Shown: positions 1-64,000 of the stretch, piece after piece
How the letters are laid out: each line of letters opens with the position of its first letter
Numbering within the stretch: the first letter of the stretch is position 1
Sequence record: MK250017.1
Reading direction: 5' to 3' (one strand)
Length of the DNA: 64,000 nucleotides
Program-made: the position numbers and the translations under genes
Notes under the pieces: generated by a model
The model's input: only the letters and a program-made list of their open reading frames with translations
The model's database searches: none
What the model was told of the DNA's origin: nothing

Positions 1-931
1 AACTCTGCAACTTTATTGTTTTTGATACACCAGAAGGTATATTAACTGTATATGAACAACCAAGTAATAGTTTATAATAAGGTACATGAATATGCTCTAT
101 TACATTCAAACCATCAACTTGATATTTGTTTGTATCAAATTTATAATCAGCTATAGCAATAAAATTACCATTCTGCCCAACTGATTTCTTTGATTCTGAT
201 CCTTTACCACTATATACTTTATATTCACCATTCTGAATGCCTGTATTAAATTCAATTTCAATCTTTACTTCTTGCTTTTCAAATCCAGAACCACCACAAT
301 GATTACATTTATTTTCTACATAAAAACCTGTTCCATGACATAATGGACAAATTTCTTCTTGAATTGAAAATGTTCCTCTTCCTATAAGAGACTGGTGAAT
401 AATTTTTCCTGCACCATGACACTTTGGACATGTTTTCTGTCCAGTTCCACCAGCACCATGACATGACGGACAACGTACATCTCTCTTATATTTAACAACC
501 TTCTTAATACCATTAAATATATCTTCAATAGTAACAGGAATTTTCATTTGAATATCTCTGCCTGGTTGAACTTGATTTCTCTGTTGTTTAGCACCTCCAA
601 AACCGCTAAATCCTCCAAATGGATTAAATCCTCCAAATGGATCAAAACCCGATCCACCAAATGGATCAAAACCTGAACCACCAAATGGATTTTGCTGACC
701 ATTTTCATCACCATATGTATCATAATTCTGTTTCTTCTGTGGATCACTCAATACTTCATATGCATGATTCACATCCTTAAATTTCTCTTCAGCTTCTTTT
801 ACTTCAGATGGTGATTTACCTTTCTGCATATCAGGATGATATTTCTTTGAAAGTTTTCTATATGCTGTCTTTAAGTCTTTCTCATTACAATCTCTAGAAA
901 CACCTAAAATTTCGTATAAGTCTTTTGCCAT
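1..931 (-). CDS. dnaJ: DnaJ chaperone (3' end runs off the window start)
   Basis: Missing from the ORF track. ATG at 931 gives MAKDLYEILGVSRD...KYHPD (J-domain HPD), then a G/F-rich linker and four CxxCxGxG zinc-finger motifs (CPSCHGAG, CPKCHGAG, CPLCHGTG, CNHCGGSG). No in-frame TAG seen. Confidence 0.96.
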   Translation of the reverse strand, partial: MAKDLYEILGVSRDCNEKDLKTAYRKLSKKYHPDMQKGKSPSEVKEAEEKFKDVNHAYEVLSDPQKKQNYDTYGDENGQQNPFGGSGFDPFGGSGFDPFGGFNPFGGFSGFGGAKQQRNQVQPGRDIQMKIPVTIEDIFNGIKKVVKYKRDVRCPSCHGAGGTGQKTCPKCHGAGKIIHQSLIGRGTFSIQEEICPLCHGTGFYVENKCNHCGGSGFEKQEVKIEIEFNTGIQNGEYKVYSGKGSESKKSVGQNGNFIAIADYKFDTNKYQVDGLNVIEHIHVPYYKLLLGCSYTVNIPSGVSKTIKLQS

Positions 932-961
932 ATTTAATAACTATATAATAACATTTAAAAT

Positions 962-1002
962 AAAAAGGGAACTGAATACAATCCTCTTGTATACGTTCCC
1001 TT
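962..1002 (-). terminator. Rho-independent terminator/attenuator between dnaK and dnaJ
   Basis: Stem AAGGGAAC/GTTCCCTT with inner TACAA/TTGTA pairing, followed by a T-run on the minus strand. Confidence 0.7.
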
Positions 1003-1086
1003 CTTCAAATACTTTTACTCACTTTTTATAGTTTTCATTTATTCTAAATTAAAATATTGTATTCTATTATTTTATAGAATTTTTAG

Positions 1087-1116
1087 AAGTTAGTCTATAA
1101 ATTTATAGACTAACTT
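1087..1116. repeat. Perfect 30-bp palindrome just downstream of dnaK
   Basis: AAGTTAGTCTATAAATTTATAGACTAACTT equals its own reverse complement and contains TAGACT on both strands. Confidence 0.9.
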
Positions 1117-1126
1117 TTATATCTTT

Positions 1127-3097
1127 TTAGACCTCTTCGTATTCTGCTTCCTGAACGTTATCATCTGTCTTTGAATTCTCAGATGTTGAATTATTTGCAG
1201 TTGCATCACCAAAACCTGCATTTGCAAACATATCGTTAGGGTTTTGCGCAGAATTTTCCTGAGGTTGAGAACCACCAGCATTCTTATACATTTCTTCAAC
1301 AATTGGCTTAAATACTGTCTCAAGCTCTACACGTGCAGATTCTGCTGCAACAGCATCCTTCTTAGAAACTGCATCAAGTACTGCACTAATCTTTGTCTTC
1401 AATGTATCTTTCTTATCAGAAGGAATTGATGAACCTGTCTTCTCATCATCCATATACTTCTGAACCTGAGTTGCATACTGCTCTGCACCATTCAACTTAT
1501 CAACTTCATCCTTCTTCTTCTTATCTGCTTCTGCAAACTTCTCTGCATCTGCCTTAATACGTGCAATCTCTTCATCTGAAAGTGCATTAGGAGACTGAAT
1601 TGTTACCTTCTGCTCTTTATTTGTACCCTTATCTTTTGCTGTTACTTCAAGAATACCATCAGCATTAATATCAAATGTTACTTCAATCTGAGGAACACCC
1701 TTTGGTGCAGGTGCAATACCCTCCAAATTAAAATTACCAATTACCTTATTATCTGCAGACATTGGACGCTCACCCTGAAGAACCTTAATTGTTACTGCAG
1801 GCTGATTATCTACTGCTGTAGTAAATACCTGTGACTTACGTGTAGGAATAGTTGTATTTGCATCAATCAACTTTGCCATCTCACAACCATTTACCTCAAT
1901 ACCCAATGAAATTGGTGTTACATCAAGAAGAAGAACTGAATCTTCTGTTGCATTACCAGCAAGTGTATTTGCCTGAATTGCAGCACCAAGGGCAACAGCC
2001 TCATCAAAATTACAAGTCTTATTCAATGGCTTGTTAAATGACTTCTCCAATGCAGACTGAACTGAAGGAATACGAGAAGAACCACCAACCAAAAGAATCT
2101 CACTAATCTGATCTTCTGTAATACCTGCCTTCTCTACTGCACGATGTGCAATATCAACAACGTTATTTGTCAAATCTTCAGTAAGTCTCTCAAATGTTGC
2201 ACGATTAAGTGTCTTCATCAACATCTGTGGAACACCATCAGCAACAGTAATATAAGGAAGATTAATCTCTGTCTGAGTAGCTGTAGACAACTCACACTTT
2301 GCTTTCTCTGCTGCTTCTACAAGACGAGCATATGCCATCTTATCCTTACTCAAATCAATACCTGTATCGTTCTTAAACTCATCAATAAGCCACTGAACAA
2401 TAGCATTATCATAATTCTGTCCTCCAAGGAATACATCACCATCTGATGCAAGAACCTCAATCATACCATCAGAAATCTCTACAATGGATACATCTTCTGT
2501 ACCACAACCAAGGTCATTTACAAGAACAATCTTGTCACCATTTTTTGTATCAATATTAGAAGAAAGAACTGCTGCAGTAGGTTCATTAATAATACGAAGT
2601 ACATTCAAACCTGCCAACTGTCCAGCTACCTTAGTAGCATTACGCTGAATATCATTAAACCAAGCAGGAACAGTAATTACAGCATCTTTACAATCATCTG
2701 TTCCATAATATCCCTTTGCAACTTCATACATATTCTTAAGAATCATAGATGAAATTTGCTCAGGTGAATATGTTTTATCGTCAATCTTTAGACGAGGATT
2801 TCCATTTTCATCGACAACATCATATGTTACCATCTTCAACATTTTCTGTACATCTGGATCATCCCATTTTGCACCCATAAAACGTTTTACAAATGAAATG
2901 GTATTCTTTGGATTCATTACCATACCACGCTTTGCAGCTGCACCAATTTTTGTTTCATCACCTTTAATGTACACTACTGATGGCGTTGTCTTATAACCAT
3001 CTGCATTTTCAATTACCTTAGCTTTGTTTGCCTCGATGATGGCTACCGCACTGTTTCCAGTACCGAGGTCCAATCCAATAACTTTCTTGTTGCTCAT
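1127..3097 (-). CDS. dnaK: DnaK/Hsp70 chaperone, 656 aa
   Basis: IGLDLGTGNS, TVPAWFND.QR.ATK.AG..AGL.VLRIINEPTAA, LLVGGSSRIP, DEAVALGAAIQA, GVPQIEVTFDI. TAA stop, no TAG. Confidence 0.98.
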   Translation of the reverse strand: MSNKKVIGLDLGTGNSAVAIIEANKAKVIENADGYKTTPSVVYIKGDETKIGAAAKRGMVMNPKNTISFVKRFMGAKWDDPDVQKMLKMVTYDVVDENGNPRLKIDDKTYSPEQISSMILKNMYEVAKGYYGTDDCKDAVITVPAWFNDIQRNATKVAGQLAGLNVLRIINEPTAAVLSSNIDTKNGDKIVLVNDLGCGTEDVSIVEISDGMIEVLASDGDVFLGGQNYDNAIVQWLIDEFKNDTGIDLSKDKMAYARLVEAAEKAKCELSTATQTEINLPYITVADGVPQMLMKTLNRATFERLTEDLTNNVVDIAHRAVEKAGITEDQISEILLVGGSSRIPSVQSALEKSFNKPLNKTCNFDEAVALGAAIQANTLAGNATEDSVLLLDVTPISLGIEVNGCEMAKLIDANTTIPTRKSQVFTTAVDNQPAVTIKVLQGERPMSADNKVIGNFNLEGIAPAPKGVPQIEVTFDINADGILEVTAKDKGTNKEQKVTIQSPNALSDEEIARIKADAEKFAEADKKKKDEVDKLNGAEQYATQVQKYMDDEKTGSSIPSDKKDTLKTKISAVLDAVSKKDAVAAESARVELETVFKPIVEEMYKNAGGSQPQENSAQNPNDMFANAGFGDATANNSTSENSKTDDNVQEAEYEEV

Positions 3098-3199
3098 AAT
3101 TTTATTATGTATTTAATTTTTGTTGCTCAATAACTTCATATGTTAAACATACGGAGTTATTGTATAAATTTATTATTTAATTATTTTATATTCTATCTA

Positions 3200-3228
3200 T
3201 TTATAGAGAAAAAATTATAAATTGTCTA
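3200..3228 (-). promoter_or_regulatory. Sigma70-like promoter TAGACA-N17-TATAAA upstream of dnaK
   Basis: TAGACA at 3228-3223, exact 17-nt spacer, TATAAA at 3205-3200. The same architecture recurs at several sites. Confidence 0.6.
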
Positions 3229-3271
3229 TTTTTCTAATAATTTTTTTTTAATTTTATTTAATTATCTTTAT

Positions 3272-4141
3272 TCATTTCAATAATTTAGGTTTATTCCTTG
3301 CATTTCTTAAATTCATATCCATATAGCCTCCCATTGCCCAACGTCCTCTTGGTTCCATTTCTTCTAAAACTTCCATACGTCTTACACATATCGATTTCCA
3401 AAAATCTGTTGCTTCTTGTACTCTACTTCTCTTTCTATCTTTAAATGACGTTCCTTCATAATCGGTCCAATATCTTTGTGGAGCATCAGTATTTTCGATA
3501 CCTTCTTTTCTATTATTCACTTTTAATGCATTATTAGGAATAAATGAAAAAGCTTTATTACCGATACGTGACATAAAATTAGAAGCAGAACCTGGTTTCA
3601 ATTTACTTTCATCACCTTTTTTATGATAACCAGGATATGTAGCATCATTTGTTCCTATAAGATAACCATATGTTTTATCTTTTGGTTTATAATAAATTGA
3701 ATCTTGATTAAAATATTCAGCTAAAGATAAAAGATTATTTAAGAAATTAGGATCATTAAATCTATTTACAACAAAAAAACTTTCCTCTGATGACTCATTA
3801 TTCATTCCTTCTGGATATATTCCTTTTACGGTAGTTACACCATACTTTAAGTTTAATAATTCTGCTTTTAATAATTTATTTTTTTCTCGATTTTCTTCAT
3901 GAGTAAATATTTTTTTGTCCACCCAATTATCATTTGGACCATAATAAGTTTTATCTGGATTTGCAATGTCAATTAACTTATATCTAAATGCAGTAATAAA
4001 TGCACAATCACATTTATTTAACCATAACATCATACGGTTAAGTGATTTTTCATTTAACTCATTATTATATATTGCTATATTATTGAAATTATCAACTTCT
4101 TCTAATAATTTCTTTTTTATTGCATCATCAAAGTTATTCAT
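3272..4141 (-). CDS. Hypothetical phage protein, possibly DUF3293-like, 289 aa
   Basis: Open frame with TGA stop. Pattern AFITAFR...EENREKNKLLKAEL...YGVT.VKG.Y.E...EESFFV...AEYFNQDSI recalls DUF3293-like phage proteins (from memory, unverified). Confidence 0.7.
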   Translation of the reverse strand: MNNFDDAIKKKLLEEVDNFNNIAIYNNELNEKSLNRMMLWLNKCDCAFITAFRYKLIDIANPDKTYYGPNDNWVDKKIFTHEENREKNKLLKAELLNLKYGVTTVKGIYPEGMNNESSEESFFVVNRFNDPNFLNNLLSLAEYFNQDSIYYKPKDKTYGYLIGTNDATYPGYHKKGDESKLKPGSASNFMSRIGNKAFSFIPNNALKVNNRKEGIENTDAPQRYWTDYEGTSFKDRKRSRVQEATDFWKSICVRRMEVLEEMEPRGRWAMGGYMDMNLRNARNKPKLLK

Positions 4142-4154
4142 AATAAAATATTTT

Positions 4155-4649
4155 TTAATTATTTATATCCTCTCTAATAGAATGAAGTGTATTCAATATT
4201 TTTTGCTGCTTTCTTGTAAGTGCTTTCTTATTTCGTTTGAAAAAAATAATATAAAGAATATAACATCCTGGATCTCCATTTGGAAAATGAGTATCATTTC
4301 TATTTCCATTATACATAGAATATGTTGTTAAAATATCATAATCAACAAAATCATTTGGATTAAGATATGCACCAGGTACTTTATACCAATAATTAAACAT
4401 TTTTCTAATAACAGATTTTTTCACACGTCCAATACGTAATTGCATATACAAGTCTGTATGAAAATGCATGAGATGCGCTTGTACATCTCTCTTATCATAT
4501 TCATCTGGAATTCTATGTTCACGTTTTTGAATAGATTTTAATCTATTCTTTTTATACCAATTAATGTAAGGTATACATTTACTTTCCCAAAACTTATATT
4601 TATCAGACCATGCATTTCTTGCATGAACAACGCCACTTCTATATTTCAT
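4155..4649 (-). CDS. Hypothetical protein, 164 aa
   Basis: ATG..TAA ORF, tightly packed in the minus-strand run, no TAG. Confidence 0.75.
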   Translation of the reverse strand: MKYRSGVVHARNAWSDKYKFWESKCIPYINWYKKNRLKSIQKREHRIPDEYDKRDVQAHLMHFHTDLYMQLRIGRVKKSVIRKMFNYWYKVPGAYLNPNDFVDYDILTTYSMYNGNRNDTHFPNGDPGCYILYIIFFKRNKKALTRKQQKILNTLHSIREDINN

Positions 4650-4651
4650 AA

Positions 4652-5200
4652 TTAAATATACTTTTTATCTGTTTCACAAAAAATAGGTTTACAATCTTTA
4701 ATGCCAACCCATTGAACAAATTCGCCGAAAAGATTATATGCCTTTACTCTTGAACATGGTTTATTCAATAAAAGTATATAATATATCTTTCCTTTATGTT
4801 TAATCATTTTTAATTCTGAACTATTATCTTCTGATGAAATAGTAAGAGACATTTCATCTTGAAGATTTCTCATAATATTTTTACTATCATGAATAATAGC
4901 TTTATGATTTGGTAACATACTTATTAATGCTGTATATTCATCAATCGATTTATCTTCATTGATTTTAGTTGCAACATATTCTTTACCATTATGTTTCCAC
5001 TTTTCTGTTTTATTTGCAAATTGAGTATTTACAATCATACATGCATTTTTATAAGATATGTATTTATACCCATTTATATCTTTCTCCATAACACGACGAT
5101 CTTCACCATCATTCCATGGAGAAAGTTTAAGATAATGAGATGGCATAACCTTATATACAACCTCATTACAATCCTGTATATATTGTTTTTGATCGTCCAT
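4652..5200 (-). CDS. Hypothetical protein, 182 aa
   Basis: ATG..TAA ORF, 2 nt from the next gene, no TAG. Confidence 0.75.
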   Translation of the reverse strand: MDDQKQYIQDCNEVVYKVMPSHYLKLSPWNDGEDRRVMEKDINGYKYISYKNACMIVNTQFANKTEKWKHNGKEYVATKINEDKSIDEYTALISMLPNHKAIIHDSKNIMRNLQDEMSLTISSEDNSSELKMIKHKGKIYYILLLNKPCSRVKAYNLFGEFVQWVGIKDCKPIFCETDKKYI

Positions 5201-5253
5201 ATATTAATAATTTTATTTTCTACAACTATTTATATATAGAAAAATCAAAAAGT

Positions 5254-5673
5254 TTACTTCAACATATCTAAATAAAACTGTTTTTCTTCATCACTTGGAC
5301 ATTCCAAAATATGAAGTTCAAAAACAGGAGTTATTTTAATCAATTTCTGACTATATGTTTGCCAATGACTATATGATATATTGTTAAACTGTTTAAATGA
5401 ACCTATGAAATCTTTTATACAAATATTTTCATTAATTAAATCTGCAATAACATGAAATTCATCTTGTCCATTTAACAAATGAATATTACCAATATTATCT
5501 TTATATGCATTAATTTGAAATGTATCTCTGCACATAATTCGCAAAAACATTTTATTAATAAGTTTTTGCTTATCTATATTTTCATTAATGGACTCTTCAA
5601 ACTGTAAGACTTCTGAAGCTTTTAAGTTTTTAAGCTCATTATATGAAACTGTTTTTATATCAATATAAACCAT
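5254..5673 (-). CDS. Hypothetical protein, 139 aa
   Basis: ATG..TAA ORF in the gene run, no TAG. Confidence 0.7.
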   Translation of the reverse strand: MVYIDIKTVSYNELKNLKASEVLQFEESINENIDKQKLINKMFLRIMCRDTFQINAYKDNIGNIHLLNGQDEFHVIADLINENICIKDFIGSFKQFNNISYSHWQTYSQKLIKITPVFELHILECPSDEEKQFYLDMLK

Positions 5674-5678
5674 AATTC

Positions 5679-5894
5679 TTAAAATATTTTAAAATCTTTA
5701 TTTTCATATAAATTTGAAATAGGTTTAAACAATCTCAATACAATTAAACCTACTGCAACAACAAGAATTCCCCATAGTGAACCACTTGCAACCATAACAA
5801 AACCTTGATAAATTGCATAAAATGGTAAACAAATGATACCTAATACTGTCAAAAATAAAACAAATGTAAAGATATACTTAAATAATGTTGTCAT
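5679..5894 (-). CDS. Small membrane protein, 71 aa
   Basis: Two hydrophobic segments (YIFTFVLFLTVLGIICLPFYAIY; LWGILVVAVGLIVL). A TAnnTTTG promoter lies about 40 nt upstream. Confidence 0.75.
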   Translation of the reverse strand: MTTLFKYIFTFVLFLTVLGIICLPFYAIYQGFVMVASGSLWGILVVAVGLIVLRLFKPISNLYENKDFKIF

Positions 5895-5933
5895 AATTTT
5901 ATATTTTTTAATTGTTTATACTTTATTTATATT

Positions 5934-5944
5934 ACAAAGATACA
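5934..5944 (-). promoter_or_regulatory. Bacteroidota-type -7 promoter element (TGTATCTTTGT), copy 1 of 4
   Basis: Contains TAnnTTTG. The identical 11-mer recurs at 9749, 12341 and 59639, always upstream of a minus-strand start. Confidence 0.75.
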
Positions 5945-5963
5945 TATTTTATTTCAAATAAAA

Positions 5964-5997
5964 AAATCAGTTACCTAAAAAAATAGATAACTGATTT
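5964..5997 (-). terminator. Terminator hairpin after 6003..7388
   Basis: Stem AAATCAGTTA/TAACTGATTT with a T-run on the minus strand. Confidence 0.65.
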
Positions 5998-6002
5998 AAT
6001 AT

Positions 6003-7388
6003 TTAATAATACTTATCTCTCGAAATTTCATATGTATTTTCACTTTCATTAAAATCACATACAGAGTTATTATCTACATCAAATATAACCTGACGTGTTA
6101 ATTCAGTAACAACATATGGAGCATCAGAAGGCCAACGATATTTAAGATGTTTTGATGTCTTTGTATATGTACATATAAGTTTCCTATTATTTAAATTAAT
6201 ATTAATTTTATCAACATCTTTCTGATCACAAAAATAATGTGATTGATTATGTTTACCAATAATATATAATTTTTGATTTTTATTATATTCTGAACATTCT
6301 CTAATAATAGTTCTATATGCATAAGTTGCATCTGCCATCTTAGTTTTTGTTAAATCTATAATCTTATTATAATAGTTTTTATTGATATATTCAAGAATAT
6401 CATAATCAAGATAACCTGTCCATGGAGTTATCGCTATATTATCAATCATCTTATCGATTTCATCATTTGTAAAAATTTCAGAAATTAATAAATCAACATA
6501 TTCGCCATCGGATTCATAAGTTTTACTGAGTTTCACAATTTCTTCATTAAGATCTGCTTTCTTAACAGATTTAATATATGATTTATAACATGAATATGCA
6601 ACATCTTTTAAATCATTATTAATATCAATATGAATTATAGGCACATTTATCTGCTTTAAAACAGTTTTTAATTCTTCTTTATATATTTTATAAAACTCTT
6701 CTTTATATGAAGATGTAAGTTCTCTCATATAATCATATATTGATTTATCTCCAATAATATCAGATAATAATAATTTTAATGTACCATCTTTATCAATCCG
6801 TTTACTCTCACTTTTAGGATATATCTCTAATTTTCCATAAGTTGTAATAAAATGTTCTTTTTTATATTTCTTTAAAATAAAACCATTAAATGAAAAATAA
6901 TAAGCATTTTCTTTACAATCACAATAAGGCATCCAATAACGTTGTTCTAATGTTATATGTATAGTAAACAACTTTTTTCTTGATTTATCACATTGCTCTT
7001 TAAACTTAAACATTGCTCTAGAATATGCAAGTCTTTCATATCCTAAAAGTGATTTATAATTATAAGTACCATTATAAGAATCATCTAACCCTTCAAATTC
7101 ATTGTATAAATTAAATGTATCTGCATGTAGTGGTAAACCTGTTATCTTAATATTAAAGAAATTATATTCATTTTCTTTATATGAAGTATTTGTAAGTTTT
7201 GAGTATGTCAAAAGTTTACTTAAGAAAAACGATTTATAAAAATTTTGACATTCATTTATAAGAGCTTGTGCTTTATAATATTCTTCAACAAAATGACTTA
7301 AGTCTGAATAATTATTATAATCTGTCTTATGAAGTTCTACTAATGACTTTTCTTTATCATTAATATCAAATTTATCTATATTATTCAT
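6003..7388 (-). CDS. Hypothetical protein, 461 aa
   Basis: Long ATG..TAA ORF without TAG; no motif recognised. Confidence 0.8.
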   Translation of the reverse strand: MNNIDKFDINDKEKSLVELHKTDYNNYSDLSHFVEEYYKAQALINECQNFYKSFFLSKLLTYSKLTNTSYKENEYNFFNIKITGLPLHADTFNLYNEFEGLDDSYNGTYNYKSLLGYERLAYSRAMFKFKEQCDKSRKKLFTIHITLEQRYWMPYCDCKENAYYFSFNGFILKKYKKEHFITTYGKLEIYPKSESKRIDKDGTLKLLLSDIIGDKSIYDYMRELTSSYKEEFYKIYKEELKTVLKQINVPIIHIDINNDLKDVAYSCYKSYIKSVKKADLNEEIVKLSKTYESDGEYVDLLISEIFTNDEIDKMIDNIAITPWTGYLDYDILEYINKNYYNKIIDLTKTKMADATYAYRTIIRECSEYNKNQKLYIIGKHNQSHYFCDQKDVDKININLNNRKLICTYTKTSKHLKYRWPSDAPYVVTELTRQVIFDVDNNSVCDFNESENTYEISRDKYY

Positions 7389-7400
7389 TAAATTATTATT

Positions 7401-7868
7401 TTATAGTTCATACATCATATACTTATTATTGTAATAATATTCTTCATGATAATACATTCCATTACTAAATTCCCAAATTTGTTCTTTTGCTAAATTATTA
7501 TCTGACACAATATCATTCCAAACTTCAACACACATATCGCATGTACTTTCTAACTTACAACTTGGATTACATTTTAAAAATTCTTCTGGTGAAGACTGTA
7601 CAAAATTAGTTAAAACAAAATCACCTTTACCAATATTTAATTCACTAAAATATCCAATTCCATTATATCTTATTGTGAATCCCCATTCACCAGATACTTT
7701 ATAATAAAAAGCTTCATGATTATTTGGATTTACATATTTAAGAATATAAATATCATCAAAATTTCTATCCATACATATTTTCTTTAAATATATAGGAAAC
7801 CAAGGTAATATAATGTCAAAATGACTACTATATTTGGTTTTAATATCTGCTGTTTTTATTAATCCCAT
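7401..7868 (-). CDS. Hypothetical protein, 155 aa
   Basis: ATG..TAA ORF in the gene run. Confidence 0.75.
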   Translation of the reverse strand: MGLIKTADIKTKYSSHFDIILPWFPIYLKKICMDRNFDDIYILKYVNPNNHEAFYYKVSGEWGFTIRYNGIGYFSELNIGKGDFVLTNFVQSSPEEFLKCNPSCKLESTCDMCVEVWNDIVSDNNLAKEQIWEFSNGMYYHEEYYYNNKYMMYEL

Positions 7869-7870
7869 AA

Positions 7871-8368
7871 TTAAATATCATAATTCATAAATTTATTTGT
7901 CTTTTTAGTATTATTTGTTTTAGTATCTATTATTGCTTTGCCGAATTTATTACAATATGAAAATTCTAATGGTTCAAATATATTATATGTGTTATCAAAA
8001 GGTTTCCAAATAGAATTAAATTTATTACTATATCTAGAATTAAATTTATTACTATATGTAGAAAAAGATCTAACAGCAATAATATCACTTAATAATGTAT
8101 TATCTCTCAAATAATTAAATATTTCTTCTTTTATTTTTTTATATGTATTAGTATCTTCATCGCAAATAGTATATGTTAATATATTACGAATGAACCCAGT
8201 ATTTCCTACAAATTCATGTACAATATATTCTGCAAATTGCTCTGCATATTCATCTTCATTTGTATAACGAAATATAAATATTTTTATTGTATCATCATCA
8301 TTATTCCAATAATAAAAAACTTTATATATAGTTGATATATTATTAATCAAATTCTCATTAAATATCAT
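7871..8368 (-). CDS. Hypothetical protein, 165 aa
   Basis: ATG..TAA ORF with an internal 8-aa duplication. Confidence 0.7.
   Translation of the reverse strand: MIFNENLINNISTIYKVFYYWNNDDDTIKIFIFRYTNEDEYAEQFAEYIVHEFVGNTGFIRNILTYTICDEDTNTYKKIKEEIFNYLRDNTLLSDIIAVRSFSTYSNKFNSRYSNKFNSIWKPFDNTYNIFEPLEFSYCNKFGKAIIDTKTNNTKKTNKFMNYDI
8011..8058. repeat. In-frame 24-bp tandem duplication
   Basis: TAGAATTAAATTTATTACTATAT(C/G) occurs twice and encodes YSNKFNSR/YSNKFNSI. Confidence 0.9.
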
Positions 8369-8371
8369 ATA

Positions 8372-8770
8372 TTAAATTTCATATTTTGTATATGTTTTAT
8401 CTACATTTGAATAAACAGATTTCGCAGATAAATTCATGACTTCTAAAATATTATTATATTCTGCTTCAGTTATAAAAAATTTATTTCCAGATTTCAAAAT
8501 AACCGTATAATTTAATTCTTCATCTTCTCCATATTTCCTCATATCATTATTCATTTCAAGCGGTACTGCTAATGAAGATGATATAATATTTTGACAACTA
8601 TCTTTAAAACGTTTATCAAGACAAAGTCTTTTTACTGCATCACCTATATTTTCACCACATGCTTCTACCGTTTCGTATTCCAATAATTCATAAGGCCAAA
8701 CAGGACCAAACATTTCAATCTGTGAGATATTAAGTACAATACCATTATCTAATTTAATAAAACTATTCAT
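8372..8770 (-). CDS. Hypothetical protein, 132 aa
   Basis: ATG..TAA ORF in the gene run. Confidence 0.75.
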   Translation of the reverse strand: MNSFIKLDNGIVLNISQIEMFGPVWPYELLEYETVEACGENIGDAVKRLCLDKRFKDSCQNIISSSLAVPLEMNNDMRKYGEDEELNYTVILKSGNKFFITEAEYNNILEVMNLSAKSVYSNVDKTYTKYEI

Positions 8771-8785
8771 CTGCTTATCATAAAA

Positions 8786-9100
8786 TTAATCACGTTGTCC
8801 ATGATATATTTCAGTACTAGGTGGTTTTGGTAAATATATAAGTTTATTGGTATATCTCTGAAATGCTTCACAAAATGCTTTCATAATCACCATATTTTTA
8901 TAATAATCATGATATTCTTCTGAATTAATATCCGGCCTAGGAAATTCAGTATTCATTTTACCACTAATAAACTCATAACATTTATCAGTCAATCTATCAT
9001 AATCATATTTAGGAAGATCATATCCTCCAAACAATCTATCTCTCGTTACGTTATCTTTATTTTCTTCAATAAAAGATTTCAAAAAATCATCATATGTCAT
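8786..9100 (-). CDS. Hypothetical protein, 104 aa
   Basis: ATG..TAA ORF in the gene run. Confidence 0.7.
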   Translation of the reverse strand: MTYDDFLKSFIEENKDNVTRDRLFGGYDLPKYDYDRLTDKCYEFISGKMNTEFPRPDINSEEYHDYYKNMVIMKAFCEAFQRYTNKLIYLPKPPSTEIYHGQRD

Positions 9101-9115
9101 AATAACTAAAAATAA

Positions 9116-9151
9116 AAAGGTTACCTACCTTAATGTAGGTAAGTAACCTTT
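9116..9151 (-). terminator. Terminator hairpin after 9175..9648
   Basis: AAAGGTTAC...GTAACCTTT stem with inner CTAC/GTAG pairing and a T-run on the minus strand. Confidence 0.65.
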
Positions 9152-9174
9152 AGTAATATTAATAAATTAACTTA

Positions 9175-9648
9175 TTAATTTCCTTCTGTCATATCAACAG
9201 GCTCATCAACAGTATCATCCAAATCAATGTCAAGATCATCAATCTCAGACATCTCAAGAGCGAAACGGTCATCGTCATTAAAGTTCTTCAAGAACTTATC
9301 CATTACAAGCTTATACTTCGCAAGATCCTTCTTATCATGAATCTCCTCAACTCGAAGCTTAAAATCATTATCCCATGTATCAATGGTAAATCCCAAAAAC
9401 TTACGAGCTGAACAATTCTTCAAATCATCTGGACGAACACCATACTGCTCAATTCTTGCTGTAATATTTGCATCACCATCATGTACAGATGCACCTGCAC
9501 GAACAACATCGTCAATATTCATATTCTGTACCAAACCAAAAGGCTCACATGCTCGATTAGTCTTATACTCATACTTCTTACCTTCAAGCTGCTTTACCTT
9601 CTTTGCTGCAATCTTATACTTAGCAACAATCTCTTTACGTGTAATCAT
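9175..9648 (-). CDS. Hypothetical protein, 157 aa, probably highly expressed
   Basis: ATG..TAATAA. Codon choice (AAG, GAG, CGT) resembles dnaK. Two promoter types upstream and its own terminator. Confidence 0.85.
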   Translation of the reverse strand: MITRKEIVAKYKIAAKKVKQLEGKKYEYKTNRACEPFGLVQNMNIDDVVRAGASVHDGDANITARIEQYGVRPDDLKNCSARKFLGFTIDTWDNDFKLRVEEIHDKKDLAKYKLVMDKFLKNFNDDDRFALEMSEIDDLDIDLDDTVDEPVDMTEGN

Positions 9649-9692
9649 AATTTATTATTAATTTAAATTAAACTTAATTTGTTATTCTTATT

Positions 9693-9721
9693 TGTATATA
9701 AGTTAAAAATAAAATTGTCTA
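9693..9721 (-). promoter_or_regulatory. TAGACA-N17-TATACA promoter
   Basis: Same spacing as the other TAGAC-class promoters. Confidence 0.5.
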
Positions 9722-9748
9722 TATTTTATTGATTATTTTATTAACAAT

Positions 9749-9759
9749 ACAAAGATACA
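9749..9759 (-). promoter_or_regulatory. Bacteroidota-type -7 element, copy 2
   Basis: TGTATCTTTGT on the minus strand. Confidence 0.7.
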
Positions 9760-9795
9760 CATTATTCTTTAAATAAAAAAATAATAGTCAAATAA

Positions 9796-11034
9796 TTATT
9801 GTTTATTAATCCATTCTTTTACTTCATTAATATTCCAAAATTCTATATAATTCAAATTATTCTACTATGATATATTCCTTTTTTTCAAATCTAATATAGT
9901 CCATGTATAAATAATATTATCATATTGTGACTTCTTACCATTTTTATGTGCATTAGAATTTTCTGCTTTTTCTTTTAAGTTATTCAGCTCATTTAAATCA
10001 TATTCATTATTTTCATTAAATGGATGATAATGATGATAATGAGATCCGTTATATTCAATATATAAATCTAATGATGGTATATAAAAATCACAATTAAATG
10101 GATACAATTCTGATTTATATTGTCTAATACAATCTGAATATTTTTCTTTTAATAAATCAAAACATACATCTTCTTGATATGATATATTAAATGAATTATT
10201 TAATAATTTTGTATTATAAATTTTTTTCTATATTTCATTACTACTTAATATAGATGAAATTAAATTTTTATAGTATTGTGTCTANNNNNNNNNNNNNNNN
10301 NNNNNCTTTTCTAAACATGTATTTTTTATTTTATCTTTTACATATTTAAGTTGACCAATATTTACGATACTATTAATATCATCTTCATTAGAAGCATATT
10401 TTTTAATACATGTATCTAATGACTAATTTCGAAATTTTTGAACTTTAAATACAGAATCAACCCCATACTTTTCTAAACATGCTTTATAAGTTTTTTCTAT
10501 TTTTTCAGGAATCTAACCTGTATACTCAACACCATATTTTTGTAAACATGTTTCTTTTGATTTTTGTTTAAATATTTCAGATTTTAAAGGGGATGTTACT
10601 CCATATCTTTGTAAACATGTTTCTCTTGCTTTAATTCTATTAGAATAATGTTCATCTCCATATTTTAATAAACATGTTTCTCTTATTTTATTATTAATCT
10701 CTTGCTTTTTATCTACATCACTATATATGTCTTTTAATACTTTTTTAACTGTTATACCATCTAACATATTTGCATGTTCTTTACAACATGTTTTATTAAA
10801 TAATTGATTCTTTTTACCATTCAAAAATTTAACAGGTTTTCCACAAATAACACATACAGGGCGAACCTCTATATTATACTGTATTCTCTTAATTGTTTCT
10901 CTTAATGACTATGAATCAGTATAGCGATTATCTAAATATTCCTTATACCCCTCAGAAATATTAGTTAATCGCTATACATTTATATGTCCATTAGATTTAA
11001 TAAAATAATCTAATATAATCTAATCTGTTACCAT
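9796..11034 (-). CDS. Homing-endonuclease-like PD-(D/E)XK (Vsr/DUF559-type) protein, TAG=Gln, spans an N-gap
   Basis: One frame from ATG 11034 to TAA 9796 through at least 9 TAG and a 21-N gap. N-terminal CVICG...TCC, repeated ETCLxKYGV units, C-terminal CDFYIPSLDLYIEYNG..H and NLNYIEFWN. Confidence 0.8.
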
Positions 11035-11036
11035 AC

Positions 11037-11882
11037 TTAATAATTTTCATTTTTAGGTTGATCAACCTTATCATAAGTACCATATTTTACAAAATACTTA
11101 TTGAAATCGCAAGTTTTAACTTTGAAGATAATTCGTTCACCCTTACGTGTCTTCAAGCCCATAGGTGTACGAAGAACTAGTCCTTCGGCAAGATGCGTTT
11201 CTTCTGCAATATTAGAATTAAATCCTTTCTTTACATATTCAATTGCTTCATCAATAGTAAACTTACCTACAAATGGAACAATATTTACACCAAGTTTATT
11301 GAAAATTTCATCTCGATTTTCACGGAGAAGATACATATCATCTACCTTCACATCAAATCCAATAAATGAATTATCTTTTCTATAGTATCCACCTGATTGA
11401 ATTCCTGCACCAAATCCTTCACCATACAATGTATATCTCTTTGGAATTTTTGTTTCATCAAGTTCATATACATTGAATTGTGTATTAAGTACAGACCATG
11501 TTTTTTCTTGCATTAGTTCATCTGTTACATACATTTCCTTAGAAAGACCCAATGCATTCAATACCTTATCTTCTGTCAATTCAGTTGTAAGATATGCATA
11601 CAACATCTTTGGGATCTGTGCATTATCAGTCTTTCCATTATATGTAACATTCCACTTAATACCAATATTATTACCAATGTCTGATGTGATAAATTCACGG
11701 GTTACTTCAATTCGAGTATTAGTTCCGTCTACCTTCTCCTCTGCATCAAACTTGCAATCCCGCAACCATTCCAACTCAGGTACTGCAAATTCATCATAAG
11801 GCATGATTACATTATTTGCATCTCTCTTAAAGATTGTGTTAATCTTCTGATAAGTATTCTCACTTCTTTTCTGCTTACCCAT
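11037..11882 (-). CDS. RNA ligase, Rnl2-type nucleotidyltransferase, 281 aa
   Basis: Motif I EKVDGTN, LYGEGFG, FIGFDV, EGLVLR, IFKVK. TAA stop, no TAG. Confidence 0.88.
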   Translation of the reverse strand: MGKQKRSENTYQKINTIFKRDANNVIMPYDEFAVPELEWLRDCKFDAEEKVDGTNTRIEVTREFITSDIGNNIGIKWNVTYNGKTDNAQIPKMLYAYLTTELTEDKVLNALGLSKEMYVTDELMQEKTWSVLNTQFNVYELDETKIPKRYTLYGEGFGAGIQSGGYYRKDNSFIGFDVKVDDMYLLRENRDEIFNKLGVNIVPFVGKFTIDEAIEYVKKGFNSNIAEETHLAEGLVLRTPMGLKTRKGERIIFKVKTCDFNKYFVKYGTYDKVDQPKNENY

Positions 11883-11941
11883 AATTTAATAATATTTTAT
11901 ATGATTTATAATGTTTATAAATTAGATTTAATAAAAAGTCT

Positions 11942-12115
11942 TTATACTGATAATTTTTCAATTTGTTTATCAGCAGATCTTGCAAGAGATTTAAATCTAC
12001 CGATATAATATTTTATGACTTTATCAACATATTCAATGTTTGTTGTTTCTTGATAATCGTTCCAGAAATTATCACATAAATCTTTCGCTTTTTCAGAATA
12101 AGTTTTCTTTTTCAT
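11942..12115 (-). CDS. Hypothetical protein, 57 aa
   Basis: MKKKTYSEKAKDLCDNFW...; ATG..TAA, below the track cut-off. Confidence 0.55.
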   Translation of the reverse strand: MKKKTYSEKAKDLCDNFWNDYQETTNIEYVDKVIKYYIGRFKSLARSADKQIEKLSV

Positions 12116-12122
12116 TTTTATA

Positions 12123-12299
12123 TCATTTTACCTAAAATAACTCATATGGTACAATATCATTCTCTTTAATTTCAATAGCATTACATGTATGAACATACTC
12201 ACCATGTTTTTCCATAAGTGAACGTGCTTCTACATCATCAATAGCATTTACTATAAAAAGTCCTCTATCTGTTTTTACTTTATATAATGTAATATCCAT
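12123..12299 (-). CDS. Hypothetical protein, 58 aa
   Basis: MDITLYKVKTDRGLFIV...; one TAG three codons before TGA. A TAnnTTTG promoter lies 43 nt upstream. Confidence 0.6.
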
Positions 12300-12340
12300 A
12301 ATTTTATTATTTTAATTTACTTCAATATTTTATTAACATC

Positions 12341-12351
12341 ACAAAGATACA
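12341..12351 (-). promoter_or_regulatory. Bacteroidota-type -7 element, copy 3
   Basis: TGTATCTTTGT on the minus strand. Confidence 0.7.
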
Positions 12352-12416
12352 TAAAATATTTGAATGAAAAAAATATTTTCAATAAATATACAAACAATTA
12401 TTTAGTTTAATTAGAA

Positions 12417-13154
12417 ATGTTATTAAATAATCTTGATCAAAATTTTGTTATTGCATTAGATTTCAATTGGTTTTATCCTGATGTTACTGAAAAATGGATG
12501 CCAATATTAAATAGAATGTATTTACCATACATGACATTAGAAGATTTCTTCAATGCATAGATTGCATCTATAAATTTTCCAGGATTAAATTCAGGTACAG
12601 TAATATAGCAAGGAAGAGAATATAAAATTCAGAAAAGACCTGGAAAGCAGGAAGATATGTTATTGGAAAAGACATTAACATTAACTGTTAAAACAGCAGA
12701 AAGTTATATAAGTTATTTTGTAGCAAGACATCAATATGATTTATATTTAAGATTAGGATAGTTAACACCTTTATACCTTCCTAATATATCTGTTTCTTTA
12801 TTGGATGATGGCGGTTTTGAAACAGTTACATACTGTTATTAGCAATTAACACCGACAAGTATAGGTGATTTATCTATGTCATATGCAGCTCGTATGGGTT
12901 CGTTTAATACATTTACATGGTCTTTTGTATATAACTATTATGATGTATATATTAGAAATGGTAATGGTGAAAGAGAATTAATATCTAAAGAATATGATCC
13001 TTATAAAGATGGAAATAGTGAATTTCTTGATTTGGATGATTCTAAATATTCATCAAAAATACATCCAGGTATTTCATCTAAGGTAAAGATTAATAAATTA
13101 CAGTCTTTATCGAGAAGAGTTCCTGGTTAGATAGGGGTTAATCTAAAAAAATAA
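12417..13154 (+). CDS. Tail-tube-fold protein (T4 gp3/gp19/gp54-like), 245 aa, TAG=Gln
   Basis: ATG 12417 to TAA 13152 through 5 TAG. QIASINFPGL and PTSIGDLSMSY...FNTFTWSFVYNYYD resemble tube/terminator proteins (product call is inference). Confidence 0.6.
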
Positions 13155-13166
13155 TTTAATAATAAT

Positions 13167-13397
13167 ATGTGTGATTGCGTAGTTTATAATACACCTATGA
13201 ATACAATAGGTGTAGGAGATCCTGTTCCATTTGGTGTAAATTCATATGGTTCAGGTGATAGATTTGATACGACTCCTGGTAGTAAATCAAAAAATAAAAA
13301 TAAGAAAATATATTCTAAACCTCCAGTTTAGCATGGATTTAACGGAATTAAACAAATGCCGTTAATTGTTATGAGTAGTAAAAATAAAAAGAGATAA
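13167..13397 (+). CDS. Hypothetical protein, 76 aa, TAG=Gln
   Basis: ATG..TAA with one TAG, followed by a terminator. Confidence 0.6.
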
Positions 13398-13420
13398 GAA
13401 TATGGAATTCTTATCTCTTT
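13388..13420. terminator. Bidirectional terminator between convergent genes
   Basis: AAAGAGATAAGAAT/ATTCTTATCTCTTT stem with A- and T-runs on either side. Confidence 0.8.
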
Positions 13421-13426
13421 CTTTTA

Positions 13427-14905
13427 TTATATATTAAATTTAAAATTATCTATTTTATCTGTTATATTTGTTATATTACAACCATTTTTTTCTAAAAGTT
13501 CTTTTGCAGATTGATATACTTTACTGTAATCTTGTTCTACAAAAGTACGTAAACTTGTGAATCTGAATTTTAAACTATCAATTTCCTATGCTATTACTTC
13601 ATGAGAAACACCCGATTTATTTTTTCTATCAATATATTTCTAATATTGTTCTATTACTGAAATTGATAAATCTATGCATCGTTGTACTTTTAAATTTAAT
13701 ACTATTAAACAATCTGCAATTGATTTAAATGAAAATACAAGTTGATCATAATGTCCTCTACCGTATGGTCTACGTTCTCGAGTAGTAAATAATAAAGATG
13801 TATCACTACCATATGTTTGTCTTATCATACTTGCATAAATACCATCACAATTTACTTGATTCCAATAACTTACTAGTTTAAATTCATCAAATTTTTTATT
13901 TGTTAATATATCATTATCTAAATCCTGTAATTCCATATTAACATCAAAACATATATCCATAAAGTTATTAACGTTTTTTATAACTTTTGAATCTAAACTT
14001 TCCTATTTCCTGACTTTTAATATTTGTCTATAACGTTCTATATTTTTCTTATTTAAATTAGTCTATGAAAATACGAAATCTCTATATTCACGTCGATTAT
14101 TTAATTTATTTGTTATGTCAATATTATCCATATATTTTGGATCAACAACATAAACTTTTGTTATAGCTGTTATTTTCTGTAATGACTTTATATTATCAGC
14201 GCCTAATTCTTTTTTTATATCAGAAGAAGATGTCAAAACATCATATACAGGAATCTTTGTAAATGCTTTATTTACAAAATCTTCAACTTTCTTTGAATCT
14301 GTTGCAAAATAAGTTATATCTGTTTTTTCATTATAATTTTTATTTGGTTCCAACCAAGAATTATAAGGATTTGCAGATGTAATATATAATATAATTTTAT
14401 TATCTATTGTTACTGCTCTTAATTGATCTTCATAATCTACCCAAAACTATATACCGCTTTTATATATTTTTTTCTTTGCTTCTTCTGGCGTTATTGTTAA
14501 TAACTGTGTATCTGTAATATCTGATATACCTAAATTATGATCAGCTTTTGCTTTAAGCATACGATTAATAATACCAATAATAGTATTATCTATATATGAA
14601 CCATCCCATTGTTTAGTTTTCTATTTTTTCGTATATGTACATTTAATAACAGACTATCTTCCTTCAACTGTATCACACATTTCCTATGTTAATTTACCTT
14701 TAGATGCTAGTCTATCATATTTCATAACAACATAAAAAAAATCTGCTCCTTCATTTCGTTTCATATATCCTTCATCTCTACATGGACTTAATGTTAAATT
14801 AGATCTGTCAAATTTATGTAGTAAAGATGAAAGTGTTACTGAATTTAATGATTCATTTATATGTTTTAATTTTTTTGCTATATATAAAACTTCACTTAAT
14901 AACAT
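13427..14905 (-). CDS. Hypothetical protein, 492 aa, TAG=Gln
   Basis: Track fragments 14684..14905, 14063..14353 and 13640..13960 share one frame, joined only by TAG. Ends TAATAA. Confidence 0.85.
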
Positions 14906-14976
14906 AATTTATAAAAATTGAATTATCATTTAATTATTTATTTAACTAAATGATAATTCAAACATATATATTAATT

Positions 14977-16572
14977 TTATGAAAAATTAACTTTTTGTTC
15001 ATATACAGGGAAATGTTGTTCCATATATATTTTCTTTCGTTCTTGTCCATGTCTCCAGAGATAATTATCTTTATATCGTTTATTAGGATCTGCTGAAAAT
15101 CTTATATCATCGACAAAATCAAATATAACAACTTTATCTTTTCCTGGATACAAACGAATTCCTCTACCACATATTTGTCGTACAAGACGTTCTGATTTTG
15201 CTGTATCAACCAAAAATATAGACCATAGATTTTTAATATCAATACCTTCACCAAATGTATTAATAGATGCAACTATTACTGTATTACCAGATGTATCTTC
15301 TTCCATGCATTGTTTATAATAATCCCTTGTTTTATTTGGTGTATTTCCGTCTGTATAATAAACGTCTTTAGATGAATTATCTTTTATATAATCATATACT
15401 TTTTTACCGTATCCATATTTAATATCACCGAATAAAACTAATGCATTTTTCTTTGTATTAATTACCTGATCGCAAATATATTTCAATCTTGTATATGATT
15501 CATTAACAGTTTTTCTTTCTATCTTAAGAACTTTGCTTCCTGCTGTTATATCCATCGGATTTTTATTTGCTCGATATATATACATTGTTTCTTTAGTCTG
15601 CTGATCTGCCCATTTAAGATATTGAATTACTGCATATATAGGTGTTCCTCTTTTCTCTGTATTAATCAATTGATCTGCTGTTAATTTATAAACAACTGGA
15701 CCTACTACAGATTGTATATAAAGATTTTCATACATTGTTTCTTTTGGAAATGTACCTGTTACACCAATTGAATATTTTAAATTAGACATATTATATAAAA
15801 TATTCTTTATTGAAGCTGCATTTCCAAGATGGTGACACTCATCGCATATACACCCACCAAATCTATCAAAGAATTCTTTTTTACGCTTACATAAACTTTG
15901 GAAAGTTCCAAATAATATATTGCATGATTCTACTTTAGCTTTCTGCTTCTTTGTTAAACCAGAGCGAAGAATACCAATTTCCCAATTATGATTATGCTTC
16001 TTTAAATAAGATTCATAACGTTCATACTGAACTGCTGATTGATTTGCCAAATCAACAGATGGTACAATATATAGAATATTATCTATACCCTGTGTATCTA
16101 TGAGATATTTGAATATCATGAATGATATTAAAGTCTTTCCACCTGATGTTGAAATCTCACCACAACACTTTTTATATTTCAATAATGTATACGCTGCCTT
16201 TACTTGATAATCATATGGTTTAAATTCTTTTCCTTCTTCATTTTCTGCACCTTCAAAAATATCATCTATATAACTCTTAAAATCTTCAAACTTTAATTTA
16301 AACTAATTTAAAAAATTCTGTGCAGCTGGAGTCATTTCCATTGCTATATTGAACTTTTTAGCAACCTTAATAATTTCCAACCACAAATTAGTAGAGATCA
16401 TATTATACTTATTCATAAATTCTCTATCTGTAATTTGTATGTCGGTAATCTTCTTTAACATCCATGCATTAGGTATTTCCCTTGTAAAAGCTCTACGTAT
16501 AACATTCAATTCAAATATATAATCTGAACTAATAACAAAATAATTGTTATCAAATGTTATATCAACTTTCAT
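14977..16572 (-). CDS. uvsW: UvsW-like SF2 helicase, 531 aa, single TAG at codon 90
   Basis: Track ORFs 16303..16572 and 14977..16182 are in frame across one TAG. Q-motif PYDYQ, Walker A STSGGKT, DECH, TGT, TFGEGIDI, QICGRGIR. Confidence 0.88.
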
Positions 16573-16578
16573 TTACTT

Positions 16579-16597
16579 ATATGTTATATTTTTACTA
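16579..16597. repeat. 19-bp direct repeat, copy 1 (copy 2 at 17167..17185)
   Basis: ATATGTTATATTTTTACTA occurs exactly at both ends of the divergent intergenic region. Confidence 0.85.
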
Positions 16598-16604
16598 CTT
16601 AATA

Positions 16605-16646
16605 TTTATATAGCATAATTATATAATAGTCTTATTTAAAAGTCTA
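16605..16646 (-). promoter_or_regulatory. Tandem TAGAC-class promoters for uvsW
   Basis: TAGACT(16646-41)-N17-TATAAT(16623-18) and AAGACT(16633-28)-N17-TATAAA(16610-05). Confidence 0.65.
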
Positions 16647-16699
16647 TTATTTTTAATAAAATTAAGTAAAAATTATGTTAAAAATAAATTAAAATAATA

Positions 16700-16728
16700 T
16701 AGACTTTTTTCACAAAAGTAAGTAAAAT
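16700..16728 (+). promoter_or_regulatory. TAGACT-N17-TAAAAT promoter (plus strand)
   Basis: Same -35 and spacing as the minus-strand copies. Confidence 0.45.
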
Positions 16729-17166
16729 AATTACTGGTAATTTGAGAATGATAGAATATATAGATTTTTGATTAGTGAAATTTTGATTAGTTAATATTAT
16801 TTAGAATTTGTATAAATTAACATAAAAATAATATTGATTATCAATCAGTTATAAATTATTTTTTAACATTTATTAAAAATATTTAGAAAAATGTAGACTT
16901 TTTCTTAAAACNNNNNNNNNNNNNNNNNNNNNNNNNNNNNNNTTGAGATAGATATTATACATAATATGTAAAAAAATTAAATATATTTTTTAATAATTTA
17001 ATAAGGTAAGCCTTTCGGAAATGTAAATATATTTTGAATATGGTATAGAAATATTTTTTATTTTTATATCATATTTTTATTTTATAGTATATAAAACATT
17101 ATTAATAATTATTAGTAAAATATATGATAAAGTTTTATATTTACTTATTATAATTACTTTAATTTG

Positions 17167-17185
17167 ATATGTTATATTTTTACTA
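17167..17185. repeat. 19-bp direct repeat, copy 2
   Basis: Identical to 16579..16597. Confidence 0.85.
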
Positions 17186-17225
17186 AATAAATAAGTAAAT
17201 GAAAATCTTTATTTGATAAAAAGAT

Positions 17226-18206
17226 ATGAATAATGGTTTAAAAGAATAGTTACATGATATATCTATTCGAACAATGATCGGATAGCTTCCAAAAATTATT
17301 AATGATAATAATACAAAGATTTGTGATTATATTGATAATATATATGATTCATCAAGTAAATGTATAACTAAAAATATTGATAATGTATCAGATAATAAAT
17401 CATATGTTAAATCTAATTTAGGTTAGTTTAAAAAACTTATTGTAGAAGATTTTGAAACAAAAAATATAAAAAGTTTAGAACAAGTTATTAGATCAGGTGG
17501 TTCTAATAATGAAGGTATAAATCATGATGCATTAAACGGTCGTTATCTTTATAATGATGGTGGATTATTGAAAACAGTTCCATATGATAAAATATCTCCT
17601 GATATGAATAAGTATGCACATAATTCTGGTGCTATAGGTGTTACATTAGGAAATGGTACTGTTTAGTCATTAGCAGATACATTAGAATAGATTATTAATA
17701 GTGTCGATAGTTTAAAGAAACAATTTAGTTAGAGTTATTCAGAAGATGAAGGATATATTGGATTATATGGTGCAATTAATAATATAAATAATCAGTCAGT
17801 AAATAATTCAAATTCATTCACTTTTGATTAGAGTTTATTATTTGCTACTAAATTATAGTTAAAAAGAATGAATTTACCATAGTATCAATATAATGATATT
17901 ACTCAGGGTTTTATTTATACATATTATGATTATGCAAATACTGTTACTATAAATGATGAGAATACTTCATCTATAAAAGGAATTACTGGTTCTATTGTTA
18001 AATTAAGATTTAATGATACTAAATCAAAAGGGTTTTATAGAGTTATATTATCAAGAGAAGAAAAGAAATTTTTACGAATATCAAAAGATGAATTAAATAG
18101 AATTACATTAAAGTGTATTAGTAATGATGAACAATTTGGAGCATCATGGGATGTATTGGATTATTCTGTTCGTTCTGCTGATGATATTATGATTGAAAGA
18201 AAATAA
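17226..18206 (+). CDS. Hypothetical (probable virion) protein, 326 aa, TAG=Gln
   Basis: Absent from the track. ATG 17226 to TAA 18204 with about 9 TAG and no TAA/TGA. Confidence 0.8.
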
Positions 18207-18226
18207 AATTATTAGTTTAAGAAATT

Positions 18227-20098
18227 ATGATTAGAACTCCTTTATTAAGACCATTAAGAGATAATGGTGCTACTTTATATGTTTTTCCATCTGCTAATGA
18301 AGATATTGGTTTAAATTTAAACAGCAGAGCAACAGGTGTTGCAATGTCACATTATGCATTACTTAATTTACCTGTAATGTTTGGTAATACAGATCCAAAA
18401 TCAGAATCTATAGCTATTGCAACTGATTTATAGAATTATATGATGAATCTTGAATGTACATTATTAAATCAAGATTCATATAATTATCAGGAATATCATA
18501 CTGTTTCAGAACGAGCATTTTTTCATTGGCTAAAAAGTTTCGGAACAAGACATATTAAAGATTCTAAACTCAATTTAGACCGAACACAAAATAGTAATGA
18601 TGTTTACTATAAAGAGACAGATAATACAAATAGAGTAGTATAGTGCTTTGGTGCAATAGATGCAGGTAATTCATTAAGTACAGAATTTGGTATGTTTAAC
18701 GAAACATATGTGAATATACCTACAAGTTATGGAAATGGACCTGTATTTTTTAAATAGGTTTAGGATACATCAGAAACAAATTATATATATGGTAAAACAT
18801 ATAATACTGGTGATTCAGAGCATTTACAGGGAAGAAAGAATAATGTAGATACATTAAAAATATTATCAGATGTAAAACCAAAATATGATAGTGGTACTTC
18901 ATATACATTGAATGATGCATATGAGATTGTAAAAGATATTAATGAAATATAGTCTGCATGTAGAGCATTTACTAATGATAAAAATATTCAAATTAATTCA
19001 TATGATGATGTGAATATCGATTAGAAAACACAGTTCAGTGGAAAATACTGCGATATTACATCAAATCCATGTGAATTCGGTTTTAATGCAATACTTTTAT
19101 ATTATAGTGTTTATGATTAGAATGATACAACTAAAACTGCATATGCTATAAATTTGTTTGGTATTGTATTTTTAGATTCACCATCAAGTGTATAGAATGG
19201 ATAGGCAAAAATACCGTCTTTAATTAAGAAAAAATCATTTGGCGGTGCAAATAAAGCAAATTTCTTTGGTAACAGTTATTCATTCCGTGTTAATATAAAA
19301 ACATTATCTGTATATGACAATACAGATGCAATGATTTAGGATAATACAACAATGTCTTCTATTAACAGTGTTGATTTTTCTGATGTTGTTAGCAATCTTA
19401 ATAGAGCTATTGATGTAATGAATACGAATGTACAATCAACAATGGCTATACAAGATGCGTATATGACAACACTTAAGTTGACTGATGAAAATAAGTAGAA
19501 ATTATAGGAATTAGAAGCTAAATTAGATGGTTATTTAAATGGTTCAAAAACATCTGGTATAGTTTCATAGAATATACGAACAAAGATTATTCAACCTATT
19601 ACAGATACATCAATAGATTCAAGTGTTAGTGATGGTAATAATATAATTAAAATTCAACTTAATAAGCAATTAACTGATTTTATTAACACTGAAGAATATC
19701 AAGGTTCAACTTATACACCACCTATTAAAATATTAAATGATGAATATACTTATAATGTACCTACTGTATATAAACCTATTTTTAATGTAAGTACACAAGC
19801 TGATACTGCATTAGGAGAATGGTCTTCAGATACAGGAGATATAAATGACATTATAAATGGAATAGACGTTAATTATTATACATATAACAATAATGTATAT
19901 CCAAGTATAGAATTACCACAATATGTATTGCAGGGATTTGGATTTGATAAGTTAGTATACAGAACTGGTGATCTAAATAATGATAATGAAAAGGATACTA
20001 CATTTTTGAATTATGAATCATTGATACCATTAATGATAAAATATATTCAAGATTTAAATAAGAGGATAAAAAACTTAGAAAGTAAAAATAACGGATAA
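18227..20098 (+). CDS. Virion/tail protein with C-terminal intramolecular-chaperone-like coiled coil, 623 aa, TAG=Gln
   Basis: Continuous frame through many TAG. C-terminus LNYESLIPLMIKYIQDLNKRIKNLESK resembles the end of peptidase S74 chaperone domains. Confidence 0.75.
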
Positions 20099-20106
20099 TA
20101 TTTAAA

Positions 20107-22368
20107 ATGAGTACAAATAATAATATAAACAGTTTTGCAGAAAATATGCGAAAAACGATTGCATAGCAAACTAATGAACTTTCATTATTATCCGCTATGC
20201 AAAGATCATTAACAACAAATGATACTTTCGTTACTTATGAATATCAAGATACATAGGGAACAAATTCAAGATATTAGTTACCAAGTTATGCGTCTATTGT
20301 TAATCGATTAAAATCTGTTGAAGAATCTCTTAATACAATTTCAACTGGTAAAGGTACAATTAACCTTAATGACGGTTCAAGAAGAACAATTAAATTAAGT
20401 TCAATACCAAAAACACCAGATTAGATAAATGGTTTACAGGACCCATCAACATTTAAATTAGATACAAATTGGTTTTTTGAAGATTTAATGTTTCCTGGTT
20501 TAACAGTTGATATTGACTTAACAGGTTAGATAGATGATGATGCTGATAGAGTTAAAGTTGTTAGAGTCATTCTTAATTCTAATGATGATGCGGCAACAAC
20601 ATTATGGAATAATCAAATATCTACTAAAACAACATATGATTATCTTTCATTAAAATCATTATTAGCAAACAGTAATATTTCTTATTCAGAAGATGAAGAA
20701 ATTGTATAGTTACCTTTAGTAAGAAATACAAAATCTGGAACATTTCAGATTATACAAGATCCAGATATTATTAACGGAAATGTATGGTATACATTAGACA
20801 GTATAACATATTCTACTATTTCAAGTGAAGGTATTGATTAGGGAAAGAATAATATATTATCTATTGGTGATTAGTTATCATACAGTGATTCTATTTTTGA
20901 AATTATTGCAATTAATTAGAACTCAAGTAAAGTCAGATTAAAACGAATTGTAGGTGCAGCATTGCCAGGTGTTTATGCAACTCTTAACTATTATGAAGAT
21001 CCGTTTAGAAGTAAAATAATTTCAGTAAGAGTAGGTGCAAATGAATATGATATTATATATGTAAAAGGAATTTCTGAAGCATATAACTTATAGGCAAATA
21101 CATGGTCAACACCGGTAAGAGTAGATACAAATAATCTTTTATATGAAGATAGTAACGGTAATGTTACATCAACGTCATTAACAGAATATTACAGTAATTA
21201 TGTAGTTGACTGGGGTGCAAAGATGATAGATGAAGCTAAGGAAAGAACTGTTACTGCATGGAGTGGACAAAAACCAAATGCGCCAACATTATCTGAATCA
21301 GATATGAGAGTCGTTCAGGTTAATACACAGATTAATGCTGCAATTGATACAACAACGATTAAGAATACTGCTGCACTTATAGCAGATGATAAGACAAAGA
21401 TAGATAGCCTTAAATCAGCCATAGCGGACCTCAAATCTGAATTATAGAATATTACTAACATCAGTGATTATAACGCGAAACAGGAGCAAATAAACACGCA
21501 AACATTAGAGTTATAGAATGCTCAGTCAAGTTATTCAAGTAATGTTTCTGCTTTTTAGTCAGAAGTAAGATCTAATGGTGCTTTATTAACTGATCCTAAA
21601 TATAGAATTAGAGGGTTCTTCTCTGTACCAGTATAGAAAACACGTATTGGAAATTCTGGTTTATAGGAAGAAATTATAGGTTTTGATATTGCTTACCGTT
21701 ATGTGAAAGAAGATAATACACCAGTATTATTAAATACATTCACTTATAATGATTAGAATACAGGATCAAGTGTTACAGGTACTTTTTCTGATTGGAATAT
21801 TTCATAGTCTTAGATGAAAACAAAAGTAAATGACGGTAATGGATATAAGTGGGTAGTAGAAAATGTTGCAGATTCTACAGAAGTAAATATTAATCAGATT
21901 GATATACCTATACAGAAAGGTGAACGTGTAGAAATAAAAGTAAGATCTATATCAGAAGCAGGTTATCCATCAAATCCTTTAAGATCTGATTGGTCTAATT
22001 CTATTATTATATCATTTCCTGATAATCTTTCATCAACTAATGAAATTGCAGATTTAATTAAAGATGTTAATGATGACGCATTAACTATTGCTATTAATAA
22101 TACATTAAGTTCATCTGGTGTAACATCACATTTAGACGATACAATACCAAACAGTAATTCTGTCAATGGTTTGTATTTTAAACATATTGCAAAGAATATT
22201 GCATATGAAAATACAGATGAATCAACAGGAACAAAAGTTATTACTTCTATATCATTGTAGGATAAAGTAGATTCTATTGATAAAGAATTTGATAATGTCG
22301 GATATTTGGGTGATATTGCAAGTATTAATTACATTAATTATGATATTAGTGTATCAGAAGATGAATAA
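20107..22368 (+). CDS. Virion structural protein with coiled coil and FN3-like C-terminal domain, 753 aa, TAG=Gln
   Basis: Continuous frame. Heptad region ...KIDSLKSAIADLKSELQ...; VEIKVRSISEAGYPSNPLRSDWSNSII is FN3-like. Confidence 0.8.
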
Positions 22369-22388
22369 TATAAAAATAATATAAAATT

Positions 22389-22430
22389 AAAGAGATATTA
22401 CATAATTCAAAAAGTAATATCTCTTTTTTA
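22389..22430 (+). terminator. Rho-independent terminator
   Basis: AAAGAGATATTAC/GTAATATCTCTTT stem followed by a T-run. Confidence 0.8.
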
Positions 22431-22470
22431 GTTTAATAAATAATGAAACGAATTTGATTTAAGGATACAA

Positions 22471-25400
22471 ATGGCAAAAGAAAAGAAATATTTATTTAAA
22501 TTAACACCTAATAAAAAAGATGTTGTTATTAATACATCTGTTTTATTGAATGGTTATGAAGATGTTGAATATCCTATTCCTATTATGGATACGGAAAAAT
22601 TGGGATATGTATATGATCCGACAACATTTAAGTTTAAAGATAAAGAACATGTAAAGGTAGATTATCCATATCCTGTACGTATGGAAATGGAGGTAAATTT
22701 TGGAAATTTACCTTTTTATGGTTGTAATAATGCATATAGTACAGATAAAATAAGATATAATGAAATAAAACCATCAAAATCAAACGGTGCTGCAGAGTAT
22801 TCGAGTGATCCAGATTACTATAATAATTATTTTTAGTAGAATACATCATATGATGAAGGTGTATTTATAAATGCAAGAGATAATAGAGATAATGATTATA
22901 ATTATACATTAGCTAATTATAAAATAACTGTTAGAATTTATTGGAGTGATAATAAATCACATATAAACGAAAATTATATACCTAATGGAACAGTAGAATC
23001 AAAAGAAAACGGATGGAGAAAACAAGTAAGTAATACAAATACTTACCCTTTCGTTCTTAGACTTGTACCGGAATTATATAATATCGAAAACTCTGAAAAT
23101 ATAGTTGATAAAAATAACTCTAAAGAATTATTATTACCAAACTTAGAACCAAATAGTGATAAAGGTGGTCATGATAAAAATCATAAGAATATATTTAATG
23201 TACCAGATAATTTTACAATGGAAGAACGTAATATTGTAAAATTTAAAATTGATGCAACATTTACAGATCCTAAATCATTAATGTCAGTTAGTGCATATAA
23301 AGAAGTAATTGTAAAACAAGATGCATATATAGGATATAAGACAAAATATACATATGTTAAATTTATTGATTATAAACCTGTTGATATTTGGTCTCCTACT
23401 GTATATGCTAGTTATAATAAAGATAGAAATATTACATATAAAATAGATAAAGACACAAAATAGGATTATTATGCATTTTATGTTAACGGTTCATTGAATA
23501 TTAAAAATTATATTGAAAATAAATCTAAATATTTTCCTGATGGAATATATTTTAATGGTGCATTCGATGTAAGTAAAAATAAGAATCGTTTTACGATAGA
23601 TAAATTTGTATTAAAGAACTATTGTATAAATGCATTGGAAGATTCATCTGTTATAAATGGAAAGATATTAAATTCATCAGATAAAGACGCATTTGAAAAG
23701 AGATATAATTTATGTTATTCTATAGCTAAACAGTTAGGTGATTTTTATGATTCAAGTGTTAAGCCTTCAACTAATATATTAAAACAAAAAAATAGTAAAG
23801 GATTAATATTTGATTCTATTTCAAAACCAGGTTTATAGGTGTTTAACGGTTATTATAGTACTCCATATTCATTTTCATAGATAAATTCAACTGATACTTC
23901 AGCATATGGCACTAAATTTGATATAACTTTAACTGAAAATGAAGTTGTATATAATTCTTCATATAGAGCTGTATATCAAAAATATTATATTAATAATAAA
24001 AATTATTATCCAATAAATGCATCATTTATAAAAAATGATAAAGGGAAAAAAATTCCTGTATTAGATACATTAAATGGAAAATATACATATATTAACAGTT
24101 CACTTGATTATGATATTAGTGCTATATATTCTAGAAATATAGATATATCTGTTTTAGATGGTTCAAATTTAATTTATAACTATAAAGTTATTCAAGATGA
24201 AGAAGGACATAGTATAGAAACAAAATACTGTATTAATTCATTGTTAAATAATGATACAAGTGTACAAATTCCTAGATATGGTGTATATCCTGTATTTTCT
24301 GGATACATTGGATTTGATACATCTGTATATGATTATTAGAATAAAGATGAAGTTGAATATGAATATCGTGATAATTCAACTGATATTATTTATGATTTAA
24401 TGTATAGAAAAAATGGATTATTAACTATTAATAAAAAATCTAATTTTATTACAGGTAAAATTGATATTAATATCAATAAAGATAAATTCACAGAAACTGT
24501 AGTTCTTCCAAATAATCCATTTACTGATATTGTTACAAATATAAATGGTACAATAATAAACAATAATAGACTTAATAATTTATTGGGTAATACAAAATAT
24601 AATGATTATTTATATGCAGCATCAAATATAAGTAATACATATAAATATGAGATTAAAATCAATAATAATGATGTTAGTAATTATTTACGTATTAATGGTG
24701 TTAAATAGAGTGATTTAACTAATGGTACATTATTATCTAATGTTGAGCCAGGCATATTTACATTAAGTTTAGATGATGATTATCCAAAGGAAACATCTGA
24801 TAGTATAAATTTAACAATTAAGCATAAAGATGGTGATGAAATAACAGGAGAAATTTTAATTACAAATGATGAAAATGAAAAACATCTTACAAATTATGAT
24901 AATAAAGGATATGAACTTAATACAGAACATCATTCATCTATGTTATTACGAGCAAATCCAAAATTATCAGGTAATATTAAATTAGTAGTTGATACTGATT
25001 ATAAATTATATCTTGATACATTTAAAGCAAATCCTGCATTAAATAATAAGAATTTTAGGAAATATCCTATTTCATCAGAAGGTAATTATCCAAGAGATAT
25101 AAAGAAAGTATTTAAAAATATTCCTATAAAGAATTTATTTGGACTTCCAGAAAATTCACTTAAAGCACATAAGGTTTATAATGATTATAAAGATCAATAT
25201 GAAACTATGTATGAATATGGTGCTGAAACAAATACAGATAGCCTTTATTCAGAAAACATGAAAATACTTGCACCTCTTCATATAGGAAATGATATACCAG
25301 AATTCTTTGCAATATTTAGATATGATGATGTCTTTAATGAAGAAACATATTCAGGAAAAGATATTAATGATATAGAGAAATTCAAAACATTAATTAAAGA

Positions 25401-28400
25401 TTCTAAAGTTATTAAAACATATGATTTAAGAACAATAACATCAATTGGTCAATATCTCAATAACTATAAGAATATGTTATCTAATTATGGTCAATGTTAT
25501 TTACAGTTTATAGAATAGGATTATAATTAGAATTCACCTTATTACAGACAAGGTAACAATATATGGAAAGGAATTTCAGTAGAACGCGGTATTCTTGTAA
25601 ATCAGTCAGAAACAACATATTTCGGTTCTAAAATATTAAATTCTGATATTCCTAATAAACAGGAAATGTTTAATAATTATATTATTGCTGGATTTGAACG
25701 ACATAATCTTATATATTCTAATATTATAAATCTTGAATTTATGTTTAATGATGATGACATGAAAGAATACTCAATGCATCGTTATTTCGGATTATATTTA
25801 ACTGCGAATGATTTTATTAATTATGGCTATATTGTTTCATCTAAAAACAATACAGGAAATACAGTATTGACAAAATATGATGAACAAGGAAACATATATA
25901 AAGGTGATGAAAATATATTCAATACAATTTTTAACAAAAATTATTATGATAGATTATTCTTTGCAATAACCAATAATAATGTAGGTAGAGTATAGACAAA
26001 AATAGATTTATAGGCGTTCTTTAAGAATTATGTTACTAATACACCTGATTCTAATTTAATAAGTTTAGATTCAACAGAAATTAATATTGATAAGGAAAAT
26101 GATAAAAGTTTTATGGTATTACATTTCCATAAACCTATTGAATGCGGTGAACATATTAAATTCATAGCATTAGATTATCCTATTGTTAATAAATCATTTA
26201 CTAATATTGCTAATACTTATGAAACAAATTAGTTAACGACAGAACATATTGTTTATGAACTTATTGCATCAAATGATGAGCGTTTATTAGAAACTGATTA
26301 TAACATTAATCCATATATTGGAAAACAAAAATGTAGATATTCTGAAAATACATATTTCTATAGAATATCTTTCTATTCACAAGATACAGAATATAATGAT
26401 ATAACAGCGTCATTAGATGTATAGATAAACCGTATTATCAAATGTATTGAAAAATTCAACACTGATATTATTAGAGTTCAATCATATAATGACAATAGTA
26501 TTTCTATAATATCATTATATGACAGTATGTATGTATAGCATATATTACCACCAAAGTTTGATGATTTTTCATATGATTATACGGCATATACAGGAATTAA
26601 TGGTATTATTTATACTACAAATAAAGAATATACTGATAGTCTTGATTTCTTACCACATAAAGAAATTAAACATATTGAAAATAATTCATTAGCGCATGAT
26701 GATGAAAATGATTGGATAACATATGTTGATAATAAAGATATTAAGTGTTGGCATTGTTATGTAGAGAGTGAAGATATTAACAATATAAAAGATGATACCA
26801 TTTCATATTTTAATAATAATATGACATATGAAATGCATGCATTGACAAATCAATCAGATTTCTTTGATAATTATTATTGTGCATTTTCAAATTATTCATT
26901 TGAAACATTAGGCTGGAGATATAATAATATAGTTAAATTCGAACCAACAAAAAAATTAAATTATACATATCAAGTCAATACAGATATAGCAGATTTAATT
27001 AATAAAGTTAAATATCCTTTAGTTTATAATGTAAATGGTATTTATGATACAGTAAATACATTTAATATTATAAATGGTTATTTAAGAAATAATATATTCG
27101 AAACAGATCTTTATAAAAACTATACTATAAATGATCAACAGCAAATAATTGATACTGTATAGAATGTATGTGTTATTACAAACCCATATGATGTTGATAC
27201 ATGTATGATTTCTACTATAAATGAATCTTTATTGGTTACAAATAAAATACATTTATATAAACCTACAGCAGTTTCTATTTCTATTATGGGTATTACTAAT
27301 ATCAAGGATATTGATACAACAATAGATTTAAGCAGAACATTACATAATGAAGATAATCTTATTATCAATATACCTGCAGGAACTTCTATTGCAACAGATG
27401 AAAGTGATTATAGAATACAATACGGTATTATGTATGAAGTTATAAATGGTAGATTGAAATTTAATAAAGGTAACGCTCAAAAAGGAACAAAATTTTTAAT
27501 AACTCCTAAAAATATCTATATTAGTTCAACAACCAATCAAATGACTAAAACTACACCTTATATTTCATTTGTAGATAATACAGTATTAAAGATAGTTGAT
27601 AAGTAGAAATATTAGACATATAATTATGATACAGAAATTCCAGAATTAAAATCAACTAATTATTTTTCAAATCCATCTAATACAAATAATAGTGAATTAT
27701 TATGGCCTATTGTTCCATTAACACAATGTTTATGGAAATCAAACGGTCAATATTATGATAATAATAACATATTGGATGTTAATACATTAAATGAAAAATA
27801 TGAAGTAAAAGGTAATTTCTGTGAAAATATTTATACAGCATCAGATTATGATACAAATCAATATGTAACTAATAAGATAGATAATATATTATATATCAAT
27901 AATGAATCGACAACATATAAAGAAAGTATATTAAATGGTTCAGTATAGCATTCTATTAAAAAATTATTAATTGATAATACAAATATAGACACTGCTTCAG
28001 TATATTATAATTCAAATATAAAGAGTCTTGAATTTATATTTTCTGGAATTAAATTTAATATTAAGTTAAATACAAAAATCGTTAATAGTTATATTCATCT
28101 TGAAGATTATTCAGGTTTTGAAGCATTCGTATTAACTGATTATGATTTAACAAAATCTAATGAACTTTATATATCATTAAAAGAGAAATTTATATTATTA
28201 ATAAACCATTAGTTCTATATTGATTATCAACATGAAGGTGCAAATAATATAAAGAATTTAACAGATGATGAATATTAGAGTTATGCTGATTATGCGGTAT
28301 TAAATTCACCATATGATATTGATTTCAAAACAGTATCATCAACGAATAACAGTATATTATCACATAAGAGAAATAATTTCCATAAAAAATTATTAAGTAT

Positions 28401-29970
28401 TATTGATAGACATAATATGTGGAATTCATTATTTGTATAGTATGATATTCCTAATGTTAATATTAAAGATTTAAATAAGTCACAATTTATAACATATGCA
28501 TTAGAAGATACTATCGATTGTGATGAATATGTTTCAGTTAATAATGTATATGACAGAGGTTTATTATATAATGGTAATTCTGGTTTTATTGTTAATACTC
28601 CAACTAATATATCTTCATTAAATATTATTTCATCTGATAGTTATTCTTATGTTATAACAAAAGCTGATGGTGATTATAATCATACAGCAAAACAAATATT
28701 AGAACGTGTTATTGATTTAACTACATTAAAAGAAAATTCTACAGCACAATTATTAAATATATCTAATGTATTGTATCCAAAGAAAATTTCATTGAATGAA
28801 ACAAAATTAGCAGCAACTATAAATAAAACTTATTATAATCCAACATAGTTAAAATTATCTAATATTCTTAATAGTAATCAATTTATTATGACATATAAAG
28901 ACACTTCTACTGGTCTTTTAAAAAGAACTAAATTGATGACAGGTAATAATCTTGTACAATTCAAAAAATATATCAGTAAATTGATAACTACAGAATCAGC
29001 AAAAGATAAATTAACACGATATGTAAATTCATTTACAAATGATGTTGATGTATATATTATTCCTGGTAATTCTGAAGTAAAACATATATAGAATACAGAG
29101 GAATATAATCCGTTAATATTTACATTATCGATACCTAATCAGATTAAGTTTAATTATGGTTGGTTTACTCCTAATACAAATAATATGTTTGATTTCTATG
29201 TAGATGATGAATTGAAAGATATTCTTAATGTTGATTTATTGTAGTCAAATACAAAATTGAAATCAATTAACAGAATTAAGAATTATACAGGTAATAAAGT
29301 ATTTGAGGATACAAAATTACAGAAGTTAAATAAGAATTATTATTTAATAAATGAAAGATCATTATTAAGTGCTACATGGGATAATAATTATTATAGAAAA
29401 TATACTTCAGAAAATGAGTATACAAGTATTGATGGACATAAAACCGGTATTGATGATAAGTCATTCTTTGGTTCTCATTGTATGGTAATTCATAATGAAT
29501 ATATATTGCTTAATACATGGTCATACCAAACAGCAAATGATATTTTAACTGTTAATTTCTCAGATGCTTCATTTAACATGTCAGATAATAATTAGAGAAC
29601 TACAACGATAACTATTAATATATCTTCTGCGATATTTAATCATTTCATAAATAATAATCAGTTTAATGAAAACTGGATATATTTTAAAGATTCACAATAT
29701 ACAGGTTAGAAGAATTATATTAATAATACCTTATCTGTTTATTACAATTATAAATCAAAAATAGAAGTTGAATTATTCTCAAAAGATACTGAACCAAATT
29801 CAGTTATAAATATAGTAACAGAAAAACCAGATAATTTAAGTACATATAATAAGTATGAAAATTATTCAACTAAATTTGAAACAAAAGAGAATTTAAATAC
29901 ATTAACTATTGTACTGAATGAAACAACTGGTAAGAATATATATCCAACTGTTAAAATTTATAAACGATAA
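22471..29970 (+). CDS. Very large probable virion protein, 2,499 aa, TAG=Gln
   Basis: Ten track fragments share one frame. Reading from ATG 22471 to TAA 29968 gives about 26 TAG and no TAA/TGA. N/Y/D/T-rich; no catalytic motif recognised. Confidence 0.9.
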
Positions 29971-29975
29971 AAAGT

Positions 29976-31103
29976 ATGCAGATTTCTTAGAGATTTCATA
30001 ATGATACATATGCACCTGGTATTGCCACATATGGTATACAAGGTAAAGACGGTGAACAAGGTACACCAGGTACGAGTTTATTCTTCAGTGAATACTCGTT
30101 ACCTGATGAATACCATGATTTTACTAAAAAAATTACATCTAGAATGTTACCAGTAAAAAATGAGTAGATATAGTTAAAAAGAAAATTTGTAAATGGTGAT
30201 TAGTTTGTAGATCCAACTGGAAAAGTATATCTTTTAATGGATATAAATCAATTAATAAGAGATATAAATAATGGAACTGATCAATTATGGACTAATGAAA
30301 AATTAAAATATATAGGAAAATTTAATTCTACAAATAATTCTGATATATTTAGTGATACAAATAATTCTGGAACACTTAGATCACATAAGTTTATTATATC
30401 TGATGATAGCAAAACAGCAACTGGTAGCGGATTATTAACAGTTTCTCATACAACTAAAGATACAGATAATGATATTAATTTTATTAATTTAGAATCATTA
30501 TATAGTGGTCAACATGATATGAATTTGGATATTAAATTTAGCAAAAAATATAATGGATTCATGATAAGTTCAAAATATCCAATTTATTTAAATGCTAATG
30601 TATATACTAAATTTAATGATTCAAATAATTCAAATAATGAATATTCACCTGTTTATACAACTGCTGATAATAAATCAAAAACTATTACAGATTATATAGC
30701 AGCAACAAAAGATTTAAGATGTGATATAGATGCATCTATATATAGTTATACAAAGAAAGATACATCTATAATTTATTATGGCGTTATTTATAAAATATCA
30801 TTTGGACGAAAAGATGATACTAACTCAAAATAGTGGGGAGATTTCGTAAATACATATGATAATGGAAATACTATAATACATTTTCAAAATAAAGAACATT
30901 CTGATTTTACAACAGTAATTCCAACAATATAGAATTATAATTTTAGATAGGATTATGATTATGTAAAATTAAATGATTTAATTAATAAAGTACAATATAA
31001 TGATTTACCAAATGTCACAATATCAGTAATTAATGGTATAGAAGCATATGTCACTATTAATGATAAAGGTATTTCAGGAATAAGAAAAAGAACAACTAAT
31101 TAA
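29976..31103 (+). CDS. Probable tail-associated protein with short collagen-like N-terminus, 375 aa, TAG=Gln
   Basis: MQISQRF...PGIATYGIQGKDGEQGTPGTSLFF; ends TAA 31101. Confidence 0.8.
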
Positions 31104-31105
31104 AA

Positions 31106-34100
31106 ATGAGTTATACATATAAACATGGATTACCTGGAATTGGTGTAACCGGTTAGCAGGGAAAACAAGGTAAATCTGGAAATTCTATATATTTTGGTAC
31201 ATTTGATTCTTTTTTTAAATATATTGATACAAGTACATTAAGTTCTATTGATTATGATGATAAAGATTATGATATAACATATGCTAAAGATGAATATCGA
31301 TTAGATCCAAAATATAATGAAGGTGATTTACTTTATATATTAAATAGCAGTATAAAAGATTCTTCTATTGATTGTGTAATAGAAATTACAGAAGATTTGA
31401 CAACATGTACATCTACATAGTTAGCAAATAAAATAACATATAAAAAACCATTTACTGTAAATAAAAACAAATTCAATAGATTGAATATTGTTGGTGCAGG
31501 TATGGATTCAGCAACTAAACATGGAATGTTTATTGCTAATGAATTATATAATAATTATCCGATAAATGTTAAATATGTAATAGACAATAATAATAAAAAG
31601 CCAGAGAAGATAACAGATTTAACAGATCAAAATATTGATGTTGCAGATGAACCTTTTATTATTCCCGAAAGATATTCAGATGCAAAAGAATCATATATAT
31701 ATCTTAATAATGGAAAAGAAATTAATAAGTATAAGTATGAATTAAATACAGGTAAAAAGGTATTATTAAATTTAAATTATAATTCACGATTATTTGAAAT
31801 ACAATCATATTTAAATTCTAATATGTGTATAAACACTTATGATGTTAATTTATATATTGATAATTTACATATTAGAAATAATAATAAAGGTAATATTGAA
31901 GCATTAAATACATTATATAATAATGATTTGGTTTTAAATTCATATGGAAATTGTTATACATTAACTGAAGATAATTATGATTCCAGTACATAGTCTTTTA
32001 TTATGAATGTAGATAACTTCTTTAATAATATAGATGTTTCTAAAGATGATTATGTATATGGTTATATTCATATGTATTATAATTATAATGATATGAATAA
32101 TAAAAATTCTGGGGTTCGCGCACGTTATTATTCTAATTATATAAAAGGCACATTTACAGATACATCATTATCTAAAGTAAGAGTACCAAAAACAGATGAT
32201 AAAGGAAATTATATTAGAGATTATAATAATGAAAGTTACAAAAATGTAACATCTTCTGAAATTAAACAAGTCCTTATTAATACATGGGATACATCTACAT
32301 TAGAAAATGTAAAATCTTTATTACCAGAAACTGTAAATGAAGTAACATTTAATATATATAAAGGTGTAAAAGGTATTATCCAAACAGAAGAAGTAGAACA
32401 ATATAAAGTATATGATAAGGTTACAGATGTAAGTACAGGTTATTATTATAAGAAATATCATATAGATTCGTCTATTTTTATATATGAAGGAAAGACTAAT
32501 ACATTATAGACTAAAGCAAAATTTAATGATTATTTTGATACAAGCTATTATTCTGGAATTGACACAAAATAGTTTGATTATTCAGATTCTTCTGTATTGA
32601 AAATATCATTAGATCAATATGATAATGATTCATAGAAATATAGACATCATATTATACAGCAATATATAGGAAATAAGTATGGCATTAAATATTTCAGTAA
32701 ATTAACTCGTGCTGATTTTAATTATCAGACATCTGAATTTGATATAGATGCTTCATTTGTATAGGTAAATCATAAAGATTTAAATAGAACTTTAAATTAT
32801 GATGATGTTTTTAATATTACCATTGATAATAATGTTATGTCATTAGAATTTAAAGATAAATTAACGAAGTTATATGATCTTTATGTATATGAAAATGGTA
32901 GTAAAACTAATGTTATATTAAATGAAAATACCGGTATATATCAAGTAAAGTATATAACTGTATCAAAACAAGATATTCAAACTGATGTTATTAATAAAAT
33001 AAACGATGATAAATTCTTAAAATGCATATATGATGGTAGTGTTATAAGTATACCTAATACAGAAATATTATATACAATTAAATATAATACAATAGAAGAT
33101 AATACAGATTATACTATTGATGAATCTACAAATCATGATAAAATAGTGTATAATAATATGGTTACATATAATAGAGTATTAAAAGGTTATACTGAAAAAC
33201 GAACTATTCCAGAAGTTAAAATGAATATTTATAATGATTTGGAATCATTGGAAAATATTAATAATTCTTCAAATGGTATTTTATGTAATCAATTCCAAAC
33301 TTTCATGACATTAGAAATAGATAAATTCAGTAATGATGATTGGGGATTATATAAAGAATATTTACCAGATCCTAAATTAAGAATTTATATCAATAGAAAT
33401 ATATCTGATAAACCATCATTAACTGCAGATGATAATACAATAAAAGAGTGGATATTTAAATATACATTATATAAACCTGGTATTGATATTTACAATATTA
33501 CTGCAAATGAACTTGATGATCAATCTATTGTTAAAGTATCATAGACAGATGGTGACGAAGAATTTTATGAATTTACTATTGATGAAGCAATGTCAGGTAT
33601 ATGGTATTTAAGAATATATATTGAATCACAAAATCCTGAACCATACACATTTAATTTACAGTATACTATTGATAAAATTAAAATTATCACATCTAATAAC
33701 CATACATTTACATTAAATGCGAAAGATATAAATAAAGATAATTTATATGAATCAAATACACTTAAATTAAGTATTGCACCTATTTCATATATAGCATCAT
33801 ATTCATAGAATATATCTCTTATTTAGACAAGATATTTACAGCATCCAAATGCTATCGGTGTAAGAAAATGGTTCGGTTCTCGCGAAGTTACAAATATCGC
33901 TATTATGCCATATAGATATGATGAAATATCATAGAAGAAAGTAAATAATAAAGCATATAAAATACCAAACTGGAATTCTATAACATTTAAAAATAGATAT
34001 TTACAAGATAATATTAAAACATTATCAATATTCACATAGAATATAAATGATATTAATAATGTATTACCAAGTAAATTATATAAAAATACATGGTTATGTG

Positions 34101-34921
34101 AAGATACAGATGATATAACAGAAAATTATCTTAGACTCATATTTAATGCTAATATATTTACACCACGCTTATTGAATGATCAATATAGTTTCATATATAA
34201 TAATTAGCGTTTATTAGCATCTTAGTATAGTCAATTAAATAATAATTCTGCTGTATATATTCATTAGTACAATGATATAAATTTAAGAACTGATTCATTA
34301 TTGAAATCTATGATGAAATGGAATGATGAATATGAAAAATCATATCATTATGAAACAGATAATCCTTTTAGAGGACATATAGAAACATATGGAAACGGTT
34401 ATCAATACTTACCGAATTCTGCTGATAACAATCAGTATAATCAATATATGTCATTAAAAGAAATTAAGAAATAGAATGAATTACAATTCTTTGATTTAGG
34501 ACTTAATAAAGTTAAAACATATGATATAAACAGACCAGATAAACGAGATGCATATACACCACCTGTATTATTCAATCAATTATTATATCAGGCTTCATGG
34601 TGTTATCCATATTATACAACAAATAATGAAGAAGTACAAAATTCAAAATCTAAACAATATATTAAACAATTAGATTTTGATAATGCTGTTACATTAGAAA
34701 ATGGTGTTTTAGATGCAAATAAAATGCCATATAACTTATGTTATAATATATACCCGCGAATGATGTTTAATGATGAAGAACAATATAATGTTGTCTTAAT
34801 GTTAAGAAGACCTTCTGTTAAAAAAGAAGGACAATATGAATTTAAATCAAAAGATATTCAATAGAAATTTAACATAAGTCAAATTCAATCAATAAACAAA
34901 TATTTGTATCCATTAAATTAA
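31106..34921 (+). CDS. Probable tail-associated protein with short collagen-like N-terminus, 1,271 aa, TAG=Gln
   Basis: MSYTYKHGLPGIGVTGQQGKQGKSGNSIYF. Track fragments 31481, 32003, 32837 and 33590 are all in frame. Ends TAA 34919. Confidence 0.85.
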
Positions 34922-34926
34922 ATTAT

Positions 34927-34962
34927 AAAAGGAGATTAACAGTTTTAGTTAATCTCCTTTTT
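34927..34962. terminator. Bidirectional terminator
   Basis: AAAAGGAGATTAAC/GTTAATCTCCTTTT stem between convergent genes. Confidence 0.85.
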
Positions 34963-34963
34963 A

Positions 34964-35341
34964 TTATTTAAACATTATTCTTCTCATTATATTCTGCTCT
35001 GTTCCTGAATTCACTTTTCCTTCTCTTATAAAAGCAATATCAAAATTACTGTCATGCGTCATTGCAGAATCTCTATCAATATCATCTTTATAATTAGGTT
35101 TCGTATGTGTGATAAATTTATTTATATACATAGGTTTATTATTCATATGGTAAACAGTTACATTATCACCATAACCTATATTAACTAAATAATCCTGTGC
35201 AAATGTATCAGCACCCCAATAATCACCAACAACAAATTTTGCATTTTTATCAAATGCACATACTTCATCAATTTTTGGAATATAATGTTTTTTAAATTCT
35301 TCTATTGTTAAATCTCTATGTCCTGATATGAAATAAATCAT
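34964..35341 (-). CDS. Stand-alone SLOG (YspA/DUF2493-like) protein, 125 aa
   Basis: ISGHR, VVGDYWGADTFAQDY, RDSAM...D..IAF, SGTEQNI match the SLOG pattern. No TAG. Confidence 0.7.
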   Translation of the reverse strand: MIYFISGHRDLTIEEFKKHYIPKIDEVCAFDKNAKFVVGDYWGADTFAQDYLVNIGYGDNVTVYHMNNKPMYINKFITHTKPNYKDDIDRDSAMTHDSNFDIAFIREGKVNSGTEQNIMRRIMFK

Positions 35342-35348
35342 TTTATAT

Positions 35349-36047
35349 TTAAATATTAATTTTATTAATTCCCGTTATATTCTATATCATAGTTAATATA
35401 GATTCTTTAACAGATTGTTTATATTTTAAAAACGGAATATATTGCCATTGCCATGGTTCAATAAATCTTATATCCTTTATTTTATTTATATTATATGTTC
35501 TAAATATGAAACCTTCATTTTTTAAATTATATTTCTTCTTAATATAATTAAGTAATTTAGTCTAACCACCATCATGTAAAAAGAATTTACTGATATTCTA
35601 TGATATTGGTAACTGACCTTGATGTGCCTACACAGAAGCGTTACTATTAAAAAAATTAGGATCTAAATTATAAATATCATTTAATATTAAAGTACGTAAA
35701 TCATAATTACATAAATTCAAATTTATACCCTATATGATATTTTTATTATTACCAGTACATAATACCAATGGTAATGTATCGTAATATTCAAACTTTACTC
35801 TACCATCATTATATTTTGTTGTTGTATCTGTAACATATTTAAACATATAGATATGTCCAGGTATTAAAGTTAATTTAGAATTAGATTCTGAATCATATTC
35901 ATCTAATCCCATTGCTTTTTCTTTACCTCTTTTACCATATAAAAATAAATTTTTTACAATAGACTCATATGCTTTATCCTCATATTTGTCATTTGTTTTA
36001 TTCATTTTTTTAATATCTGTTAAAAATTTATCTTTTGTATATTCCAT
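35349..36047 (-). CDS. DNA end-protector protein (T4 gp2-like), 232 aa, TAG=Gln
   Basis: PGHIYMFKY...YYDTLPLVL...QGINLNL...LR.LIL and RTYNINKIK...IEPWQW resemble gp2. Extends through 5 TAG to TAA 35349. Confidence 0.65.
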
Positions 36048-36049
36048 AA

Positions 36050-38899
36050 TTATTTACGTAAATATTGTGCTTTTGATTTTCTTGATAATGATTCTATTCT
36101 AGTAAGTCTCTATCGCATATCAATAGATGGATCTACAATAGATGCAAATTCTCTTTGAATACTTTCAGCTTTAGGAACCTTTAATGCTTTTATAACAGTT
36201 TTGAAATTATCTAATTTCATATTTTCTTTCTTTAATTCATTAATTTCCTTGTTTAATTTTGCTATATATGCATTTACAAGTGATTGAATAGGTACTTGTT
36301 CAATAGAGTCTAATTTACCATAAAATGTATTCTTTAATCTATCTAATATTGCAATTAATGGTGTTAATATAGATATAGGTTGATCTGATACATTTACATA
36401 TAAAATAATAGGCCATGGATACATTCCACGTATACCGATACCAAATACCATAATTATACCAAATATTGGTATATATACTGATTTAATAGCTATGAATATA
36501 CATGGTAATGGAATACACTAAATGAATGGAAATATGTCTAATCCACAATTCCAGAATGTTGGAACAATACATATAAGTGTTGCTAATGCAAAATATTTTT
36601 TCCAATATGGATAATCTTTAATCGTAATTGCATTTATATCATCTGGCGGTAATTGTTCATGTTTATTCATTTCATCCAATGCCCAGTTTTCATCAACCGG
36701 ATATTCATCTGGTATTTCTGGAAATTCAACTTCTTCAGGAAAACTGTAATCACCTATACTTATATCATTTATTGAACTATCTAAATCGGCAGGATATATA
36801 TTTTCAAATAAGTAATGTTGATAATATATGTTATCGATTGTAATATCCTAAGGAGTTGGCCACTATGCATATTCATCCATTTTATCAGCAAGATTTATTA
36901 ATAAATTATAGCATTTATCATATGTACAATCTTCATATTCTTTAATAACTTTATCCCAAAATGCTCTTATCTTTTTTGACTCTTCCTATACTAATTCTAA
37001 ATATATATACGGTTTATCTTTATCAGTTTCTTTATAAGGATTTTTCTAACTATCATATGATTTTATATATGTATACATAGTAGCTAACTATGAACATATT
37101 TCATTTGGTGCGTCAGAATCTTCATCAGAATCATATTTATATAATGAAGCGATATAATCATATATTTGTTTATATTCATTATCACCTGTATATTTTTCAC
37201 CTGCATTCTGAATAGCTTCATCATCTAATTCCTAACCGTATTTCTCTTTATTATCGACTGTAAACTATTTAGTTATCTTTTCTTTATATGCTTTATTCTC
37301 ATTCTATACATATGATGATATTAACTATTTAAATTTGTTAAATTCCTATTTAATTTTAGTTTCTGATACATTTTTTCCATTGATATTATTAAATATATGT
37401 TTAACATTATCATTGAATAAATTCATAAAATCTAACATCAAATCAGAATCTTTTCTCTATTCAACAATTACGCGTTTATTTATAATATCTGTTATAAGAT
37501 TATAAAATTCCTATGAATACTTATCGGATGTTCCTGGTAATAAATTAATATTAGTTAATAAACTATAATAATAATTCTGATAACTATCAGCATCACCAAT
37601 AGGTATATATGAAAAATCATCATCATATTGCTTTACATTTTTATATACGTCTGAATCAATATGCTCATTAATAAGAAATTTACAGTCTGTATAATTTTTA
37701 TCATATTTACATAATGGTAATGTATCCAATGATTTATATATTTTAATAATATCATTTACATATTTTTCACGCGCATCTAATAATCGCTTACTTTCTTTCT
37801 GTATTGCTTCATAAGGATTACTTGCTGTTTTAATTCTATTTGTTTGTCTATATGCCTTATCTTTAATTTCTCTTTTTACCTTCTTTCTTTTCCTCTTTTT
37901 CTTTGCACGTTTTCTCCATGATTTCATATCTGACTTTGTTACATCCTCTGCTATAATAGATGAACCGAATTCATCTTGAGACTCATTTAAATTCATCATA
38001 ATAGAAGTATCAAAGATTGTTACACCAGTATTTAATTTATCATTTACAATGTCAAATGTAAACAAAGATGTGTCATATTTTTTATTATTCTTAAATCCTT
38101 CCTTTTTATTCGCATTAATTATAGAAATATCTAAATTATCATAACTTATATCAGATGAATCAAGATACCAACCGGAATAATATTGATAATTACCACTTAT
38201 TGTATTTTTACGTGTATATGTACCTCTATATCTTCGTGCTAATACGCAAGGTAATAAAGACTAACATAAATTATTTGTTATTAATGCATATAAATATCCT
38301 TCTTTCTGAAATTCATTATTAACTGCTGATATATCTTCAACAACATTAAAATCTTCATTCATTCCAAGTAATGTATTTTCCAATACAATATGTCTGTTAC
38401 ATTTTGATGGATATAATCTGAAATAATCTTCACCATTATTTGATGACATTACACGTCCTTTTTCAAATATTGATTTTAACGGTTTCATTTTTCCGTCTTG
38501 CTTTACAGAACCTATTATAGTATTGTTATCTATAGTATCACCAGGTTTTATATTTAATGTATATTCAACTGGTGTCGGATCTTTAACAGTTGCATCTGAA
38601 AATTCAATTATAACTCTTGTACTTGTATCTATATCAGATAAAATATCAGGTACCTCTTCAGATGGAGTTACAATAAGTTTCCATAAATCTTTATCATTAT
38701 ATAAATTCTATAATACTGATAAATCAGTAGAACCAACAATATCTTTAAAATCTGTTGTTATATCAGATTTTGCATAATCGACTGCACATAAATTTATATC
38801 ATTAAGATTTATAGTCTGCTATCCTTCAATTTCATCTGTATCTATCGTTAATGCCTTTGTTATTAAGTCATCTAAATATATTTTCTCTTCTTTTGTCAT
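36050..38899 (-). CDS. Hypothetical protein, 949 aa, TAG=Gln
   Basis: Fragments 38261, 37511 and 36110 are in frame. ATG overlaps the upstream TGA (ATGA). N-terminal NIKPGDTIDNNTIIGSV, hydrophobic Pro/Cys-rich C-terminus. Confidence 0.85.
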
Positions 38900-41568
38900 G
38901 TGTATAAATCATAATCTTTTCCGTAACATCTTAATATCTGACTACCATACAATGGTAATGATGAATCAGAATAATAAATTTCTGTATCTGCATCCTCAAC
39001 TTTATCTAATCCTAATAAAGTACCGTCTTGATATTTTGAATCAGGATATTGAACAAATAAAGATGCATCATCAAAATAATTTCCTGCTTTATCTAAATCT
39101 TTTTTCATTGCATTTCTCTATTCTGTTATTGCATCTTGATCAATATAAAGAATAGTTGGCAAATCCTATTTTATTATTTCATAATTAGATTTAGCATTTT
39201 TTAAATATAAATAAAGTTTTCTTGTATCAGGAATACCAATATTAATTTCAACATTTGTACCTATACTTGTTATACTATTAGTTATATAATCATATAATTT
39301 TAAAGAACGAACTGTATAGAAATTTGTTTTTGATTTATTTGCTTTTTTAAATAATTTATTAATTGCAGCAATTACTTTTACCATACCTAATAGATTTCCC
39401 GATGAATTCGCTTCTACTTTTGCCTTATTGATTTTATAATTCCTAATTAATTTTAGTATAACTTTTAATTGTGGAAATATTTCTTTTAATATAGAAAATA
39501 ATTCATGAACTAATTGAAATGTAGGTCTTTTAGTTGCTTTTGTTGGATCACCTGTATATTCTTCTTCTACAATACCTAATTCAAATTTTGATATTGCTTC
39601 TTCTGCTTCTTTTTTCTTTGCAGTTTCCTAAGCAATTCTATTTGCTTCATCTATTGCATTTTTTTGTTCACTTAACGTTTTATTAAAACCTTCTAATTCA
39701 AAATGGATTTTAAATGTAAATTCTAATAATTCAATAGTCTAATCTTTTCTCATTACATAACCTTCATCTATTGCATTTATAATAGACAACACAGATGAAG
39801 AGTCAAATATTTTCGTTCCATCTTTTTGATGTGCATTTGATAAAACTTTTGTTAACTATTTTTTTGCTTTCTTTGTTGTCGGATCTGCATATATATTAAG
39901 AGTCATTGTAAACGTATTTAAATCGTTCGTGAAGTCATATAAATGTTCTGCCTTTATTTCTGCACTAATTGTTGTATTGGAAGCGATGTCGGTTGCGATA
40001 TGAAGTCCTGATGAGATTGCTTGAGCTTCTATCTGATTCTATAAACTTGTTAAATTACCTGAGAATTGATTAATTCCATCTTGAATTGCTTTTTCTAATG
40101 AAATAACTGCTCCATCAGAATCAAGTCCCATTTCAACAAGCATATCCATGAAATCTTCAAATGAATCTATACCATCACTTAAAACATCTAAATCAACATT
40201 ATTAAATTGACTTATTAACATTTTAATTTCATCTATTGAATCTTTTATCTGTATTATAATAAAGGAATTATATATTAAATCAGATGCGCGCGATAATTCA
40301 TCCATTAGTGATTGTTTTATAATATCTGGATCAACATCCACATTTATTTTTGATGATACAGTACCACCAGAAGAATGCTGAATACCTGTTTCTTTTTCTT
40401 GCTCTTCTTGTTCTTTTTTCCTACGTTTTTGTTCTTTACACGCTTCTTTCCATGCCTTATACTTATGAATATAATCTGAACACATATAATATAATTCAGG
40501 TAATGTATATCCTGTATATTTAATACATTGTTCATTTATCATTACCCATATAGTATTCATCAAAAGTTCCTATGCATCTTTTAACACTTCTTGCATTGAA
40601 GGTAAATTTGTAATTGCATCATTTATTGTTTCATAATATTCATTTTCTAAGTCATTATAAATTGCTATATACATATCTTTCAATGATGTACAAATACTAC
40701 CTATTGCTACTTTTGCACTTGGTAACATCTGAATATTCTTTGGAAACATTTTAATAATACCAGTGATATTAAATAATGTAGAATCCATAAGATTGAGAAT
40801 AGACTATGCCATACCTAATGTTTCCTAATTAATACCTAAGTTATTCATTAAATTACTAGCACCTCCTGCAATTAAAGACTATATAGTAACTTCAAGATAT
40901 TGTGTTACTGCATCAGTAATTGCGCCAGATATTGCCATACCTGGCGCCTAGTTTATGTCAAGGTTATCAAGATCGACCTATTCTGCTTCTTCTACATTGC
41001 CAAATTCATCAACTTTTGTTATAGCTTTCTTTTCACCATATTTAGTTAAATCATTGTAAAAATTTGTATATGCTTTAATTAATTTCGGATGAGTCTATGT
41101 AATTTTTTTATATTTAGAAAATTCTGTATTTAAGTCATTTAACTATTCTTTATAATTCTTTACAATTTGTTTAAGATTAGTTGTTAGAGCTGAATGTGGA
41201 TCTTGTTTTTTTGCTTCTTCATATTGATCTTGATATTCTGTTAATTCACTGTTTACTTTATTAATTTCAGTTTGTAATGCGTTAACCCATGATTCTGCAT
41301 CTTTTAATTCAGTTTTATAATATTCTATTCTTAATTTTGCAGTTTCTACTTTCTTCGCATATGGAAGTGTGTCATCAAACTGAACAATACCTACATCAAT
41401 GATACCATAATCATATGCATTAATATCAACCATTTCAACGGTTGTCTTATGTTGACCTTTTTTCATATCTTCGGTATCAACTGTACCTGCAGACATTTTT
41501 TTATTTGAAAAGAAATCATAAGAATTACCAGGTGAATTTGTTAAATCTATATCTAATATTGTTGCCAT
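38896..41568 (-). CDS. Hypothetical helical/coiled-coil protein, 890 aa, TAG=Gln
   Basis: Five track fragments in one frame joined by TAG. Start MATILDIDL at 41568, TGA at 38896. Confidence 0.85.
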
Positions 41569-41570
41569 AA

Positions 41571-42233
41571 TTAAAATACCTTTTCTTTTTGCATCATTGT
41601 TTTTAATGCCCAATACGAATCTACAAGATCATCAATACCTGCTATATAATTTGTTTTTGCTTTCATATAACCATTTGCAAGACAAAGACGAAGTTTTATA
41701 TCATTATTCTACGCGATGTATTTTTTTATCATCTTTGTTTTATCTGCGCAATCTTCTTTTGATGAACAACCTGCAGTTGCTTTGAGTGTGATAGGAGAAT
41801 ATGTATAAAGTCTTGTCAGATGATCACCATAATGTTCATATATTTTTGATAATAATACTCCTTTATATGTCGCGAGATTAAGTGTAGCATCACCTTTTGA
41901 TGCATATGATAATCCTTCTGAACATACATATAATTCATAATCTGTTAATTCGAATTTATTTGTTATTAAATCATCAATATCATTTATAATTAAATTTGCT
42001 AAATCAGTAGACCTGATAGTATGAATAAGAACTAACTGTGAATTCTCTACTGTTTTTGTATCAACTGACGACATATTTCTATTAACTATTGAAACATCAG
42101 CATCTTCATACATTTTCTATTGTTTATTAGTTATTTTCAAAGGCCAAAAATAATGATAATACTAACCTCTGAAATATATTGTAGCTGCTGGTTTATTCAT
42201 TGAAAAATCAAATCCTATTAAAACTTTATCCAT
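41571..42233 (-). CDS. RuvC-like Holliday junction resolvase, 220 aa, TAG=Gln
   Basis: LIGFDFS (Asp), CSEGLSY (Glu), YSPITLKATAG, IDDLVDSYW (Asp..Asp). Three TAG read through. Confidence 0.8.
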
Positions 42234-42388
42234 TTAAATTAAAAATACTTTTTTGTTATTTATTATTTGTATATGACATACCATATATTATACAAAAAAT
42301 TGTTAATTATGTTTTTATAAAATGGTTATGTATGATAACATACCGTATTCCATTGAGGCGTATAGATACTGAAAATAAGAATTAAAAC

Positions 42389-43243
42389 ATGGCAACAAAA
42401 TATAATAAATTTTACCAACAAACATTTAATATTTCCACAACAATGACAAGCGCAACTTTTTTATTAACATATAATCTAAATTATAATTTTTCATTAACTG
42501 ATGATGAAAAATTATATTATCGTGTATTTTTTGGTTTAAATGATAAAGAAGATAATACATATAATGGAAAACTTACATTTGTTCCAAACTCTTCTGAATT
42601 TATGGTAACAGAAAGTTCAAAAAAAATAGATAATATAAAAATAAATCTAACGAATGTTGATAATACAAAAACAGCAGCAGAAATTTATATTACATATTCG
42701 TTTAATAATTTAACCGATTTTTTAGGAAAAACTTATTCTATAAAATATAATAATAAAACTTTTTTATATTTAAATTTTTTGATGTATAAAATATTAGTTT
42801 TTTCTAATCAGAAAACACCTTCAACTGGTTATCATGAAAATATATTCTTTGTCTTCGCACTACACAATGTATAGTTACCACATTCTATTCCAACTGAACA
42901 AATATCAAATAAAATTTCTGATGATAATGATATTTTACTTTTTTGTGATTATTTTCAAGGATATTTTTATTATAATGCATAGAGATATTTATATAACTAG
43001 CAAGATGATGAAAATTAGTTAATATACAAAAATTATACAGATTTTATGCCCACTGGCGAATCTAATTATGCATTAATGCCTAAACACTGTTTTGCATATA
43101 ATGGTATAAATTATACTGTTACAGACTTATTTCCACAATGTCATTTTTATGTTTATACATATTCTGAAAATGAATCTTCATTTTTTTGTGAAATAAATTT
43201 TGATAATATTTCTAATAAAGGAGAATATTATTTATTCAAATGA
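42389..43243 (+). CDS. Hypothetical protein, 284 aa, TAG=Gln
   Basis: Track ORFs 42389 and 43046 are in frame across 4 TAG. Ends TGATAA. Confidence 0.75.
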
Positions 43244-43290
43244 TAATATCATATTTTCATGAATAAATAAGTTAAATGAAAATAATTTGA

Positions 43291-44508
43291 ATGTAGACAG
43301 CTTAGGTTAGACAACAATATACAAGAGATGGTAAGCCAGTTTCTTTGGCGACTTGTATAGAAACTCTATATTTTGAATAGACATATAATGGTTAGGTTTA
43401 TCGTACATCTCTTAATAACAGATTATTAGTAGTAGGAAATAAGTTAAATTCAGTTTCAAAAACAAATATCTCGGAATCATTAAATAAGGCATAGTTACCT
43501 TTCTATTATATAACAAAGATTGAATCTGATACTGCATCAGGTTTATACAGACTCGATGTTTCTCTTTATGCGATAGATACTGCAGTTCGCGCGACAGAAG
43601 TAATTGATGAAATTAAAACAACAATAGATAATAATTTAAATAATCTTAATACTTCAATTAATAATGTAAATGCAAAAATTGACAGTTTTCAAAGATATAA
43701 TGCATCTACATATCTTCCGTTAACAGGTGGAAGAATGTCTGGAGGTATCGTATTCGGAATGAAAGGTGGTGAAGAAAAGATTCAAGAACTTCCTGGTATT
43801 GGTTATAATGGTTAGAATCTCGTATTATCATGCCCTGATTCTGGATATATTTCATTTTGGGGTTCACTTTCAAATGAATATGGTGCAAATACACCAGGTA
43901 TTACATGGTTAAAACCAACTATTACAGAAAATGGTAAAGTTCCTGTATTTAATTATGCGAATAATCAGTTAATGTGGAAAACATATAATGCCGGTTCACT
44001 TTCATATACAACTGCTGATTATAAGAAATATTATATTCTCGGTATTACAGAAGATTCATATAATGGACGTGATATTGGTGAAACAAAATATATTGCAGAT
44101 GATGGTAATATTGAAACAAATGTTTATGTATCAAGAAAGAATGTATATGCAAATGCGTTTTATGCATCATCTGATATTGAATTGAAAACAGACGTTAAGC
44201 ATATTGATGCATCTACATATATTCCTGATGTTATTCAATTCCGATGGCTCGATACTTCTGAACTTTCTTATGGATTTATTGCACAGGATCTAGAAGAACA
44301 CGGGCTTTCTTATTTAATGGATAAAGATGATCTTAAACATTGGCGTGTTAACTATTCTGCTGCTATTTCATTAGTTGTCGGAGATCTGTAGAAATCAAAG
44401 AAAGACCATGAATAGAGAATTTCAGATTTAGAGACAGAAAATAAGAATTTAAAGAAAACATTAGAAAAACTTGAAAAAAGACTAGAAAAATTAGAAAAAA
44501 GTAAGTAA
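43291..44508 (+). CDS. Tail fibre protein with peptidase S74 chaperone domain, 405 aa, TAG=Gln
   Basis: YLPLTGGRMSG fibre motif; SSDIELKTDVK...YGFIAQDLE...VNY followed by a coiled coil. The first ATG after an in-frame TGA is followed directly by TAG (start inferred). Confidence 0.8.
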
Positions 44509-44510
44509 AA

Positions 44511-46427
44511 ATGGCATCAATTTATGATTTAAAAATATTCAAGCTAAACCGCCTTAAGTATGAGGAATTATGGAATGATGCTATTGCATGGGTGAAAAAA
44601 ACATACAATGTATCTGAACAACAGTTTACAATGGCTTCACCTTTTGCATAGTTACTTTCTGTAATTTTACATCTCGGACGAATGATTTTCTATTACATAG
44701 AAGATTCAATAACAGGTTTAAATATAAAAACAGCATATAGACCTGATCAAATCAGAGGTTTAGCAAGATTAACAGGACATAATGCAGGTAGAGCAATTGC
44801 TGCTCGCGGTGCAGTTAAAATTGTTTATTATGATACTGGTAATCAAGATTTAAATGGTAATGTATGTTTCATACCAAATAGAACAAAATTATTATGCGCG
44901 ATTAATGGTGCAACATATACTGTACTATTTGGTGCTGATACTGCATAGATAACAATGACTGCTGGTAATTATATAACAGCAACAATTATACAAGGCACAG
45001 TAAAATATCAGGCTGCAACATCAACCGGTAATAAATGGCAATCATATAATTTTACTGAAAGAAATTATGCAGATATAGATGAGTATTTTATAAATGTATA
45101 TGTAAATGGTGAATTATGGGATAGAATAGAATCATTTATAGATGCTGGTTTTGATTAGAAAGCTTGTGTTGTTAAAACAGGTATAAACGGAGGTATTGAC
45201 GTTACATTTGGTGACGGTAAAATGGGTATGATTCCAGTTGAAGGCGCAACTATTTATGTTGAATATATTGTTACTGATGGTGTAACCGGTAATCTTCCAA
45301 AACAGATATTAGATTAGGATCAGTATTTTGAAATACAAGGAACAGGTTATGCAACAGATGGTTCTGAAATTTCACTTGCTGATAATTTTAAAGTTCAATG
45401 TGATACAGACGTAATATTCGGTTCTGAAGCAGAAGATATTCGACTTACATAGTTAATTGCTCCACATACATCCAGATCATTTGTTCTCGCGAATGAAATT
45501 AATTACAGATATTTCTTTAAGAGAATGAATATGTTTTCTACTATAGAAATTATAAAAGGATATACATAGAAGCAAGCTAATTATATGGCATAGCTTAATT
45601 ATGATGTATATAATACAATGTATAAAAATACATTTAGTGATTGGTAGGATGCTGTTTCTGTATATGGAGAACAATCAGATGAAGCAAAAGAGTTATACAA
45701 CAATTTACAGGATATATTAAGTAAACGTAATTTTGCACAATAGCAAATAGAAGATACAGATCTTGCTGATAATACTGTATATCTTTTATTAATTCCTGAT
45801 TTAACTAAACGTATTTCATCATCATCAAATTATTTTACTGTTGATGAATCTGTATTTACATTATCTACAGATGAACAGAATAATATTATTAATTTAATTG
45901 ATAATTCAGGTTAGAAAATAATTACAGTAGAAAATAAAATACTTGAACCAAAAACACCAAGATTTGCAGTTAATACATAGGTAAAAATATGGGAAGGCTA
46001 TAATTTATAGAGTATATATTCTGCATGTTTAAATGCGTTATCTAATTACCTTATAAAGTTTACGCGCAAAGATATTATTCCGTTATCTGATATTACTGCA
46101 TTATTTGAAGCAATAGATGGTATCGATTCAGTAAAAGTATGGTTTGATGCAGACGTTGAAAATGAAAATATATATTGTGAAAGAGGTTTTTATGGTATTG
46201 ATTCTTATGGTGATATTATTTTAACAAGAACATATCAAGATTATAATGGGAATTCAAAGGATGTTAGAGATATATTACCATTGATACGCGGTGGATTTAC
46301 TTCACCTGATGGCGTTGAATATTCGGATACACAATCATTAGATTCATTATCTGCATTTAATATGCAGTTAATAGGTTATACACAAAATAATAAATTAACA
46401 TTAGAAAACTTTAAGACAATAACATAA
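44511..46427 (+). CDS. Baseplate wedge subunit (T4 gp6-like), 638 aa, TAG=Gln
   Basis: DVTFGDGKMGMIPVEGATIYVEYIVTDGVTGN and FGSEAED...APH...FVLANE. Continuous frame to TAATAA. Confidence 0.8.
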
Positions 46428-46432
46428 TAATT

Positions 46433-46807
46433 ATGATTAGAGAATTATATTGTAAATTACCGACGGATCTTGATTATGAACCAATGGTTGAGTCTACTGA
46501 TGAAATATTTAATCTATTACAATAGATAAGAGTTGTTCTTGGTACAAAACCTGGAGAAGTTTTAGGAACACCAATGTTCGGTTGTAATCTTGAAAAATAC
46601 TTATTTAGAATGAATCTAGATAAAGATGAAATTCTTACAGCGATAAGATAGGAAATATTAGATTATGTATATTATGATTCTAATAAATGGAATTTATCTA
46701 TAGATGTTTTATTCGGAAAAAATGCGAATGATCCATATGAATATGCATTAATAGATATTAGTATAAATGAAAAGAAATGTTTAGGTATTATTGTAAATCA
46801 GCAATAA
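46433..46807 (+). CDS. Baseplate wedge protein (gp25/GPW-like), 124 aa, TAG=Gln
   Basis: LLQQIRVVLGTKPGEVLGTPMFGCNLEKYLF. Absent from the track. Confidence 0.85.
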
Positions 46808-46822
46808 TACATTATAAATAAT

Positions 46823-46859
46823 AAAAGAGGATAATTCAGAAATGAGTTATCCTCTTTTT
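46823..46859 (+). terminator. Rho-independent terminator
   Basis: AAAAGAGGATAA/TTATCCTCTTTT stem. Confidence 0.8.
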
Positions 46860-46901
46860 CTATAATAAATATCTAAAATAAAAGGAATATTTAGAAGAAC
46901 T

Positions 46902-47156
46902 ATGCCAAGATTTAAATATATTAATTCATTTACAGAGAAAGAAGATCATATATATGATGATTATAAAAACTTAGGTTATAACTATAAACATCATATATTA
47001 AAGAATGTTATATCACCTGAATTATTTGCGAATCCTATGAATGATGTTATTTTCAGACAAATAGAAAAATTATTTGAATTCCTTATAGATTCTGTTAAGC
47101 AAATAAAATTGGCATACGCATATACATATCCTAAAAATGCAACAAATTTAAATTGA
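46902..47156 (+). CDS. Hypothetical (possibly baseplate-associated) protein, 84 aa
   Basis: ATG..TGATAA, 10 nt upstream of the next gene. Confidence 0.7.
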   Translation: MPRFKYINSFTEKEDHIYDDYKNLGYNYKHHILKNVISPELFANPMNDVIFRQIEKLFEFLIDSVKQIKLAYAYTYPKNATNLN

Positions 47157-47166
47157 TAATTGAAAA

Positions 47167-50100
47167 ATGAGTAATATAGATCAAAGAGATAAATTAGTTT
47201 TTTATACAGAAAAAGGATATGAAATTCCCGTTGAAAAAACATATAGTATTCAATGGGAAATAATACCACATGTAAAGTTAAAATCATATTTTCTTCATAA
47301 TCCAAAAGGTCATTTCATGTATGATATTGATGATACAGATCATATATTAACTGTTGAATTTGATAATAAAGGTTTATTTAATTATGTTGATAATATAAAA
47401 GTTAATACTGGTATTATAAATAATGAAACAGGAAATTCTGTAGAATTTACCATTAATAATATTACTGAATTAATATTGTTTAATAAAGAATATACATATA
47501 AAAAATCAAAAGGAACAATATTTAATAGAAATGAAAAACGTTGGGAGGAAGATTTTGATGTTCTTAAGGGAAATATTTATAATACAGTAAGATTAACATT
47601 TAATACATTGGTTGGTTCAATTACATAGGATTATCCTGTAAATTATATATTCGAAACATGTACAGTAGAAAATAATAATAATTATAAAAATTTAACTAAT
47701 TTAACACTTACATTATTAGATAATAATAAAGAAGCGCTAGGTTAGAAAACATTTGTTAATTATCTTATTGTAAATAATTTTAATAATTATGAAGATTTAT
47801 TTCCATGTGTAAGGTATATAGGTTCAATTACATAGGATAAAGTTTCTACAGAATTCGTTGCTGCCAGCACATTTATAATATTAGATGAAAATGGTGATAG
47901 ACCTAATTTTAATATTGCAACAGATGAATATTATTTAAAATTTGAATTTCAGAAAGATTCTGAAATGAAATTTATTTCATCTGATAGTGTTGCTAATATT
48001 ATTTGGGAAGACTCACATGAAGTTAAGTCAAATATAACATAGGACGCACATAATCCTTTTGTTAAAGATACTAATATACCAATATATTTTTCTGTTGGTT
48101 TTCAGACAGCAGTAGAAGGATGCTATCAAAATATAATGGCAATGTATATTGTCAGCAATAAAACAAACAAGAAATATATTTTAGGTTTATTTACATTCTT
48201 AACTGAAGTAGTTGGTGAAGACGAAAGATATAGAGCATTATTAGGAAATCTCGGTATACCAGATCCTGTAAAATATCCAAATATATTTAAATCATAGGAT
48301 CCTGATGAACAAGGAGTTGATTGGACATTAATTAATGATAAGTCAAAAGAACTTATGATTAATTATGATAATATATTCCCATATGTTGGAACCTATAAAG
48401 CATTAATGGGAGCTATTAAATTCTTAGGATACGGTGATTTAATATTTAAAGAATGGTATAAAATAAAAGATTAGAATAATAAAGACAGATATGTAACTTT
48501 ATAGACATATGATTTATAGAAAGGTGAATCTTTAAATACAAAGTTAAAGAAAATAGGTGTTACATACGGTGAATTCGAACGTTATAAAAAAATAAACAGA
48601 TTATCAATGATATATCATCTTAATGAAATAGATGATGAAACAGGCGAATATCTTGATATGTATACACGTCGTCTCGATAATCCAGCAAAAGATAATCCTA
48701 CAACTGCACCAGAATCTGGTTTATATAAAGCATCATATAAAGATACGCATCATTAGGATTTATCAGATAACTTTACATAGAAACAATCTGTATTTTTCTA
48801 GTTACCTATAACAAAAACTATTTATGAATATAGAACAGATGAAATATTGGCAAAACTCTTTTCTGTTAAATAGTGGTTGGAAAAATATATTTTAGGAGTT
48901 AACTGTTTTATATCAGATATATGTGGAGAAGGTATAATAGTAGAACGTTTAAAAAATCAAGCTTATGTTACATAGCATCATCTTTAGGATATTACTACAA
49001 TATCTAAAGTGACTCCAAAGATTATAAAATATAATCCAAATATATATGTTTCACTTGATTCATCAAATAATGAAATTCATACAGATACTATATTAAATAC
49101 ATCTCATTTAGATTCATCAATAGATGATGAATGTATCAATGATATTTTATTTAGAAATTCAACAGCAATATTAAGATGTTCATTAAATGAATTTGATTCT
49201 TTAACAATTGGTGATTATGATGATTTCGAAATAGAAGATTTTATTATAGATACATCAACACCAAATGGTAGCATAGGAACTGTTTATATTTCCGCACCAT
49301 TGGAAACATTAGTAACTGTAAATGAATATCAATTTCAGTTAACAAATAAAAATGTATCTTCTGGAACACTTGCAGAATTTACAGATACAAGTTATATAAA
49401 CAATCCTATTCTTATATAGGATAATGAAATCTTATTTTATGATGATACAAAGAATTTCACAAAAATTGATAATAAAGAATTGCCTATTATAGAAATAACG
49501 CAAGGTAATTTAAGATACTGTCATGGTGATTGGAAATCTAATATCGCTTATTCTATAAATGTTGTTTCTGATTAGAAATCAGGAAAAGAATATTATGCAT
49601 TATATGAAACAGAAACAGATGAACCTGTTTATAAAGATTTTCAGAAAGTTATTTTATACCCAATGGAATCAGAAAGACATTATGATAAGTATAAATTATA
49701 TTGGGCATAGAGAACTGATAAGAAAATAAGTTCAAAACACTATAATGGATTAAATTCTGAATTTATATATACATCTTAGAATAAGTGGAATGTACCTCAG
49801 ATTATTATTCGTAATTATAAATGTGGTAATAATGATGAATTACTTCCAGGCGATTATATTCTTGAAATTATAGAAGGACGTATATTATTCAGAAATAAAC
49901 AATCTGATTTAAATATCAATAATGGTAAAGCATATGGATGTGAATTAGAATTCGGTGAAGAATTAGAAAGTAGTGAACAACCTATTAATGTAAATTATAC
50001 ATATATGTCTGATAGAGTTCCTATATATACTATAGATTCTTTAAATGATGTTTCAACATAGGAAGGTATAGAAAAATGTGTACATACAAACAAATATGTG

Positions 50101-52581
50101 GATGTTTCAGTAAATAGATTAGGTAATTATACAGTATCAGTAAATGCATATGATTATTATAATAATATATTTGTTAATCAGAGTGATGATATAACAACAG
50201 TTACAACAAAACCTATAAGTCTCGATATTATTCTTAATGAATCTGAATTAGTTAATAATAAAGATTTTTATCATTATAATGCTAAAGGTACTTATATGAC
50301 TAATAGTGAAACTAATACATTATTTGATAGTATTAATAAAAATGGAGATTATCCAATTTATCCATAGACATATAGAATATATGATATTGATCCTATTGTA
50401 GATAGTCCAAATACTATAGAATATGATAATATATCTTATGCAATAGATACACCTAAACCTGGAAACTTTATTATATTTAATAACTTTACAGAACAAGTTT
50501 TAAATATAATAAAAACTAATGATATATATAAATTTACATTAGTTGATGAAAGTCCAAATAGAGAAATATTACAGAATTCATCTTATGTTGGTTTATGTAT
50601 ATATGATTGTATACAAAAAGATATATTAGTTGATATATATCCGTTTGAAGTACAAAAATTCTATACATTTGATTCTTCAATAGTAGATTCATCATATTAT
50701 CGTTTTGATGCAAATAATTCTTATATAACAGTTAAAGACACATCTAATATGTTAAATGCTAGCGCATTTAAAGATATTTATGAAAAATCAATTGAATCCT
50801 CTGTTAATTCATCAATTAATTCATCTGCATTTTTTACAAATTCTATAAATGCATATGTATATACTGCTAATGAACATGTATTTGAACCAAATGATGAAAT
50901 AATATTAGATACATCAAACTTATTATCTTATATTCATACATTTAATAAAAAACAGTATTTTATGAAGAATTAGGTTATCAAAATTTGTTATGCAGATGAA
51001 ACAGTCATACATAATGATTATACTGATAAAGCTATAGATAATGAAACTGCATATCGTATTATTAATGTTAATCAAAATGAAGATAAAACATTTACATATA
51101 CAATAAATGGTTTAATAGATCTTGATAAACTTAATAATAAGTTATATCATAATAATGCATGTAGAGATATGAGTACAGGTGGTAAGTTAATTACTAAGAA
51201 TCCTTATAAATTAAAGATGTGTCCTGTACATTTAAGAGCTGCATAGTATGTATTACGTGTAAATGGTTATGGTGAGGAATTTACATCAAGATATAACAAA
51301 GGTGTAGTTTAGAGAACAACTGTAACATATGATCCAAAATCATTATTATTTGATAGTTATCTTGATACAACTTATTCTGCATAGATATTTGATTATGATC
51401 CTAAATTATTATAGAATATATGGATAAATGCAAAAGATCAATATGAAGATGAAACTCTTTATATCTATAGAGATAAACCTGTTACAATATCAAAAGGTAG
51501 AAATATTATATTAAGACCTGATACTTTATAGAATATATTATCTGAAAAGTTTAATGATACATCTGTACCATTAAGAATTCATTGGAATTGGAAATCTTAT
51601 ATTATAGATGATCATGAAACATTTGAATCAGAACAAGGCTTAATAGATAAACAAGTTGTATTTAAATCTGCAAATAAAATATTATCAATTAAACCTGAAT
51701 TATTAGGGTCTCAATCACCTAATATGATATGTTGTGATGTATATGGAAATCGTGTTATAAATGAAGCAGATGGATTTGTATATGTAGATGCAGATGGAAG
51801 TAATAATACTGTTGGTAAATTCGAAGAAGGTACAAGAAATATTATGTATAAAGATGTATTTATTGTTGGTTTTGATGTATAGTTTAGTCCATTAAATACA
51901 TTATCTACATATGGAGAAACTGCAACATATACAATAAGTGAAACTGGTTCTTCAAATGAAAATACAAATAATATATCATTTAAATATAAGATATATTATA
52001 GTGATGGTACTATTGTTGAAGATAAAGGATGTAATTGTAATTTACTTACATAGAAAGGAAATGTTTCTAAAACAAATAAGGTTAAATTTACAGTTAAAGA
52101 AGCAACAGAATCACATAAATCTAAAGTTGGTGAATTACAATGTAAATTAACTATTGATAAAAAATCAGATAGAGATATTATTCAACATGAACAAATTCAT
52201 ACATTAGATATTAAACAATATGGTACATCAATAACAACAAATATATATGATTTATCATTTAATGTAAAAGATATTCCGTCAGAAGGATTAGATAATATAG
52301 AAGAATATATTATTAGAGATTATATTAAAGATATAAAATATACATTAATAAGAAGTGAAGGTGAAATAGAATAGATAGAATCGCCAACATTTGAAAATTC
52401 AATGTTAAAAATAAAAGGCTTTAAAATAATTCATAATCAACGAGGAATAACCAATAATATACCGGAAAACAAATCAGGTAGAAAAGAGATAGGTATTTTA
52501 CAATTAACAGTATAGTTTAATGTACATGGTATTTAGAATGATATAGAAACAACAGGAATGTGTTCTATATATCAATTATAA
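47167..52581 (+). CDS. Large baseplate/tail protein (possible T4 gp7 / P2 gpI-like segment), 1,804 aa, TAG=Gln
   Basis: One frame from ATG 47167 to TAATAA 52579 with many TAG. YVGTYKALMGAIKFLGYGDLIFKEWY resembles wedge-initiator motifs. Confidence 0.8.
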
Positions 52582-52583
52582 TA

Positions 52584-52624
52584 AAAAAGACTGAAGGATT
52601 TTGCGATTATCCTTCAGTCTTTTT
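52584..52624. terminator. Bidirectional terminator
   Basis: AAAAAGACTGAAGGAT/ATCCTTCAGTCTTTTT stem overlapping the end of the convergent gene. Confidence 0.85.
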
Positions 52625-53320
52625 ACTTTCTTCAAATTTCTTTCTATATATTTCTTTTTTCCAGTCTTGTACTTTTAATGTAGTATCTTTAGTTGAAGTT
52701 TCACGTAAATCCATATTACTTTCATTATGAGATTGCTTTACTTCTTCATATGTAACTTGCTATGGTTCCTGATTTGTTATAGTTGGTTTTAATTTACGAT
52801 TAACTCCATTATCTTCAGCAATAAGGTCTTCATCCTCTTTATGTTGTAGATCAAGATATGTATCAATATAGTATTTTCTAAATTGATTTTGCATTTCATT
52901 AATCTACTTATTAAAATCTTTAGCAATAGACATTAATTTTGTATATGAATCAAATAATTTTGCAGATGTATCTCCTTTTGAAATTGTATCCATAATTACT
53001 TTAATCATAACATTATTCATGCTCTACTGATAGTAAAGTTGACCAAGCTAATCAGCATCCTATAATATTTTATCTTTAATAATAGGATTTTCCTAATATG
53101 CAGCAGGTACAATTGTATTAACAATCTATTTAACTGATTTTAAAGCTTTCGCAGTATCTGCAGACATTACTTCTTCATGTTCAACAACAAATATCGGATC
53201 CGGTTCTTGAAGCTCATCAGGAATATCTGTATCTATATCATTAGCATCATAATTTCCTGGTTGTGATGAAGCAGCTGCAGCTAAACTACCTAACTAACTC
53301 GCTATATCTTTTGCTTTCAT
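52607..53320 (-). CDS. Hypothetical helical protein, 237 aa, TAG=Gln (terminase small subunit-like is a weak guess)
   Basis: Absent from the track. ATG 53320 to TAA 52607 through about 8 TAG. Helical core ...TISKGDTSAKLFDSYTKLMSIAKDFNKQINEMQ. Confidence 0.7.
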
Positions 53321-53341
53321 TTTTCTTTAATTAAATTATTT

Positions 53342-54439
53342 TTAAACTAATGTAGATATAAACTTTTGCATATTCTTATATGTATGTAAATATTTTGGAG
53401 CAATTTTTTTATATACATAATGCATGTAGTAATCATTAATAAATGCGCTTAATTTTGTTCCAAATGTTTTATAATCAACAGCATCTGTAAAATAGTTTAT
53501 ATAATTCTTATCAAATAAATCATTCATCTGTTTAATTGTTTTATCAGATGGATTACATTCATTTAATGTATTTGTTATATAATAAAATAATTTTATAGGA
53601 TCTTGTCCACATAATCCATTTATTGCTTGCGAATAATTACCGAATGTTTTATATACAATAGCATAACTGTAAATAAAACATGCATAATCATTATTATTCA
53701 ATGCAGGAGTTTCTATATATTTTAATATATCATCTTTAGTTGCATTTGGATTCTTTTTTGTATATACCATCATATTTTGAACAAATGAATGATACCATGC
53801 ATTTAATTCAGTTGGTTGTGAAACATAAAGAAAAGTTTTTAATGATTTATATGTTGTATCATTCTTTAATAATGCTTCTTTTATTTTTTCTTTAAATACT
53901 TGATTGTTAATATCAAATTCATCAGCTATTAATGTAATATGAAGTAATTCTTTTAATGGACCTCCAAATACGCCCATTATATTATCATAATAATGTCTAA
54001 GTTCATGATATACATATTCTTTAAGTTCATCTGTTAATTCTTCTTTATTACCTGTATAACCTTTAAAAGTATTATAGTTAATATAAATATAACCACAATT
54101 ATTTTTCTTTTTATCTACTGTAGAATCAACAGGTGAATAAAATGCGGCTTCATCATCATCAATAAATCCTTGAAATTTATAAGATGTATTAACTTTATCT
54201 GTATCTATATTAACTAATATAACTTTAATAAAACCTAATTTAGGATTATCTAAATCAAATGTAAATGTATGATAAAGAAAACCTTCAAGATCTTTCACAT
54301 TAGGTTTACCTTTTACTTCGTAATTAGTATCCCAATGAATATCAGGAGATGTCATAAATTCAACCATTGAATTTACAACATTATCTAAATTAAATTGTTT
54401 CTAATCGATATATCCTATTTTTTCTGTAATTGATTTCAT
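53342..54439 (-). CDS. HEXXH zincin-like protein, 365 aa, one TAG at codon 13
   Basis: YVYHELRHYYD plus downstream PTELNAWYH. In-frame ATG at 54439 extends the track ORF. Confidence 0.7.
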
Positions 54440-54482
54440 AATAATTAACTTTATTTATAATGTATTTATTTCTATTAAAAAG

Positions 54483-54523
54483 AAAAGAGATAACAGAATA
54501 ATGTATAAACTGTTATCTCTTTT
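54483..54523 (-). terminator. Terminator hairpin
   Basis: AAAAGAGATAACAG/CTGTTATCTCTTTT stem. Confidence 0.8.
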
Positions 54524-54534
54524 ATATCGTATTA

Positions 54535-54912
54535 TTACTTCAATAATTTTAGATGTCTTACATAATTTTGAGGAATCTTATAACATGCAATTGCTGTTAT
54601 TTGATTATTCAAATCAGGTTCTTTGAATACACTCATTTCTTCATCTTTACTAATATATAATCTTCTTTTCATTTGATTAATGAAGTTATCAAGATCACAT
54701 GATAAGTAAACTACTGTATCATTTTGCCATTCACTATTTGGATGTTCAATCAGAAACTGCGCTATTGCATGTCCACCTTGAACTGCTCCATAAATAGGAA
54801 CTAATTTATTACTTACTAAAACATAAAGTTTTTTATTTGTTTCTAATTCATGTGGAACAAATTGTTTTTTTTTATTAATGATTTTTTTAATTATTAATTT
54901 TACTTTCCTCAT
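54535..54912 (-). CDS. Peptidyl-tRNA hydrolase PTH2-like protein
   Basis: KLYVLV...AVQGGHAIAQF...WQNDTVVYL...FKEPDLNNQITAIA...LKLL, the phage PTH2-like pattern. No TAG. Confidence 0.75.
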   Translation of the reverse strand: MRKVKLIIKKIINKKKQFVPHELETNKKLYVLVSNKLVPIYGAVQGGHAIAQFLIEHPNSEWQNDTVVYLSCDLDNFINQMKRRLYISKDEEMSVFKEPDLNNQITAIACYKIPQNYVRHLKLLK

Positions 54913-55273
54913 AATTAGAAGCTTTATATTTTTTTATTAATTGCTGTATTCTCTTATAAAGATAATAATATTCATTAGTAAATGTTTGATATGAAAACAT
55001 ATAATGTTTTTTATATGTTTCATTACAGTATACTAAATATTTTTTTTGTTCATCTAAATTAAGATTATGTTTAACAATATAATATGCAACATTTATTGCA
55101 TGTATATCTTCTAATGTTTCTTCTAACTTAGATTTAGCATTACTTGTTTCTTCAAGATTATAATTTTCATCTTTTGATGATCTATTAGCAATTAATTTTA
55201 ATTCTTTTCTTTTTGCTATTTCAGATTTAAGATATTTCTTAAATTCAATTAAATTTTCATTAAGTGTTTTCAT
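54887..55273 (-). CDS. Hypothetical protein, 128 aa
   Basis: ATG..TAA, overlaps the start of the PTH2-like gene. Confidence 0.7.
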   Translation of the reverse strand: MKTLNENLIEFKKYLKSEIAKRKELKLIANRSSKDENYNLEETSNAKSKLEETLEDIHAINVAYYIVKHNLNLDEQKKYLVYCNETYKKHYMFSYQTFTNEYYYLYKRIQQLIKKYKASNYEESKINN

Positions 55274-55420
55274 TTTCTTCTTTAATTTGTTTTATTTTTA
55301 TAATAGTGTAATAATTATTTTAAATCAAAAATAAACAAATTAAAGGTGAACCTCTACTTAATGTAACTTACCAATGTTGAAGTTTCATAATTTTCTTTTT
55401 ATCATTTTTTAAAAAAATTA

Positions 55421-55508
55421 GTAGAATGATAGAATTTGATTCGCACAAATTTTCCTGTCTTTGAGATCTCTACACAGATTTTATCGATTATTAAACTACT
55501 ATCTCTAC
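55421..55508 (-). ncRNA. tRNA-like cloverleaf with abnormal anticodon arm
   Basis: Acceptor GTAGA-GATAG / CTATC-(AT)-TCTAC; TA linker; D-arm GTTT..AAAT; stem CTGT/ACAG around a 15-nt loop; T-arm ATTTG-TGCGAAT-CAAAT. Confidence 0.45.
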
Positions 55509-55527
55509 TTCTGTTTGCAAACCATTG

Positions 55528-55599
55528 TGCTCTATACAGGGATCGAACCCGTGATCTGGAAGTTTAAAATTTCCTGCTGTACCGCTTAGCTAATAGAGC
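55528..55599 (-). tRNA. tRNA with UUA anticodon (ochre/amber suppressor type)
   Basis: GCTCTAT/ATAGAGC acceptor, A73, D-arm GCT..AGC with GG, anticodon arm GGAAA-TTTTAAA-CTTCC (anticodon TTA, A31xC39 mismatch), T-arm ACGGG-TTCGATC-CCTGT. CCA not encoded. Confidence 0.88.
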
Positions 55600-55675
55600 A
55601 ATTAAAAATAATCATTACTTCTAATAAAATAATGTAATGATTATTTTATTTTTAAAAATTAAACACTGTTTATTA

Positions 55676-55855
55676 TTACTTTGTCTTTGAAGCCTCAATA
55701 GACTCCTTACGGAATGTCTTAAGCAACTTCTCAATTGCAAGAGAAGCCTTACGTGCACGCTGACCAGCTGCCTTATTACCCTTATCTGTCTGTGCAGTTG
55801 CATCTGCCTGGAAAGCTGCAAATGCCTCATTAATACTTGTCAAAATCTCATTCAT
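55676..55855 (-). CDS. Histone-H1-like (Hc1-type, Bacteroidota family) protein, 59 aa
   Basis: MNEILTSINEAFAAFQADATAQTDKGNKAAGQRARKASLAIEKLLKTFRKESIEASKTK contains the KGNKAAG.RARK.S signature. Ends TAATAATAA. The track shows the wrong frame here. Confidence 0.85.
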   Translation of the reverse strand: MNEILTSINEAFAAFQADATAQTDKGNKAAGQRARKASLAIEKLLKTFRKESIEASKTK

Positions 55856-55871
55856 AATTGTTTTCTTAAAA

Positions 55872-56079
55872 TTAATTTTTATTTATGATTTTATTATTCT
55901 CCCATGTTTTGCTCCAATTTGCATCTGTTTTTAAATGTTGAAAACGAACATATTTGCCTACATTCTTATCAAAATCATTATAATTAAAACTATCTGCATT
56001 TCGTACTACAAAACCTTCAACTTCTTGTGATTTATGTAAATCACAATAATCAGAGAATGCTTTAATAATATTCTTAATA
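55872..56079 (-). pseudogene. Split RNA ligase, piece 3 (C-terminal)
   Basis: (N)IKNIIKAF...EVEGFVVRNADSF...KNVGKYVRFQHLKTDANW: motifs IV and V, then TAA. Confidence 0.88.
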
Positions 56080-57566
56080 TTAAATAATTCACTTATAACA
56101 TATATAACTTTAATATTATATATGACATATATATGATTTGTCTGAAGTGAATCTAGAAAACTACAGATTAAACTAATCTATAGAAAGTCTATATTTAATT
56201 TTAGACTTTTTGAAGAAGTAATATAGTTCAATCAAATCCTTGTATGTAGGTTGTAAATTAAATTCTTCCAACGACTCAAGATACAACTTATTAAACATAC
56301 TCAAATTCGGTCTTATTATATTCTTTTTAATTTCTTTTGTTTTACTTATATATTGATTATAAAACTCATAACCACGCCTACCTATTTCTATTGATGCTAA
56401 TATCATATCAGGTAAATTTAATGAACGATATAGAAAATTACCAATAAAACTTGAATATTCTGGTTTAACTTTTAATAACTTAATATTATGAATATTACAA
56501 CGTTTAGTTAAATTATTCACAAATGTTGTTCTACACCATGAATTATTAACCAATTTATTAAAATATACACCTAAATCTTTATCTGAAGTTTTGATATTTA
56601 AATTCTCTATAGAAATAAGTTGACATTTATAATATATAGATTTATTAATTATATTCTTTACAATTTGTAAAGTCTCATAATTTCTCTTATCTGAAATATA
56701 TTTTCTTTCATTTGAATCAGATGAATATCCTTTATTCTTTAAATTAAAATCTTTATCATTCAATTTTTTAATTGAATAAATACCTGATTTGATAACATCA
56801 AATTCATTTTCAGATTTCCAATCAACAATAGACCATCCTATATAATTAGGATTTAAATCCAAAGATAGTACTCTATTTTTTATAAATTTAGTTTCATAAT
56901 TATAAACATCATTTTCTTCAAATATCACATAAATATATTCTAAATCTAATTTATATGCAATCTTTATTTCTTTTCTTTCTTGTTTCTAATATAGTTTAGA
57001 TAATATCTACTTTCTTTTATTTAATCCAATTAACCATAAATTTATTTTTGTATGTTTATTTGGTTTAAATATAATATTTTCTAAATCTTGTTCTATGTGA
57101 AATTTTCTATTTCCTTTAACTGATTTATTAACTATTTCACCTATTGAATATAAAGCCGATAATCTTTTCTACTTAAACTATTCTTTTGAAATATTGTTCT
57201 TTAATCTCTAAAAATAATTCTTCTTACTGCCAAATATAATTTTCTATTTCTTTGGTATATCATAGAAAGAACATTGAATAAACCAACTATCTAACAAATA
57301 TATATTGTTTAATGTTTTTATTTGTTGTTTTATATCTTTCTAAGATTTACCTTCCTATACTCTATTGTATACAAAATGCTGTACAGAACTATACTATTTC
57401 ATATAATTCCGTATAATATCTAATGATTGTTCATCCGTTCGATATTTAATCTTTAATACTTGCATTTTTAATTGTATATAATATTATATTCTTTTATTAT
57501 TTATCTGAATAATTTTAAAAAATAATAAATTCTTATAAAATATAAATTATAAGGTATTATTATATT
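56080..57566 (-). mobile_element. TnpB-only element B (about 1,487 bp) inserted in the RNA ligase gene
   Basis: Lies exactly between ligase codons ...GTG TAT AA | T ATT AAG. Left flank TATAA, right end TTTAA, subterminal hairpin CTTATAA-N8-TTATAAG. No tnpA. Confidence 0.82.
56116..57465 (-). CDS. tnpB: TnpB-like RuvC nuclease lacking the Zn finger, 449 aa, 11 TAG=Gln
   Basis: RuvC-I VLSLDLNP, RuvC-II ISIENL, VKPEYSSFIGN...LPDMILASIEIGRRG (RuvC-III). The track shows only the TAG-free middle. Confidence 0.78.
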
Positions 57567-57768
57567 TTATACACGCCTCTGTATATTTCGTCTACTATTT
57601 TGATATTATTTTTTTCACAAAATGAAACTGTTTTATCCCATGATAAACAATTATTTTTATCATCGTATATAGAAAAACATTGAAACAATTCATTCACATT
57701 TTTAAATGTATATGATATAGAATGTTTTGCCTGCATGTTTTCACCACATACTCGATAACCGTCAGGAA
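57567..57768 (-). pseudogene. Split RNA ligase, piece 2 (middle)
   Basis: (I)PDGYRVCGENMQAKHSISY...FQCFSIYD...CLSWDKT...IYRGVY: motifs III and IIIa. Not in the track. Confidence 0.88.
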
Positions 57769-59137
57769 TTAAATAACAGTATGTTAAAACTTGAACAAAT
57801 TTGAACTTTGCTCTTTATTAACTTCTTGCTTCACTCTATCACTACTTTTTAGGTTCATTTCTGAACGGTCATCCATAGTTGGATAGTCCACAAGCTTAAA
57901 TTCGGGTGTACTGCACCCTATTATTCTTAAACCTTCATCAAGTATATTTAGTGCTGCATTGTAATCTCTATTAATAAGTTTACCACAATTAGGACAGGTC
58001 CATTCTCTATCACTCAATTTTAATTTCTTAAAAATATAACCACAACAGTTACATGTTTTACTTGATGGATAAAATCTATCTACAAATACTATCTTTCTGT
58101 TATACCATCTTGCTTTATACTCTAATATTCTTCGGAATTCACCAAAATTCATTTCTAAAATACTTTCAGCAAGTTTATGGTTCTTAACCATACCTTTCAC
58201 ATTTAAGTCTTCCATACATATAACTTGGTTTTCGTCAATGAGTGAATTACTTACATAGTGAAGATAGTATTGTTTTCTATCATTTATTGTTTTATATACT
58301 TTAGCAAGTTTAATTCTTGCTTTATTTCTGTTGTTACTTCCTTTTTGTTTTCTTGAAAGTTGTTTTTGAAGTTTATTTAACTTAATTATCTCATTCTTTT
58401 TAAAATGTAAGTTATTGAATACTTCTCCTTCTGATGTGATGATAAAATCTTTTACACCAAGGTCAATACCTACACAATTATCACTATCTTGTAATCCTTT
58501 ATGTATTAAATCACCATCAACCAATATTGACAAATAATATTCACCGCAAGGTAGTTTAGATAATGTTGCTTGTCTAATATTATCATGATGTTTTTGTAAA
58601 TATTGTACATATTTTTTATTACATCTGAACTTAATATTCTTTATATTAGCAAGAGATAACTAATATGTTGTATAATCATTCTTTCTTGAGATGGTACCGA
58701 TTTCAAATCTACAGCTTTGTTTGTTATCATGTTTTGATTTGAATTTTGGATACCCTGTATGTTGTTTAAAGAAACGTTTATATGCATCTAACATATCCAT
58801 TATAGATTGTTTAAGAACTTTTGTATTCTGTTCTCTGAGCCATATAAAATTATCATCTTTCAATAGTTCATGATGAAACCAATAACTGAGTGTAGATCTG
58901 TTTTCAGAAATATTATGTTCTTTATATTGATTTATTTTTCGAGCAAGTGTTTGATTATATACAAAACGACAACAACCAAGCAACTTATTAATTTGTGTTG
59001 CTTGTTCCATATTTGGGTATAATCTTATTTTTATTGCTCTTAACATAATTTATTTTTTTGTTTATTTCTTTTTTCTCTTATTTATTTAAATAATTTTTAT
59101 AAAAATGTACAATATTGTTCAAATTATTTATTTACTA
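57769..59137 (-). mobile_element. TnpB-only element A (about 1,369 bp) inserted in the RNA ligase gene
   Basis: Lies between ligase codons TTA A | TT CCT. An 11-bp direct repeat TGTTATTTAAT (59137-59147 and 57768-57778) makes the exact border slide. No tnpA. Confidence 0.85.
57784..59046 (-). CDS. tnpB: IS605-type TnpB nuclease, 420 aa, one TAG=Gln
   Basis: N-terminal KIRLYPN.EQ...GCCRFVYN, GIDLGVK (D), CMEDLNV (E), SSKTCNCCG/CPNCG Zn finger, NRDYNAALNI (D). Track ORFs 58660..59046 and 57784..58533 join across one TAG. Confidence 0.92.
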
Positions 59138-59390
59138 TTAAATAACACCAATTTTGAATTATATATTTAACTTTTGATTGTCATGGATATGAACTTCCAT
59201 CTATAGATCTTGCATGAATATATCCGTCATTATATACAGTACAATTTTCACCATCCATTTTAACAGTAACTACAACTTCTTTAAACTTATTAAAATGCTC
59301 ATCAGATTTAAGTTTCTTATCATCATCTGTCGCATTAGGTGAGCATGGAAGATGAAATGTACGCGGATATTTTATATAAGTATTATCCAT
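59138..59390 (-). pseudogene. Split RNA ligase, piece 1 (N-terminal), TGA at codon 70
   Basis: KYPRTFHLP.S...TDDDK...VTVKMDGEN (motif I)...HARSIDG. The frame continues past TGA as QSKVKYIIQNWCYL up to the element A border. Confidence 0.88.
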
Positions 59391-59392
59391 AA

Positions 59393-59596
59393 TTAATTAA
59401 ATATAACTTCACACATATCAACATTTACAATTGAATCATCATCTTCAAAAATAAATGCATCTTTATATGTAGGATCATTTTCATTTTTAATTATACCTAT
59501 AGCTTTATTTACTTTCTTACAAGATTTAAATGGTTTTCCAGATTTCTTTTTTACTTTAAAAGGAAATTCTAAAAGTACACTACTATTTGTTGCCAT
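59393..59596 (-). CDS. Hypothetical protein, 67 aa
   Basis: ATG..TAA, TAnnTTTG promoter 44 nt upstream, probably co-transcribed with the split ligase. Confidence 0.7.
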   Translation of the reverse strand: MATNSSVLLEFPFKVKKKSGKPFKSCKKVNKAIGIIKNENDPTYKDAFIFEDDDSIVNVDMCEVIFN

Positions 59597-59638
59597 ATTT
59601 TATAAAAATTAAAAATGTATCTTCATATTAATTATTAT

Positions 59639-59649
59639 ACAAAGATACA
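59639..59649 (-). promoter_or_regulatory. Bacteroidota-type -7 element, copy 4
   Basis: TGTATCTTTGT on the minus strand. Confidence 0.7.
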
Positions 59650-59671
59650 TAAAAATATTTTTATATGAAAA

Positions 59672-60646
59672 TTATTGATGTAAAATAATTTGCAATTTAA
59701 ATACAAGTCCTAATAATGTCACAAACTTATCAATAGATGTTGCAAGCATAGAATTATATTCTGCTGTTGCAATAAGAATAAGTGGAAGTTTATTTCCAAA
59801 TTGTGGACATGTTGTTAAAATAAAATCAGGAAAATCTTTACCGATTGCAAGAACTGCATCATCTGCACGTGTAGACCAATCAGCAACAAGTTTCTTATAA
59901 TTATTTACAGGATCTGGTTTATCTATAATAAGTTTAAAAAGATCTGAACAATCATATGTATTTGATAACATATCAGCTGATAATTCTTTTGCCCCTCTTG
60001 TATAAAGATTCTGAATCTTATTTAAAAGTGAACGCATATCAGGAAATGAACTTCTAACAAATGATGTTACTGTTTCATCTGTATATTGAATATTAAATTT
60101 TGTTAATATATATTTAATACGCTCAAGATAACCATTAAACAAATAAGTTTCTTCTTCTTTAGTAACAGGATCTATTGCTACAAGATTAAATCTAGATTGA
60201 ATAGGTTCTGGTACTTTATCAATATAATTACAGTTTGCAATAAATCTTACAGTTTTATGATATTTCTCAATAGTAGCACGAAGAGCTTTCCATGCTTCAA
60301 GTGAAAGTCCGTCACACTCTTCAAGAACAATAACCTTTAATTTTTCTTCACCAGAAAACAATGAAGATTGTGAAGCAAATGCGATAACTTTATCTCTAAT
60401 TGTATCAATACCATTTTCAAGTGATGCATTAATTTCCAAAACTGTATAACCCTTTGATAATATGCGAGTTAATGTTGACTTACCAGCACCAGGAGATCCA
60501 GCAAATAAAATATTATTTGTTAATCCATGTTGAAGGACTTCTCTAATTCGTGGTACAATAATTGCTTGATCCAATGTTTGTGGTCGTAACATTTCAGTAA
60601 ACAACTTCTGTGTTACATGAGTCTGTGTTGTATTATTATTTTCCAT
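59672..60646 (-). CDS. Sliding-clamp loader AAA+ subunit (T4 gp44 / RFC-small-like), 324 aa
   Basis: RPQTLD, GSPGAGKST, INAS.E.GIDTIR, VLEECD, FIANCN, IQSRF. No TAG. Confidence 0.92.
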   Translation of the reverse strand: MENNNTTQTHVTQKLFTEMLRPQTLDQAIIVPRIREVLQHGLTNNILFAGSPGAGKSTLTRILSKGYTVLEINASLENGIDTIRDKVIAFASQSSLFSGEEKLKVIVLEECDGLSLEAWKALRATIEKYHKTVRFIANCNYIDKVPEPIQSRFNLVAIDPVTKEEETYLFNGYLERIKYILTKFNIQYTDETVTSFVRSSFPDMRSLLNKIQNLYTRGAKELSADMLSNTYDCSDLFKLIIDKPDPVNNYKKLVADWSTRADDAVLAIGKDFPDFILTTCPQFGNKLPLILIATAEYNSMLATSIDKFVTLLGLVFKLQIILHQ

Positions 60647-60680
60647 ATATTATAGTAATTAAAATATACCTTATTTAAAT

Positions 60681-60709
60681 TTTATACTATAAAAATATAA
60701 AAATGTCTT
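60681..60709 (-). promoter_or_regulatory. AAGACA-N17-TATAAA promoter
   Basis: Same class as the others, upstream of the clamp loader. Confidence 0.55.
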
Positions 60710-60824
60710 AATCAATTTATATATGTATTACTATATAAAAATAGAGAATTATATAATATTACTACTATATAATTCTCTCTTAAATTAAAATATATATTTA
60801 TGAAATTATGGAATTTTGTAAAAA

Positions 60825-61646
60825 TTACTTTTCACCAAGAGCTTTCTTTACCTCTGGATCTTCATCTGCTGCTGAAGCGGTAATAGCTTCATGGAATTCA
60901 ATAAATTCTTCAATATCAGAAATCTTCAAATTCATCTTCAAACCAGCATATGCAAGATTTACACGTTCCTTCAAAATAGTCAACTTCTTATCAATATTAG
61001 AAAGTTGCTTTACTTCAAGATTAATCTTCTCAAGAATACCACTATAAGTTACAGGAATATCTTCCTCAAATGCCTTTCCTGTTTCCTCATTATAATTCTC
61101 AAACTTCGCCATCTTTCTTGCGGTTTCAATTCCTGTACCCTTAGGATCACCCATACTCTGATACAAGAAAATCAATGTAGAATAATCGATTTCAAAATCT
61201 TTATCTTTATCAGCTTCAAGTTCTGTAATAATCTTATTAATTACCTTATCAAACTGAATCAAACCACGCCATGATCCTTTTTCCCATGTATTAAACTCTG
61301 CATTCCAATTCTTAAGGAATGTTGCAGTTGTTAATGCAAGTCCATCATCATGTGTTGCAATCAAATACTTCTTATTTTTATTCTCTTCAAGGCATGTTTC
61401 AAAATCTTTCTTTGCTGCTGCAATATCATCATCAGTTGCATTTACTGGATCAATTTCTGCCCATTTAGAAAATTTCTTATTAAATTCTGCACGAACAGTT
61501 GCACGTGCATATTCTTTCTGTTCTTCTGACATCTCAGGAATACCAGCCTTTGTAAGTTCATCTTCCTGCTTTACTGGAAGTTTCTTTGTATCTTTAACTT
61601 CATCAAGCTTTGCTCCCTATTCAACTGTAATCTTTTTCTTTGCCAT
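60825..61646 (-). CDS. Hypothetical acidic protein, 273 aa, one TAG at codon 10
   Basis: MAKKKITVEQGAKLDEV... extends the track ORF upstream through one TAG. Confidence 0.8.
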
Positions 61647-61683
61647 TTTTGACTTAATTTACATGATTTTTTTATTATTAAAT

Positions 61684-61712
61684 ATTATATTACATAATAA
61701 TTTAATAGTCTA
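61684..61712 (-). promoter_or_regulatory. TAGACT-N17-TATAAT promoter
   Basis: Begins 4 nt after the tnpB stop and faces the 273-aa gene. Confidence 0.65.
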
Positions 61713-61715
61713 AAA

Positions 61716-62921
61716 TTAGTTAAAATTTTTTTTAACTGGATTCATCACTAACCCTCTATTTGTTGGAGATATAATCTCTTCACAAACTACATTTAAATAT
61801 TTTCTAAGTATATTTAAACTTCCATTTATATCTGCATTAATTAATATATTATTAGTTACATATAATCCTCTCTTTATACGTTTTCCTGAAAAATTATAAT
61901 GTTTATAATCTGAATTACATACTGGTATATAATCATTATCAAAAAATGATGCTTTACTTGTATATGATTCTTCTTGTAAAATAACATTAATTCCTTGTAA
62001 TTTACATTTATATTTTAACATATTAATTAGTATTTCAAAAGGAATAGATACAAAATTTTGATTATTTTTATTACCTAATTTAGTCTCTTGTTTCCAACCA
62101 TTATTTTTACCTATAATTAATGTATTAATGGATTGTTCAACTAATTGATTAACTATATATTTAGATACTTTATGAAAATAATCTTTAATTTTATTATTTC
62201 TCTTTAATGATAATCTATATAATCTATTTGACTAGTTCTTATGATTTTTTAATTTTAATTCTGATTGAAATTTTGATTTTTGCTTATTATAAAATTGATT
62301 TATAGATTTAATAGGTTTTCCATTTATAATAAATGATTTAGTTACATTAGAAATACAAGTGCATAAATTATCTATACCCAAATCTATAGACATATACCTA
62401 TGATTATCAGATTTTATATTTTTTTCTTTTATTTCATAAATTACTTCAAGTAAAATATAATTATTACGAGGTACAATACGTACTTGATTAATATTATTAT
62501 GTTGTATTTTAAATTGTATATTAGATTTTGGTAATTTGAGTATATATTGTTTTAATAAATTAGGAGATAATGTCATATGATTATAAATAACAACCTATCT
62601 ACCTTTTGTTTTATCAAGATAATTTGGGATTTTCGCATTTACTTTTTTATATGAATTAAAAAATGATTTATAATTCCAATAACATAATCTTATTATTTGC
62701 TAAGATGTATTAGCTGGTAATGACCTATAATCTATTTGATTTTCATTTTGAAATTCTTTACATAACTTATAATAATTTTTAAATGATTTATCTTTAAAGA
62801 ACTATATACGTATTCTATATAATGCTTGATTATATAAATTTTTTGATAAAAAACATAAATTATCAAGTTCATTATATCTTTTATCATTCTTTTTTATTAT
62901 ATGACGTTCTACTAATTTCAT
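61716..62921 (-). CDS. tnpB: TnpB nuclease (IS200/605-related, no Zn finger, EESYTSK type), 401 aa, TAG=Gln
   Basis: MKLVERHII...SKNLYNQALY...NTSQQII, MSIDLGIDNL (D), IIGKNNGWKQ, QEESYTSKASFFD, INADINGSLNI (D). Four TAG. No tnpA nearby. Confidence 0.88.
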
Positions 62922-62925
62922 ATAT

Positions 62926-62954
62926 ATTATATGATATAATATTAAAATAGTCTA
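62926..62954 (-). promoter_or_regulatory. TAGACT-N17-TATAAT promoter of the third tnpB
   Basis: TAGACT 62954-62949, TATAAT 62931-62926. Confidence 0.6.
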
Positions 62955-62979
62955 AAAATAAAAGGTAAAGAAATAAAAA

Positions 62980-63189
62980 TTATCTCTTTACCTTTACAAA
63001 CTTACCTATTTTATTTTTACTACAGTCTGAACAACTTATAATCATATCCTGATTCTTATCAAACTGCTTATCAAAATTTTTTATCTATTTTGCAAAACTA
63101 TACATAGTTCCATAATATTCTATATTCTATGAACCATGTCCCTATGTCCACATTCCTTTTAAAAAATAAATGTTTCTGTATTTCTTCAT
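62980..63189 (-). CDS. Hypothetical protein, 69 aa, TAG=Gln
   Basis: ATG 63189 to TAA 62980 with 3 TAG. Not in the track. Confidence 0.55.
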
Positions 63190-63193
63190 ATTT

Positions 63194-63688
63194 TTAGAGT
63201 AACAAAATTGCCAATAATATTGCACCACTTCCGACTAATGTAGTTACAATACTATTAACAATATAAATTTTCTTTTTTGATTTCAATACAGGTTGATAAT
63301 TCCATATAGCCAAATATCTACAACTAAAAGGTTTCCCACTTGATGGATCTTCAACATGGTAAAATTCTGGTATTGTAACATTATCACCAAGTTTTAAATC
63401 TTCACGAAGATATTTAGAGACAAAATATGACATTTCATTTAATTTATCCATAATTTGCCATTGCTGCCCTTTTAACTGATATTCTTCGGGTATATCAATT
63501 ACTTGTACAACCTCATAAAAATTATTTGTTGCTCGTAAATTACTCTGATTAAAAAAACTATTTCTATCATTTGTTTCACTTTGAATTATTTTATGAAATG
63601 CTTTTTTAATCAATTTATCAGTAGAAGATTGATGGTAATCATCTAAAAATGAATTCCACCAATCTTTTATATTTTCAAATAGTTTCAT
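63194..63688 (-). CDS. Hypothetical protein with C-terminal transmembrane anchor, 164 aa
   Basis: Ends IYIVNSIVTTLVGSGAILLAILLL-TAA. Confidence 0.75.
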   Translation of the reverse strand: MKLFENIKDWWNSFLDDYHQSSTDKLIKKAFHKIIQSETNDRNSFFNQSNLRATNNFYEVVQVIDIPEEYQLKGQQWQIMDKLNEMSYFVSKYLREDLKLGDNVTIPEFYHVEDPSSGKPFSCRYLAIWNYQPVLKSKKKIYIVNSIVTTLVGSGAILLAILLL

Positions 63689-63698
63689 AATGTCTATC

Positions 63699-64000
63699 TT
63701 ACATCATTTTTGCAGCCTCATCACCAGAAGCTTCAAGATACATCTCATAAAGACCCTTATGTTTTGTCTTCATAATAGTCTCAAGAGTTTCCTTACCCTT
63801 ATACAAATAATTCTTAACAGTTGATTCATTCATATTAAGCTGATCTGCAATTTCTCTGATCTTCATATCATCAACCAACTTCATTCTAAGAACCTTTGCA
63901 TAGTTTCCACCAAGTTTTTCAATTTCATTGATAGATGTATCATACATCTTTACAACAAGATCATCAGCTGAATTCGCAACCAAATCACCTTTCTCTACTG
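63699..64000 (-). CDS. RNA polymerase sigma factor, C-terminal region 4 (5' part outside the window)
   Basis: YAKVLRMKLVDDMKIREIADQLNMNESTVKNYLYKGKETL is a sigma-70/ECF region 4 HTH. The frame stays open to the window edge. Confidence 0.75.
   Translation of the reverse strand, partial: VEKGDLVANSADDLVVKMYDTSINEIEKLGGNYAKVLRMKLVDDMKIREIADQLNMNESTVKNYLYKGKETLETIMKTKHKGLYEMYLEASGDEAAKMM

What the first reader, a model, noticed from the sequence alone, without database searches (positions are those of the whole stretch)
9796..63189. Window-wide reassignment of TAG to glutamine
Seen: frames of up to 7.5 kb are interrupted only by TAG, and all gene ends checked are TAA/TGA. TAG falls where Gln fits: TnpB NTS[Q]QII, gp25 LLQ[Q]IRV, collagen-like G[Q]QGKQG. 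Established: code 15 is known in Lak megaphages and some crAss-like phages. Consequence: standard annotation fragments or misses most structural genes here.
Basis: partly seen in the sequence, partly recalled or inferred. Interest (0 to 1): 0.65.

Follow-up and report, generated by a model that had tools for sequence, protein, structure and literature searches.

The report
Lak megaphage reads TAG as glutamine

Summary

- **Identity.** Window 17226-42000 is 100.0% identical to Prevotella phage Lak-A1 (MK250015.1). Code 15 (TAG = Gln) was described for this genome by Devoto et al. 2019.
- **Open frames.** In 9796-63189, ORFs of at least 100 aa cover 36% under table 11 and 92% when TAG is sense. 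The 36 ORFs of at least 150 aa hold 234 in-frame TAG. All 35 complete ones end in TAA (32) or TGA (3).
- **Residue.** Glutamine is the best-fitting residue at TAG positions. This holds against relatives with no in-frame stops and against recoded Lak relatives. In close relatives TAG mostly swaps with CAG or CAA.
Two of three hold (gp25, TnpB). The collagen-like one is uninformative.
- **Machinery.** It lies outside the window in the same genome: a Gln-like tRNA(CUA) 9.3 kb upstream, and release factor 2. No phage GlnRS or PylS was found. A complete 673-kb relative without in-frame TAG has neither suppressor tRNAs nor a release factor.
- **Gaps.** Neither N gap affects the result. Gap 1 lies inside a homing-endonuclease gene whose two flanks match one family colinearly; gap 2 is intergenic.
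- **Open point.** The window's only tRNA has anticodon UUA. It is structurally conserved, and the literature leaves its role unexplained.

The parts
1..9795 (-). Block with no in-frame TAG, readable by the standard code. It includes DnaK/Hsp70 (1127-3097), a SAM-lyase-like gene (3272-4141) and seven other ORFs. G+C is up to 34% against 25% for the window.
9796..11034 (-). Homing-endonuclease-like gene (DUF7487, phrog_3339) with 9 TAG. It contains N gap 10285-10305.
11037..11882 (-). RNA ligase, TAG-free
12417..13154 (+). Tail-tube-like protein (phrog_45), 5 TAG, ends in TAA
13167..13397 (+). Small conserved gene of 76 aa with 1 TAG. It is a separate gene, not a read-through extension of the tail-tube ORF.
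13427..14905 (-). 492-aa protein with no family match, 8 TAG
14977..16572 (-). DEAD/ResIII helicase, 1 TAG
17226..22368 (+). Three genes of the structural block: 326 aa (9 TAG), 623 aa (13 TAG) and 753 aa (19 TAG). The last matches phrog_29329, and a source names one relative 'tail fiber protein'.
22471..29970 (+).
29976..34921 (+). 375-aa ORF (7 TAG) and 1271-aa ORF (17 TAG). The second begins with a short G-X-Y run at 31151-31171.
35349..42233 (-). Four genes: DNA-end-protector-like (5 TAG), 949 aa (17 TAG), 905 aa (14 TAG, ends in TGA), and 220 aa with a weak RuvC-like match (3 TAG)
42389..46427 (+). 284-aa ORF (4 TAG), tail-fibre protein (8 TAG) and baseplate wedge subunit (phrog_219, 12 TAG)
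46433..46807 (+). gp25-like baseplate wedge protein with 2 TAG. The Pfam GPW_gp25 match scores 24.9 bits, just under the 27.2-bit cut-off. TAG at residue 31 sits at a conserved glutamine.
47167..52581 (+). 1804-aa ORF, 31 TAG
52607..54439 (-). 237-aa ORF (8 TAG) and 365-aa ORF (1 TAG)
55527..55599 (-). tRNA with anticodon UUA, cognate to UAA and by wobble possibly to UAG. It is the only tRNA in the window and lies in a 1.7-kb stretch with no ORF of at least 150 aa.
56116..57465 (-). 449-aa ORF, 11 TAG
57784..59046 (-). TnpB (IS605 OrfB family), 1 TAG
59672..60646 (-). Clamp loader, TAG-free
60825..61646 (-). 273-aa ORF, 1 TAG
61716..62921 (-).

Best explanation
The window is Prevotella megaphage Lak-A1 (window coordinate w = MK250015.1 coordinate w + 234677). 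In this phage TAG is a glutamine codon, and only TAA and TGA end genes (NCBI table 15).

Shown here:
- The frames are open only if TAG is sense.
- TAG behaves like CAA or CAG in alignments.
- The same genome carries a tRNA(CUA) with tRNA-Gln features, 9.3 kb upstream of the window.
- The same genome carries a release factor 2 gene with no in-frame TAG.

Inferred from published work and general knowledge:
- The host, Prevotella, uses the standard code.
- During infection the phage tRNA(CUA) is charged by the host GlnRS, since no phage GlnRS was found.
- The charged tRNA out-competes host RF1 at UAG, while phage RF2 keeps termination at UAA and UGA.
- Genes free of TAG (DnaK block, RNA ligase, clamp loader, RF2 itself) can be translated before the switch. 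TAG-rich genes, above all the virion genes, can be translated only after it.
For: - Identity to Lak-A1 is 100.0% over 24775 bases.
- ORF coverage goes from 36% to 92%, and controls with TGA or TAA as sense do not reproduce this.
- There are 234 in-frame TAG, and every stop is TAA or TGA.
- Q ranks first by log-likelihood at TAG positions in relatives with no in-frame stops, in recoded relatives and in close relatives.
- The conserved Q of gp25 and the TnpB positions agree.
- No in-frame TAA appears in any alignment to 63 related loci.
- tRNA(CUA) lies at Lak-A1 225330-225401(-). It has U1-A72, G2 and G3, its D arm is near-identical to that of the phage tRNA-Gln(CUG), and that tRNA is its nearest relative among the phage tRNAs at 60%. 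An identical copy is in the nearest IMG/VR record.
- RF2 scores 406.5 bits against TIGR00020 (cut-off 370) and is open under table 11.
- Natural control: a complete 673-kb relative at 49-61% protein identity has no in-frame TAG. It has only 5 tRNAs, none a suppressor, and no release factor.
- Published: Devoto 2019 (PMC6784885), Crisci 2021 (PMC8346664), Borges 2021 (bioRxiv 10.1101/2021.08.26.457843).
Against: - There is no peptide evidence. The amino acid is inferred from alignments and tRNA shape only.
- TAG positions are less conserved than CAA or CAG positions: 33% against 45-51% aligned with Q in Lak relatives.
- The early/late split is not clean. A homing endonuclease (9 TAG), a TnpB (4 TAG), a helicase (1 TAG) and a DNA-end-protector-like gene (5 TAG) also use TAG. 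Borges et al. note that Lak replication genes are mostly in the alternative code.
- Charging by host GlnRS is untested.
- The conserved tRNA(UUA) has no place in this scheme.
Confidence: 0.94

Rival explanations
1. TAG is decoded ambiguously or by a second route. The window's tRNA(UUA), which looks more like tRNA-Lys than tRNA-Gln, would read UAG by wobble and insert lysine or another residue beside glutamine. Alternatively it would be the main TAG reader in Lak genomes that lack a tRNA(CUA).
For: - The tRNA(UUA) is a good tRNA (57.7 bits).
- It keeps its acceptor stem through three two-sided pair changes between Lak-A-like and Lak-B-like lineages.
- Its nearest relative among the phage's tRNAs is tRNA-Lys(UUU), at 64%.
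- K is the second commonest residue at TAG positions in relatives with no in-frame stops.
- Crisci 2021 found it in 51 of 51 Lak genomes, but a TAG suppressor in only 38 of 51.
- The relative without in-frame TAG lacks it.
Against: - K is no commoner opposite TAG (10-14%) than opposite the window's own CAA or CAG codons (8-11%).
- Q beats K by 11 to 120 nats.
- A UUA anticodon would also suppress TAA, which ends 32 of 35 genes here.
- No in-frame TAA is seen in any alignment.
- The one candidate TAA read-through proved to be a separate gene.
Confidence: 0.05
2. TAG is pyrrolysine or another non-glutamine residue. ARAGORN labels the CUA tRNA 'tRNA-Pyl'.
For: Only ARAGORN's label, which follows from the anticodon alone.
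Against: - No PylS is found in the 541-kb genome.
- The tRNA(CUA) has an ordinary, Gln-like cloverleaf.
- Aligned residues favour Q.
Confidence: 0.005
3. TAG is a true stop, and the long frames are decayed or split genes, or assembly errors.
For: None beyond the table-11 reading itself.
Against: - There are 234 TAG but no internal TAA or TGA in about 20,000 codons.
- Homology runs straight through TAG positions, both in relatives with no in-frame stops and in recoded relatives.
- 15 independently curated Lak genomes share the pattern.
Confidence: 0.005

Closest known systems
Prevotella phage Lak-A1 / Lak megaphages, genetic code 15 (Devoto et al. 2019, PMC6784885; Crisci et al. 2021, PMC8346664)
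   Same: It is the same genome: 100.0% identity over 24.8 kb. The published features were all re-found here. These are TAG as Gln, low coding density under code 11, TAG-free regions longer than 5 kb, TAG-rich structural regions, a CTA-anticodon tRNA, RF2, and a TAA-cognate tRNA of unknown role.
   Different: Nothing of substance. Small additions made here are the per-gene TAG map of this 64-kb stretch, the Gln-like features of tRNA(CUA), the Lys-like look and compensatory changes of tRNA(UUA), and a complete relative without in-frame TAG that lacks both suppressor tRNAs and RF2.
TAG- or TGA-recoded gut phages: crAss-like, Garnet, Amethyst, Agate, Jade and others (Borges et al., bioRxiv 10.1101/2021.08.26.457843)
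   Same: A stop codon is used as sense mainly in structural and lysis genes. The phages carry suppressor tRNAs and sometimes a release factor. The hosts use the standard code.
   Different: In Lak, many replication-type genes also use TAG (here the helicase, homing endonuclease and TnpB). The late-gene switch model therefore fits less cleanly.
E. coli amber suppressor supE (tRNA-Gln with anticodon CUA) and the lysine ochre suppressors supG/supL (tRNA-Lys with anticodon UUA); from my own knowledge, not tested here
   Same: A tRNA-Gln-like body with a CUA anticodon inserts Gln at UAG. A tRNA-Lys-like body with a UUA anticodon reads UAA and, by wobble, UAG.
   Different: Those are partial suppressors in a cell that still uses all three stops. 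Here TAG makes up about a third of glutamine codons across the window's ORFs (234 TAG, 338 CAA, 133 CAG).

Membership tests
NCBI genetic code 15 (TAG = Gln; TAA and TGA stop) | In-frame TAG inside conserved genes | tested here: met
   There are 234 in-frame TAG in 26 of the 36 ORFs of at least 150 aa, and homology runs through them.
NCBI genetic code 15 (TAG = Gln; TAA and TGA stop) | TAG aligns with glutamine in homologues | tested here: met
   Q ranks first by log-likelihood in relatives with no in-frame stops (11 nats ahead) and in recoded relatives (58 nats ahead). The gp25 and TnpB positions agree.
NCBI genetic code 15 (TAG = Gln; TAA and TGA stop) | TAA and TGA remain stops | tested here: met
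   All 35 complete ORFs end in TAA or TGA. No in-frame TAA occurs in any alignment. The candidate TAA read-through was rejected.
NCBI genetic code 15 (TAG = Gln; TAA and TGA stop) | A cognate tRNA with anticodon CUA | tested here: met
   It is not in the window. It lies in the same genome at MK250015.1 225330-225401(-) and is Gln-like.
NCBI genetic code 15 (TAG = Gln; TAA and TGA stop) | Glutamine found at TAG positions in peptides | not testable with these tools
   No proteomic data are to hand.
Lak megaphage (Prevotella phage Lak-A1) | Sequence identity to the type genomes | tested here: met
   Identity is 100.0% to MK250015-18, 99.4% to Lak-A2, 95% to Lak-C1 and 81% to Lak-B.
Lak megaphage (Prevotella phage Lak-A1) | Phage-encoded release factor 2 | tested here: met
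   TIGR00020 scores 406.5 bits against a cut-off of 370, at MK250015.1 368058-369194.
Recoding as a late-gene switch (Borges et al. model) | TAG confined to late, structural or lysis genes; early genes and the code-change genes in standard code | tested here: inconclusive
   Virion genes are TAG-rich. DnaK, RNA ligase, clamp loader and RF2 are TAG-free. However, the helicase, homing endonuclease, TnpB and end-protector-like genes carry TAG. No timing data were examined.

The most novel reading that the evidence does not exclude
The conserved tRNA(UUA) at 55527-55599(-) would not be a relic but part of the recoding machinery. On this reading it is a Lys-like or otherwise non-Gln tRNA that reads UAG by wobble. 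That would matter most in the quarter of Lak genomes with no detectable tRNA(CUA). Phage RF2 together with host RF1 would shield UAA from it. TAG would then be decoded by two tRNAs, possibly with two amino acids.
Probability: 0.12. Interest if true: 0.5.

Novelty: already known. Interest (0 to 1): 0.1.

Why it matters
As a discovery it does not matter: TAG-to-glutamine recoding of Lak-A1 was published in 2019 and extended in 2021-2022.

It matters in practice because the public record of this genome carries no annotation. Any pipeline using table 11 will shatter the virion genes here, with coverage of 36% against 92%.

The one open biological point that touches the window is the role of the universally conserved TAA-cognate tRNA.

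Tried and rejected
- **TAA read-through.** The tail-tube-like ORF 12417-13154 is followed by 81 open in-frame codons after its TAA. In Lak-B7 that downstream piece is conserved, with differences mostly at third codon positions, but it sits in a different frame from the upstream ORF and starts with its own ATG. It is therefore a separate 76-aa gene. It has no PHROG match.
- **A TGA-recoded relative.** Locus L022 showed 4 in-frame TGA. They align with Y, H, C and Y in weak alignments of two non-structural genes, and window TGG does not align with TGA. I make no claim from this.
- **Pyrrolysine.** No PylS is present.
- **A phage GlnRS/GluRS.** None is present.
- **A CUA-anticodon version of the UUA tRNA body.** An exact-pattern scan of IMG/VR, with the first anticodon base left free, found only the seven Lak-A/B-like contigs already in hand. 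The four I checked carry TTA.
- **L025's tRNA(CUA).** It sits at a similar distance from the baseplate gene, but its sequence is unrelated to the UUA tRNA.
- **The collagen-like example.** Only one relative aligns, and it has AAA.
- **Tandem stops.** The median distance to the next in-frame TAA or TGA after a gene end is 7 codons. I ran no control, so no conclusion is drawn.
- **Calls that failed for formal reasons.** (no whole genome is held; query one base too long; unlisted hit ids; wrong coordinates; report lacked one field).


Full report
**What the window is.** The window is AT-rich (25% G+C). Its 753-aa ORF at 20107-22368 first pointed to Prevotella Lak megaphages. The 97.5% protein identity seen there merely reflects the 19 TAG codons, which tblastn read as stops. 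At the DNA level, window 17226-42000 is 100.0% identical to MK250015.1 (Lak-A1) 251903-276677. It is 99.4% identical to Lak-A2, 95% to Lak-C1 and 81% to Lak-B genomes. Window coordinate w therefore equals record coordinate w + 234677. The public record has no annotation. No whole assembly is held for the window, so I used the Lak-A1 record for genome-wide questions. I kept away from the two positions that correspond to the N gaps.

**Check of the observation.**
- Under table 11 there are 27 ORFs of at least 150 aa. With TAG as sense there are 36, including ORFs of 2499, 1804, 1271, 949 and 905 aa.
- In 9796-63189, ORFs of at least 100 aa cover 36.4% under table 11 and 91.9% with TAG sense.
- Making TGA sense changes little (38.3%). 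Making TAA sense only produces 109 short overlapping ORFs, the longest 481 aa.
- The 36 ORFs contain 234 in-frame TAG beside 338 CAA and 133 CAG. All 35 complete ones end in TAA (32) or TGA (3).
- Positions 1-9795 hold no in-frame TAG. This block includes DnaK, a SAM-lyase-like gene and others, and has a higher G+C. The RNA ligase, the clamp loader and ORF 63194-63688 are also TAG-free.

**The assembly gaps.**
- Gap 10285-10305 lies inside ORF 9796-11034(-).
- On each flank exactly one frame is free of internal TAA or TGA, and it carries 5 and 4 TAG respectively.
- The 5' flank matches homing-endonuclease family phrog_3339 at profile positions 28-237. The 3' flank matches the same family at positions 237-324.
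- The flanks are thus consecutive parts of one gene, and each shows TAG-only interruption on its own. The 21 N keep the frame as written, but the true length is unknown and was not looked up.
- Gap 16912-16942 lies between the divergent helicase gene and ORF 17226. No ORF of at least 40 aa crosses it.
- Neither gap bears on the conclusion.

**Which residue TAG stands for.** I fetched 63 related loci:
- three cultured standard-code phages;
- four Lak-like contigs found through the 753-aa protein;
- 56 IMG/VR loci around the baseplate wedge gene.

Every window ORF, with X at TAG, was aligned to them by tblastn, and the subject codons were read off. Loci fall into two groups: those with in-frame TAG (Lak lineages) and those with no in-frame stop at all.

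- In the second group, 76 window TAG positions align with a sense residue. Q is the commonest (18% against a 3.7% background). It ranks first by BLOSUM62 log-likelihood (11 nats over K) and by an empirical matrix built from the same alignments (6 nats). The spectrum is nearly that of the window's own CAA codons: Q 18%, K 14%, N 12% for TAG, against Q 18%, N 11%, K 11% for CAA.
- In recoded Lak relatives of 44-81% identity, counting only their sense codons, 154 positions give Q 33%. Q is 58 nats (BLOSUM62) or 120 nats (empirical) ahead of E.
- In close relatives, 81 of 131 TAG-to-sense differences are with CAG or CAA. CAA is two substitutions from TAG, so mutational proximity alone does not explain this.

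- The gp25 TAG (residue 31 of ORF 46433-46807) is CAG or CAA in 25 of the 29 relatives that lack TAG there, down to 31% identity.
- The TnpB TAG in NTS[TAG]QII aligns with Q in a TAG-free homologue, as do two of that gene's three other TAG codons.
- The G-X-Y run at 31151 has a single aligned relative, with AAA, so it is uninformative.

**How it is likely done.**
- The window holds one tRNA, at 55527-55599(-), and its anticodon is UUA, not CUA.
- Across the Lak-A1 record, Rfam finds 33 tRNA matches. ARAGORN on the clusters finds a tRNA(CUA) at 225330-225401(-), 9.3 kb upstream of the window start, beside tRNA-Gln(CUG) and tRNA-Gln(UUG).
- The CUA tRNA has U1-A72, G2 and G3. Its D arm is nearly the same as that of the phage tRNA-Gln(CUG), which is its nearest relative among the phage tRNAs (60%). 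An identical copy sits in the nearest IMG/VR record.
- The genome encodes one class-I release factor. It scores as RF2 (TIGR00020 406.5 bits, cut-off 370; RF1 models fall far below their cut-offs) and has no in-frame TAG.
- No GlnRS/GluRS catalytic domain and no PylS were found. Charging by the host GlnRS is therefore an inference.
- A natural control supports the link. A complete 673-kb relative (direct terminal repeats, 49-61% protein identity) has no in-frame TAG in 1973 aligned codons. It carries five tRNAs, none a suppressor, and no release factor.

**Comparison with the literature.**
- Devoto et al. 2019 (PMC6784885) reported all of the following for Lak-A1 and A2: coding density below 70% under code 11; TAG probably repurposed to glutamine (code 15); large TAG-free regions; structural genes in TAG-rich regions; a CTA-anticodon tRNA; and RF2 in all complete genomes.
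- Crisci et al. 2021 (PMC8346664) aligned terminases and found Q opposite TAG in 75-85% of consensus cases in the 26% G+C clades. A TAG suppressor was present in 38 of 51 genomes and a TAA-cognate suppressor in 51 of 51, 'with no other evidence that TAA is recoded'.
- Borges et al. (bioRxiv 10.1101/2021.08.26.457843) proposed that recoding regulates late and lytic genes. They noted that in Lak the replication genes are mostly in the alternative code.
- My per-gene counts agree with that last point. The helicase, homing endonuclease, one TnpB and a DNA-end-protector-like gene all carry TAG.

**The tRNA(UUA).** This is the only element in the window that the accepted scheme does not explain.
- It is a sound tRNA (57.7 bits).
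- Between Lak-A-like and Lak-B-like lineages, three acceptor-stem pairs change on both sides and stay paired. That argues for a functional molecule.
- Its nearest relative among the phage tRNAs is tRNA-Lys(UUU) (64%), not tRNA-Gln.
- I looked for signs that TAA is read through and found none. There is no in-frame TAA in any alignment. The one long in-frame extension after a TAA, at 13155-13397, is a separate small gene, as Lak-B7 shows.
- K is not enriched opposite TAG relative to CAA or CAG.
- Its role stays open. The reading that it helps decode UAG by wobble is possible but unsupported.

**Verdict.** It is a re-reading of the genome in which this recoding was described.

Noticed in passing
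window 55527-55599 (-): tRNA with anticodon UUA (cognate to the stop TAA) in a 1.7-kb stretch with no ORF of at least 150 aa. Three acceptor-stem pairs differ on both sides from the Lak-B-like copy and stay paired. It is nearest to the phage's tRNA-Lys(UUU). It is published as universal in Lak genomes but has no known role.
   Followed up: partly
window 13167-13397 (+): Small conserved gene of 76 aa just after the tail-tube-like ORF. In Lak-A1 it is in the same frame as that ORF, so it mimics a TAA read-through extension. In Lak-B7 it is in another frame.
   Followed up: yes
window 1127-3097 (-): Full-length DnaK/Hsp70 (697 bits) in a stretch of 32-34% G+C against 25% for the window. It uses CAG far more than CAA (21 against 3), unlike the rest of the window. 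It looks like a fairly recent acquisition from a cell.
   Followed up: no
window 57784-59046 (-) and 61716-62921 (-): Two diverged TnpB (IS605 OrfB) genes 2.7 kb apart, with 1 and 4 in-frame TAG. Hundreds of homologues of about 70% identity exist in metagenomes, some with more TAG (9 in L073) and some with none (L074). The element has evidently moved among, or adapted to, recoded genomes.
   Followed up: partly
G002 (IMGVR_UViG_3300021431_000075, 673114 bases; locus L018): Complete relative with direct terminal repeats and 49-61% protein identity. It has no in-frame TAG, only five tRNAs (no suppressor) and no release factor. It is a natural control for the recoding machinery.
   Followed up: partly
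L025:21094-21169 (-): A Lak-family relative (53% identity in the baseplate gene) has a Gln-like tRNA(CUA) with an encoded CCA end. It sits at about the same distance from the baseplate gene as Lak-A1's tRNA(UUA), but its sequence is unrelated to it.
   Followed up: partly
L022 (IMGVR_UViG_3300029967_000162): Four in-frame TGA appear in weak alignments to two non-structural window genes, opposite Y, H, C and Y. This is probably alignment noise or broken genes rather than TGA recoding.
   Followed up: partly
window 38896-41613 (-) and 41571-42233 (-): The 905-aa ORF is called from a TTG start that overlaps the upstream gene by 43 bases, so its true start is probably further in. It also overlaps the next gene by 4 bases at its TGA stop.
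   Followed up: no

What the first reader, a model, noticed from the sequence alone, without database searches (positions are those of the whole stretch)
55528..55599. tRNA with a UUA anticodon in a genome whose main stop codon is UAA
Seen: a canonical 72-nt cloverleaf with loop UU-UUA-AA, an A31xC39 mismatch, G1-C72/C2-G71 and A73. Established: a U34 UUA anticodon can read both UAA and UAG. Code-15 phages are normally credited with CUA suppressors, and tRNA-Gln identity usually involves U1-A72 and G73, which this tRNA lacks. It is one base from a Lys UUU loop. Inference: it may be an auxiliary UAG decoder tuned down by the stem mismatch, a partial UAA readthrough device (for example to disturb host termination), or a decoy for host anticodon nucleases. 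The amino acid it carries is unknown.
Basis: partly seen in the sequence, partly recalled or inferred. Interest (0 to 1): 0.85.

Follow-up and report, generated by a model that had tools for sequence, protein, structure and literature searches.

The report
Known ochre-anticodon tRNA of Lak megaphage
This is a real, conserved tRNA gene with a UUA (stop-codon-reading) anticodon in Prevotella megaphage Lak-A1; it is already published as the unexplained "Sup-TTA" tRNA present in every Lak phage, and here it proves to be lysine-like rather than glutamine-like, with no sign that TAA is used as a sense codon.

Summary
A canonical tRNA lies at window 55528-55599 on the minus strand, with anticodon UUA, an A31·C39 mismatch, G1-C72, C2-G71 and A73.

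The window is identical to Prevotella phage Lak-A1 (MK250016.1, 234,678-298,677). This gene is already listed as "Sup TTA" in Devoto 2019. Crisci 2021 reports it in 51 of 51 Lak genomes, with no evidence that TAA is recoded.

- **Selection:** three acceptor-stem pairs change compensatorily between Lak-A and Lak-B. The anticodon, the mismatch and the position about 77 nt after an Hc1 histone-like gene are all kept.
- **Not Gln-type:** both Lak tRNA-Gln genes and both CUA suppressors start U1, G2-C71. This tRNA does not; its body and loop look Lys-like.
- **TAG is Gln:** TAG exchanges with CAA/CAG between Lak-A1 and Lak-B1, with no excess of Lys codons.
- **TAA is a stop:** I found no conserved in-frame TAA.
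- **CUA suppressors are not missing:** Lak-B1, B3, B6 and B9 carry one split by a 245-nt insertion.

Best guess: a deliberately weak, host-charged, probably Lys-accepting reader of UAA that also reads UAG by wobble. Its benefit is unresolved. The feature is real and puzzling but already known.

The parts
55528..55599 (-). tRNA gene with anticodon UUA (the 'Sup-TTA' tRNA of Lak phages); 72 nt, no encoded CCA
   Evidence: ARAGORN; Rfam RF00005 at 57.7 bits; listed as 290276-290205 Sup TTA in Devoto 2019 Table S2B
55565..55567 (-). anticodon U34 U35 A36
   Evidence: unchanged in all Lak orthologues; no difference is listed here in run contigs X1, X15 and X17
55562..55570 (-). anticodon loop bounded by the conserved A31 (55570) · C39 (55562) mismatch
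   Evidence: flagged as a non-standard pair by cmscan; kept in all six distinct Lak variants
55610..55642 (-). A/T-rich hairpin (9-bp arms, 15-nt loop) between the Hc1 gene and the tRNA; role unknown (processing site or weak terminator)
   Evidence: read directly from the sequence; not called by the terminator scan, which needs at least 3 G-C pairs
55676..55855 (-). 59-aa histone H1-like Hc1 gene, TAG-free, immediately upstream of the tRNA on the same strand; likely co-transcribed
   Evidence: Pfam PF07432, E 2.9e-22; the Hc1-tRNA arrangement is kept in Lak-B1; RNA-library contigs X15 and X17 span both
53342..55273 (-). three downstream same-strand ORFs (128, 125 and 365 aa) of unknown function, syntenic with the tRNA in Lak-B1

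Best explanation
This is a functional phage tRNA gene that behaves as a deliberately weak ochre-type suppressor. It is transcribed with or just behind the Hc1 gene. Its CCA end comes from the phage's CCA-adding enzyme. Host enzymes modify and charge it. It then pairs with UAA (cognate) and, through U34 wobble, with UAG. Its body is not Gln-type. By the known rules for xUA-anticodon tRNAs with A73 it is most likely charged with lysine by host LysRS. A four-pair anticodon stem closed by A31·C39 should keep its activity low. So should competition from release factors, including the phage's own RF2. TAA therefore stays the working stop codon and TAG stays Gln through the dedicated CUA tRNAs. I lean towards low-level UAA readthrough or modulation of termination as the purpose, rather than main TAG decoding. 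Shown here: the gene, its structure, its conservation, its non-Gln features, the absence of TAA recoding, and TAG = Gln. Inferred: charging, the amino acid, decoding efficiency and the biological benefit.
For: - **Bona fide tRNA:**
- **Purifying selection on the fold:** the 3-70, 4-69 and 5-68 pairs change on both sides between Lak-A and Lak-B, while G1-C72, C2-G71, A73, the anticodon and A31·C39 stay fixed. Nine of 19 pairs show double changes once a 78%-identical relative is added.
- **Conserved context:** synteny Hc1, about 77 nt, tRNA, orf128, orf125, orf365 is kept in Lak-B1.
- **Published distribution:** present in 51 of 51 Lak genomes (PMC8346664).
- **Non-Gln body:** Lak Gln-UUG, Gln-CUG, CUA-1 and CUA-2 all have U1 and G2-C71; this tRNA has G1-C72 and C2-G71.
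- **Lys-like traits:** A73, U34 and U35; the loop is CUUUAAA in most variants. The D-arm and AGAUC variable loop are identical to a bacterial tRNA-Lys(CUU) (L208). The nearest typed phage tRNAs by blastn are Lys and Asn.
- **Dependence on the host:** no phage LysRS-class or GlnRS-class synthetase, MnmA or MiaA.
- **Termination and tRNA-maturation factors:** the phage encodes RF2 and a CCA-adding enzyme.
- **Low cost of readthrough:** the median extension is 5 codons. A second in-frame stop follows TAA directly in 14.5% of genes against 9-10% in the other frames, p 2e-4.
- **Not tied to TAG recoding:** UUA tRNAs also occur in phage phiKp24 and phage G, where no recoding is described, and in metagenome contigs where reading TAG as sense adds little ORF cover.
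- **Expression hint:** RNA-library contigs cover Hc1 and the tRNA in one piece, with patchy cover unlike the DNA run.
Against: - No charging, modification or decoding data exist.
- The Lys assignment rests on E. coli identity rules and modest sequence similarity (68-74% to typed tRNAs). Host Prevotella tRNAs and synthetases could not be examined.
- No conserved readthrough target was found, so no benefit of UAA suppression is visible.
- One lineage, seen in RNA-library contig X15, carries 6 changes in 72 nt against 10 in 566 nt of flank. At least two are uncompensated (Fisher p 0.005). That suggests relaxed constraint there.
- The A31·C39 mismatch is not kept in the 78%-identical non-Lak relative L088.
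- RNA-library contigs do not prove transcription.
Confidence: 0.4

Rival explanations
1. Auxiliary UAG decoder. The tRNA's real job is to read the roughly 1,300 in-frame TAG codons by U34·G wobble alongside the CUA tRNAs, helping to outcompete host RF1. The phage RF2 protects TAA from it.
For: It is universal in a TAG-recoded clade. It lies inside a TAG-rich block of the genome. Wobble reading of UAG by UUA tRNAs is established in E. coli ochre suppressors (own knowledge) and in Tetrahymena (cited in PMC10553269). The phage RF2 reads UAA and UGA but not UAG. A minor Lys-for-Gln substitution would be mild, since CAA changes to AAA often between A1 and B1.
Against: The tRNA lacks the U1 and G2-C71 features shared by all Gln-type Lak tRNAs. 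TAG exchanges with Gln codons and shows no extra Lys signal: 42 of 871 TAG codons align with Lys codons, the same rate as for CAA and CAG. Every Lak A, B and C genome examined has at least one CUA tRNA once the interrupted copy is counted. UUA tRNAs also occur in phages where no recoding is described.
Confidence: 0.28
2. Non-decoding role. It could be a decoy or competitor for a host anticodon nuclease or another tRNA-Lys-directed defence, or another structural RNA function.
For: The anticodon loop is Lys-like. Lak encodes an Rnl2-type RNA ligase (Devoto Table S7), which hints at a conflict over tRNA cleavage and repair. A second Lak tRNA-Lys(UUU) has an unusual A33.
Against: Strict conservation of the UUA triplet and of a full aminoacylatable cloverleaf points to decoding. 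No nuclease or defence gene is linked to it. The idea rests on analogy only.
Confidence: 0.08
3. Nearly neutral relic. A former Lys-type tRNA that acquired U36A and now persists with little activity.
For: The anticodon stem is weak. One lineage has uncompensated changes. A27·C43 occurs in variant L118.
Against: It is present in 51 of 51 genomes. Compensatory changes and kept synteny separate Lak-A and Lak-B, while the flanking intergenic DNA is too diverged for blastn.
Confidence: 0.08
4. True but sparse TAA recoding. A few Lak genes contain functional in-frame TAA codons read by this tRNA.
For: One Lak-B1 TnpB copy has a clean in-frame TAA with full conservation downstream. The giant 2,499-aa gene has a 61-codon open extension after its TAA in both A1 and B1.
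Against: Same-frame neighbouring genes are 149 of 430, which is the chance value of one third. Spacers after TAA show non-triplet indels and extra stops in B1. The TnpB case is one of at least 4 copies and looks like a recent nonsense mutation. Crisci 2021 reached the same negative conclusion.
Confidence: 0.04

Closest known systems
Lak megaphage 'Sup-TTA' tRNA (Devoto et al. 2019, PMC6784885, Table S2B; Crisci et al. 2021, PMC8346664)
   Same: It is the same gene, at MK250016.1 290205-290276. It has been reported in all 51 high-quality Lak genomes. The authors state that its relevance is uncertain and that nothing else suggests TAA is recoded.
   Different: Nothing differs. This report adds compensatory changes, non-Gln and Lys-like features, linkage to Hc1, tests for TAA recoding, and the interrupted CUA tRNA in Lak-B.
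E. coli ochre suppressor tRNAs, especially supG/supL (tRNA-Lys with anticodon UUA)
   Same: Anticodon UUA, A73, a Lys-type anticodon loop with U36 changed to A, dual reading of UAA and UAG, and necessarily low efficiency in a genome that stops at UAA (established genetics, from my own knowledge).
   Different: Those are laboratory mutants of a cellular tRNA. This one is a natural, clade-wide phage gene with its own diverged body and a conserved 31·39 mismatch. Suppression here is untested.
Ciliate tRNA-Sup(UUA): Tetrahymena tRNA-Gln(UUA), and the Lys-like UUA tRNAs of Oligohymenophorea sp. PL0344 (PMC10553269)
   Same: UUA and CUA suppressor tRNAs coexist. In PL0344 the UUA tRNAs are Lys-like and the CUA tRNAs are of another type. 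That raises the same question of how wobble is kept from mixing UAA and UAG.
   Different: In ciliates UAA is a sense codon. In Lak TAA is the main stop, ending 89% of genes.
Sup-TTA tRNAs of large phages with no described recoding (Klebsiella phage phiKp24, PMC8386662; Bacillus phage G, PMC12484599)
   Same: A predicted ochre-anticodon tRNA in a large phage genome with a big tRNA set, and function unknown.
   Different: No stop-codon recoding is described for those phages. Their tRNAs are not sequence relatives of the Lak tRNA.
Gln-type CUA suppressor tRNAs of code-15 phages (Lak, crAss-like and others)
   Same: A phage-encoded tRNA that reads a stop codon in a TAG-recoded genome.
   Different: The CUA tRNAs of Lak share U1 and G2-C71 with tRNA-Gln and read only UAG. 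This tRNA has G1-C72 and C2-G71, and its cognate codon is the working stop.

Membership tests
Canonical elongator tRNA (Rfam RF00005) | Cloverleaf with a 7-bp acceptor stem, D-loop GG, T-loop UUCGAUC, and a 7-nt anticodon loop with U33 | tested here: met
   57.7 bits against a gathering score of 29, covering model positions 1-71; ARAGORN
Canonical elongator tRNA (Rfam RF00005) | Base pairs maintained by compensatory change in relatives | tested here: met
   3-70, 4-69 and 5-68 change on both sides between Lak-A and Lak-B; 9 of 19 pairs show double changes
Ochre suppressor tRNA | Anticodon 5'-UUA-3' complementary to UAA | tested here: met
   conserved in all orthologues
Ochre suppressor tRNA | Measurable readthrough of UAA (and UAG) in vivo | not testable with these tools
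   Needs reporter assays or proteomics
tRNA-Lys-derived suppressor (supG/supL type) | LysRS identity set: U35, U34, A73; Lys-type loop C32 U33 ... A37 A38 | tested here: met
   U34, U35 and A73 are present. The loop is CUUUAAA in Lak-C1, Lak-B and most contigs, and UUUUAAA in Lak-A1. U36 is A by definition.
tRNA-Lys-derived suppressor (supG/supL type) | Clear sequence descent from a tRNA-Lys | tested here: inconclusive
   The D-arm and variable loop are identical to a bacterial tRNA-Lys(CUU), L208, and the nearest typed phage hits are Lys and Asn. Overall identity to any typed tRNA is only 68-74%. Host tRNAs were not available.
Gln-type recoding suppressor tRNA (code-15 phages; ciliate tRNA-Gln UUA) | U1-A72 (weak first pair), G2-C71 and G3-C70, as in tRNA-Gln | tested here: not met
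   This tRNA has G1-C72, C2-G71 and U3-A70. The four Lak Gln-type tRNAs all have U1 and G2-C71.
Gln-type recoding suppressor tRNA (code-15 phages; ciliate tRNA-Gln UUA) | The codon it reads is used as a sense codon in the genome | tested here: not met
   No conserved in-frame TAA was found. TAG is a sense codon but is served by CUA tRNAs.
Theta (HDV-like) ribozyme-linked suppressor tRNA (PMC10879173) | A self-cleaving ribozyme directly downstream of the tRNA | tested here: inconclusive
   No Rfam match at E<=5 in 55250-55900. The 3' flank differs between Lak-A and Lak-B right after CACA. I could not confirm that Rfam 15 holds a theta model.

The most novel reading that the evidence does not exclude
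Lak phages deliberately split the UAR box three ways. UAG is Gln through Gln-type CUA tRNAs. A Lys-type UUA tRNA gives a tuned, low level of UAA-to-Lys readthrough, aimed at host or phage proteins. A variant phage RF2, with SPY in place of the SPF recognition tripeptide, sets the balance at UAA. The stop signal of an infected cell would then be an engineered, graded quantity.
Probability: 0.12. Interest if true: 0.8.

Novelty: already known. Interest (0 to 1): 0.4.

Why it matters
Why UAA and UAG almost always share one meaning is a standing question in genetic-code evolution; the usual answer is wobble by UUA tRNAs. Lak phages keep a UUA tRNA while giving the two codons opposite meanings, so they must solve the wobble problem in some way. 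The candidate solutions are weak tRNA activity, U34 modification, or release-factor balance. If the tRNA is charged and active, infected Prevotella cells would carry stop-codon ambiguity made by the phage. That bears on host shut-off, on annotation of megaphage proteomes, and on orthogonal translation tools. The observation itself is already published, so the value here lies in narrowing the hypotheses rather than in discovery.

Tried and rejected
- **Own genome:** none is held for this window. I fetched GenBank record MK250016.1 instead and masked the two N runs of the window (10285-10305 and 16912-16942) in my copy without reading them.
- **TAA recoding, three tests, all negative.** The frame relation of neighbouring genes is at chance. 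Spacers after TAA are not conserved as coding in Lak-B1. Conserved post-TAA extensions are explained by tightly packed in-frame neighbours.
- **Apparent in-frame TAA in Lak-B1:** most cases lie in poorly aligned, gapped regions. The clean one is a single TnpB copy.
- **TAA recoding in unrelated contigs with UUA tRNAs:** the apparent ORF gains came from several genes joined across clusters of TAA in the spacers. Rejected.
- **Group I intron or ribozyme:** none was found by Rfam in the Lak-B1 insertion or next to the UUA tRNA.
- **More diverged orthologues:** two IMG/VR pattern scans returned only seven near-identical Lak copies.
- **Phage-encoded enzymes:** LysRS-class and GlnRS-class synthetases, MnmA and MiaA are all absent.
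- **Host tRNAs:** Prevotella tRNAs could not be obtained. The single genome-collection scan went on the D-arm pattern.
- **Promoters and terminators:** the scan near the tRNA gave no more sites than shuffled sequence.
- **Literature:** a search for 'TAA suppressor' with 'phage' found nothing.

Full report
**What is there**

ARAGORN finds a single tRNA in the 64-kb window, at 55527-55599 on the minus strand, with anticodon UUA. Rfam's tRNA model matches 55528-55599 at 57.7 bits against a gathering score of 29. It is the only RNA family hit in the window.

Read from the minus strand, the acceptor stem is G1-C72, C2-G71, U3-A70, C4-G69, U5-A68, A6-U67, U7-A66. The discriminator is A73, and no CCA is encoded. 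The D-stem has three pairs plus A13·C22. The anticodon stem has four pairs closed by A31·C39. The anticodon loop is UU-UUA-AA.

The covariance-model alignment marks exactly 13·22 and 31·39 as non-standard pairs.

**Where the window comes from**

The window is identical, with 0 mismatches outside the two N runs, to Prevotella phage Lak-A1, MK250016.1 positions 234,678-298,677. I masked the N positions in my working copy and did not read them.

Table 11 breaks most genes between 9.8 and 59 kb. Reading TAG as a sense codon restores long, tightly packed ORFs. Of the 35 complete ORFs in the window, 32 end in TAA and 3 in TGA.

My own ORF call on the whole record gives 572 genes. Of these, 511 end in TAA and 61 in TGA, and 211 genes contain 1,298 in-frame TAG codons.

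**It is already published**

Devoto et al. 2019 list "290276-290205 Sup TTA" for Lak-A1 and its counterparts in Lak-A2, C1 and B1-B9 (Table S2B). They write that the relevance of the Sup tRNAs other than CTA is uncertain.

Crisci et al. 2021 report that 51 of 51 Lak genomes encode a tRNA predicted to bind TAA. Only 38 of 51 have a detectable CTA suppressor. They found no other evidence that TAA is recoded.

Sup-TTA tRNAs are also reported in the large phages phiKp24 and G, for which no stop-codon recoding is described.

**Conservation**

The tRNA is present with anticodon TTA in all 15 GenBank Lak genomes, in 7 IMG/VR contigs and in 10 metagenome contigs.

Between the Lak-A/C and Lak-B clades, three consecutive acceptor pairs change on both sides. 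U3-A70 becomes A-U, C4-G69 becomes U-A, and U5-A68 becomes G-C. Meanwhile G1-C72, C2-G71, A73, the anticodon and the A31·C39 mismatch stay fixed. Position 32 is U in Lak-A1 and C in most others.

Adding a 78%-identical non-Lak relative (L088), 9 of 19 pairs show double changes.

The flanking intergenic DNA is too diverged for blastn, but the gene order is kept in Lak-B1. It runs Hc1, about 77 nt of spacer, the tRNA, then orf128, orf125, orf365 and orf237. The 449-aa ORF upstream in Lak-A1 is a multicopy mobile gene that lies elsewhere in Lak-B1. Contigs from other samples all break at window 56082.

There is one caution. A variant in RNA-library contig X15 has 6 changes within the tRNA against 10 in 566 nt of flank (Fisher p 0.005). 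At least two of them are uncompensated, although the anticodon is intact.

**Expression**

Metatranscriptome-library contigs from two studies (X15, X17) run in one piece from about 70-80 nt beyond the tRNA's 3' end, through the tRNA and the Hc1 gene, to 56082. Cover across the region is patchy in the RNA libraries, whereas the DNA run is flat.

This fits co-transcription with Hc1 but does not prove it, because DNA can be present in such libraries. The simple promoter and terminator scan was uninformative.

**Which kind of tRNA is it**

Lak-A1 has 33 Rfam-level tRNAs. The UUA tRNA is a singleton that lies far from the two large tRNA clusters.

Lak-A1 also has two CUA (amber) tRNAs, at 225,330-225,401 and 226,235-226,308, just outside the window. 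These two, together with tRNA-Gln(UUG) and tRNA-Gln(CUG), all begin with U1 (paired with A72, or unpaired in one case) and G2-C71, and all have A73. The UUA tRNA has G1-C72 and C2-G71 instead.

By the E. coli rules (own knowledge), GlnRS needs a weak 1-72 pair plus G2-C71 and G3-C70. tRNAs with an xUA anticodon and A73 that lack Gln features tend to be taken by LysRS. That makes Lys the likeliest charge.

Three observations are consistent with this:
- The nearest annotated phage tRNAs by blastn are Lys and Asn.
- A scan of 185,579 species' genomes for its D-arm found tRNA-Lys(CUU) most often, in 10 of 40 hits. One of these (L208) shares an identical D-arm, A26 and the AGAUC variable loop.
- The loop in most variants equals a Lys loop with U36 changed to A.

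The support is only moderate. Identity to any typed tRNA is 68-74%, the same D-arm also occurs in Cys, Asn, Met and Gln tRNAs, and host tRNAs were not available.

The phage encodes no LysRS-class or GlnRS-class synthetase, MnmA or MiaA. Charging and modification must therefore be done by the host.

**Is TAA ever a sense codon**

Among 430 adjacent same-strand gene pairs, 149 are in the same frame, which is the chance value of one third.

For the pairs with the longest stop-free spacers after TAA, the Lak-B1 orthologous regions show non-triplet indels, extra stops or no alignment.

Of 268 TAA stops aligned to a TAA in Lak-B1, the long conserved extensions are explained by in-frame neighbours that have their own ATG.

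Apparent in-frame TAA codons in Lak-B1 fall mostly in poorly aligned regions. The one clean case is a single copy of a TnpB gene with at least four copies (GAA to TAA), most simply a recent nonsense mutation.

This agrees with Crisci et al.: TAA is a stop.

**What TAG means**

Of the 871 TAG codons of Lak-A1 aligned to Lak-B1, 456 stay TAG. A further 162 are CAA and 44 are CAG. Only 42 are Lys codons, which is the same proportion as seen for CAA and CAG themselves.

TAG therefore behaves as a Gln synonym, with no trace of Lys.

**Are CUA suppressors really missing in some Lak genomes**

Lak-B1, B3, B6 and B9 have no CUA tRNA in the published table. Lak-B1 412,033-412,350 is nevertheless a CUA-2-type tRNA split by a 245-nt insertion. 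The 5' part ends CUCU, the insertion ends in G, and the 3' part starts AAAUCU. Removing the insertion would restore a CU-CUA-AA loop.

Lak-B2, B4, B5, B7 and B8 align only downstream of that locus. In B5, ARAGORN finds an intact CUA-1-type tRNA there, and Devoto's table lists one at the matching place in B2 and B4. B7 and B8 were not checked.

The argument that the UUA tRNA must be the only TAG decoder in genomes "without" a CUA tRNA is therefore weak.

**Cost of readthrough**

After a TAA stop, the next in-frame stop comes after a median of 5 codons. It follows immediately in 14.5% of genes, against 9-10% in the other two frames (p 2e-4). The base after TAA is T in 54% of genes and A in 38%.

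Weak UAA suppression would therefore add only short tails to phage proteins.

**Synthesis**

The gene is real, under selection, and requires the UUA triplet, so a decoding role is the simplest reading. It is not of the Gln type that serves TAG, and TAA is not a sense codon.

I therefore favour a weak, probably Lys-accepting ochre-type suppressor. It would be held down by its poor anticodon stem and by release factors, including the phage's RF2.

Whether its pay-off is extra competition against RF1 at UAG, low-level UAA readthrough (of host or phage genes), or buffering of nonsense mutations cannot be decided from sequence.

**Verdict**

As an observation the feature is already known, and its function remains open.

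Noticed in passing
MK250016.1 368058-369194 (outside the window; L216:823-1956): The Lak RF2 has SPY where E. coli RF2 has the SPF stop-codon-recognition tripeptide. GGQ is intact and there is no frameshift site. The same SPY is found in Lak-B1. It may bear on how the phage separates UAA/UGA from UAG.
   Followed up: partly
Lak-B1 MK250020.1 412033-412350 (L167:12033-12350): A CUA suppressor tRNA is interrupted by a 245-nt insertion between U35 and A36. It is identical in Lak-B1, B3, B6 and B9, the genomes listed without a Sup-CTA. Lak-B2, B4 and B5 have an intact CUA tRNA at the same locus; B7 and B8 were not checked. Rfam recognises no intron family there.
   Followed up: partly
window 56116-57465 and 57784-59046 (minus strand): A 449-aa multicopy ORF with no Pfam match sits next to a TnpB (OrfB_IS605 / Cas12f1-like TNB). 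Contigs from other samples all diverge at window 56082, so this is an insertion polymorphism beside the tRNA module.
   Followed up: partly
Lak-B1 MK250020.1 230749-231882: One of at least four TnpB copies carries a clean in-frame TAA (GAA in the Lak-A1 paralogue), with full-length conservation after it. It is either a fresh pseudogene or a candidate for ochre suppression.
   Followed up: partly
MK250016.1 215842-215914 (outside the window): One of the two Lak-A1 tRNA-Lys(UUU) genes has A instead of the near-universal U at position 33 of the anticodon loop (sequence).
   Followed up: no
window 1-9648: This block of genes has no in-frame TAG at all, next to the TAG-rich block from 9.8 to 59 kb. 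The two CUA tRNAs lie about 8-9 kb before the window start.
   Followed up: no
window 55676-55855 (minus strand): A 59-aa histone H1-like Hc1 protein gene (Pfam E 2.9e-22) is encoded by the phage. It is TAG-free and has the deepest cover in one RNA library.
   Followed up: no
L092, L097, L109, L111, L113 (metagenome contigs, 27-31% GC): An unrelated, recurrent UUA-anticodon tRNA with an encoded CCA lies next to tRNA-Asn in several AT-rich contigs. Reading TAG as sense adds little ORF cover there. The apparent gains from reading TAA as sense are artefacts of joined neighbouring genes.
   Followed up: partly
L213 (Rivularia sp. chromosome, OZ245371.1): A CUA-anticodon tRNA in a cyanobacterial genome shares the G1-C72, C2-G71, U3-A70 acceptor start, the D-arm type and A73 with the Lak UUA tRNA.
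   Followed up: no

What the first reader, a model, noticed from the sequence alone, without database searches (positions are those of the whole stretch)
55872..59390. RNA ligase gene cut into three pieces by two transposase-less TnpB elements; removing both restores the exact frame
Seen: pieces 59390-59138 (253 nt), 57768-57567 (202 nt) and 56079-55872 (208 nt) sum to 663 nt = 221 codons and join as ...QNWCYL|IPDGYRVCGEN...IYRGVY|NIKNIIKAF...EGFVVR...KYVR. This places nucleotidyltransferase motifs I, III, IIIa, IV and V in order. Each insert carries only a tnpB-like gene, and both junctions fall at T(T/A)TAA. Established: IS200/605 TnpB is an RNA-guided nuclease that cuts the empty (excised) allele, and these elements excise scarlessly. 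Inference: in this phage, TnpB-only cassettes behave as RNA-guided homing elements that spread between co-infecting genomes via phage recombination, with this ligase gene as a hotspot. Alternatively the gene is regenerated by DNA excision using a transposase supplied in trans.
Basis: partly seen in the sequence, partly recalled or inferred. Interest (0 to 1): 0.9.

Follow-up and report, generated by a model that had tools for sequence, protein, structure and literature searches.

The report
Phage ligase gene split by transposons
In the gut megaphage Lak-A1, a dispensable RNA ligase gene has been broken by two small insertion sequences that each carry an RNA-guided nuclease gene; related phages still hold the intact and half-broken versions, and the inserts look as if they spread recently between phage genomes.

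Summary
The window is Prevotella phage Lak-A1, which reads TAG as a sense codon. The three pieces sum to 663 nt. Two related Lak-like contigs carry an uninterrupted 220-codon gene with exactly the predicted junctions, matching Pfam RNA_ligase end to end. Two other contigs carry insert 1 only; Lak-A1, A2 and C1 carry both.

Insert 1 is an IS200/IS605-type element with an intact ISDra2-like TnpB. Insert 2 is a tnpA-less IS607-type element. Its 449-aa ORF has no Pfam, NCBIfam or PHROG hit, but a 92%-identical homologue folds as Cas12f/TnpB.

- Lak-A1 itself encodes a complete IS607 copy with a serine transposase about 246 kb away.
- No ribozyme is present. Piece 1 has an in-frame TGA here, and the single-insert allele has a TAA, so the gene is decaying rather than being rescued.
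- The insert 1 junction is ambiguous within an 11-nt repeat. Family comparison suggests a TTGGT-like motif, not TTTAA.

The homing idea gains indirect support. The inserts differ at 0-1 of 1,369-2,856 nt between genomes whose ligase pieces differ at 7-8 of 663 nt (p = 8e-6 to 8e-4). Cleavage itself is untested.

The parts
59138..59390 (-). RNA ligase piece 1: codons 1-84 plus 1 nt, containing motif I (KMDGEN). Has an in-frame TGA at 59183-59181 in this genome.
   Evidence: TGG in six other alleles.
57769..59137 (-). Insert 1 (1369 nt): a non-autonomous IS200/IS605-type element. The register is ambiguous by 11 nt. The register consistent with the wider family is about 57776-59144.
   Evidence: Absent from L133 and L134. 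The right-end hairpin and conserved tip TTTTAACATACTG(T) are shared with 17 other IMG/VR contigs, and flanks diverge after it. RNA-library contigs of other copies diverge at 57775.
57784..59046 (-). tnpB of insert 1 (420 aa, one in-frame TAG). ISDra2-like, with the RuvC D/E/D motifs and the CxxC...CxxC zinc ribbon present.
   Evidence: NF040570 at 310 bits; 8bf8/8h1j at E 4e-60.
57776..57960 (-). 3' end of tnpB plus the right end of insert 1. This is the predicted omega (guide) RNA scaffold, ending in a hairpin and a 13-nt conserved tip.
   Evidence: Conserved across the matching viral contigs. Contigs from RNA libraries lie here, which is suggestive only.
57567..57768 (-). RNA ligase piece 2 (motifs III and IIIa).
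   Evidence: Contiguous with piece 3 in G001/L131-L134.
56080..57566 (-). Insert 2 (1487 nt): a non-autonomous IS607-type element that has lost tnpA. The register is ambiguous by 3 nt (TAA).
   Evidence: Absent from G001 and L131-L134, leaving an exact in-frame joint. 85-88% copies lie next to an IS607 transposase gene in Lak-C1 and Lak-A1. Skipping joints are seen in one DNA run and two RNA-library runs.
56116..57465 (-). tnpB-like ORF of insert 2 (449 aa, 11 in-frame TAG). A divergent Cas12f/TnpB-like RuvC protein without a zinc ribbon.
   Evidence: No Pfam, PHROG or NCBIfam hit. Family alignment A1 has invariant D203 and E287 and near-invariant D353. The AF2 model of a 92% homologue has pLDDT 95. 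The top 40 Foldseek hits are all Cas12f, TnpB, Cas12k or other Cas12-type nucleases (incl. Fanzor2, LaTranC). Profile-vs-PDB hits are Cas12f at E 0.007.
56080..56290 (-). Structured 3' region of insert 2 overlapping the ORF end. Candidate guide-RNA scaffold plus right end, ending ...TTATTTAA.
   Evidence: Conserved stem-loops, with one U-A to G-C compensatory change among six copies. MITE-like derivatives keep the left end plus the last ~240 nt.
55872..56079 (-). RNA ligase piece 3 (motifs IV EGFVVR and V KYVR, and the stop codon).

Best explanation
Two unrelated, non-autonomous insertion sequences sit in an accessory RNA ligase gene of the TAG-recoded megaphage Lak-A1.

Insert 1 is an IS200/IS605-type element: an ISDra2-like tnpB plus a guide-RNA right end. 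It arrived first. Insert 2 is an IS607-type element that has lost its serine transposase gene and keeps a divergent, zinc-ribbon-less tnpB-like gene. It arrived later, in a gene that was already dead.

The interruption is at the DNA level only. There is no ribozyme, so the ligase is not made from this allele, and it is decaying (a TGA in Lak-A1, a TAA in the single-insert lineage).

Inferred, not shown:
- The inserts persist and move between Lak genomes during co-infection. Each nuclease, guided by the RNA read across its right end, would cut the insert-free allele, where the adjacent motif and target are joined. Phage recombination would then copy the insert in. A 2026 review calls this 'transposon non-restorative homing'.
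- Insert 2 can additionally be moved by the IS607 transposase of the complete copy elsewhere in the same genome.
For: Identity of the elements.

Allele series intact / insert 1 only / both, with exact joints.

Gene dispensable and decaying:
- No ligase homologue anywhere in Lak-B1, and no DNA similarity across the locus in all nine Lak-B records.
- Independent nonsense codons occur only in insert-bearing alleles.

No intron: the Rfam E<=5 scan of 55000-60000 finds only a tRNA. Only ~95-115 nt lie upstream of each ORF.

Mobility:
- Many filled/empty polymorphisms of both families among Lak-A2, C1, B1 and G001.
- Lak-C1 has 5 insert-2-family copies against 2 in A2.

Cognate transposase in the same genome.

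Recent horizontal spread:
- Inserts differ at 0-1 of 1,369-2,856 nt between genomes, against 7-8 of 663 nt in the ligase pieces (Fisher p 8e-6 to 8e-4). Including 2.9 kb of downstream flank gives p 1e-5 to 1e-11.
- The same pattern holds at a second TnpB locus.

Nuclease catalytic residues are intact. The empty allele joins a TTGGT-like or TATAA motif to the sequence that follows the right end, as the TnpB model requires.
Against: - No cleavage, guide-RNA or transposition assay exists for either element.
- The adjacent motifs are inferred from few sites and AT-rich, ambiguous junctions.
- Some right ends of insert-2-family copies are identical to their target motif (ATTATAA), which would not protect the donor from self-cleavage.
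- Low insert divergence could also come from ordinary recombination. The genomes compared are related, so the pairs are not independent.
- Substitutions in insert-bearing ligase alleles are about 5 non-synonymous or nonsense to about 9 synonymous by hand count. That is less than neutral decay predicts, so some differences may predate insertion, or the gene may still have been under selection for part of the tree.
- Several other insertions are not clean, with target nucleotides lost or rearranged. This does not fit simple transposase chemistry or simple homing.
Confidence: 0.55

Rival explanations
1. The inserts are passive passengers. They were inserted once by transposases, are inherited vertically, and are shuffled by ordinary phage recombination. 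TnpB plays no part in their spread.
For: Transposases are available. The IS607 TnpA is in the same genome. Y1 TnpA genes occur in the assemblies (two Bacteroidales, one labelled Bacilli) that hold close TnpB1 relatives. Lak genomes are mosaics with patchy divergence.
Against: Zero to one difference across both inserts, while each of the three short ligase pieces around and between them carries differences in at least two of the three comparisons, is hard to get from random recombination tracts. The nuclease active sites are conserved.
Confidence: 0.25
2. The ligase gene is regenerated at the DNA level by scarless excision, with a transposase supplied in trans. The interrupted allele would then be a reversible off-state.
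For: IS607 and IS200/605 transposases leave scarless donor joints (PMC10690162, read). A cognate IS607 TnpA is in Lak-A1. Joints that skip exactly 1487 or 1369 nt occur in public runs.
Against: - Those joints also stand in a DNA run and in assembled genomes as stable alleles with their own SNPs, so they need not be excision products.
- No Y1 transposase for insert 1 was found in any of five Lak genome records searched.
- Both excisions would be needed, and Lak-A1 would still have the TGA.
Confidence: 0.12
3. The inserts are IStron-like and are spliced out of the mRNA, so the ligase is still made.
For: IS605 and IS607 IStrons with tnpB exist and make insertions harmless (PMC10690162, PMC4227781). 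Joined forms are seen in RNA libraries.
Against: - No group I or II intron match at E<=5.
- The left ends are only ~95-115 nt, against the 581 bp of native left-end sequence used in the wild-type Clostridium botulinum IStron substrate.
- No junction register gives the U|...G boundaries of group I introns (inspection).
- Nonsense codons lie in the exons.
- The joined forms exist as DNA alleles.
Confidence: 0.04
4. The split gene is an assembly artefact.
For: These are metagenome-assembled genomes, and the elements are repeated.
Against: The same structure appears in four Lak-A1 records, in Lak-A2 and in Lak-C1. The single-insert form appears in independent IMG/VR assemblies. Logan contigs of other studies cover parts of the stretch, one of them reaching 128 nt from piece 2 into piece 3 across the insert 2 joint, i.e. 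the insert-2-free allele. Paralogues within a genome are at most 88% identical, so they would not collapse.
Confidence: 0.01

Closest known systems
IS200/IS605-family tnpB-only elements (ISDra2 type) with omega/reRNA-guided TnpB
   Same: Insert 1 encodes a 420-aa TnpB aligned end to end with ISDra2 TnpB at E 4e-60, with the RuvC D/E/D motifs and zinc ribbon. It has a right-end hairpin and a conserved tip, no tnpA, and scarless empty alleles.
   Different: - It resides in a TAG-recoded megaphage and has one in-frame TAG.
- An 11-nt identity between target and element end is not expected from Y1 chemistry.
- The adjacent motif looks like TTGGT rather than TTGAT, which is inferred only.
- No Y1 TnpA was found in any Lak genome searched.
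IS607-family elements (serine-recombinase TnpA plus TnpB), for example the CboIStron and ISFba1 systems
   Same: - Full copies in Lak-A1 and Lak-C1 have a 201-aa IS607 transposase (NF033518, 169 bits against a cut-off of 110) directly upstream of the tnpB-like gene.
- The right end finishes with a motif resembling the target motif (TTTAA against TATAA). This parallels TCGG against TGGG in CboIStron.
- Empty sites are scarless.
   Different: - The nuclease is not recognised by Pfam, NCBIfam or PHROGs and lacks the zinc ribbon.
- There is no group I intron.
- Both genes are written with many in-frame TAG codons (7 and 10), so they can only be translated under the phage's code.
- The targets are AT-only.
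Intron or intein homing and intronless homing in T4-like phages; 'transposon non-restorative homing' (PMC13565253)
   Same: The presence/absence polymorphism sits at one exact site among co-circulating phages, and the insert is much younger than its flanks.
   Different: The proposed endonuclease is RNA-guided. The insert is not spliced, so the host gene is lost. Cleavage has not been demonstrated.
RNA ligases of Pfam PF09414 and phrog_34045 / phrog_24030
   Same: The intact 220-aa allele covers the whole Pfam model, with motifs I, III, IIIa, IV and V in order.
   Different: It has no NCBIfam hit and no solved close relative. It has no homologue in Lak-B1 and no DNA match at this locus in any Lak-B record. 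Substrate and role are unknown.

Membership tests
RNA ligase (Pfam PF09414) | End-to-end match to the family profile above the curated cut-off | tested here: met
   The intact allele L134 5749-6408 scores 88.6 bits (cut-off 27) over profile 1-171/171. The window's three pieces match 1-32, 65-129 and 145-171.
RNA ligase (Pfam PF09414) | Open reading frame with the motif I lysine (KxDG) in this genome | tested here: not met
   Motif I KMDGEN is present, but the gene is split by 1369 and 1487 nt and has TGA at codon 70.
IS200/IS605 (insert 1) | TnpB with the RuvC D-E-D motifs and zinc ribbon | tested here: met
IS200/IS605 (insert 1) | Y1 (HUH) TnpA in the element or in the genome | tested here: not met
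   PF01797 is absent at E<=0.01 from Lak-A1, A2, B1 and G001, with only a 16.5-bit sub-threshold hit in C1. Y1 genes exist in three of the five assemblies holding close TnpB1 relatives (two Bacteroidales incl. Prevotella sp. CAG:1092, one labelled Bacilli), but are not adjacent to them.
IS200/IS605 (insert 1) | Subterminal right-end hairpin and a conserved cleavage-proximal tip, with flanks diverging just after | tested here: met
   17 further IMG/VR contigs share the scaffold end, a GAACAA...TTGTTC hairpin and TTTTAACATACTG(T).
IS200/IS605 (insert 1) | Insertion 3' of a fixed adjacent motif, without target duplication | tested here: inconclusive
   An 11-nt repeat blurs the junction. Three of the five left flanks read contain TTGGT (two as TTGGTG); the other two read TTGGC and TTGAT.
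IS607 (insert 2) | Serine-recombinase TnpA of the IS607 type next to tnpB in full-length copies | tested here: met
   NF033518 at E 1e-49 and PF00239 at E 2e-24, in Lak-C1 17474-18079 and Lak-A1 MK250016 43752-44357. A distant family member also has an upstream Resolvase gene.
IS607 (insert 2) | Scarless empty site, with a short core shared by the target and the right end | tested here: met
   Empty alleles in G001 and L132-L134 are exact. Shared TAA, ATTATA or ATTATAA at three further filled/empty pairs.
TnpB/Cas12 superfamily (insert 2 ORF) | Cas12f/TnpB-like fold with conserved RuvC acidic residues | tested here: met
   The model was built on homologue P0006 (92% identical), pLDDT 95. Foldseek E 4e-8, with the top 40 hits all Cas12f, TnpB, Cas12k or other Cas12-type nucleases (incl. 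Fanzor2, LaTranC). D203 and E287 are invariant and D353 is >=90% conserved.
TnpB/Cas12 superfamily (insert 2 ORF) | Zinc-ribbon (TNB) domain; match to PF07282 or PF01385 | tested here: not met
   No Pfam hit. Only 8 residues separate YSSFIGN from the third acidic residue, and there is no CxxC pair.
TnpB/Cas12 superfamily (both) | RNA-guided cleavage of a target next to the adjacent motif | not testable with these tools
   Only conserved 3' structure and RNA-library contigs over the insert 1 scaffold.
IStron | Group I intron ribozyme within the element | tested here: not met
   The Rfam E<=5 scan has no intron hit. The left ends are too short.
Homing element | Empty and filled alleles at the same site in co-circulating genomes, with the insert younger than its flanks | tested here: met

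The most novel reading that the evidence does not exclude
Lak megaphages host their own transposons, written in the phage's TAG-recoded code. These include an unannotated, zinc-ribbon-less TnpB clade paired with IS607 transposases. The elements spread between co-infecting phage genomes by RNA-guided cutting of insert-free alleles. This would be a natural case of TnpB-driven 'non-restorative' homing in viruses, caught with all three allelic stages of one gene.
Probability: 0.4. Interest if true: 0.75.

Novelty: new variant of a known kind. Interest (0 to 1): 0.6.

Why it matters
TnpB is known to keep its transposon in place by cutting the excised site in bacteria. Spread between co-infecting viruses has so far only been proposed in principle (PMC13565253). 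This locus offers a natural series (intact, one insert, two inserts) with defined empty-site targets, so the idea can be tested directly.

It also exposes a large family of compact, about 450-aa Cas12f-like proteins: at least 1000 clusters at 50% identity. Pfam, NCBIfam and PHROGs do not recognise them, and they travel with IS607 transposases.

It further shows insertion sequences whose genes can only be read under a phage's alternative genetic code.

For phage annotation, it shows that 'missing' or fragmentary genes in huge phages can be IS-split genes.

Tried and rejected
- Group I/II intron or IStron: Rfam at E<=5 over 55000-60000 found only the tRNA. Rejected.
- TGA read as Trp (code 4) to explain the stop in piece 1: rejected. 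Genome-wide ORF statistics support only TAG recoding, and all other alleles have TGG.
- Empty allele in Lak-B: not informative, because the whole ligase locus is absent there.
I did not resend it. Remote searches and the fold used the database homologue P0006 (92% identical), so the fold evidence applies to the family, not letter for letter to the window's protein.
- BLASTP of the insert 2 ORF against TnpB1 gives only a weak match at the RuvC-II motif, E 0.2.
- Literature: no paper in the library mentions Lak phages together with TnpB.
- Read laying used contigs only. The joined forms in RNA libraries cannot be told apart from transcripts or DNA of insert-free strains, so they are not counted as splicing or excision.
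- I could not explain the Lak-C1 paralogue of insert 1. There, 28 nt of native flank lie inside the right end.
- I did not derive reliable adjacent-motif logos, because there are too few unambiguous junctions.
- The dN/dS on ligase alleles rests on too few sites to decide.
Full report
**What the window is.** The region 55600-60700 is 100% identical to Prevotella phage Lak-A1 (MK250016, 290277-295377) and 98% identical to Lak-A2 and Lak-C1. The window is about 25% G+C. With TAA and TGA as the only stops, ORFs of up to 2507 codons open up, carrying dozens of in-frame TAG. The phage therefore reads TAG as a sense codon (code 15). A suppressor tRNA with anticodon UUA lies at 55527-55599.

**Check of the observation.** On the minus strand, pieces 59390-59138, 57768-57567 and 56079-55872 are 253, 202 and 208 nt.
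- They match Pfam RNA_ligase PF09414 colinearly at profile 1-32, 65-129 and 145-171. They match phrog_34045 at 6-67, 86-148 and 151-212.
A search of IMG/VR with the piece 2+3 protein found four Lak-like contigs.
- Two of them (L133; L134, from a 553,716-bp contig) have neither insert. They encode an uninterrupted 220-aa protein whose junctions are exactly those predicted. That protein covers PF09414 1-171/171 at E 7e-25.
- The other two (L131 = G001, and L132) have insert 1 only, with pieces 2 and 3 fused exactly.
- Lak-A1, A2 and C1 have both inserts. No insert-2-only allele was seen among the assembled genomes and contigs examined. This fits insert 1 arriving first.
- In Lak-B1 and Lak-B3 the whole locus is absent, replaced by about 72 and about 400 bp; the other Lak-B records show the same ~31% coverage. 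Lak-B1 has no ligase homologue anywhere. The gene is therefore accessory.

Codon 70 is TGA in Lak-A1 (59183-59181) and TGG in all six other alleles. The single-insert alleles have TAA at codon 79, where the others have CAA. These are two independent nonsense changes, both in insert-bearing alleles and none in the intact ones. Lak-A2 and C1 have two and one private amino-acid changes. The counts are small: about 5 non-synonymous or nonsense changes against about 9 synonymous ones within the insert-bearing group, by hand count. They do not prove neutrality. Still, this genome cannot make the ligase even if both inserts were removed.

**Insert 1.**
- Its ORF (59046-57784, 420 aa, one TAG) has PF12323, PF01385 and PF07282 and matches phrog_506. 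It aligns end to end with ISDra2 TnpB (8bf8, 8h1j) at E 4e-60, with the GIDLG, MEDLN and RDYNAA motifs and two CxxC pairs. NCBIfam places it nearer IS200/IS605 TnpB (361 bits) than IS607 TnpB (187 bits).
- An exact 18-mer from the end of its predicted RNA scaffold occurs at 20 sites on 18 IMG/VR contigs, two of them (L142, L143) being the single-insert contigs L131/L132 themselves. In nearly all of them it is followed by a GAACAA...TTGTTC-type hairpin (one lacks most of it) and by the tip TTTTAACATACTG(T) or a one- or two-base variant, after which the flanks diverge. RNA-library contigs of other copies also break off at 57775. This is the right-end architecture of IS200/IS605 elements.
- It fixes the right end at about 57776. 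Because an 11-nt repeat (TGTTATTTAAT) brackets the insert, the left junction then falls after ...TTGGTG(T). Three of the five left flanks read contain TTGGT (two as TTGGTG); the other two read TTGGC and TTGAT, close to ISDra2's TTGAT.
Why the first 8-9 nt of the element equal the first nt of the right flank is unexplained.
- No Y1 transposase (PF01797) is present in Lak-A1, A2, B1 or G001, and only a sub-threshold fragment in C1. Close TnpB1 relatives (70-80% identical) occur in two Bacilli-labelled faecal MAGs, two Bacteroidales MAGs and a Prevotella scaffold. Y1 genes occur in three of those five assemblies (one Bacilli-labelled, the Bacteroidales MAG RUG12352 and the Prevotella scaffold), but not adjacent to the TnpB relatives.

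**Insert 2.**
- Its ORF (57465-56116, 449 aa, 11 TAG) has no Pfam, PHROG or NCBIfam hit. The family is nonetheless large. A word-indexed search found 2472 proteins, most on short, repeat-broken contigs or on Lak-sized contigs. An exhaustive search of 50%-identity representatives found at least 1000, 279 of them below 1e-30.
- In a 79-member alignment, D203 and E287 are invariant and D353 is at least 90% conserved. The profile's best PDB matches are all Cas12f or OrfB proteins over the RuvC-II to YSS segment, E 0.007-0.03.
- An AlphaFold model has pLDDT 95 and pTM 0.89. Its top 40 Foldseek matches are exclusively Cas12f, TnpB, Cas12k or other Cas12-type nucleases (incl. Fanzor2, LaTranC), best E 4e-8.
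- There is no zinc ribbon: only eight residues separate YSSFIGN from the third acidic residue, and there is no CxxC.
The remote jobs therefore used the 92%-identical database homologue P0006.
- 'tnpB-like' is thus right, but this is a divergent clade.

**The transposase.**
- A Resolvase-domain search found one hit in Lak-C1 and one in Lak-A1. In both it is a 201-aa ORF directly upstream of an 85-88% copy of the insert 2 ORF.
- It matches the NCBIfam equivalog 'IS607 family transposase' over its whole length: 169 bits against a cut-off of 110, E 1e-49.
- Lak-A1, the window's own genome, therefore carries a complete IS607-type element at MK250016 43752-45758, about 246 kb from the ligase.
- A distant family member also has a Resolvase gene just upstream.
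- Insert 2 is a tnpA-deleted derivative. Its left end corresponds to the outer left end plus the tnpA-tnpB spacer of the full copy.
- Its right end finishes ...TTATTTAA and its target is ...GTGTATAA. Other copies show shared ATTATA(A). This mirrors the TGGG target and TCGG right end described for the Clostridium botulinum IS607 IStron, where the transposase leaves scarless donor joints (PMC10690162).
- tnpA and the tnpB-like gene carry 7 and 10 in-frame TAG. These elements can only be expressed under the phage's code.

**Mobility.**
- tblastn finds 2-4 TnpB1-family and 0-5 insert-2-family copies per Lak genome.
- Flank mapping shows many filled/empty pairs among A2, C1, B1, G001 and the window, plus MITE-like left-end-plus-right-end derivatives.
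- Apart from the ligase, the insertion sites I inspected appear to be intergenic or at gene ends, judged by eye from the junction sequences. Two hits in one gene are therefore better read as a second, neutral insertion into a dead gene than as a hotspot.
- Some junctions are untidy, with 13-28 nt of target lost or displaced. I cannot explain this.

**Evidence bearing on homing.**
- Across Lak-A1, A2, C1 and G001, insert 2 has 0/1487 differences and insert 1 has 0-1/1369. The three ligase pieces have 7-8/663, and the 2.9 kb downstream has 28-35.
- One-sided Fisher tests of pieces against inserts give p = 8e-6 to 8e-4. With the downstream flank included, p = 1e-5 to 1e-11.
- A second TnpB locus shows the same dip.
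- Differences occur as close as 9 nt to the left end of insert 2, but none within 30 nt beyond either right end. That is where a guide would have to match.
- The inserts are therefore younger than the backgrounds they sit in. This is what copying into empty alleles during co-infection predicts.
- Both intact alleles carry a synonymous change at about position 16 of the predicted insert 1 target, and L133 carries another at about position 7. This could mark resistance, but it is only an observation.
- Public runs contain contigs that skip exactly 1487 nt (one DNA run, two RNA-library runs) or 1369 nt (one RNA-library run). Since such alleles exist as DNA, these do not show splicing or excision.

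**No splicing.** Rfam finds no intron. The ORFs start about 95-115 nt from the left ends, and no junction register gives group I boundaries. Conserved stem-loops overlap the 3' end of the insert 2 ORF, with one compensatory U-A to G-C change. This resembles a guide-RNA scaffold, not a ribozyme.

**Verdict.** The mechanism most consistent with the data has two steps. First came IS insertion: by a Y1-type transposase, source unknown, for insert 1, and by the phage's own IS607 TnpA for insert 2. Then came maintenance and lateral spread by RNA-guided cutting of empty alleles. The ligase is lost rather than rescued. The first step and the gene loss are well supported. The homing step is supported only by population-genetic evidence and needs the assays listed.

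Noticed in passing
window 55527-55599 (-): A suppressor tRNA with anticodon UUA, which reads UAA and, by wobble, UAG. It sits immediately downstream of the ligase, in a genome where TAG is recoded but TAA ends nearly every ORF.
   Followed up: partly
window ~61719-62920 (-), ORF 61716-62987: A third TnpB element (PF01385 + PF07282, 5 in-frame TAG). Among the genomes compared it is present only in Lak-A1. Its start codon lies 2 nt inside the junction. The last ~34 nt of the element are a diverged copy of the promoter-like left flank (TTTTAGACTATT...TATAATAT).
   Followed up: partly
window ~13147-13168; Lak-C1 210131-211469 (L008): The window holds the empty site of a Lak-C1 insertion of the insert 1 family (81% identical). 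In Lak-C1, 28 nt of native flank replace the right-end hairpin and sit between the RNA scaffold end and the conserved 12-nt tip. This arrangement is unexplained.
   Followed up: partly
window 59391-60719: The flank upstream of the ligase, a clamp-loader-like gene region, is only 92-94% identical among Lak-A1, A2, C1 and G001. The downstream flank is about 99% identical, so this is a local divergence hotspot.
   Followed up: no
Lak-C1 68689-68987 and 384246-384519; G001 59990-60258; MK250016 177419-177637: MITE-like derivatives (~200-300 bp) of the insert 2 family keep the last ~240 nt, and three of the four listed also a short left-end piece. They have their own right-end tip (...GTTAAATATCT).
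   Followed up: partly
window 5891-5967, 9726-9782, 12293-12374: A short (~60-80 nt) dispersed repeat that also flanks TnpB copies in G001 and Lak-C1.
   Followed up: no
window 57752-57995: In two metatranscriptome runs, contigs with the highest word depth lie on the 3' end of tnpB1 and its right end, the predicted guide-RNA scaffold. Depth from contigs is not a reliable measure of expression.
   Followed up: no
window 10285-10305 and 16912-16942: Two runs of N (masked or gaps).
   Followed up: no
Lak-A2 509302-510078: At the site of the complete IS607 copy of Lak-C1 and Lak-A1, Lak-A2 retains only the 3' half of the tnpB-like gene. The deletion starts exactly at the element's left boundary and removes tnpA.
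   Followed up: partly

What the first reader, a model, noticed from the sequence alone, without database searches (positions are those of the whole stretch)
56116..57465. A TnpB-like nuclease locked to the phage genetic code (11 in-frame TAG)
Seen: the 449-aa ORF has 11 TAG, nine of them before the RuvC-I motif, yet keeps D/E/D catalytic residues and lacks the usual Zn finger. In standard code it would stop at codon 24. Inference: the element is a long-term resident of recoded phages, would be inert in the host chromosome, and can be expressed only once amber readthrough is on (late infection, when many genome copies are available for homing). The genetic code would then act as a host-range and timing barrier for a mobile element.
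Basis: partly seen in the sequence, partly recalled or inferred. Interest (0 to 1): 0.7.

Follow-up and report, generated by a model that had tools for sequence, protein, structure and literature searches.

The report
Recoded TnpB transposon in Lak megaphage
The gene is the RNA-guided nuclease of a small jumping element (a relative of ISCaje4/IS607) living in the gut megaphage Lak-A1; like the phage's late genes it spells about half of its glutamines with the stop codon TAG, so it can only be made once the phage has switched the genetic code, but this looks like adaptation to the phage rather than a special lock.

Summary
Window 56116-57465 (minus strand) is a 449-codon ORF with 11 in-frame TAG, a TAA stop, conserved D203/E287/D353 and no Zn finger. 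The window is Prevotella megaphage Lak-A1, which reads TAG as Gln.

AlphaFold plus Foldseek place the protein in the TnpB/Cas12f fold. Pfam and NCBIfam TnpB models miss it. It is the nuclease of a discrete 1,487-bp element (window 56080-57566), and natural empty-site alleles exist. A sister copy in the same genome carries an IS607-type serine transposase. The last ~94 nt of the ORF plus 36 nt downstream hold a covarying three-helix RNA scaffold typical of an omega RNA.

TAG alternates with CAA/CAG at the same columns among copies, and dN/dS is about 0.1, so this is recoding and not decay.

The family is not confined to code-15 phages. Most members, including the named ISCaje4 of Campylobacter phage CP220, are TAG-free in standard-code large phages. 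The Lak copies form one TAG-rich clade nested among them. Their TAG share (0.48) equals that of other recoded Lak genes, and the N-terminal TAG clustering is not conserved. No true chromosomal copy was found in 401 genomes of the host's family.

Verdict: a new, code-adapted member of a known kind. Code-gated late expression is plausible but untested.

The parts
56080..57566 (-). Whole mobile element, 1,487 bp: a tnpA-less derivative of an IS607/ISCaje4-like element
   Evidence: Contigs in four public runs join 56079 directly to 57567, skipping 1,487 bp with a 3-nt TAA ambiguity. This is a natural empty site. Similarity between copies begins and ends at these borders.
57466..57566 (-). Left end and 5' untranslated region
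   Evidence: The terminal ~30 nt (AATATAATAATACCTTATAATTTA) is homologous to the terminus upstream of tnpA in the complete copies L008 and L009. The ATG-proximal ~60 nt matches the tnpA-tnpB spacer.
56116..57465 (-). tnpB-like ORF, 449 aa under TAG=Gln, with 11 TAG codons (57394-96, 57355-57, 57340-42, 57244-46, 57208-10, 57178-80, 57169-71, 57007-09, 56986-88, 56173-75, 56161-63)
   Evidence: Translation. AlphaFold2 pLDDT 95.2. The top 35 Foldseek PDB hits are Cas12f, TnpB, Cas12k and Fanzor2. dN/dS is about 0.1.
56857..56859 (-). RuvC-I Asp203 (motif LDLNPNYIG)
   Evidence: Invariant in 80 homologues.
56605..56607 (-). RuvC-II Glu287 (motif ISIENL)
   Evidence: Invariant. A profile aligns this region to the Cas12f RuvC-II segment, E 0.003.
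56407..56409 (-). Putative RuvC-III Asp353 (motif LPDMILASIEIGRRG)
   Evidence: Kept in at least 90% of homologues. It lies at the N-terminus of helix 353-373. The assignment is by motif position only and was not superposed.
56184..56209 (-). RNA hairpin 1 of the omega-RNA-like scaffold, inside the ORF
   Evidence: 8 pairs, 6 with compensatory double changes, 99% of cells paired across 33 sequences.
56161..56183 (-). RNA hairpin 2. TAG431 lies in its loop and TAG435 in its 3' arm.
   Evidence: 6 pairs, 5 with compensatory changes. TAG435 is fixed in 17 of 17 Lak-type copies.
56145..56161 (-). Conserved GTTTTCTAG motif and the 5' arm (GATTCACTT) of long-range helix P3
   Evidence: Motif conserved across the family. 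A fixed-register 9-bp helix occurs in 25 of 44 sequences against 10% of shuffles, with 11 covarying arm variants, p about 3e-14.
56080..56094 (-). 3' arm of P3 (AAGTGAATT) and the right-end tail ATTTAA
   Evidence: The right-end border comes from the empty site.
56060..56079 (-). 3' flank TATTAAGAATATTATTAAAG, the predicted guide of this copy's omega RNA (inferred)
   Evidence: Sequences beyond the right end differ in every copy. That they act as guides follows from what is known of TnpB systems and was not tested here.
57567..57571 (-). TATAA directly 5' of the left end: candidate TAM or insertion motif (tentative)
   Evidence: Present at 5 of 5 insertions of this subfamily. Only two borders (WIN, L010) are set independently by empty sites.

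Best explanation
The ORF encodes the RNA-guided nuclease (a TnpB homologue without the Zn-finger/TNB module) of a 1.49-kb non-autonomous insertion sequence of the IS607 type. Its closest named relative is ISCaje4 of Campylobacter phage CP220.

The element keeps both ends and the nuclease gene but has lost the serine-recombinase gene tnpA. An intact tnpA plus tnpB copy elsewhere in the Lak-A1 genome could supply that enzyme in trans.

The last ~94 nt of the ORF and the 36 nt up to the right end fold into a conserved three-helix scaffold. By analogy with TnpB systems, this is cut out of the mRNA as an omega RNA whose guide is the flanking DNA. The nuclease-RNA complex would cut alleles that lack the element, and repair from a filled genome copy would restore or spread it (homing).

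The element family is native to large phages that use the standard code. One lineage colonised TAG-recoded Lak phages and diversified there. Its Gln codons drifted to the phage's normal TAG share, in tnpB and even more in tnpA. As a result both proteins can be translated only when the phage's amber-suppressor machinery is active.

Shown: fold, conserved acidic residues, element borders, empty sites, sister tnpA, RNA covariation, TAG=Gln, purifying selection, phylogeny.
Inferred: RNA processing, guide use, cleavage, homing, trans-mobilisation, late timing.
For: Identity of the genome: 100% match to Lak-A1 MK250016. TAG recoding is window-wide.

Fold: pLDDT 95.2. The best PDB matches are Cas12f, TnpB, Cas12k and Fanzor2, all at probability 1.0. 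The profile hits the Cas12f RuvC-II region. The best viral structure matches include ISCaje and IS607 'transposases'.

Mobility: there are 3, 5 and 2 copies in Lak-A1, Lak-C1 and Lak-B7. A natural empty site of the window copy was found. Copy L013 is a clean 1,589-bp insertion in Lak-C1 relative to Lak-A1.

Transposase: the ORF upstream of copy L008 scores 168.7 bits on the NCBIfam 'IS607 family transposase' model, cutoff 110, and hits Pfam Resolvase at 2.4e-24. The window's left-end tip is homologous to the tip upstream of that tnpA.

RNA: 96.8% of cells paired, 11 of 14 pairs compensatory, 0 of 500 shuffles as good, slid controls 13-48%. The third helix is supported at p about 3e-14. There is one scaffold per tnpB copy.

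Code: TAG alternates with CAA/CAG at the same columns, for example column 267 with TAG 12, CAA 5, CAG 1, and also columns 282 and 371. dN/dS is 0.08-0.17. Opposite TAG, TAG-free homologues have Q at 16% against a 3.6% background.

Phylogeny: the 18 Lak-type copies form one TAG-rich clade nested in TAG-free phage lineages. A second TAG-rich clade arose independently.

Named relative: ISCaje4 TnpB, 44.7% identity over 96% of the protein, in a 1,714-bp IS with a resolvase-like ORF (Timms 2010, PMC2853527).
Against: - No curated TnpB model recognises the protein, and profile comparison with the canonical TnpB next door is not significant.
- The RuvC-III assignment is not confirmed by superposition.
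- No RNA ends, no evidence of transcription and no protein evidence: the RNA-library data are contigs only.
- The window copy has no tnpA, and trans-mobilisation is unproven.
- One filled-versus-empty comparison (L010) is not a clean insertion; about 24 bp are replaced.
- The TATAA motif rests on few independent borders.
Confidence: 0.8

Rival explanations
1. Adaptive code lock. TAG codons are selected in this element because they confine production of the nuclease and transposase to late infection and prevent activity in standard-code cells. The code itself would then serve as a timing and host-range device for the element.
For: - Both element genes need TAG read-through. tnpA spells 18 of 23 Gln codons as TAG across three copies, above the genome's 0.31-0.60.
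- tnpB is a TAG-rich island among TAG-poor neighbours, whose shares are 0-0.10.
- No TAG-free member nests inside the 18-member Lak clade.
- No true copy was found in 401 host-family genomes.
- Borges et al. proposed the same logic for a homing endonuclease in TGA-recoded phages.
Against: - The tnpB TAG share (0.48) is ordinary for recoded Lak genes.
- N-terminal clustering is not conserved (47% against 40%).
- TAG and CAA/CAG swap freely at the same sites, as expected for neutral synonymous drift.
- The one fixed TAG (codon 435) sits in an RNA stem and is explained by pairing.
- The tnpA counts are small and the copies are related.
- Absence from host genomes also holds for the TAG-free relatives, which are phage-borne too.
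Confidence: 0.25
2. Domesticated phage nuclease. The gene no longer serves a transposon but works for the phage, for example against competing phages or plasmids or as an RNA-guided regulator.
For: - Most Lak-type loci (21 of 25) lack tnpA.
- The gene is under purifying selection.
- Phage-borne TnpB derivatives with host-directed roles are known, such as TldR (papers listed).
Against: - Catalytic residues are kept.
- Both element ends are retained.
- Copies sit at different places in near-identical genomes, and empty sites exist.
- There is one copy-specific flank per scaffold and no CRISPR-like array or standalone guide RNAs.
Confidence: 0.1
3. Decaying pseudogene. The TAGs are nonsense mutations in a dead transposon gene.
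For: Under table 11 the frame stops at codon 24.
Against: - There are no TAA or TGA in 449 codons, P about 1e-14.
- The whole phage reads TAG as sense (Devoto 2019, PMC6784885).
- TAG aligns with Gln.
- dN/dS is about 0.1.
- Thousands of intact 449-aa homologues are on record.
Confidence: 0.01

Closest known systems
ISCaje4 of Campylobacter phage CP220 (Timms et al. 2010, PMC2853527; GenBank NC_027997 128167-129880)
   Same: Same protein family (44.7% identity over 96% of the protein). Same layout: a resolvase-type tnpA, then a ~450-aa tnpB, with the element ending a few tens of bases after the stop. Also carried by a large virulent phage.
   Different: ISCaje4 has no in-frame TAG and sits in a standard-code phage. 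Its tnpA is truncated. It was filed under IS200/IS605 (subgroup IS608) and has never been tested functionally. The Lak copies are recoded and multi-copy, and most lack tnpA.
IS607-family elements with TnpB and omega RNA (for example ISFba1 and other RAGATH-18-guided IS607 TnpBs, PMC11061315; PDB 8iaz)
   Same: A serine-recombinase TnpA passes the IS607 equivalog model. The nuclease has the TnpB fold. A structured RNA overlaps the 3' end of tnpB up to the right end. There is no target duplication.
   Different: There is no Zn-finger/TNB domain. NCBIfam IS607_TnpB and guided_TnpB do not match the protein. Rfam finds no RAGATH-18 or other known RNA family here.
ISDra2 TnpB / Cas12f (PDB 8exa, 8h1j, 8j3r, 7c7l)
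   Same: Overall fold across nearly the whole length, a D/E/D RuvC site and similar size.
   Different: Sequence identity is only 10-14%, TM-score about 0.45, the Zn finger is missing and there is an extra ~90-aa helical C-terminal part.
TnpB major clade RIIIr-4 of Altae-Tran et al. 2023 (PMC10691335)
   Same: Lacks the C4 zinc finger and is enriched in viruses.
   Different: RIIIr-4 is defined by His replacing the RuvC-III Asp. This family keeps Asp353 and has no conserved His there.
Recoded homing endonuclease of a group I intron in TGA-recoded Jade phages (Borges et al., bioRxiv 10.1101/2021.08.26.457843)
   Same: A selfish-element nuclease whose in-frame recoded stops should delay its production until the code switch.
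   Different: It involves a different nuclease type, a different stop codon and a different phage clade. In that case recoding was statistically enriched, whereas tnpB here is not enriched over other recoded genes.

Membership tests
TnpB/Cas12 superfamily | Bilobed TnpB/Cas12f-like fold with a C-terminal RuvC domain | tested here: met
   AlphaFold2 pLDDT 95.2, pTM 0.90. The top 35 Foldseek PDB hits are all Cas12f, TnpB, Cas12k or Fanzor2, at probability 1.0 over 370-480 columns.
TnpB/Cas12 superfamily | Conserved RuvC-I Asp, RuvC-II Glu and RuvC-III Asp | tested here: met
   D203 and E287 are invariant and D353 is kept in at least 90% of 80 homologues. D353 is placed by motif position only; superposition was not possible.
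TnpB/Cas12 superfamily | C4 zinc finger (TNB domain) between RuvC-II and RuvC-III | tested here: not met
   No CxxC and no conserved Cys. Pfam Cas12f1-like_TNB matches 1 of 80 members, weakly. The neighbouring canonical TnpB has this domain.
TnpB/Cas12 superfamily | Score above the curated thresholds of Pfam OrfB_IS605 or NCBIfam guided_TnpB / IS607_TnpB | tested here: not met
   No hit for the protein. Relatives reach 19-21 bits on TIGR01766 against a cutoff of 32.
TnpB/Cas12 superfamily | Structured guide RNA encoded at and beyond the 3' end of the gene, ending at the element border | tested here: met
   Three helices are supported by covariation. The scaffold ends 6 nt before the right end.
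TnpB/Cas12 superfamily | RNA-guided, TAM-dependent DNA cleavage | not testable with these tools
   Needs biochemistry or an interference assay.
IS607 family insertion sequence | Serine-recombinase TnpA (HTH plus resolvase domain) upstream of tnpB | tested here: inconclusive
   Absent from the window copy. Present in sister copies: L008 scores 168.7 bits on NF033518 against a cutoff of 110, and L115 shows MerR plus Resolvase. The window copy keeps the matching left-end tip.
IS607 family insertion sequence | Discrete insertion without target-site duplication | tested here: met
   Natural empty site with only a 3-nt ambiguity. L013 is a clean 1,589-bp insertion.
ISCaje4 (same IS) | Near-identity to the named element, as ISfinder isoforms require | tested here: not met
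   44.7% protein identity. Same family, but a different element.
TnpB clade RIIIr-4 | RuvC-III Asp replaced by His | tested here: not met
   Asp353 is conserved and there is no conserved His. Definition taken from PMC10691335.
Code-15 (TAG=Gln) gene of a recoded phage | In-frame TAG aligned with Gln and interchanging with CAA/CAG, under purifying selection | tested here: met
   TAG share is 0.48, like other recoded genes of the window.

The most novel reading that the evidence does not exclude
The genetic code acts as a one-way door for a transposon lineage. Once the ISCaje4-like element entered TAG-recoded Lak phages, both its transposase and its guide-RNA nuclease became untranslatable anywhere else. 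This would create a code-private clade that can spread only among recoded phages and is switched on only after the code change. The phage itself would benefit from a selfish nuclease that stays silent early in infection. In addition, the family is a large phage-restricted branch of Zn-finger-less, ~450-aa RNA-guided nucleases that current TnpB models do not see.
Probability: 0.3. Interest if true: 0.7.

Novelty: new member of a known kind. Interest (0 to 1): 0.5.

Why it matters
This is, as far as the searched literature shows, the first described case of a transposon whose transposase and RNA-guided nuclease are both written in a phage's alternative genetic code. The Lak papers do not mention transposons or TnpB.

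It offers a natural test of whether stop-codon recoding gates selfish elements as well as lysis genes. It also gives a clean marker for dating how long a gene has lived in a recoded genome: the TAG share is 0.48 here, against 0.05 (1 of 20 Gln codons) and 0.19 (4 of 21) in the two canonical TnpB genes nearby.

In addition it points to a large family of compact nucleases, at least 1000 clusters at 50% identity. The family is phage-borne and lacks the Zn finger. Its guide-RNA scaffold is well defined, yet standard annotation misses it, so it may interest the genome-editing field.

Tried and rejected
Searches that found nothing or could not be run:
- Single-sequence Pfam, PHROGs and PDB searches found nothing useful.
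- hhalign of the family profile against the canonical TnpB next door was not significant.
- A C-terminal sub-profile against PDB failed to map RuvC-III.
- The window's own assembly is not held, and the nearest held record (G001) has no copy.
A motif-homogeneous subset worked but is limited to members with D[LM]NPNYIG.
- The atlas fold search did not complete.

Leads that went nowhere:
- Lak-B7 has no syntenic empty site for the window copy.
- The upstream motif is unique in the window, so it gave no promoter-class inference.
- No standalone omega-RNA copies were found in three Lak genomes.
- RNA-library runs hold only contigs and small shares. They showed the empty site but give no proof of transcription, strand or RNA ends.
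- A generic longest-stem control was uninformative in AT-rich DNA and was replaced by a fixed-register test.

Ideas rejected:
- Pseudogene.
- N-terminal TAG clustering as a design feature.
- Restriction of the family to code-15 phages.
- Membership of clade RIIIr-4.

The 22 hits in 'cellular' genomes are all in metagenome bins. Several lie on 88-360-kb multi-copy contigs whose flanks carry phage-type genes, so I do not count them as chromosomal.

Full report
**Observation.** The ORF lies on the minus strand of window 56116-57465. It has an ATG start, 449 sense codons and a TAA stop. Its only internal stop codons are 11 TAG, at codons 24, 37, 42, 74, 86, 96, 99, 153, 160, 431 and 435. TAA or TGA occur at 6.9% of codons on this strand, so a 449-codon frame free of them has a chance probability of about 1e-14. 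The window matches Prevotella phage Lak-A1 (MK250016) at 100% identity. Lak-A1 is a 541-kb megaphage known to read TAG as Gln (Devoto 2019, PMC6784885). Within the window, long ORFs of up to 2,499 codons carry up to 31 TAG. Genes fall into two classes: TAG-free, or with TAG making up 0.31-0.60 of all Gln codons.

**What the protein is.** Pfam, PHROGs, NCBIfam and a single-sequence PDB search do not recognise it. An exhaustive HMMER search found at least 1000 clusters of relatives at 50% identity, and the word-index search found 2,472 proteins. In an alignment of 80 diverse members, D203 (LDLNPNYIG) and E287 (IENL) are invariant and D353 (LPDMILASIEIGRRG) is nearly so. AlphaFold2 on that alignment gave pLDDT 95.2. 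The top 35 Foldseek matches in the PDB are all Cas12f, TnpB, Cas12k or Fanzor2 chains, aligned over almost the full length. A family profile also aligns weakly to the RuvC-II segment of Cas12f. The Zn finger is absent. There is no CxxC and no conserved Cys. Only about 15 residues separate the YSSFIG strand from D353, against about 37 with two CxxC pairs in the canonical TnpB next door. I could not confirm by superposition that D353 is the RuvC-III Asp. That assignment rests on motif position and conservation.

**It is a mobile element with defined borders.** Lak-A1 holds 3 copies, Lak-C1 holds 5 and Lak-B7 holds 2. All have 8-14 in-frame TAG. In four public runs, contigs join window 56079 directly to 57567, skipping 1,487 bp with only a 3-nt TAA ambiguity. 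This is a natural empty site, so the element is window 56080-57566. A second case is copy L013 of Lak-C1, a clean 1,589-bp insertion relative to the near-identical Lak-A1. A third (L010) is an insertion with about 24 bp of the empty site missing. There is no target duplication.

Copy L008 of Lak-A1 has a 201-aa ORF with 7 TAG directly upstream of tnpB. It scores 168.7 bits on NCBIfam 'IS607 family transposase' (cutoff 110) and hits Pfam Resolvase at 2.4e-24. The window copy lacks this gene, but its left-end tip is homologous to the tip upstream of that tnpA. The window copy is therefore a tnpA-deletion derivative. Only 4 of 25 Lak-type loci keep tnpA.

**Guide-RNA scaffold.** The last ~94 nt of the ORF and the 36 nt up to the right end contain two hairpins (56184-56209 and 56161-56183) and a conserved GTTTTCTAG motif. 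On 33 sequences, 96.8% of cells pair and 11 of 14 pairs show double compensatory changes. No shuffle of 500 reaches this, and slid controls fall to 13-48%. Frequent U-G pairs make the structure specific to the sense strand.

A third, long-range helix joins the 9 nt starting at the final G of the motif (56145-56153) to 56086-56094, six bases before the right end. In fixed register it occurs in 25 of 44 sequences against 10% of shuffles, with 11 covarying arm variants (p about 3e-14). Beyond the right end every copy differs, as expected if the flank supplies the guide. A covariance model finds exactly one scaffold per tnpB copy and no standalone copies. Rfam has no match. TATAA lies directly 5' of the left end in 5 of 5 insertions of this subfamily. 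It is a tentative TAM or insertion motif, because only two borders are independently defined.

**Recoding, not decay.** Among 18 Lak-type copies, TAG alternates with CAA/CAG at the same columns. Examples are column 24 (CAA 13, TAG 4, CAG 1), column 267 (TAG 12, CAA 5, CAG 1), column 282 (TAG 7, CAA 7, CAG 4) and column 371 (CAA 11, TAG 7). dN/dS under TAG=Gln is 0.08-0.17 for unsaturated pairs. Opposite TAG, TAG-free homologues show Q at 16% and E at 21%, against backgrounds of 3.6% and 6.5%. This is much like the picture opposite genuine CAA/CAG Gln codons. TAG435 is fixed in 17 of 17 copies and lies in the 3' arm of hairpin 2. TAG-free relatives have GAG there, with a compensating change in the 5' arm.

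**Is the code a special lock?** The TAG share of Gln codons in tnpB is 0.48, the same as other recoded genes of the window. The clustering of nine TAG before RuvC-I is real in this copy. Across the clade, however, TAG makes up 47% of Gln codons in codons 1-160 and 40% in codons 161-430, so it is not a conserved design. Two points lean the other way. The gene is a TAG-rich island among TAG-poor neighbours. And tnpA spells 18 of 23 Gln codons as TAG across three related copies.

**Distribution.** A scan of IMG/VR gave 130 confirmed relatives, mostly on contigs of 100-550 kb and often several per genome. Copies on Lak-like contigs of 21-28% G+C have 6-15 TAG. The more distant ones have none, and their flanks read well in the standard code. 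In a maximum-likelihood tree of 84 proteins, the 18 Lak-type copies form one TAG-rich clade nested among TAG-free lineages. A second TAG-rich clade (L043/L044/L063) has a TAG-free sister.

GenBank phages with the family are Lak phages and cultured Campylobacter phages. In CP220 the gene is annotated 'ISCaje4 transposase TnpB' inside a 1,714-bp IS with a resolvase-like ORF (Timms 2010). Among 185,579 species genomes, a motif-limited scan found 22 loci. All are in metagenome bins and all are TAG-free across the matched stretch. Several are multi-copy on 88-360-kb contigs with phage-type neighbours. An HMM search of 401 genomes of the host's family found a true member only in one such bin. The other 11 hits are weak RuvC matches inside ~1,230-aa ORFs.

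**Comparison with what is known.** The element works like an IS607-type TnpB/omega-RNA transposon and is a relative of ISCaje4. It fails the Zn-finger feature and the curated model thresholds of TnpB. It also fails the Asp-to-His criterion of the Zn-finger-less, virus-enriched clade RIIIr-4 of Altae-Tran 2023. The idea that recoding delays a selfish nuclease until late infection was already proposed for an intron homing endonuclease in TGA-recoded Jade phages. The Lak papers searched do not mention transposons or TnpB.

**Verdict.** It belongs to a recently mobile, tnpA-less ISCaje4/IS607-like element with a well-supported omega-RNA scaffold. Dependence on the phage's code is certain at the level of translation. 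Whether that dependence is an evolved lock or simple adaptation to the resident genome is open, and the present data favour the latter. Expression timing, RNA processing, cleavage and homing are inferred and not shown.

Noticed in passing
window 57784-59046 (-): A canonical IS605-type TnpB (HTH_OrfB_IS605, OrfB_IS605 and a Zn-ribbon TNB domain; NCBIfam guided_TnpB 310 bits) lies directly upstream. It has a single TAG, at codon 129. The ISCaje4-like element begins only 217 nt after its stop, possibly at or near that element's own right end. Paralogues at 67-81% DNA identity occur at several places in Lak-C1 and Lak-B7.
   Followed up: partly
window 61716-62921 (-): A second canonical TnpB (OrfB_IS605 plus TNB) with 4 TAG. 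The window therefore holds three TnpB-type genes with very different TAG loads (1, 4 and 11), which may reflect time of residence or expression class.
   Followed up: no
window 55527-55599 (-): A suppressor-type tRNA with anticodon UUA (reads TAA, and TAG by wobble) lies about 480 nt beyond the element's right end on the same strand. Crisci et al. 2021 report such a tRNA in all 51 Lak genomes and find no evidence that TAA is recoded. TAA also ends the ORF studied here.
   Followed up: partly
L008:844-1449, L007, L009 (complete Lak copies): The IS607-type transposase gene spells 5-7 of its 7-8 Gln codons as TAG (18 of 23 in three related copies). That is a higher share than tnpB or other recoded genes.
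   Followed up: partly
L010 (Lak-C1 47.8-49.1 kb) against Lak-A1 72386-72410: The filled site lacks about 24 bp that the empty site has, and its left end is shorter than in the window copy. This suggests a deletion across the left junction, or co-conversion from a diverged donor. The left flank is 97% identical and the right flank 99%.
   Followed up: partly
Lak-A1 MK250016 at about 475145, 522333, 492518, 170694 and 85147: The 60-80 bp just upstream of the tnpB start codon of copy L010 has weak matches (80-84% identity) at several other genome places. These could be solo left ends or a shared promoter or leader. No such match occurs in the window.
   Followed up: partly
window 1127-9648, 11037-11882, 59672-60646, 63194-63688: Blocks of genes with no TAG at all stand beside genes with a TAG share of 0.31-0.60. 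The first 4 kb are also richer in G+C (0.32-0.34 against about 0.24). This fits the early/late split described for recoded phages.
   Followed up: no
11 of 401 Bacteroidaceae genomes (e.g. L148, L150, L152): The family profile weakly matches (25-33 bits) a ~100-residue stretch spanning the RuvC-I to RuvC-II region inside ORFs of about 1,230 aa. These are probably Cas12a-type effectors of the host family. This was not verified.
   Followed up: no
run X12, contig covering window 56080-56182: One 5.2-kb contig carries only the right-end ~100 nt of the element and then continues into unrelated sequence. It may be a truncated copy or a different variant of the element.
   Followed up: no
Campylobacter phage F379 MT932329 139437-140743: The family member there is split into two 'putative endonuclease' ORFs (238 and 243 aa), so that copy appears broken. 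CP220, vB_CjeM_WX1 and CJLB-13 have it in one matched piece.
   Followed up: no
L036, L037, L076, L078 (viral contigs): By a crude ORF-coverage measure, the flanks of some TAG-free relatives read better with TGA as sense. Yet the tnpB homologue there has no in-frame TGA (L078 was not scored). If real, recoded TGA phages hold unrecoded copies.
   Followed up: no
window 10285-10305 and 16912-16942: Two runs of N (21 and 31 bases).
   Followed up: no

Follow-up and report, generated by a model that had tools for sequence, protein, structure and literature searches.

A TnpB-encoding element assigned to the IS607 type in a Lak megaphage RNA ligase gene, and the 11-bp repeat at its borders

An 11-bp direct repeat that brackets a tnpB gene in phage DNA probably reflects the presence of a tnpA-less IS607-type element (element A) at a G-TG-T site in an RNA ligase gene, the repeat being composed of the TGT core of the family and of the element's own tip, which is identical to the target by a one-off match. 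The DNA analysed was a stretch of 64,000 nucleotides from sequence record MK250017.1 (the window). The explanation of the repeat would then be largely an ordinary one, IS607-type junction anatomy combined with a one-off identity between end and target. As a result, the initial annotation of the element is corrected from Y1-type to serine-recombinase-type, and its right border is moved by 8 nt. The features are listed in Table 1.

Table 1. Positions of the features in the window, with the basis of each assignment.
Feature	Position	Strand	Description and basis
Element A	57776..59144	minus	1369 bp, shared TGT assigned to right end; difference between filled and empty alleles, and ends from 27 insertions
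Left end (LE)	59047..59144	minus	About 98 nt, with TTGAAC/TTGTAC motif; alignment with other tnpA-less copies
tnpB	57784..59046	minus	420 codons + TAA; in-frame TAG at 58660-58662, read as sense
Predicted omega RNA scaffold	57776..57925	minus	Last ~150 nt, overlapping the final ~140 nt of tnpB; RNAalifold
Predicted guide-matching flank	57756..57775	minus	Starts TATTTAATTCC; from right-end boundary and IS607 TnpB biology (10.1101/2023.11.20.567912)
Left 11-mer copy	59137..59147	minus	TGT (core TG 59147-59146, preceded by G at 59148) + left-end tip TATTTAAT
Right 11-mer copy	57768..57778	minus	Last 3 nt of right end, TGT (57778-57776) + 8 nt of ligase target (57775-57768)
RNA ligase pseudogene, N-terminal part	59145..59390	minus	Pfam RNA_ligase; TGG>TGA at 59181-59183; intact orthologues in L110 and L111
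RNA ligase pseudogene, middle	57555..57775	minus	Pfam RNA_ligase profile positions 65-130; alignment to L111
RNA ligase pseudogene, C-terminal part	55872..56082	minus	98% identical to L111 1710-1920
Element B	56083..57554	minus	1472 bp; ORF 56116-57465, 449 aa, 11 TAG codons

The 11-mer, TGTTATTTAAT on the minus strand and ATTAAATAACA on the plus strand, is present in two exact copies on either side of tnpB in direct orientation, just as the initial annotation had described. The start-to-start spacing is 1369, and there is no third copy in the window. The number of copies is by itself not significant. Shuffling the window gave a mean of 0.82 exact copies, with at least two in 19 of 100 shuffles, and the same 1.5 kb holds a second exact 11-nt repeat (D6) by chance. 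The 11-mer is meaningful because of its position. Element A lies within an RNA ligase gene (Pfam RNA_ligase, PF09414), and in two related contigs of Lak type, L110 and L111 (553,716 bp in the case of L111), the gene is uninterrupted, with 220 codons and an intact 220-aa product. When the window was aligned with these contigs, the alignment ran to 59137, through the left copy, and resumed from 57778, with the right copy, the two parts sharing exactly 11 nt of the uninterrupted allele, where each contig has a single 11-mer. The empty site reads ...AATTGG TGTTATTTAAT TCCTGATGG... in L111, whereas L110 instead has TGTTATTTGAT; its core context is G-TG-T. The filled allele exceeds the empty one by exactly 1369 bp. 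An independent contig, from run X16 (a pig gut RNA library, examined as assembled contigs), skips 57768-59136 and joins 57767 to 59137, the 11 letters fitting both sides.

Concerning the source of the DNA, the window belongs to Prevotella phage Lak-A1 (MK250015-18), which the segment 57500-59420 matched at 100% identity; for Lak-A2 and Lak-C1 the identity was 99.7%. The window has a G+C content of 25%. Reading TAG as sense raised the coverage of the whole window by long ORFs from 61% to 91%, with ORFs of up to 2,500 codons, while reading TGA as sense did not lengthen ORFs. Lak-A1 reads TAG as a sense codon, and TAG was translated as a residue, Q standing in for it, wherever recoding is seen in the genome; runs of N at 10285-10305 and 16912-16942 were kept as they stand. 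TAG codons are many in the large ORFs at approximately 9.8-53 kb, and few or absent in the 1-9.6 kb region. A tRNA gene at 55527-55599 on the minus strand (Rfam, 57.7 bits) has the anticodon TTA according to ARAGORN. This corresponds to an ochre-type suppressor that by wobble could also read TAG; the codon recoded here is TAG, not TAA. As for element A, its tnpB contains one TAG codon, versus 8-17 in the older TnpB paralogues of Lak genomes, which suggests that the element arrived recently from a source using the standard code.

The ends of the element were delimited by comparison with other copies. In 68 distinct copies, similarity at the right end extends as far as ATACTGT (...TTTTAAYATACTGT) and the flanks are random beyond, with no base preference at positions 1-12 past the right end in the downstream alignments. 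In X16 contigs with a near-identical right end, the match likewise stops at 57776/57775 and continues into unrelated DNA. These comparisons place the right border of element A at 57776 and not at 57768, the position given initially. The distance of about 15 nt from the tnpB stop to the border, proposed at the same time, is correct for 57768, but only 8 nt separate the stop codon (57784-57786) from the end at 57776.

At the left end, mapped by profile, 27 independent insertions have G-TG-T, and their right ends have C-TG-T, two of the insertions carrying a variant core. Following G-TG-T, the left end continues with (N)NTTAAY, that is, two variable bases and TTAAY, irrespective of the target. 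The central dinucleotide co-varies at the two ends, with GAGT/CAGT (AG/AG) in L010 and GGGT/CGGT (GG/GG) in L164; the ends of L151 were read by eye as C-AG-A/C-AG-T. From these ends and their co-variation, TGT is the shared recombination core and target motif. At the right junction, the base after the core is C in some copies, which fits with this base being derived from the target. The pattern is the one described for IS607, whose 2-bp core is common to the two ends and the target, and which moves through a circular intermediate (PMC6188088; 10.1101/2023.11.20.567912). Element A also contains a subterminal inverted motif (59104-59125 versus 57788-57809), of the TTGAAC type in the left end and present twice in the right end, a candidate for the short repeated motifs to which TnpA binds in IS607.

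TnpB relatives at 69-81% identity are plentiful in viral and metagenome contigs from gut and rumen, and relatives with 73-79% TnpB identity harbour a tnpA with an HTH and a serine recombinase domain between the same ends. In L009 and L010 this is a 205-codon gene with MerR-HTH and Resolvase domains (Pfam), situated between the left end and tnpB. Full-length tnpA was present at 14 of 87 family loci and remnants at about 8. On the other hand, Y1_Tnp (PF01797), sought in five records with family copies, was not detected in any of them, while the controls matched. Taking into account the serine recombinase in the relatives and the lack of a detected Y1 transposase, we assign the family to the IS607 type, and element A is one of its many members that lack tnpA. 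Derivatives without tnpA measure 1.32-1.37 kb in this family, and element A is a deletion derivative like L011 and L012.

The initial annotation had instead regarded element A as an IS200/IS605 element with a Y1 transposase, placed 3' of a TTTAA motif that would be the TAM, with a guide beginning at TTCCTGACGGTT. The closest PDB relative of the TnpB is indeed the ISDra2 TnpB, which belongs to IS200/IS605. The relatives of element A, however, contain a serine recombinase tnpA and no Y1 was found (0 of 5 records), all 27 insertions have G-TG-T at the left flank (with a variant of the core in two of them) and do not share a TTTAA, and the right end stops at 57776. The flanks of the other copies lack the repeat and have a different motif, so that TTTAA as TAM is refuted by the criterion set initially, and a Y1-type origin has next to no chance of being correct. 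Homology-directed copying, which the initial annotation had offered as an alternative, may have taken place.

A tnpA of the element A family was not found in Lak-A1, whose sole serine recombinase (36% identical) belongs to the family of element B described below. For this reason, we infer integration of element A by TnpA from its relatives. A donor copy was not found in scans of viral, metagenome and genome collections, which gave nothing above 81% except the same insertion. Alongside the uninterrupted ligase site, run X16 contains a near-identical right end of the element joined to other flanks, and the 5' end of tnpB (59050) joined to a different upstream sequence, which points to sister copies at other loci.

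The TnpBs closest to that of element A, those of L115 and L175 (80-81%), begin 9 nt after a host ORF, counted from its stop to the tnpB ATG (1450-1500), and a left end is not recognisable in these loci. The natural 3' end of the host ORF has 12 nt identical to the left-end tip of element A. We considered from these loci that a TTT tip might be ancestral, and dropped the idea, as the 12 identical bases are the natural 3' end of the host ORF (compare L277). L118, L152 and L016 have two tandem modules resembling the right end and omega RNA downstream of tnpB, with two profile matches each. An additional family copy, L094 (Lak-C1 210208-211335), has a TnpB identity of 83%; inside its right end, about 38 nt resemble the uninterrupted site of Lak-A1 (L273) and Lak-B2 (L274), and the canonical 12-nt right-end tip follows. 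This structure indicates a junction rearranged with microhomologies. With target-like DNA in the right end and too complex a history, L094 was rejected as a second pair of filled and empty alleles.

The tnpB product contains the Pfam domains HTH_OrfB_IS605, OrfB_IS605 and Cas12f1-like_TNB. It aligned over its full length with the ISDra2 TnpB (8exa; E=4e-60), including the D-E-D residues of the split RuvC and the zinc finger (CxxC...CxxC), and the alignment places the motifs GIDLG, MEDLN and NRDYNAA. The nuclease is apparently active. An RNAalifold analysis of 28 diverse right ends gave a structure of 20 pairs, of which 18 show compensatory double changes, and an independent run on 55 right ends agreed with it. 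The scaffold lies almost wholly within tnpB, in agreement with the earlier proposal that the omega RNA overlaps the ORF. In 55500-59500 the tRNA was the sole Rfam match (E up to 1), and none of the known omega RNA families was matched. Since the right end is at 57776, the guide is predicted, by analogy with tested TnpBs, to start at 57775, in the ligase flank (TATTTAATTCCTGACGG...), 7 nt upstream of the start suggested initially. The empty alleles differ from this predicted guide by one base in L111 and two in L110. The TAM of IS607 TnpB includes the core (PMC6188088; 10.1101/2023.11.20.567912), and for element A a TAM of about GTGT is predicted, at 59148-59145 of the rejoined site. With this guide and TAM, the element could cleave ligase alleles that have no insertion and be copied into them.

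We then consider the 11 bases themselves. The element A family would move by its serine recombinase through a circular double-stranded intermediate, and element A would have integrated at G-TG-T in the RNA ligase gene of an ancestor of Lak-A and Lak-C, killing the gene. As strand exchange would take place on the 2-bp core common to the joined ends of the element and the target, TG(T) would result at both junctions, and the first three bases of the repeat can be attributed to this mechanism of the family. The other eight are the left-end tip on one side and the target on the other. The left TATTTAAT is homologous to tips found at unrelated targets, among them TATTAAT (L135, L139), ACTTAAT (L012, L125) and AATTAAC, and the right TATTTAAT constitutes the ligase codons Y-L-I, present in the uninterrupted alleles. 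The initial idea of mimicry between end and target suits eight of the 11 bases.

With the left eight bases being the element's own tip and the right eight pre-existing ligase DNA, the repeat would not represent a target duplication. One copy in the uninterrupted site and two in the filled site is certainly what staggered cleavage with a true 11-bp target-site duplication would give. The left copy, however, is homologous to the left-end tips of copies whose targets are unrelated and in which nothing beyond TGT is duplicated, and the family is without an associated enzyme that makes such duplications. We therefore regard a target-site duplication as extremely improbable.

The repeat is unusual among elements of this kind, as had been claimed. 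In the 26 other insertions, identity extends only 0-3 nt past TGT (0 nt in 17, 1 nt in 6 and 3 nt in 2), as in random sequence. When the best repeat starting from the right-end TGT was determined at 56 loci, the distribution equalled that of permuted flanks with the exception of element A; permuted flanks gave 11 nt in about 0.04% of trials and at least 9 nt in 0.1%. Among the 2,356 TGT sites of the window, two are followed by TATTTAAT, and both are the junctions of element A. Of the GTGT/TGT sites, about 1-2% are no more than a single edit away from TATTAAT, the family tip. An 8-bp identity by pure chance is improbable, at about 2e-4 per TGT site and 2-6% family-wise. In addition, the tip of element A has one T more than 26 of 26 other left ends, and it is this T that makes the match perfect; L191 likewise has a tip with a 1-nt insertion. 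The extra T hints that more than coincidence may be at work. Three readings of the 8-bp identity remain: coincidence, perhaps with a slip in the T run; capture of the circle at a site resembling its end; and overwriting of the tip by recipient sequence in homology-directed repair after TnpB cleavage.

In the second of these, a circle with TGTTATTTAAT at the joint of its right and left ends would have been captured at the ligase gene through the 11-bp identity, either because the recombinase prefers a tip-like half-site or because short-homology recombination of phage or host made the crossover. The anatomy is exactly that of a single crossover in a shared 11-bp segment; with 11 bp common to the circle junction and the target, integration would look Campbell-type. 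Chance identities of this length are rare, and other rearrangements of the microhomology type occur at element ends in Lak genomes. On the other hand, tip and target are no more similar in the 26 other insertions than expected by chance, so that any preference would be weak or exceptional. Published IS607 targets are unrelated beyond the core (PMC6188088), and for homologous recombination a segment of 11 bp is very short. Homology-favoured capture is, in our view, rather unlikely.

The third possibility concerns the spread of the element after its arrival. The element may have entered at GTGT with an ordinary tip, TATTAAT. When TnpB then triggered the repair of an empty allele with a filled one as template, the 3' end of the recipient (...TGTTATTTAAT) would have annealed to the similar tip and primed copying, so that target sequence replaced the tip and the match became perfect. 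Compared with the nearest tips (L135, L139), that of element A has one extra T, exactly as in the target; the TnpB looks intact, the guide has 1-2 mismatches to the empty alleles, and homing by IS607 TnpB has been documented (10.1101/2023.11.20.567912; PMC13565253). A filled allele with an unconverted tip was not found, however, and 9 of 9 filled alleles examined were identical at both junctions. The extra T would be explained equally well by a 1-nt slip in the T run or by a natural variant of the tip, as in L191, and the difference between AGTAAAT and AGTTAAAT is left unexplained. We consider such a scar of homing quite improbable. The sister copy in X16 offers a distinction, as its tip at the other locus should be TGTTATTTAAT if the sequence is intrinsic to the element, and TGTTATTAAT if overwriting at the ligase site is true.

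Put more broadly, the 11-bp identity might be the footprint of homology-dependent spread, with the tip rewritten during TnpB homing between co-infecting Lak genomes or the circle steered to a matching site. We hold this to be doubtful, although, if true, it would make the naturally occurring filled and empty alleles a record of RNA-guided homing in an uncultivated megaphage. The reading that we prefer is the one given at the outset, a TGT core with a one-off match between tip and target.

The ligase gene decayed after the insertion. The change TGG>TGA at 59181-59183 occurs only in Lak-A1, and another filled lineage (L001/L007/L008/L113) has CAA>TAA; the nonsense mutations are independent between the filled lineages and the empty alleles are intact. 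Translation of the in-frame TGA as W was rejected, since other alleles have TGG and recoding of TGA gives no longer ORFs. The ligase gene is absent from the Lak-B genomes, hence there is no empty site in them.

The same gene was interrupted by element B. Element A without element B is found in G001/L108/L109, both are present in Lak-A1 and Lak-C1, and neither in L110 and L111; element B is a second, unrelated and later insertion in the same dead ligase gene. Its junction has only about 3 nt (TAA) in common with the target. The initial annotation had element B ending in TTATTTAA, which is literally true of the right border, but this sequence is half element and half ligase flank, and its last letters belong to the flank. 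The 449-aa ORF gave no Pfam, PHROG or PDB sequence match; RuvC-like motifs were noted by eye. A paralogue in Lak-A1, 84% identical, directly follows a gene for a 201-aa HTH and serine recombinase protein with seven TAG codons (L102:1327-3333). The ORF of element B may encode the partner of an IS607-type transposase, in the form of a TnpB-like protein that is very divergent.

These results document, in TAG-recoded megaphages, an IS607-type family whose core is TG instead of GG, along with natural filled and empty alleles and a host gene interrupted twice. They provide testable predictions, namely that the TAM is about GTGT and that the guide starts at 57775. For the mining of TnpB systems, a repeat at IS607-type junctions can be read as the core plus possible similarity between end and target, and not as a target duplication or a TAM. 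The eight extra identical bases raise a question on target choice or homing repair that would be cheap to address experimentally.

When compared with known systems, the element A family resembles IS607, IS1535 and the IS607-type IStron of C. botulinum, in which an HTH and serine recombinase tnpA is located upstream of tnpB, as in the full-length relatives. The likeness to the IS607 family further includes the absence of terminal inverted repeats and of target duplication, a dinucleotide common to the two junctions and the target, short subterminal motifs, a TnpB with a predicted guide RNA at the right end, and the frequent occurrence of tnpA-less derivatives. Known members use GG or TGGG, with ends in GG and a G-rich target, whereas the element A family uses TG in G-TG-T and C-TG-T; this is a variant of the core and not of the mechanism. 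Other differences are the host, a TAG-recoded megaphage with 25% G+C, the absence of tnpA from the element A copy, and the 11-bp junction identity, confined to this copy. The TnpB of ISDra2 (IS200/IS605; PDB 8exa, 8h1j) is similar in the overlap between the omega RNA scaffold, predicted in element A, and the 3' end of its ORF. ISDra2, however, relies on a Y1 transposase and single-stranded DNA with the TAM TTGAT, in contrast to the serine recombinase and predicted TAM of about GTGT here, and the family shares a motif at both junctions, unlike IS200/IS605 elements of the Y1 type, which insert 3' of a fixed 4-5 nt motif outside the element and have subterminal hairpins. The IS607 TnpB of ISFba1 (PDB 8iaz; PMC11061315) is a full-length homologue of the element A TnpB (E=2e-50). 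In ISFba1 the guide RNA is located outside the ORF and belongs to RAGATH-18 (Rfam), whereas the predicted element A scaffold lies inside the ORF and has no Rfam match, and the ISFba1 TAM is AGGAG/GAGGG versus the predicted GTGT or so of element A. Finally, as in Campbell-type integration at att sites, direct repeats flank the insert, and the empty site and the circle junction each have a single copy of the repeated sequence; the family, however, needs only a core of 2-3 bp, and the 11 bp do not form a conserved att site.
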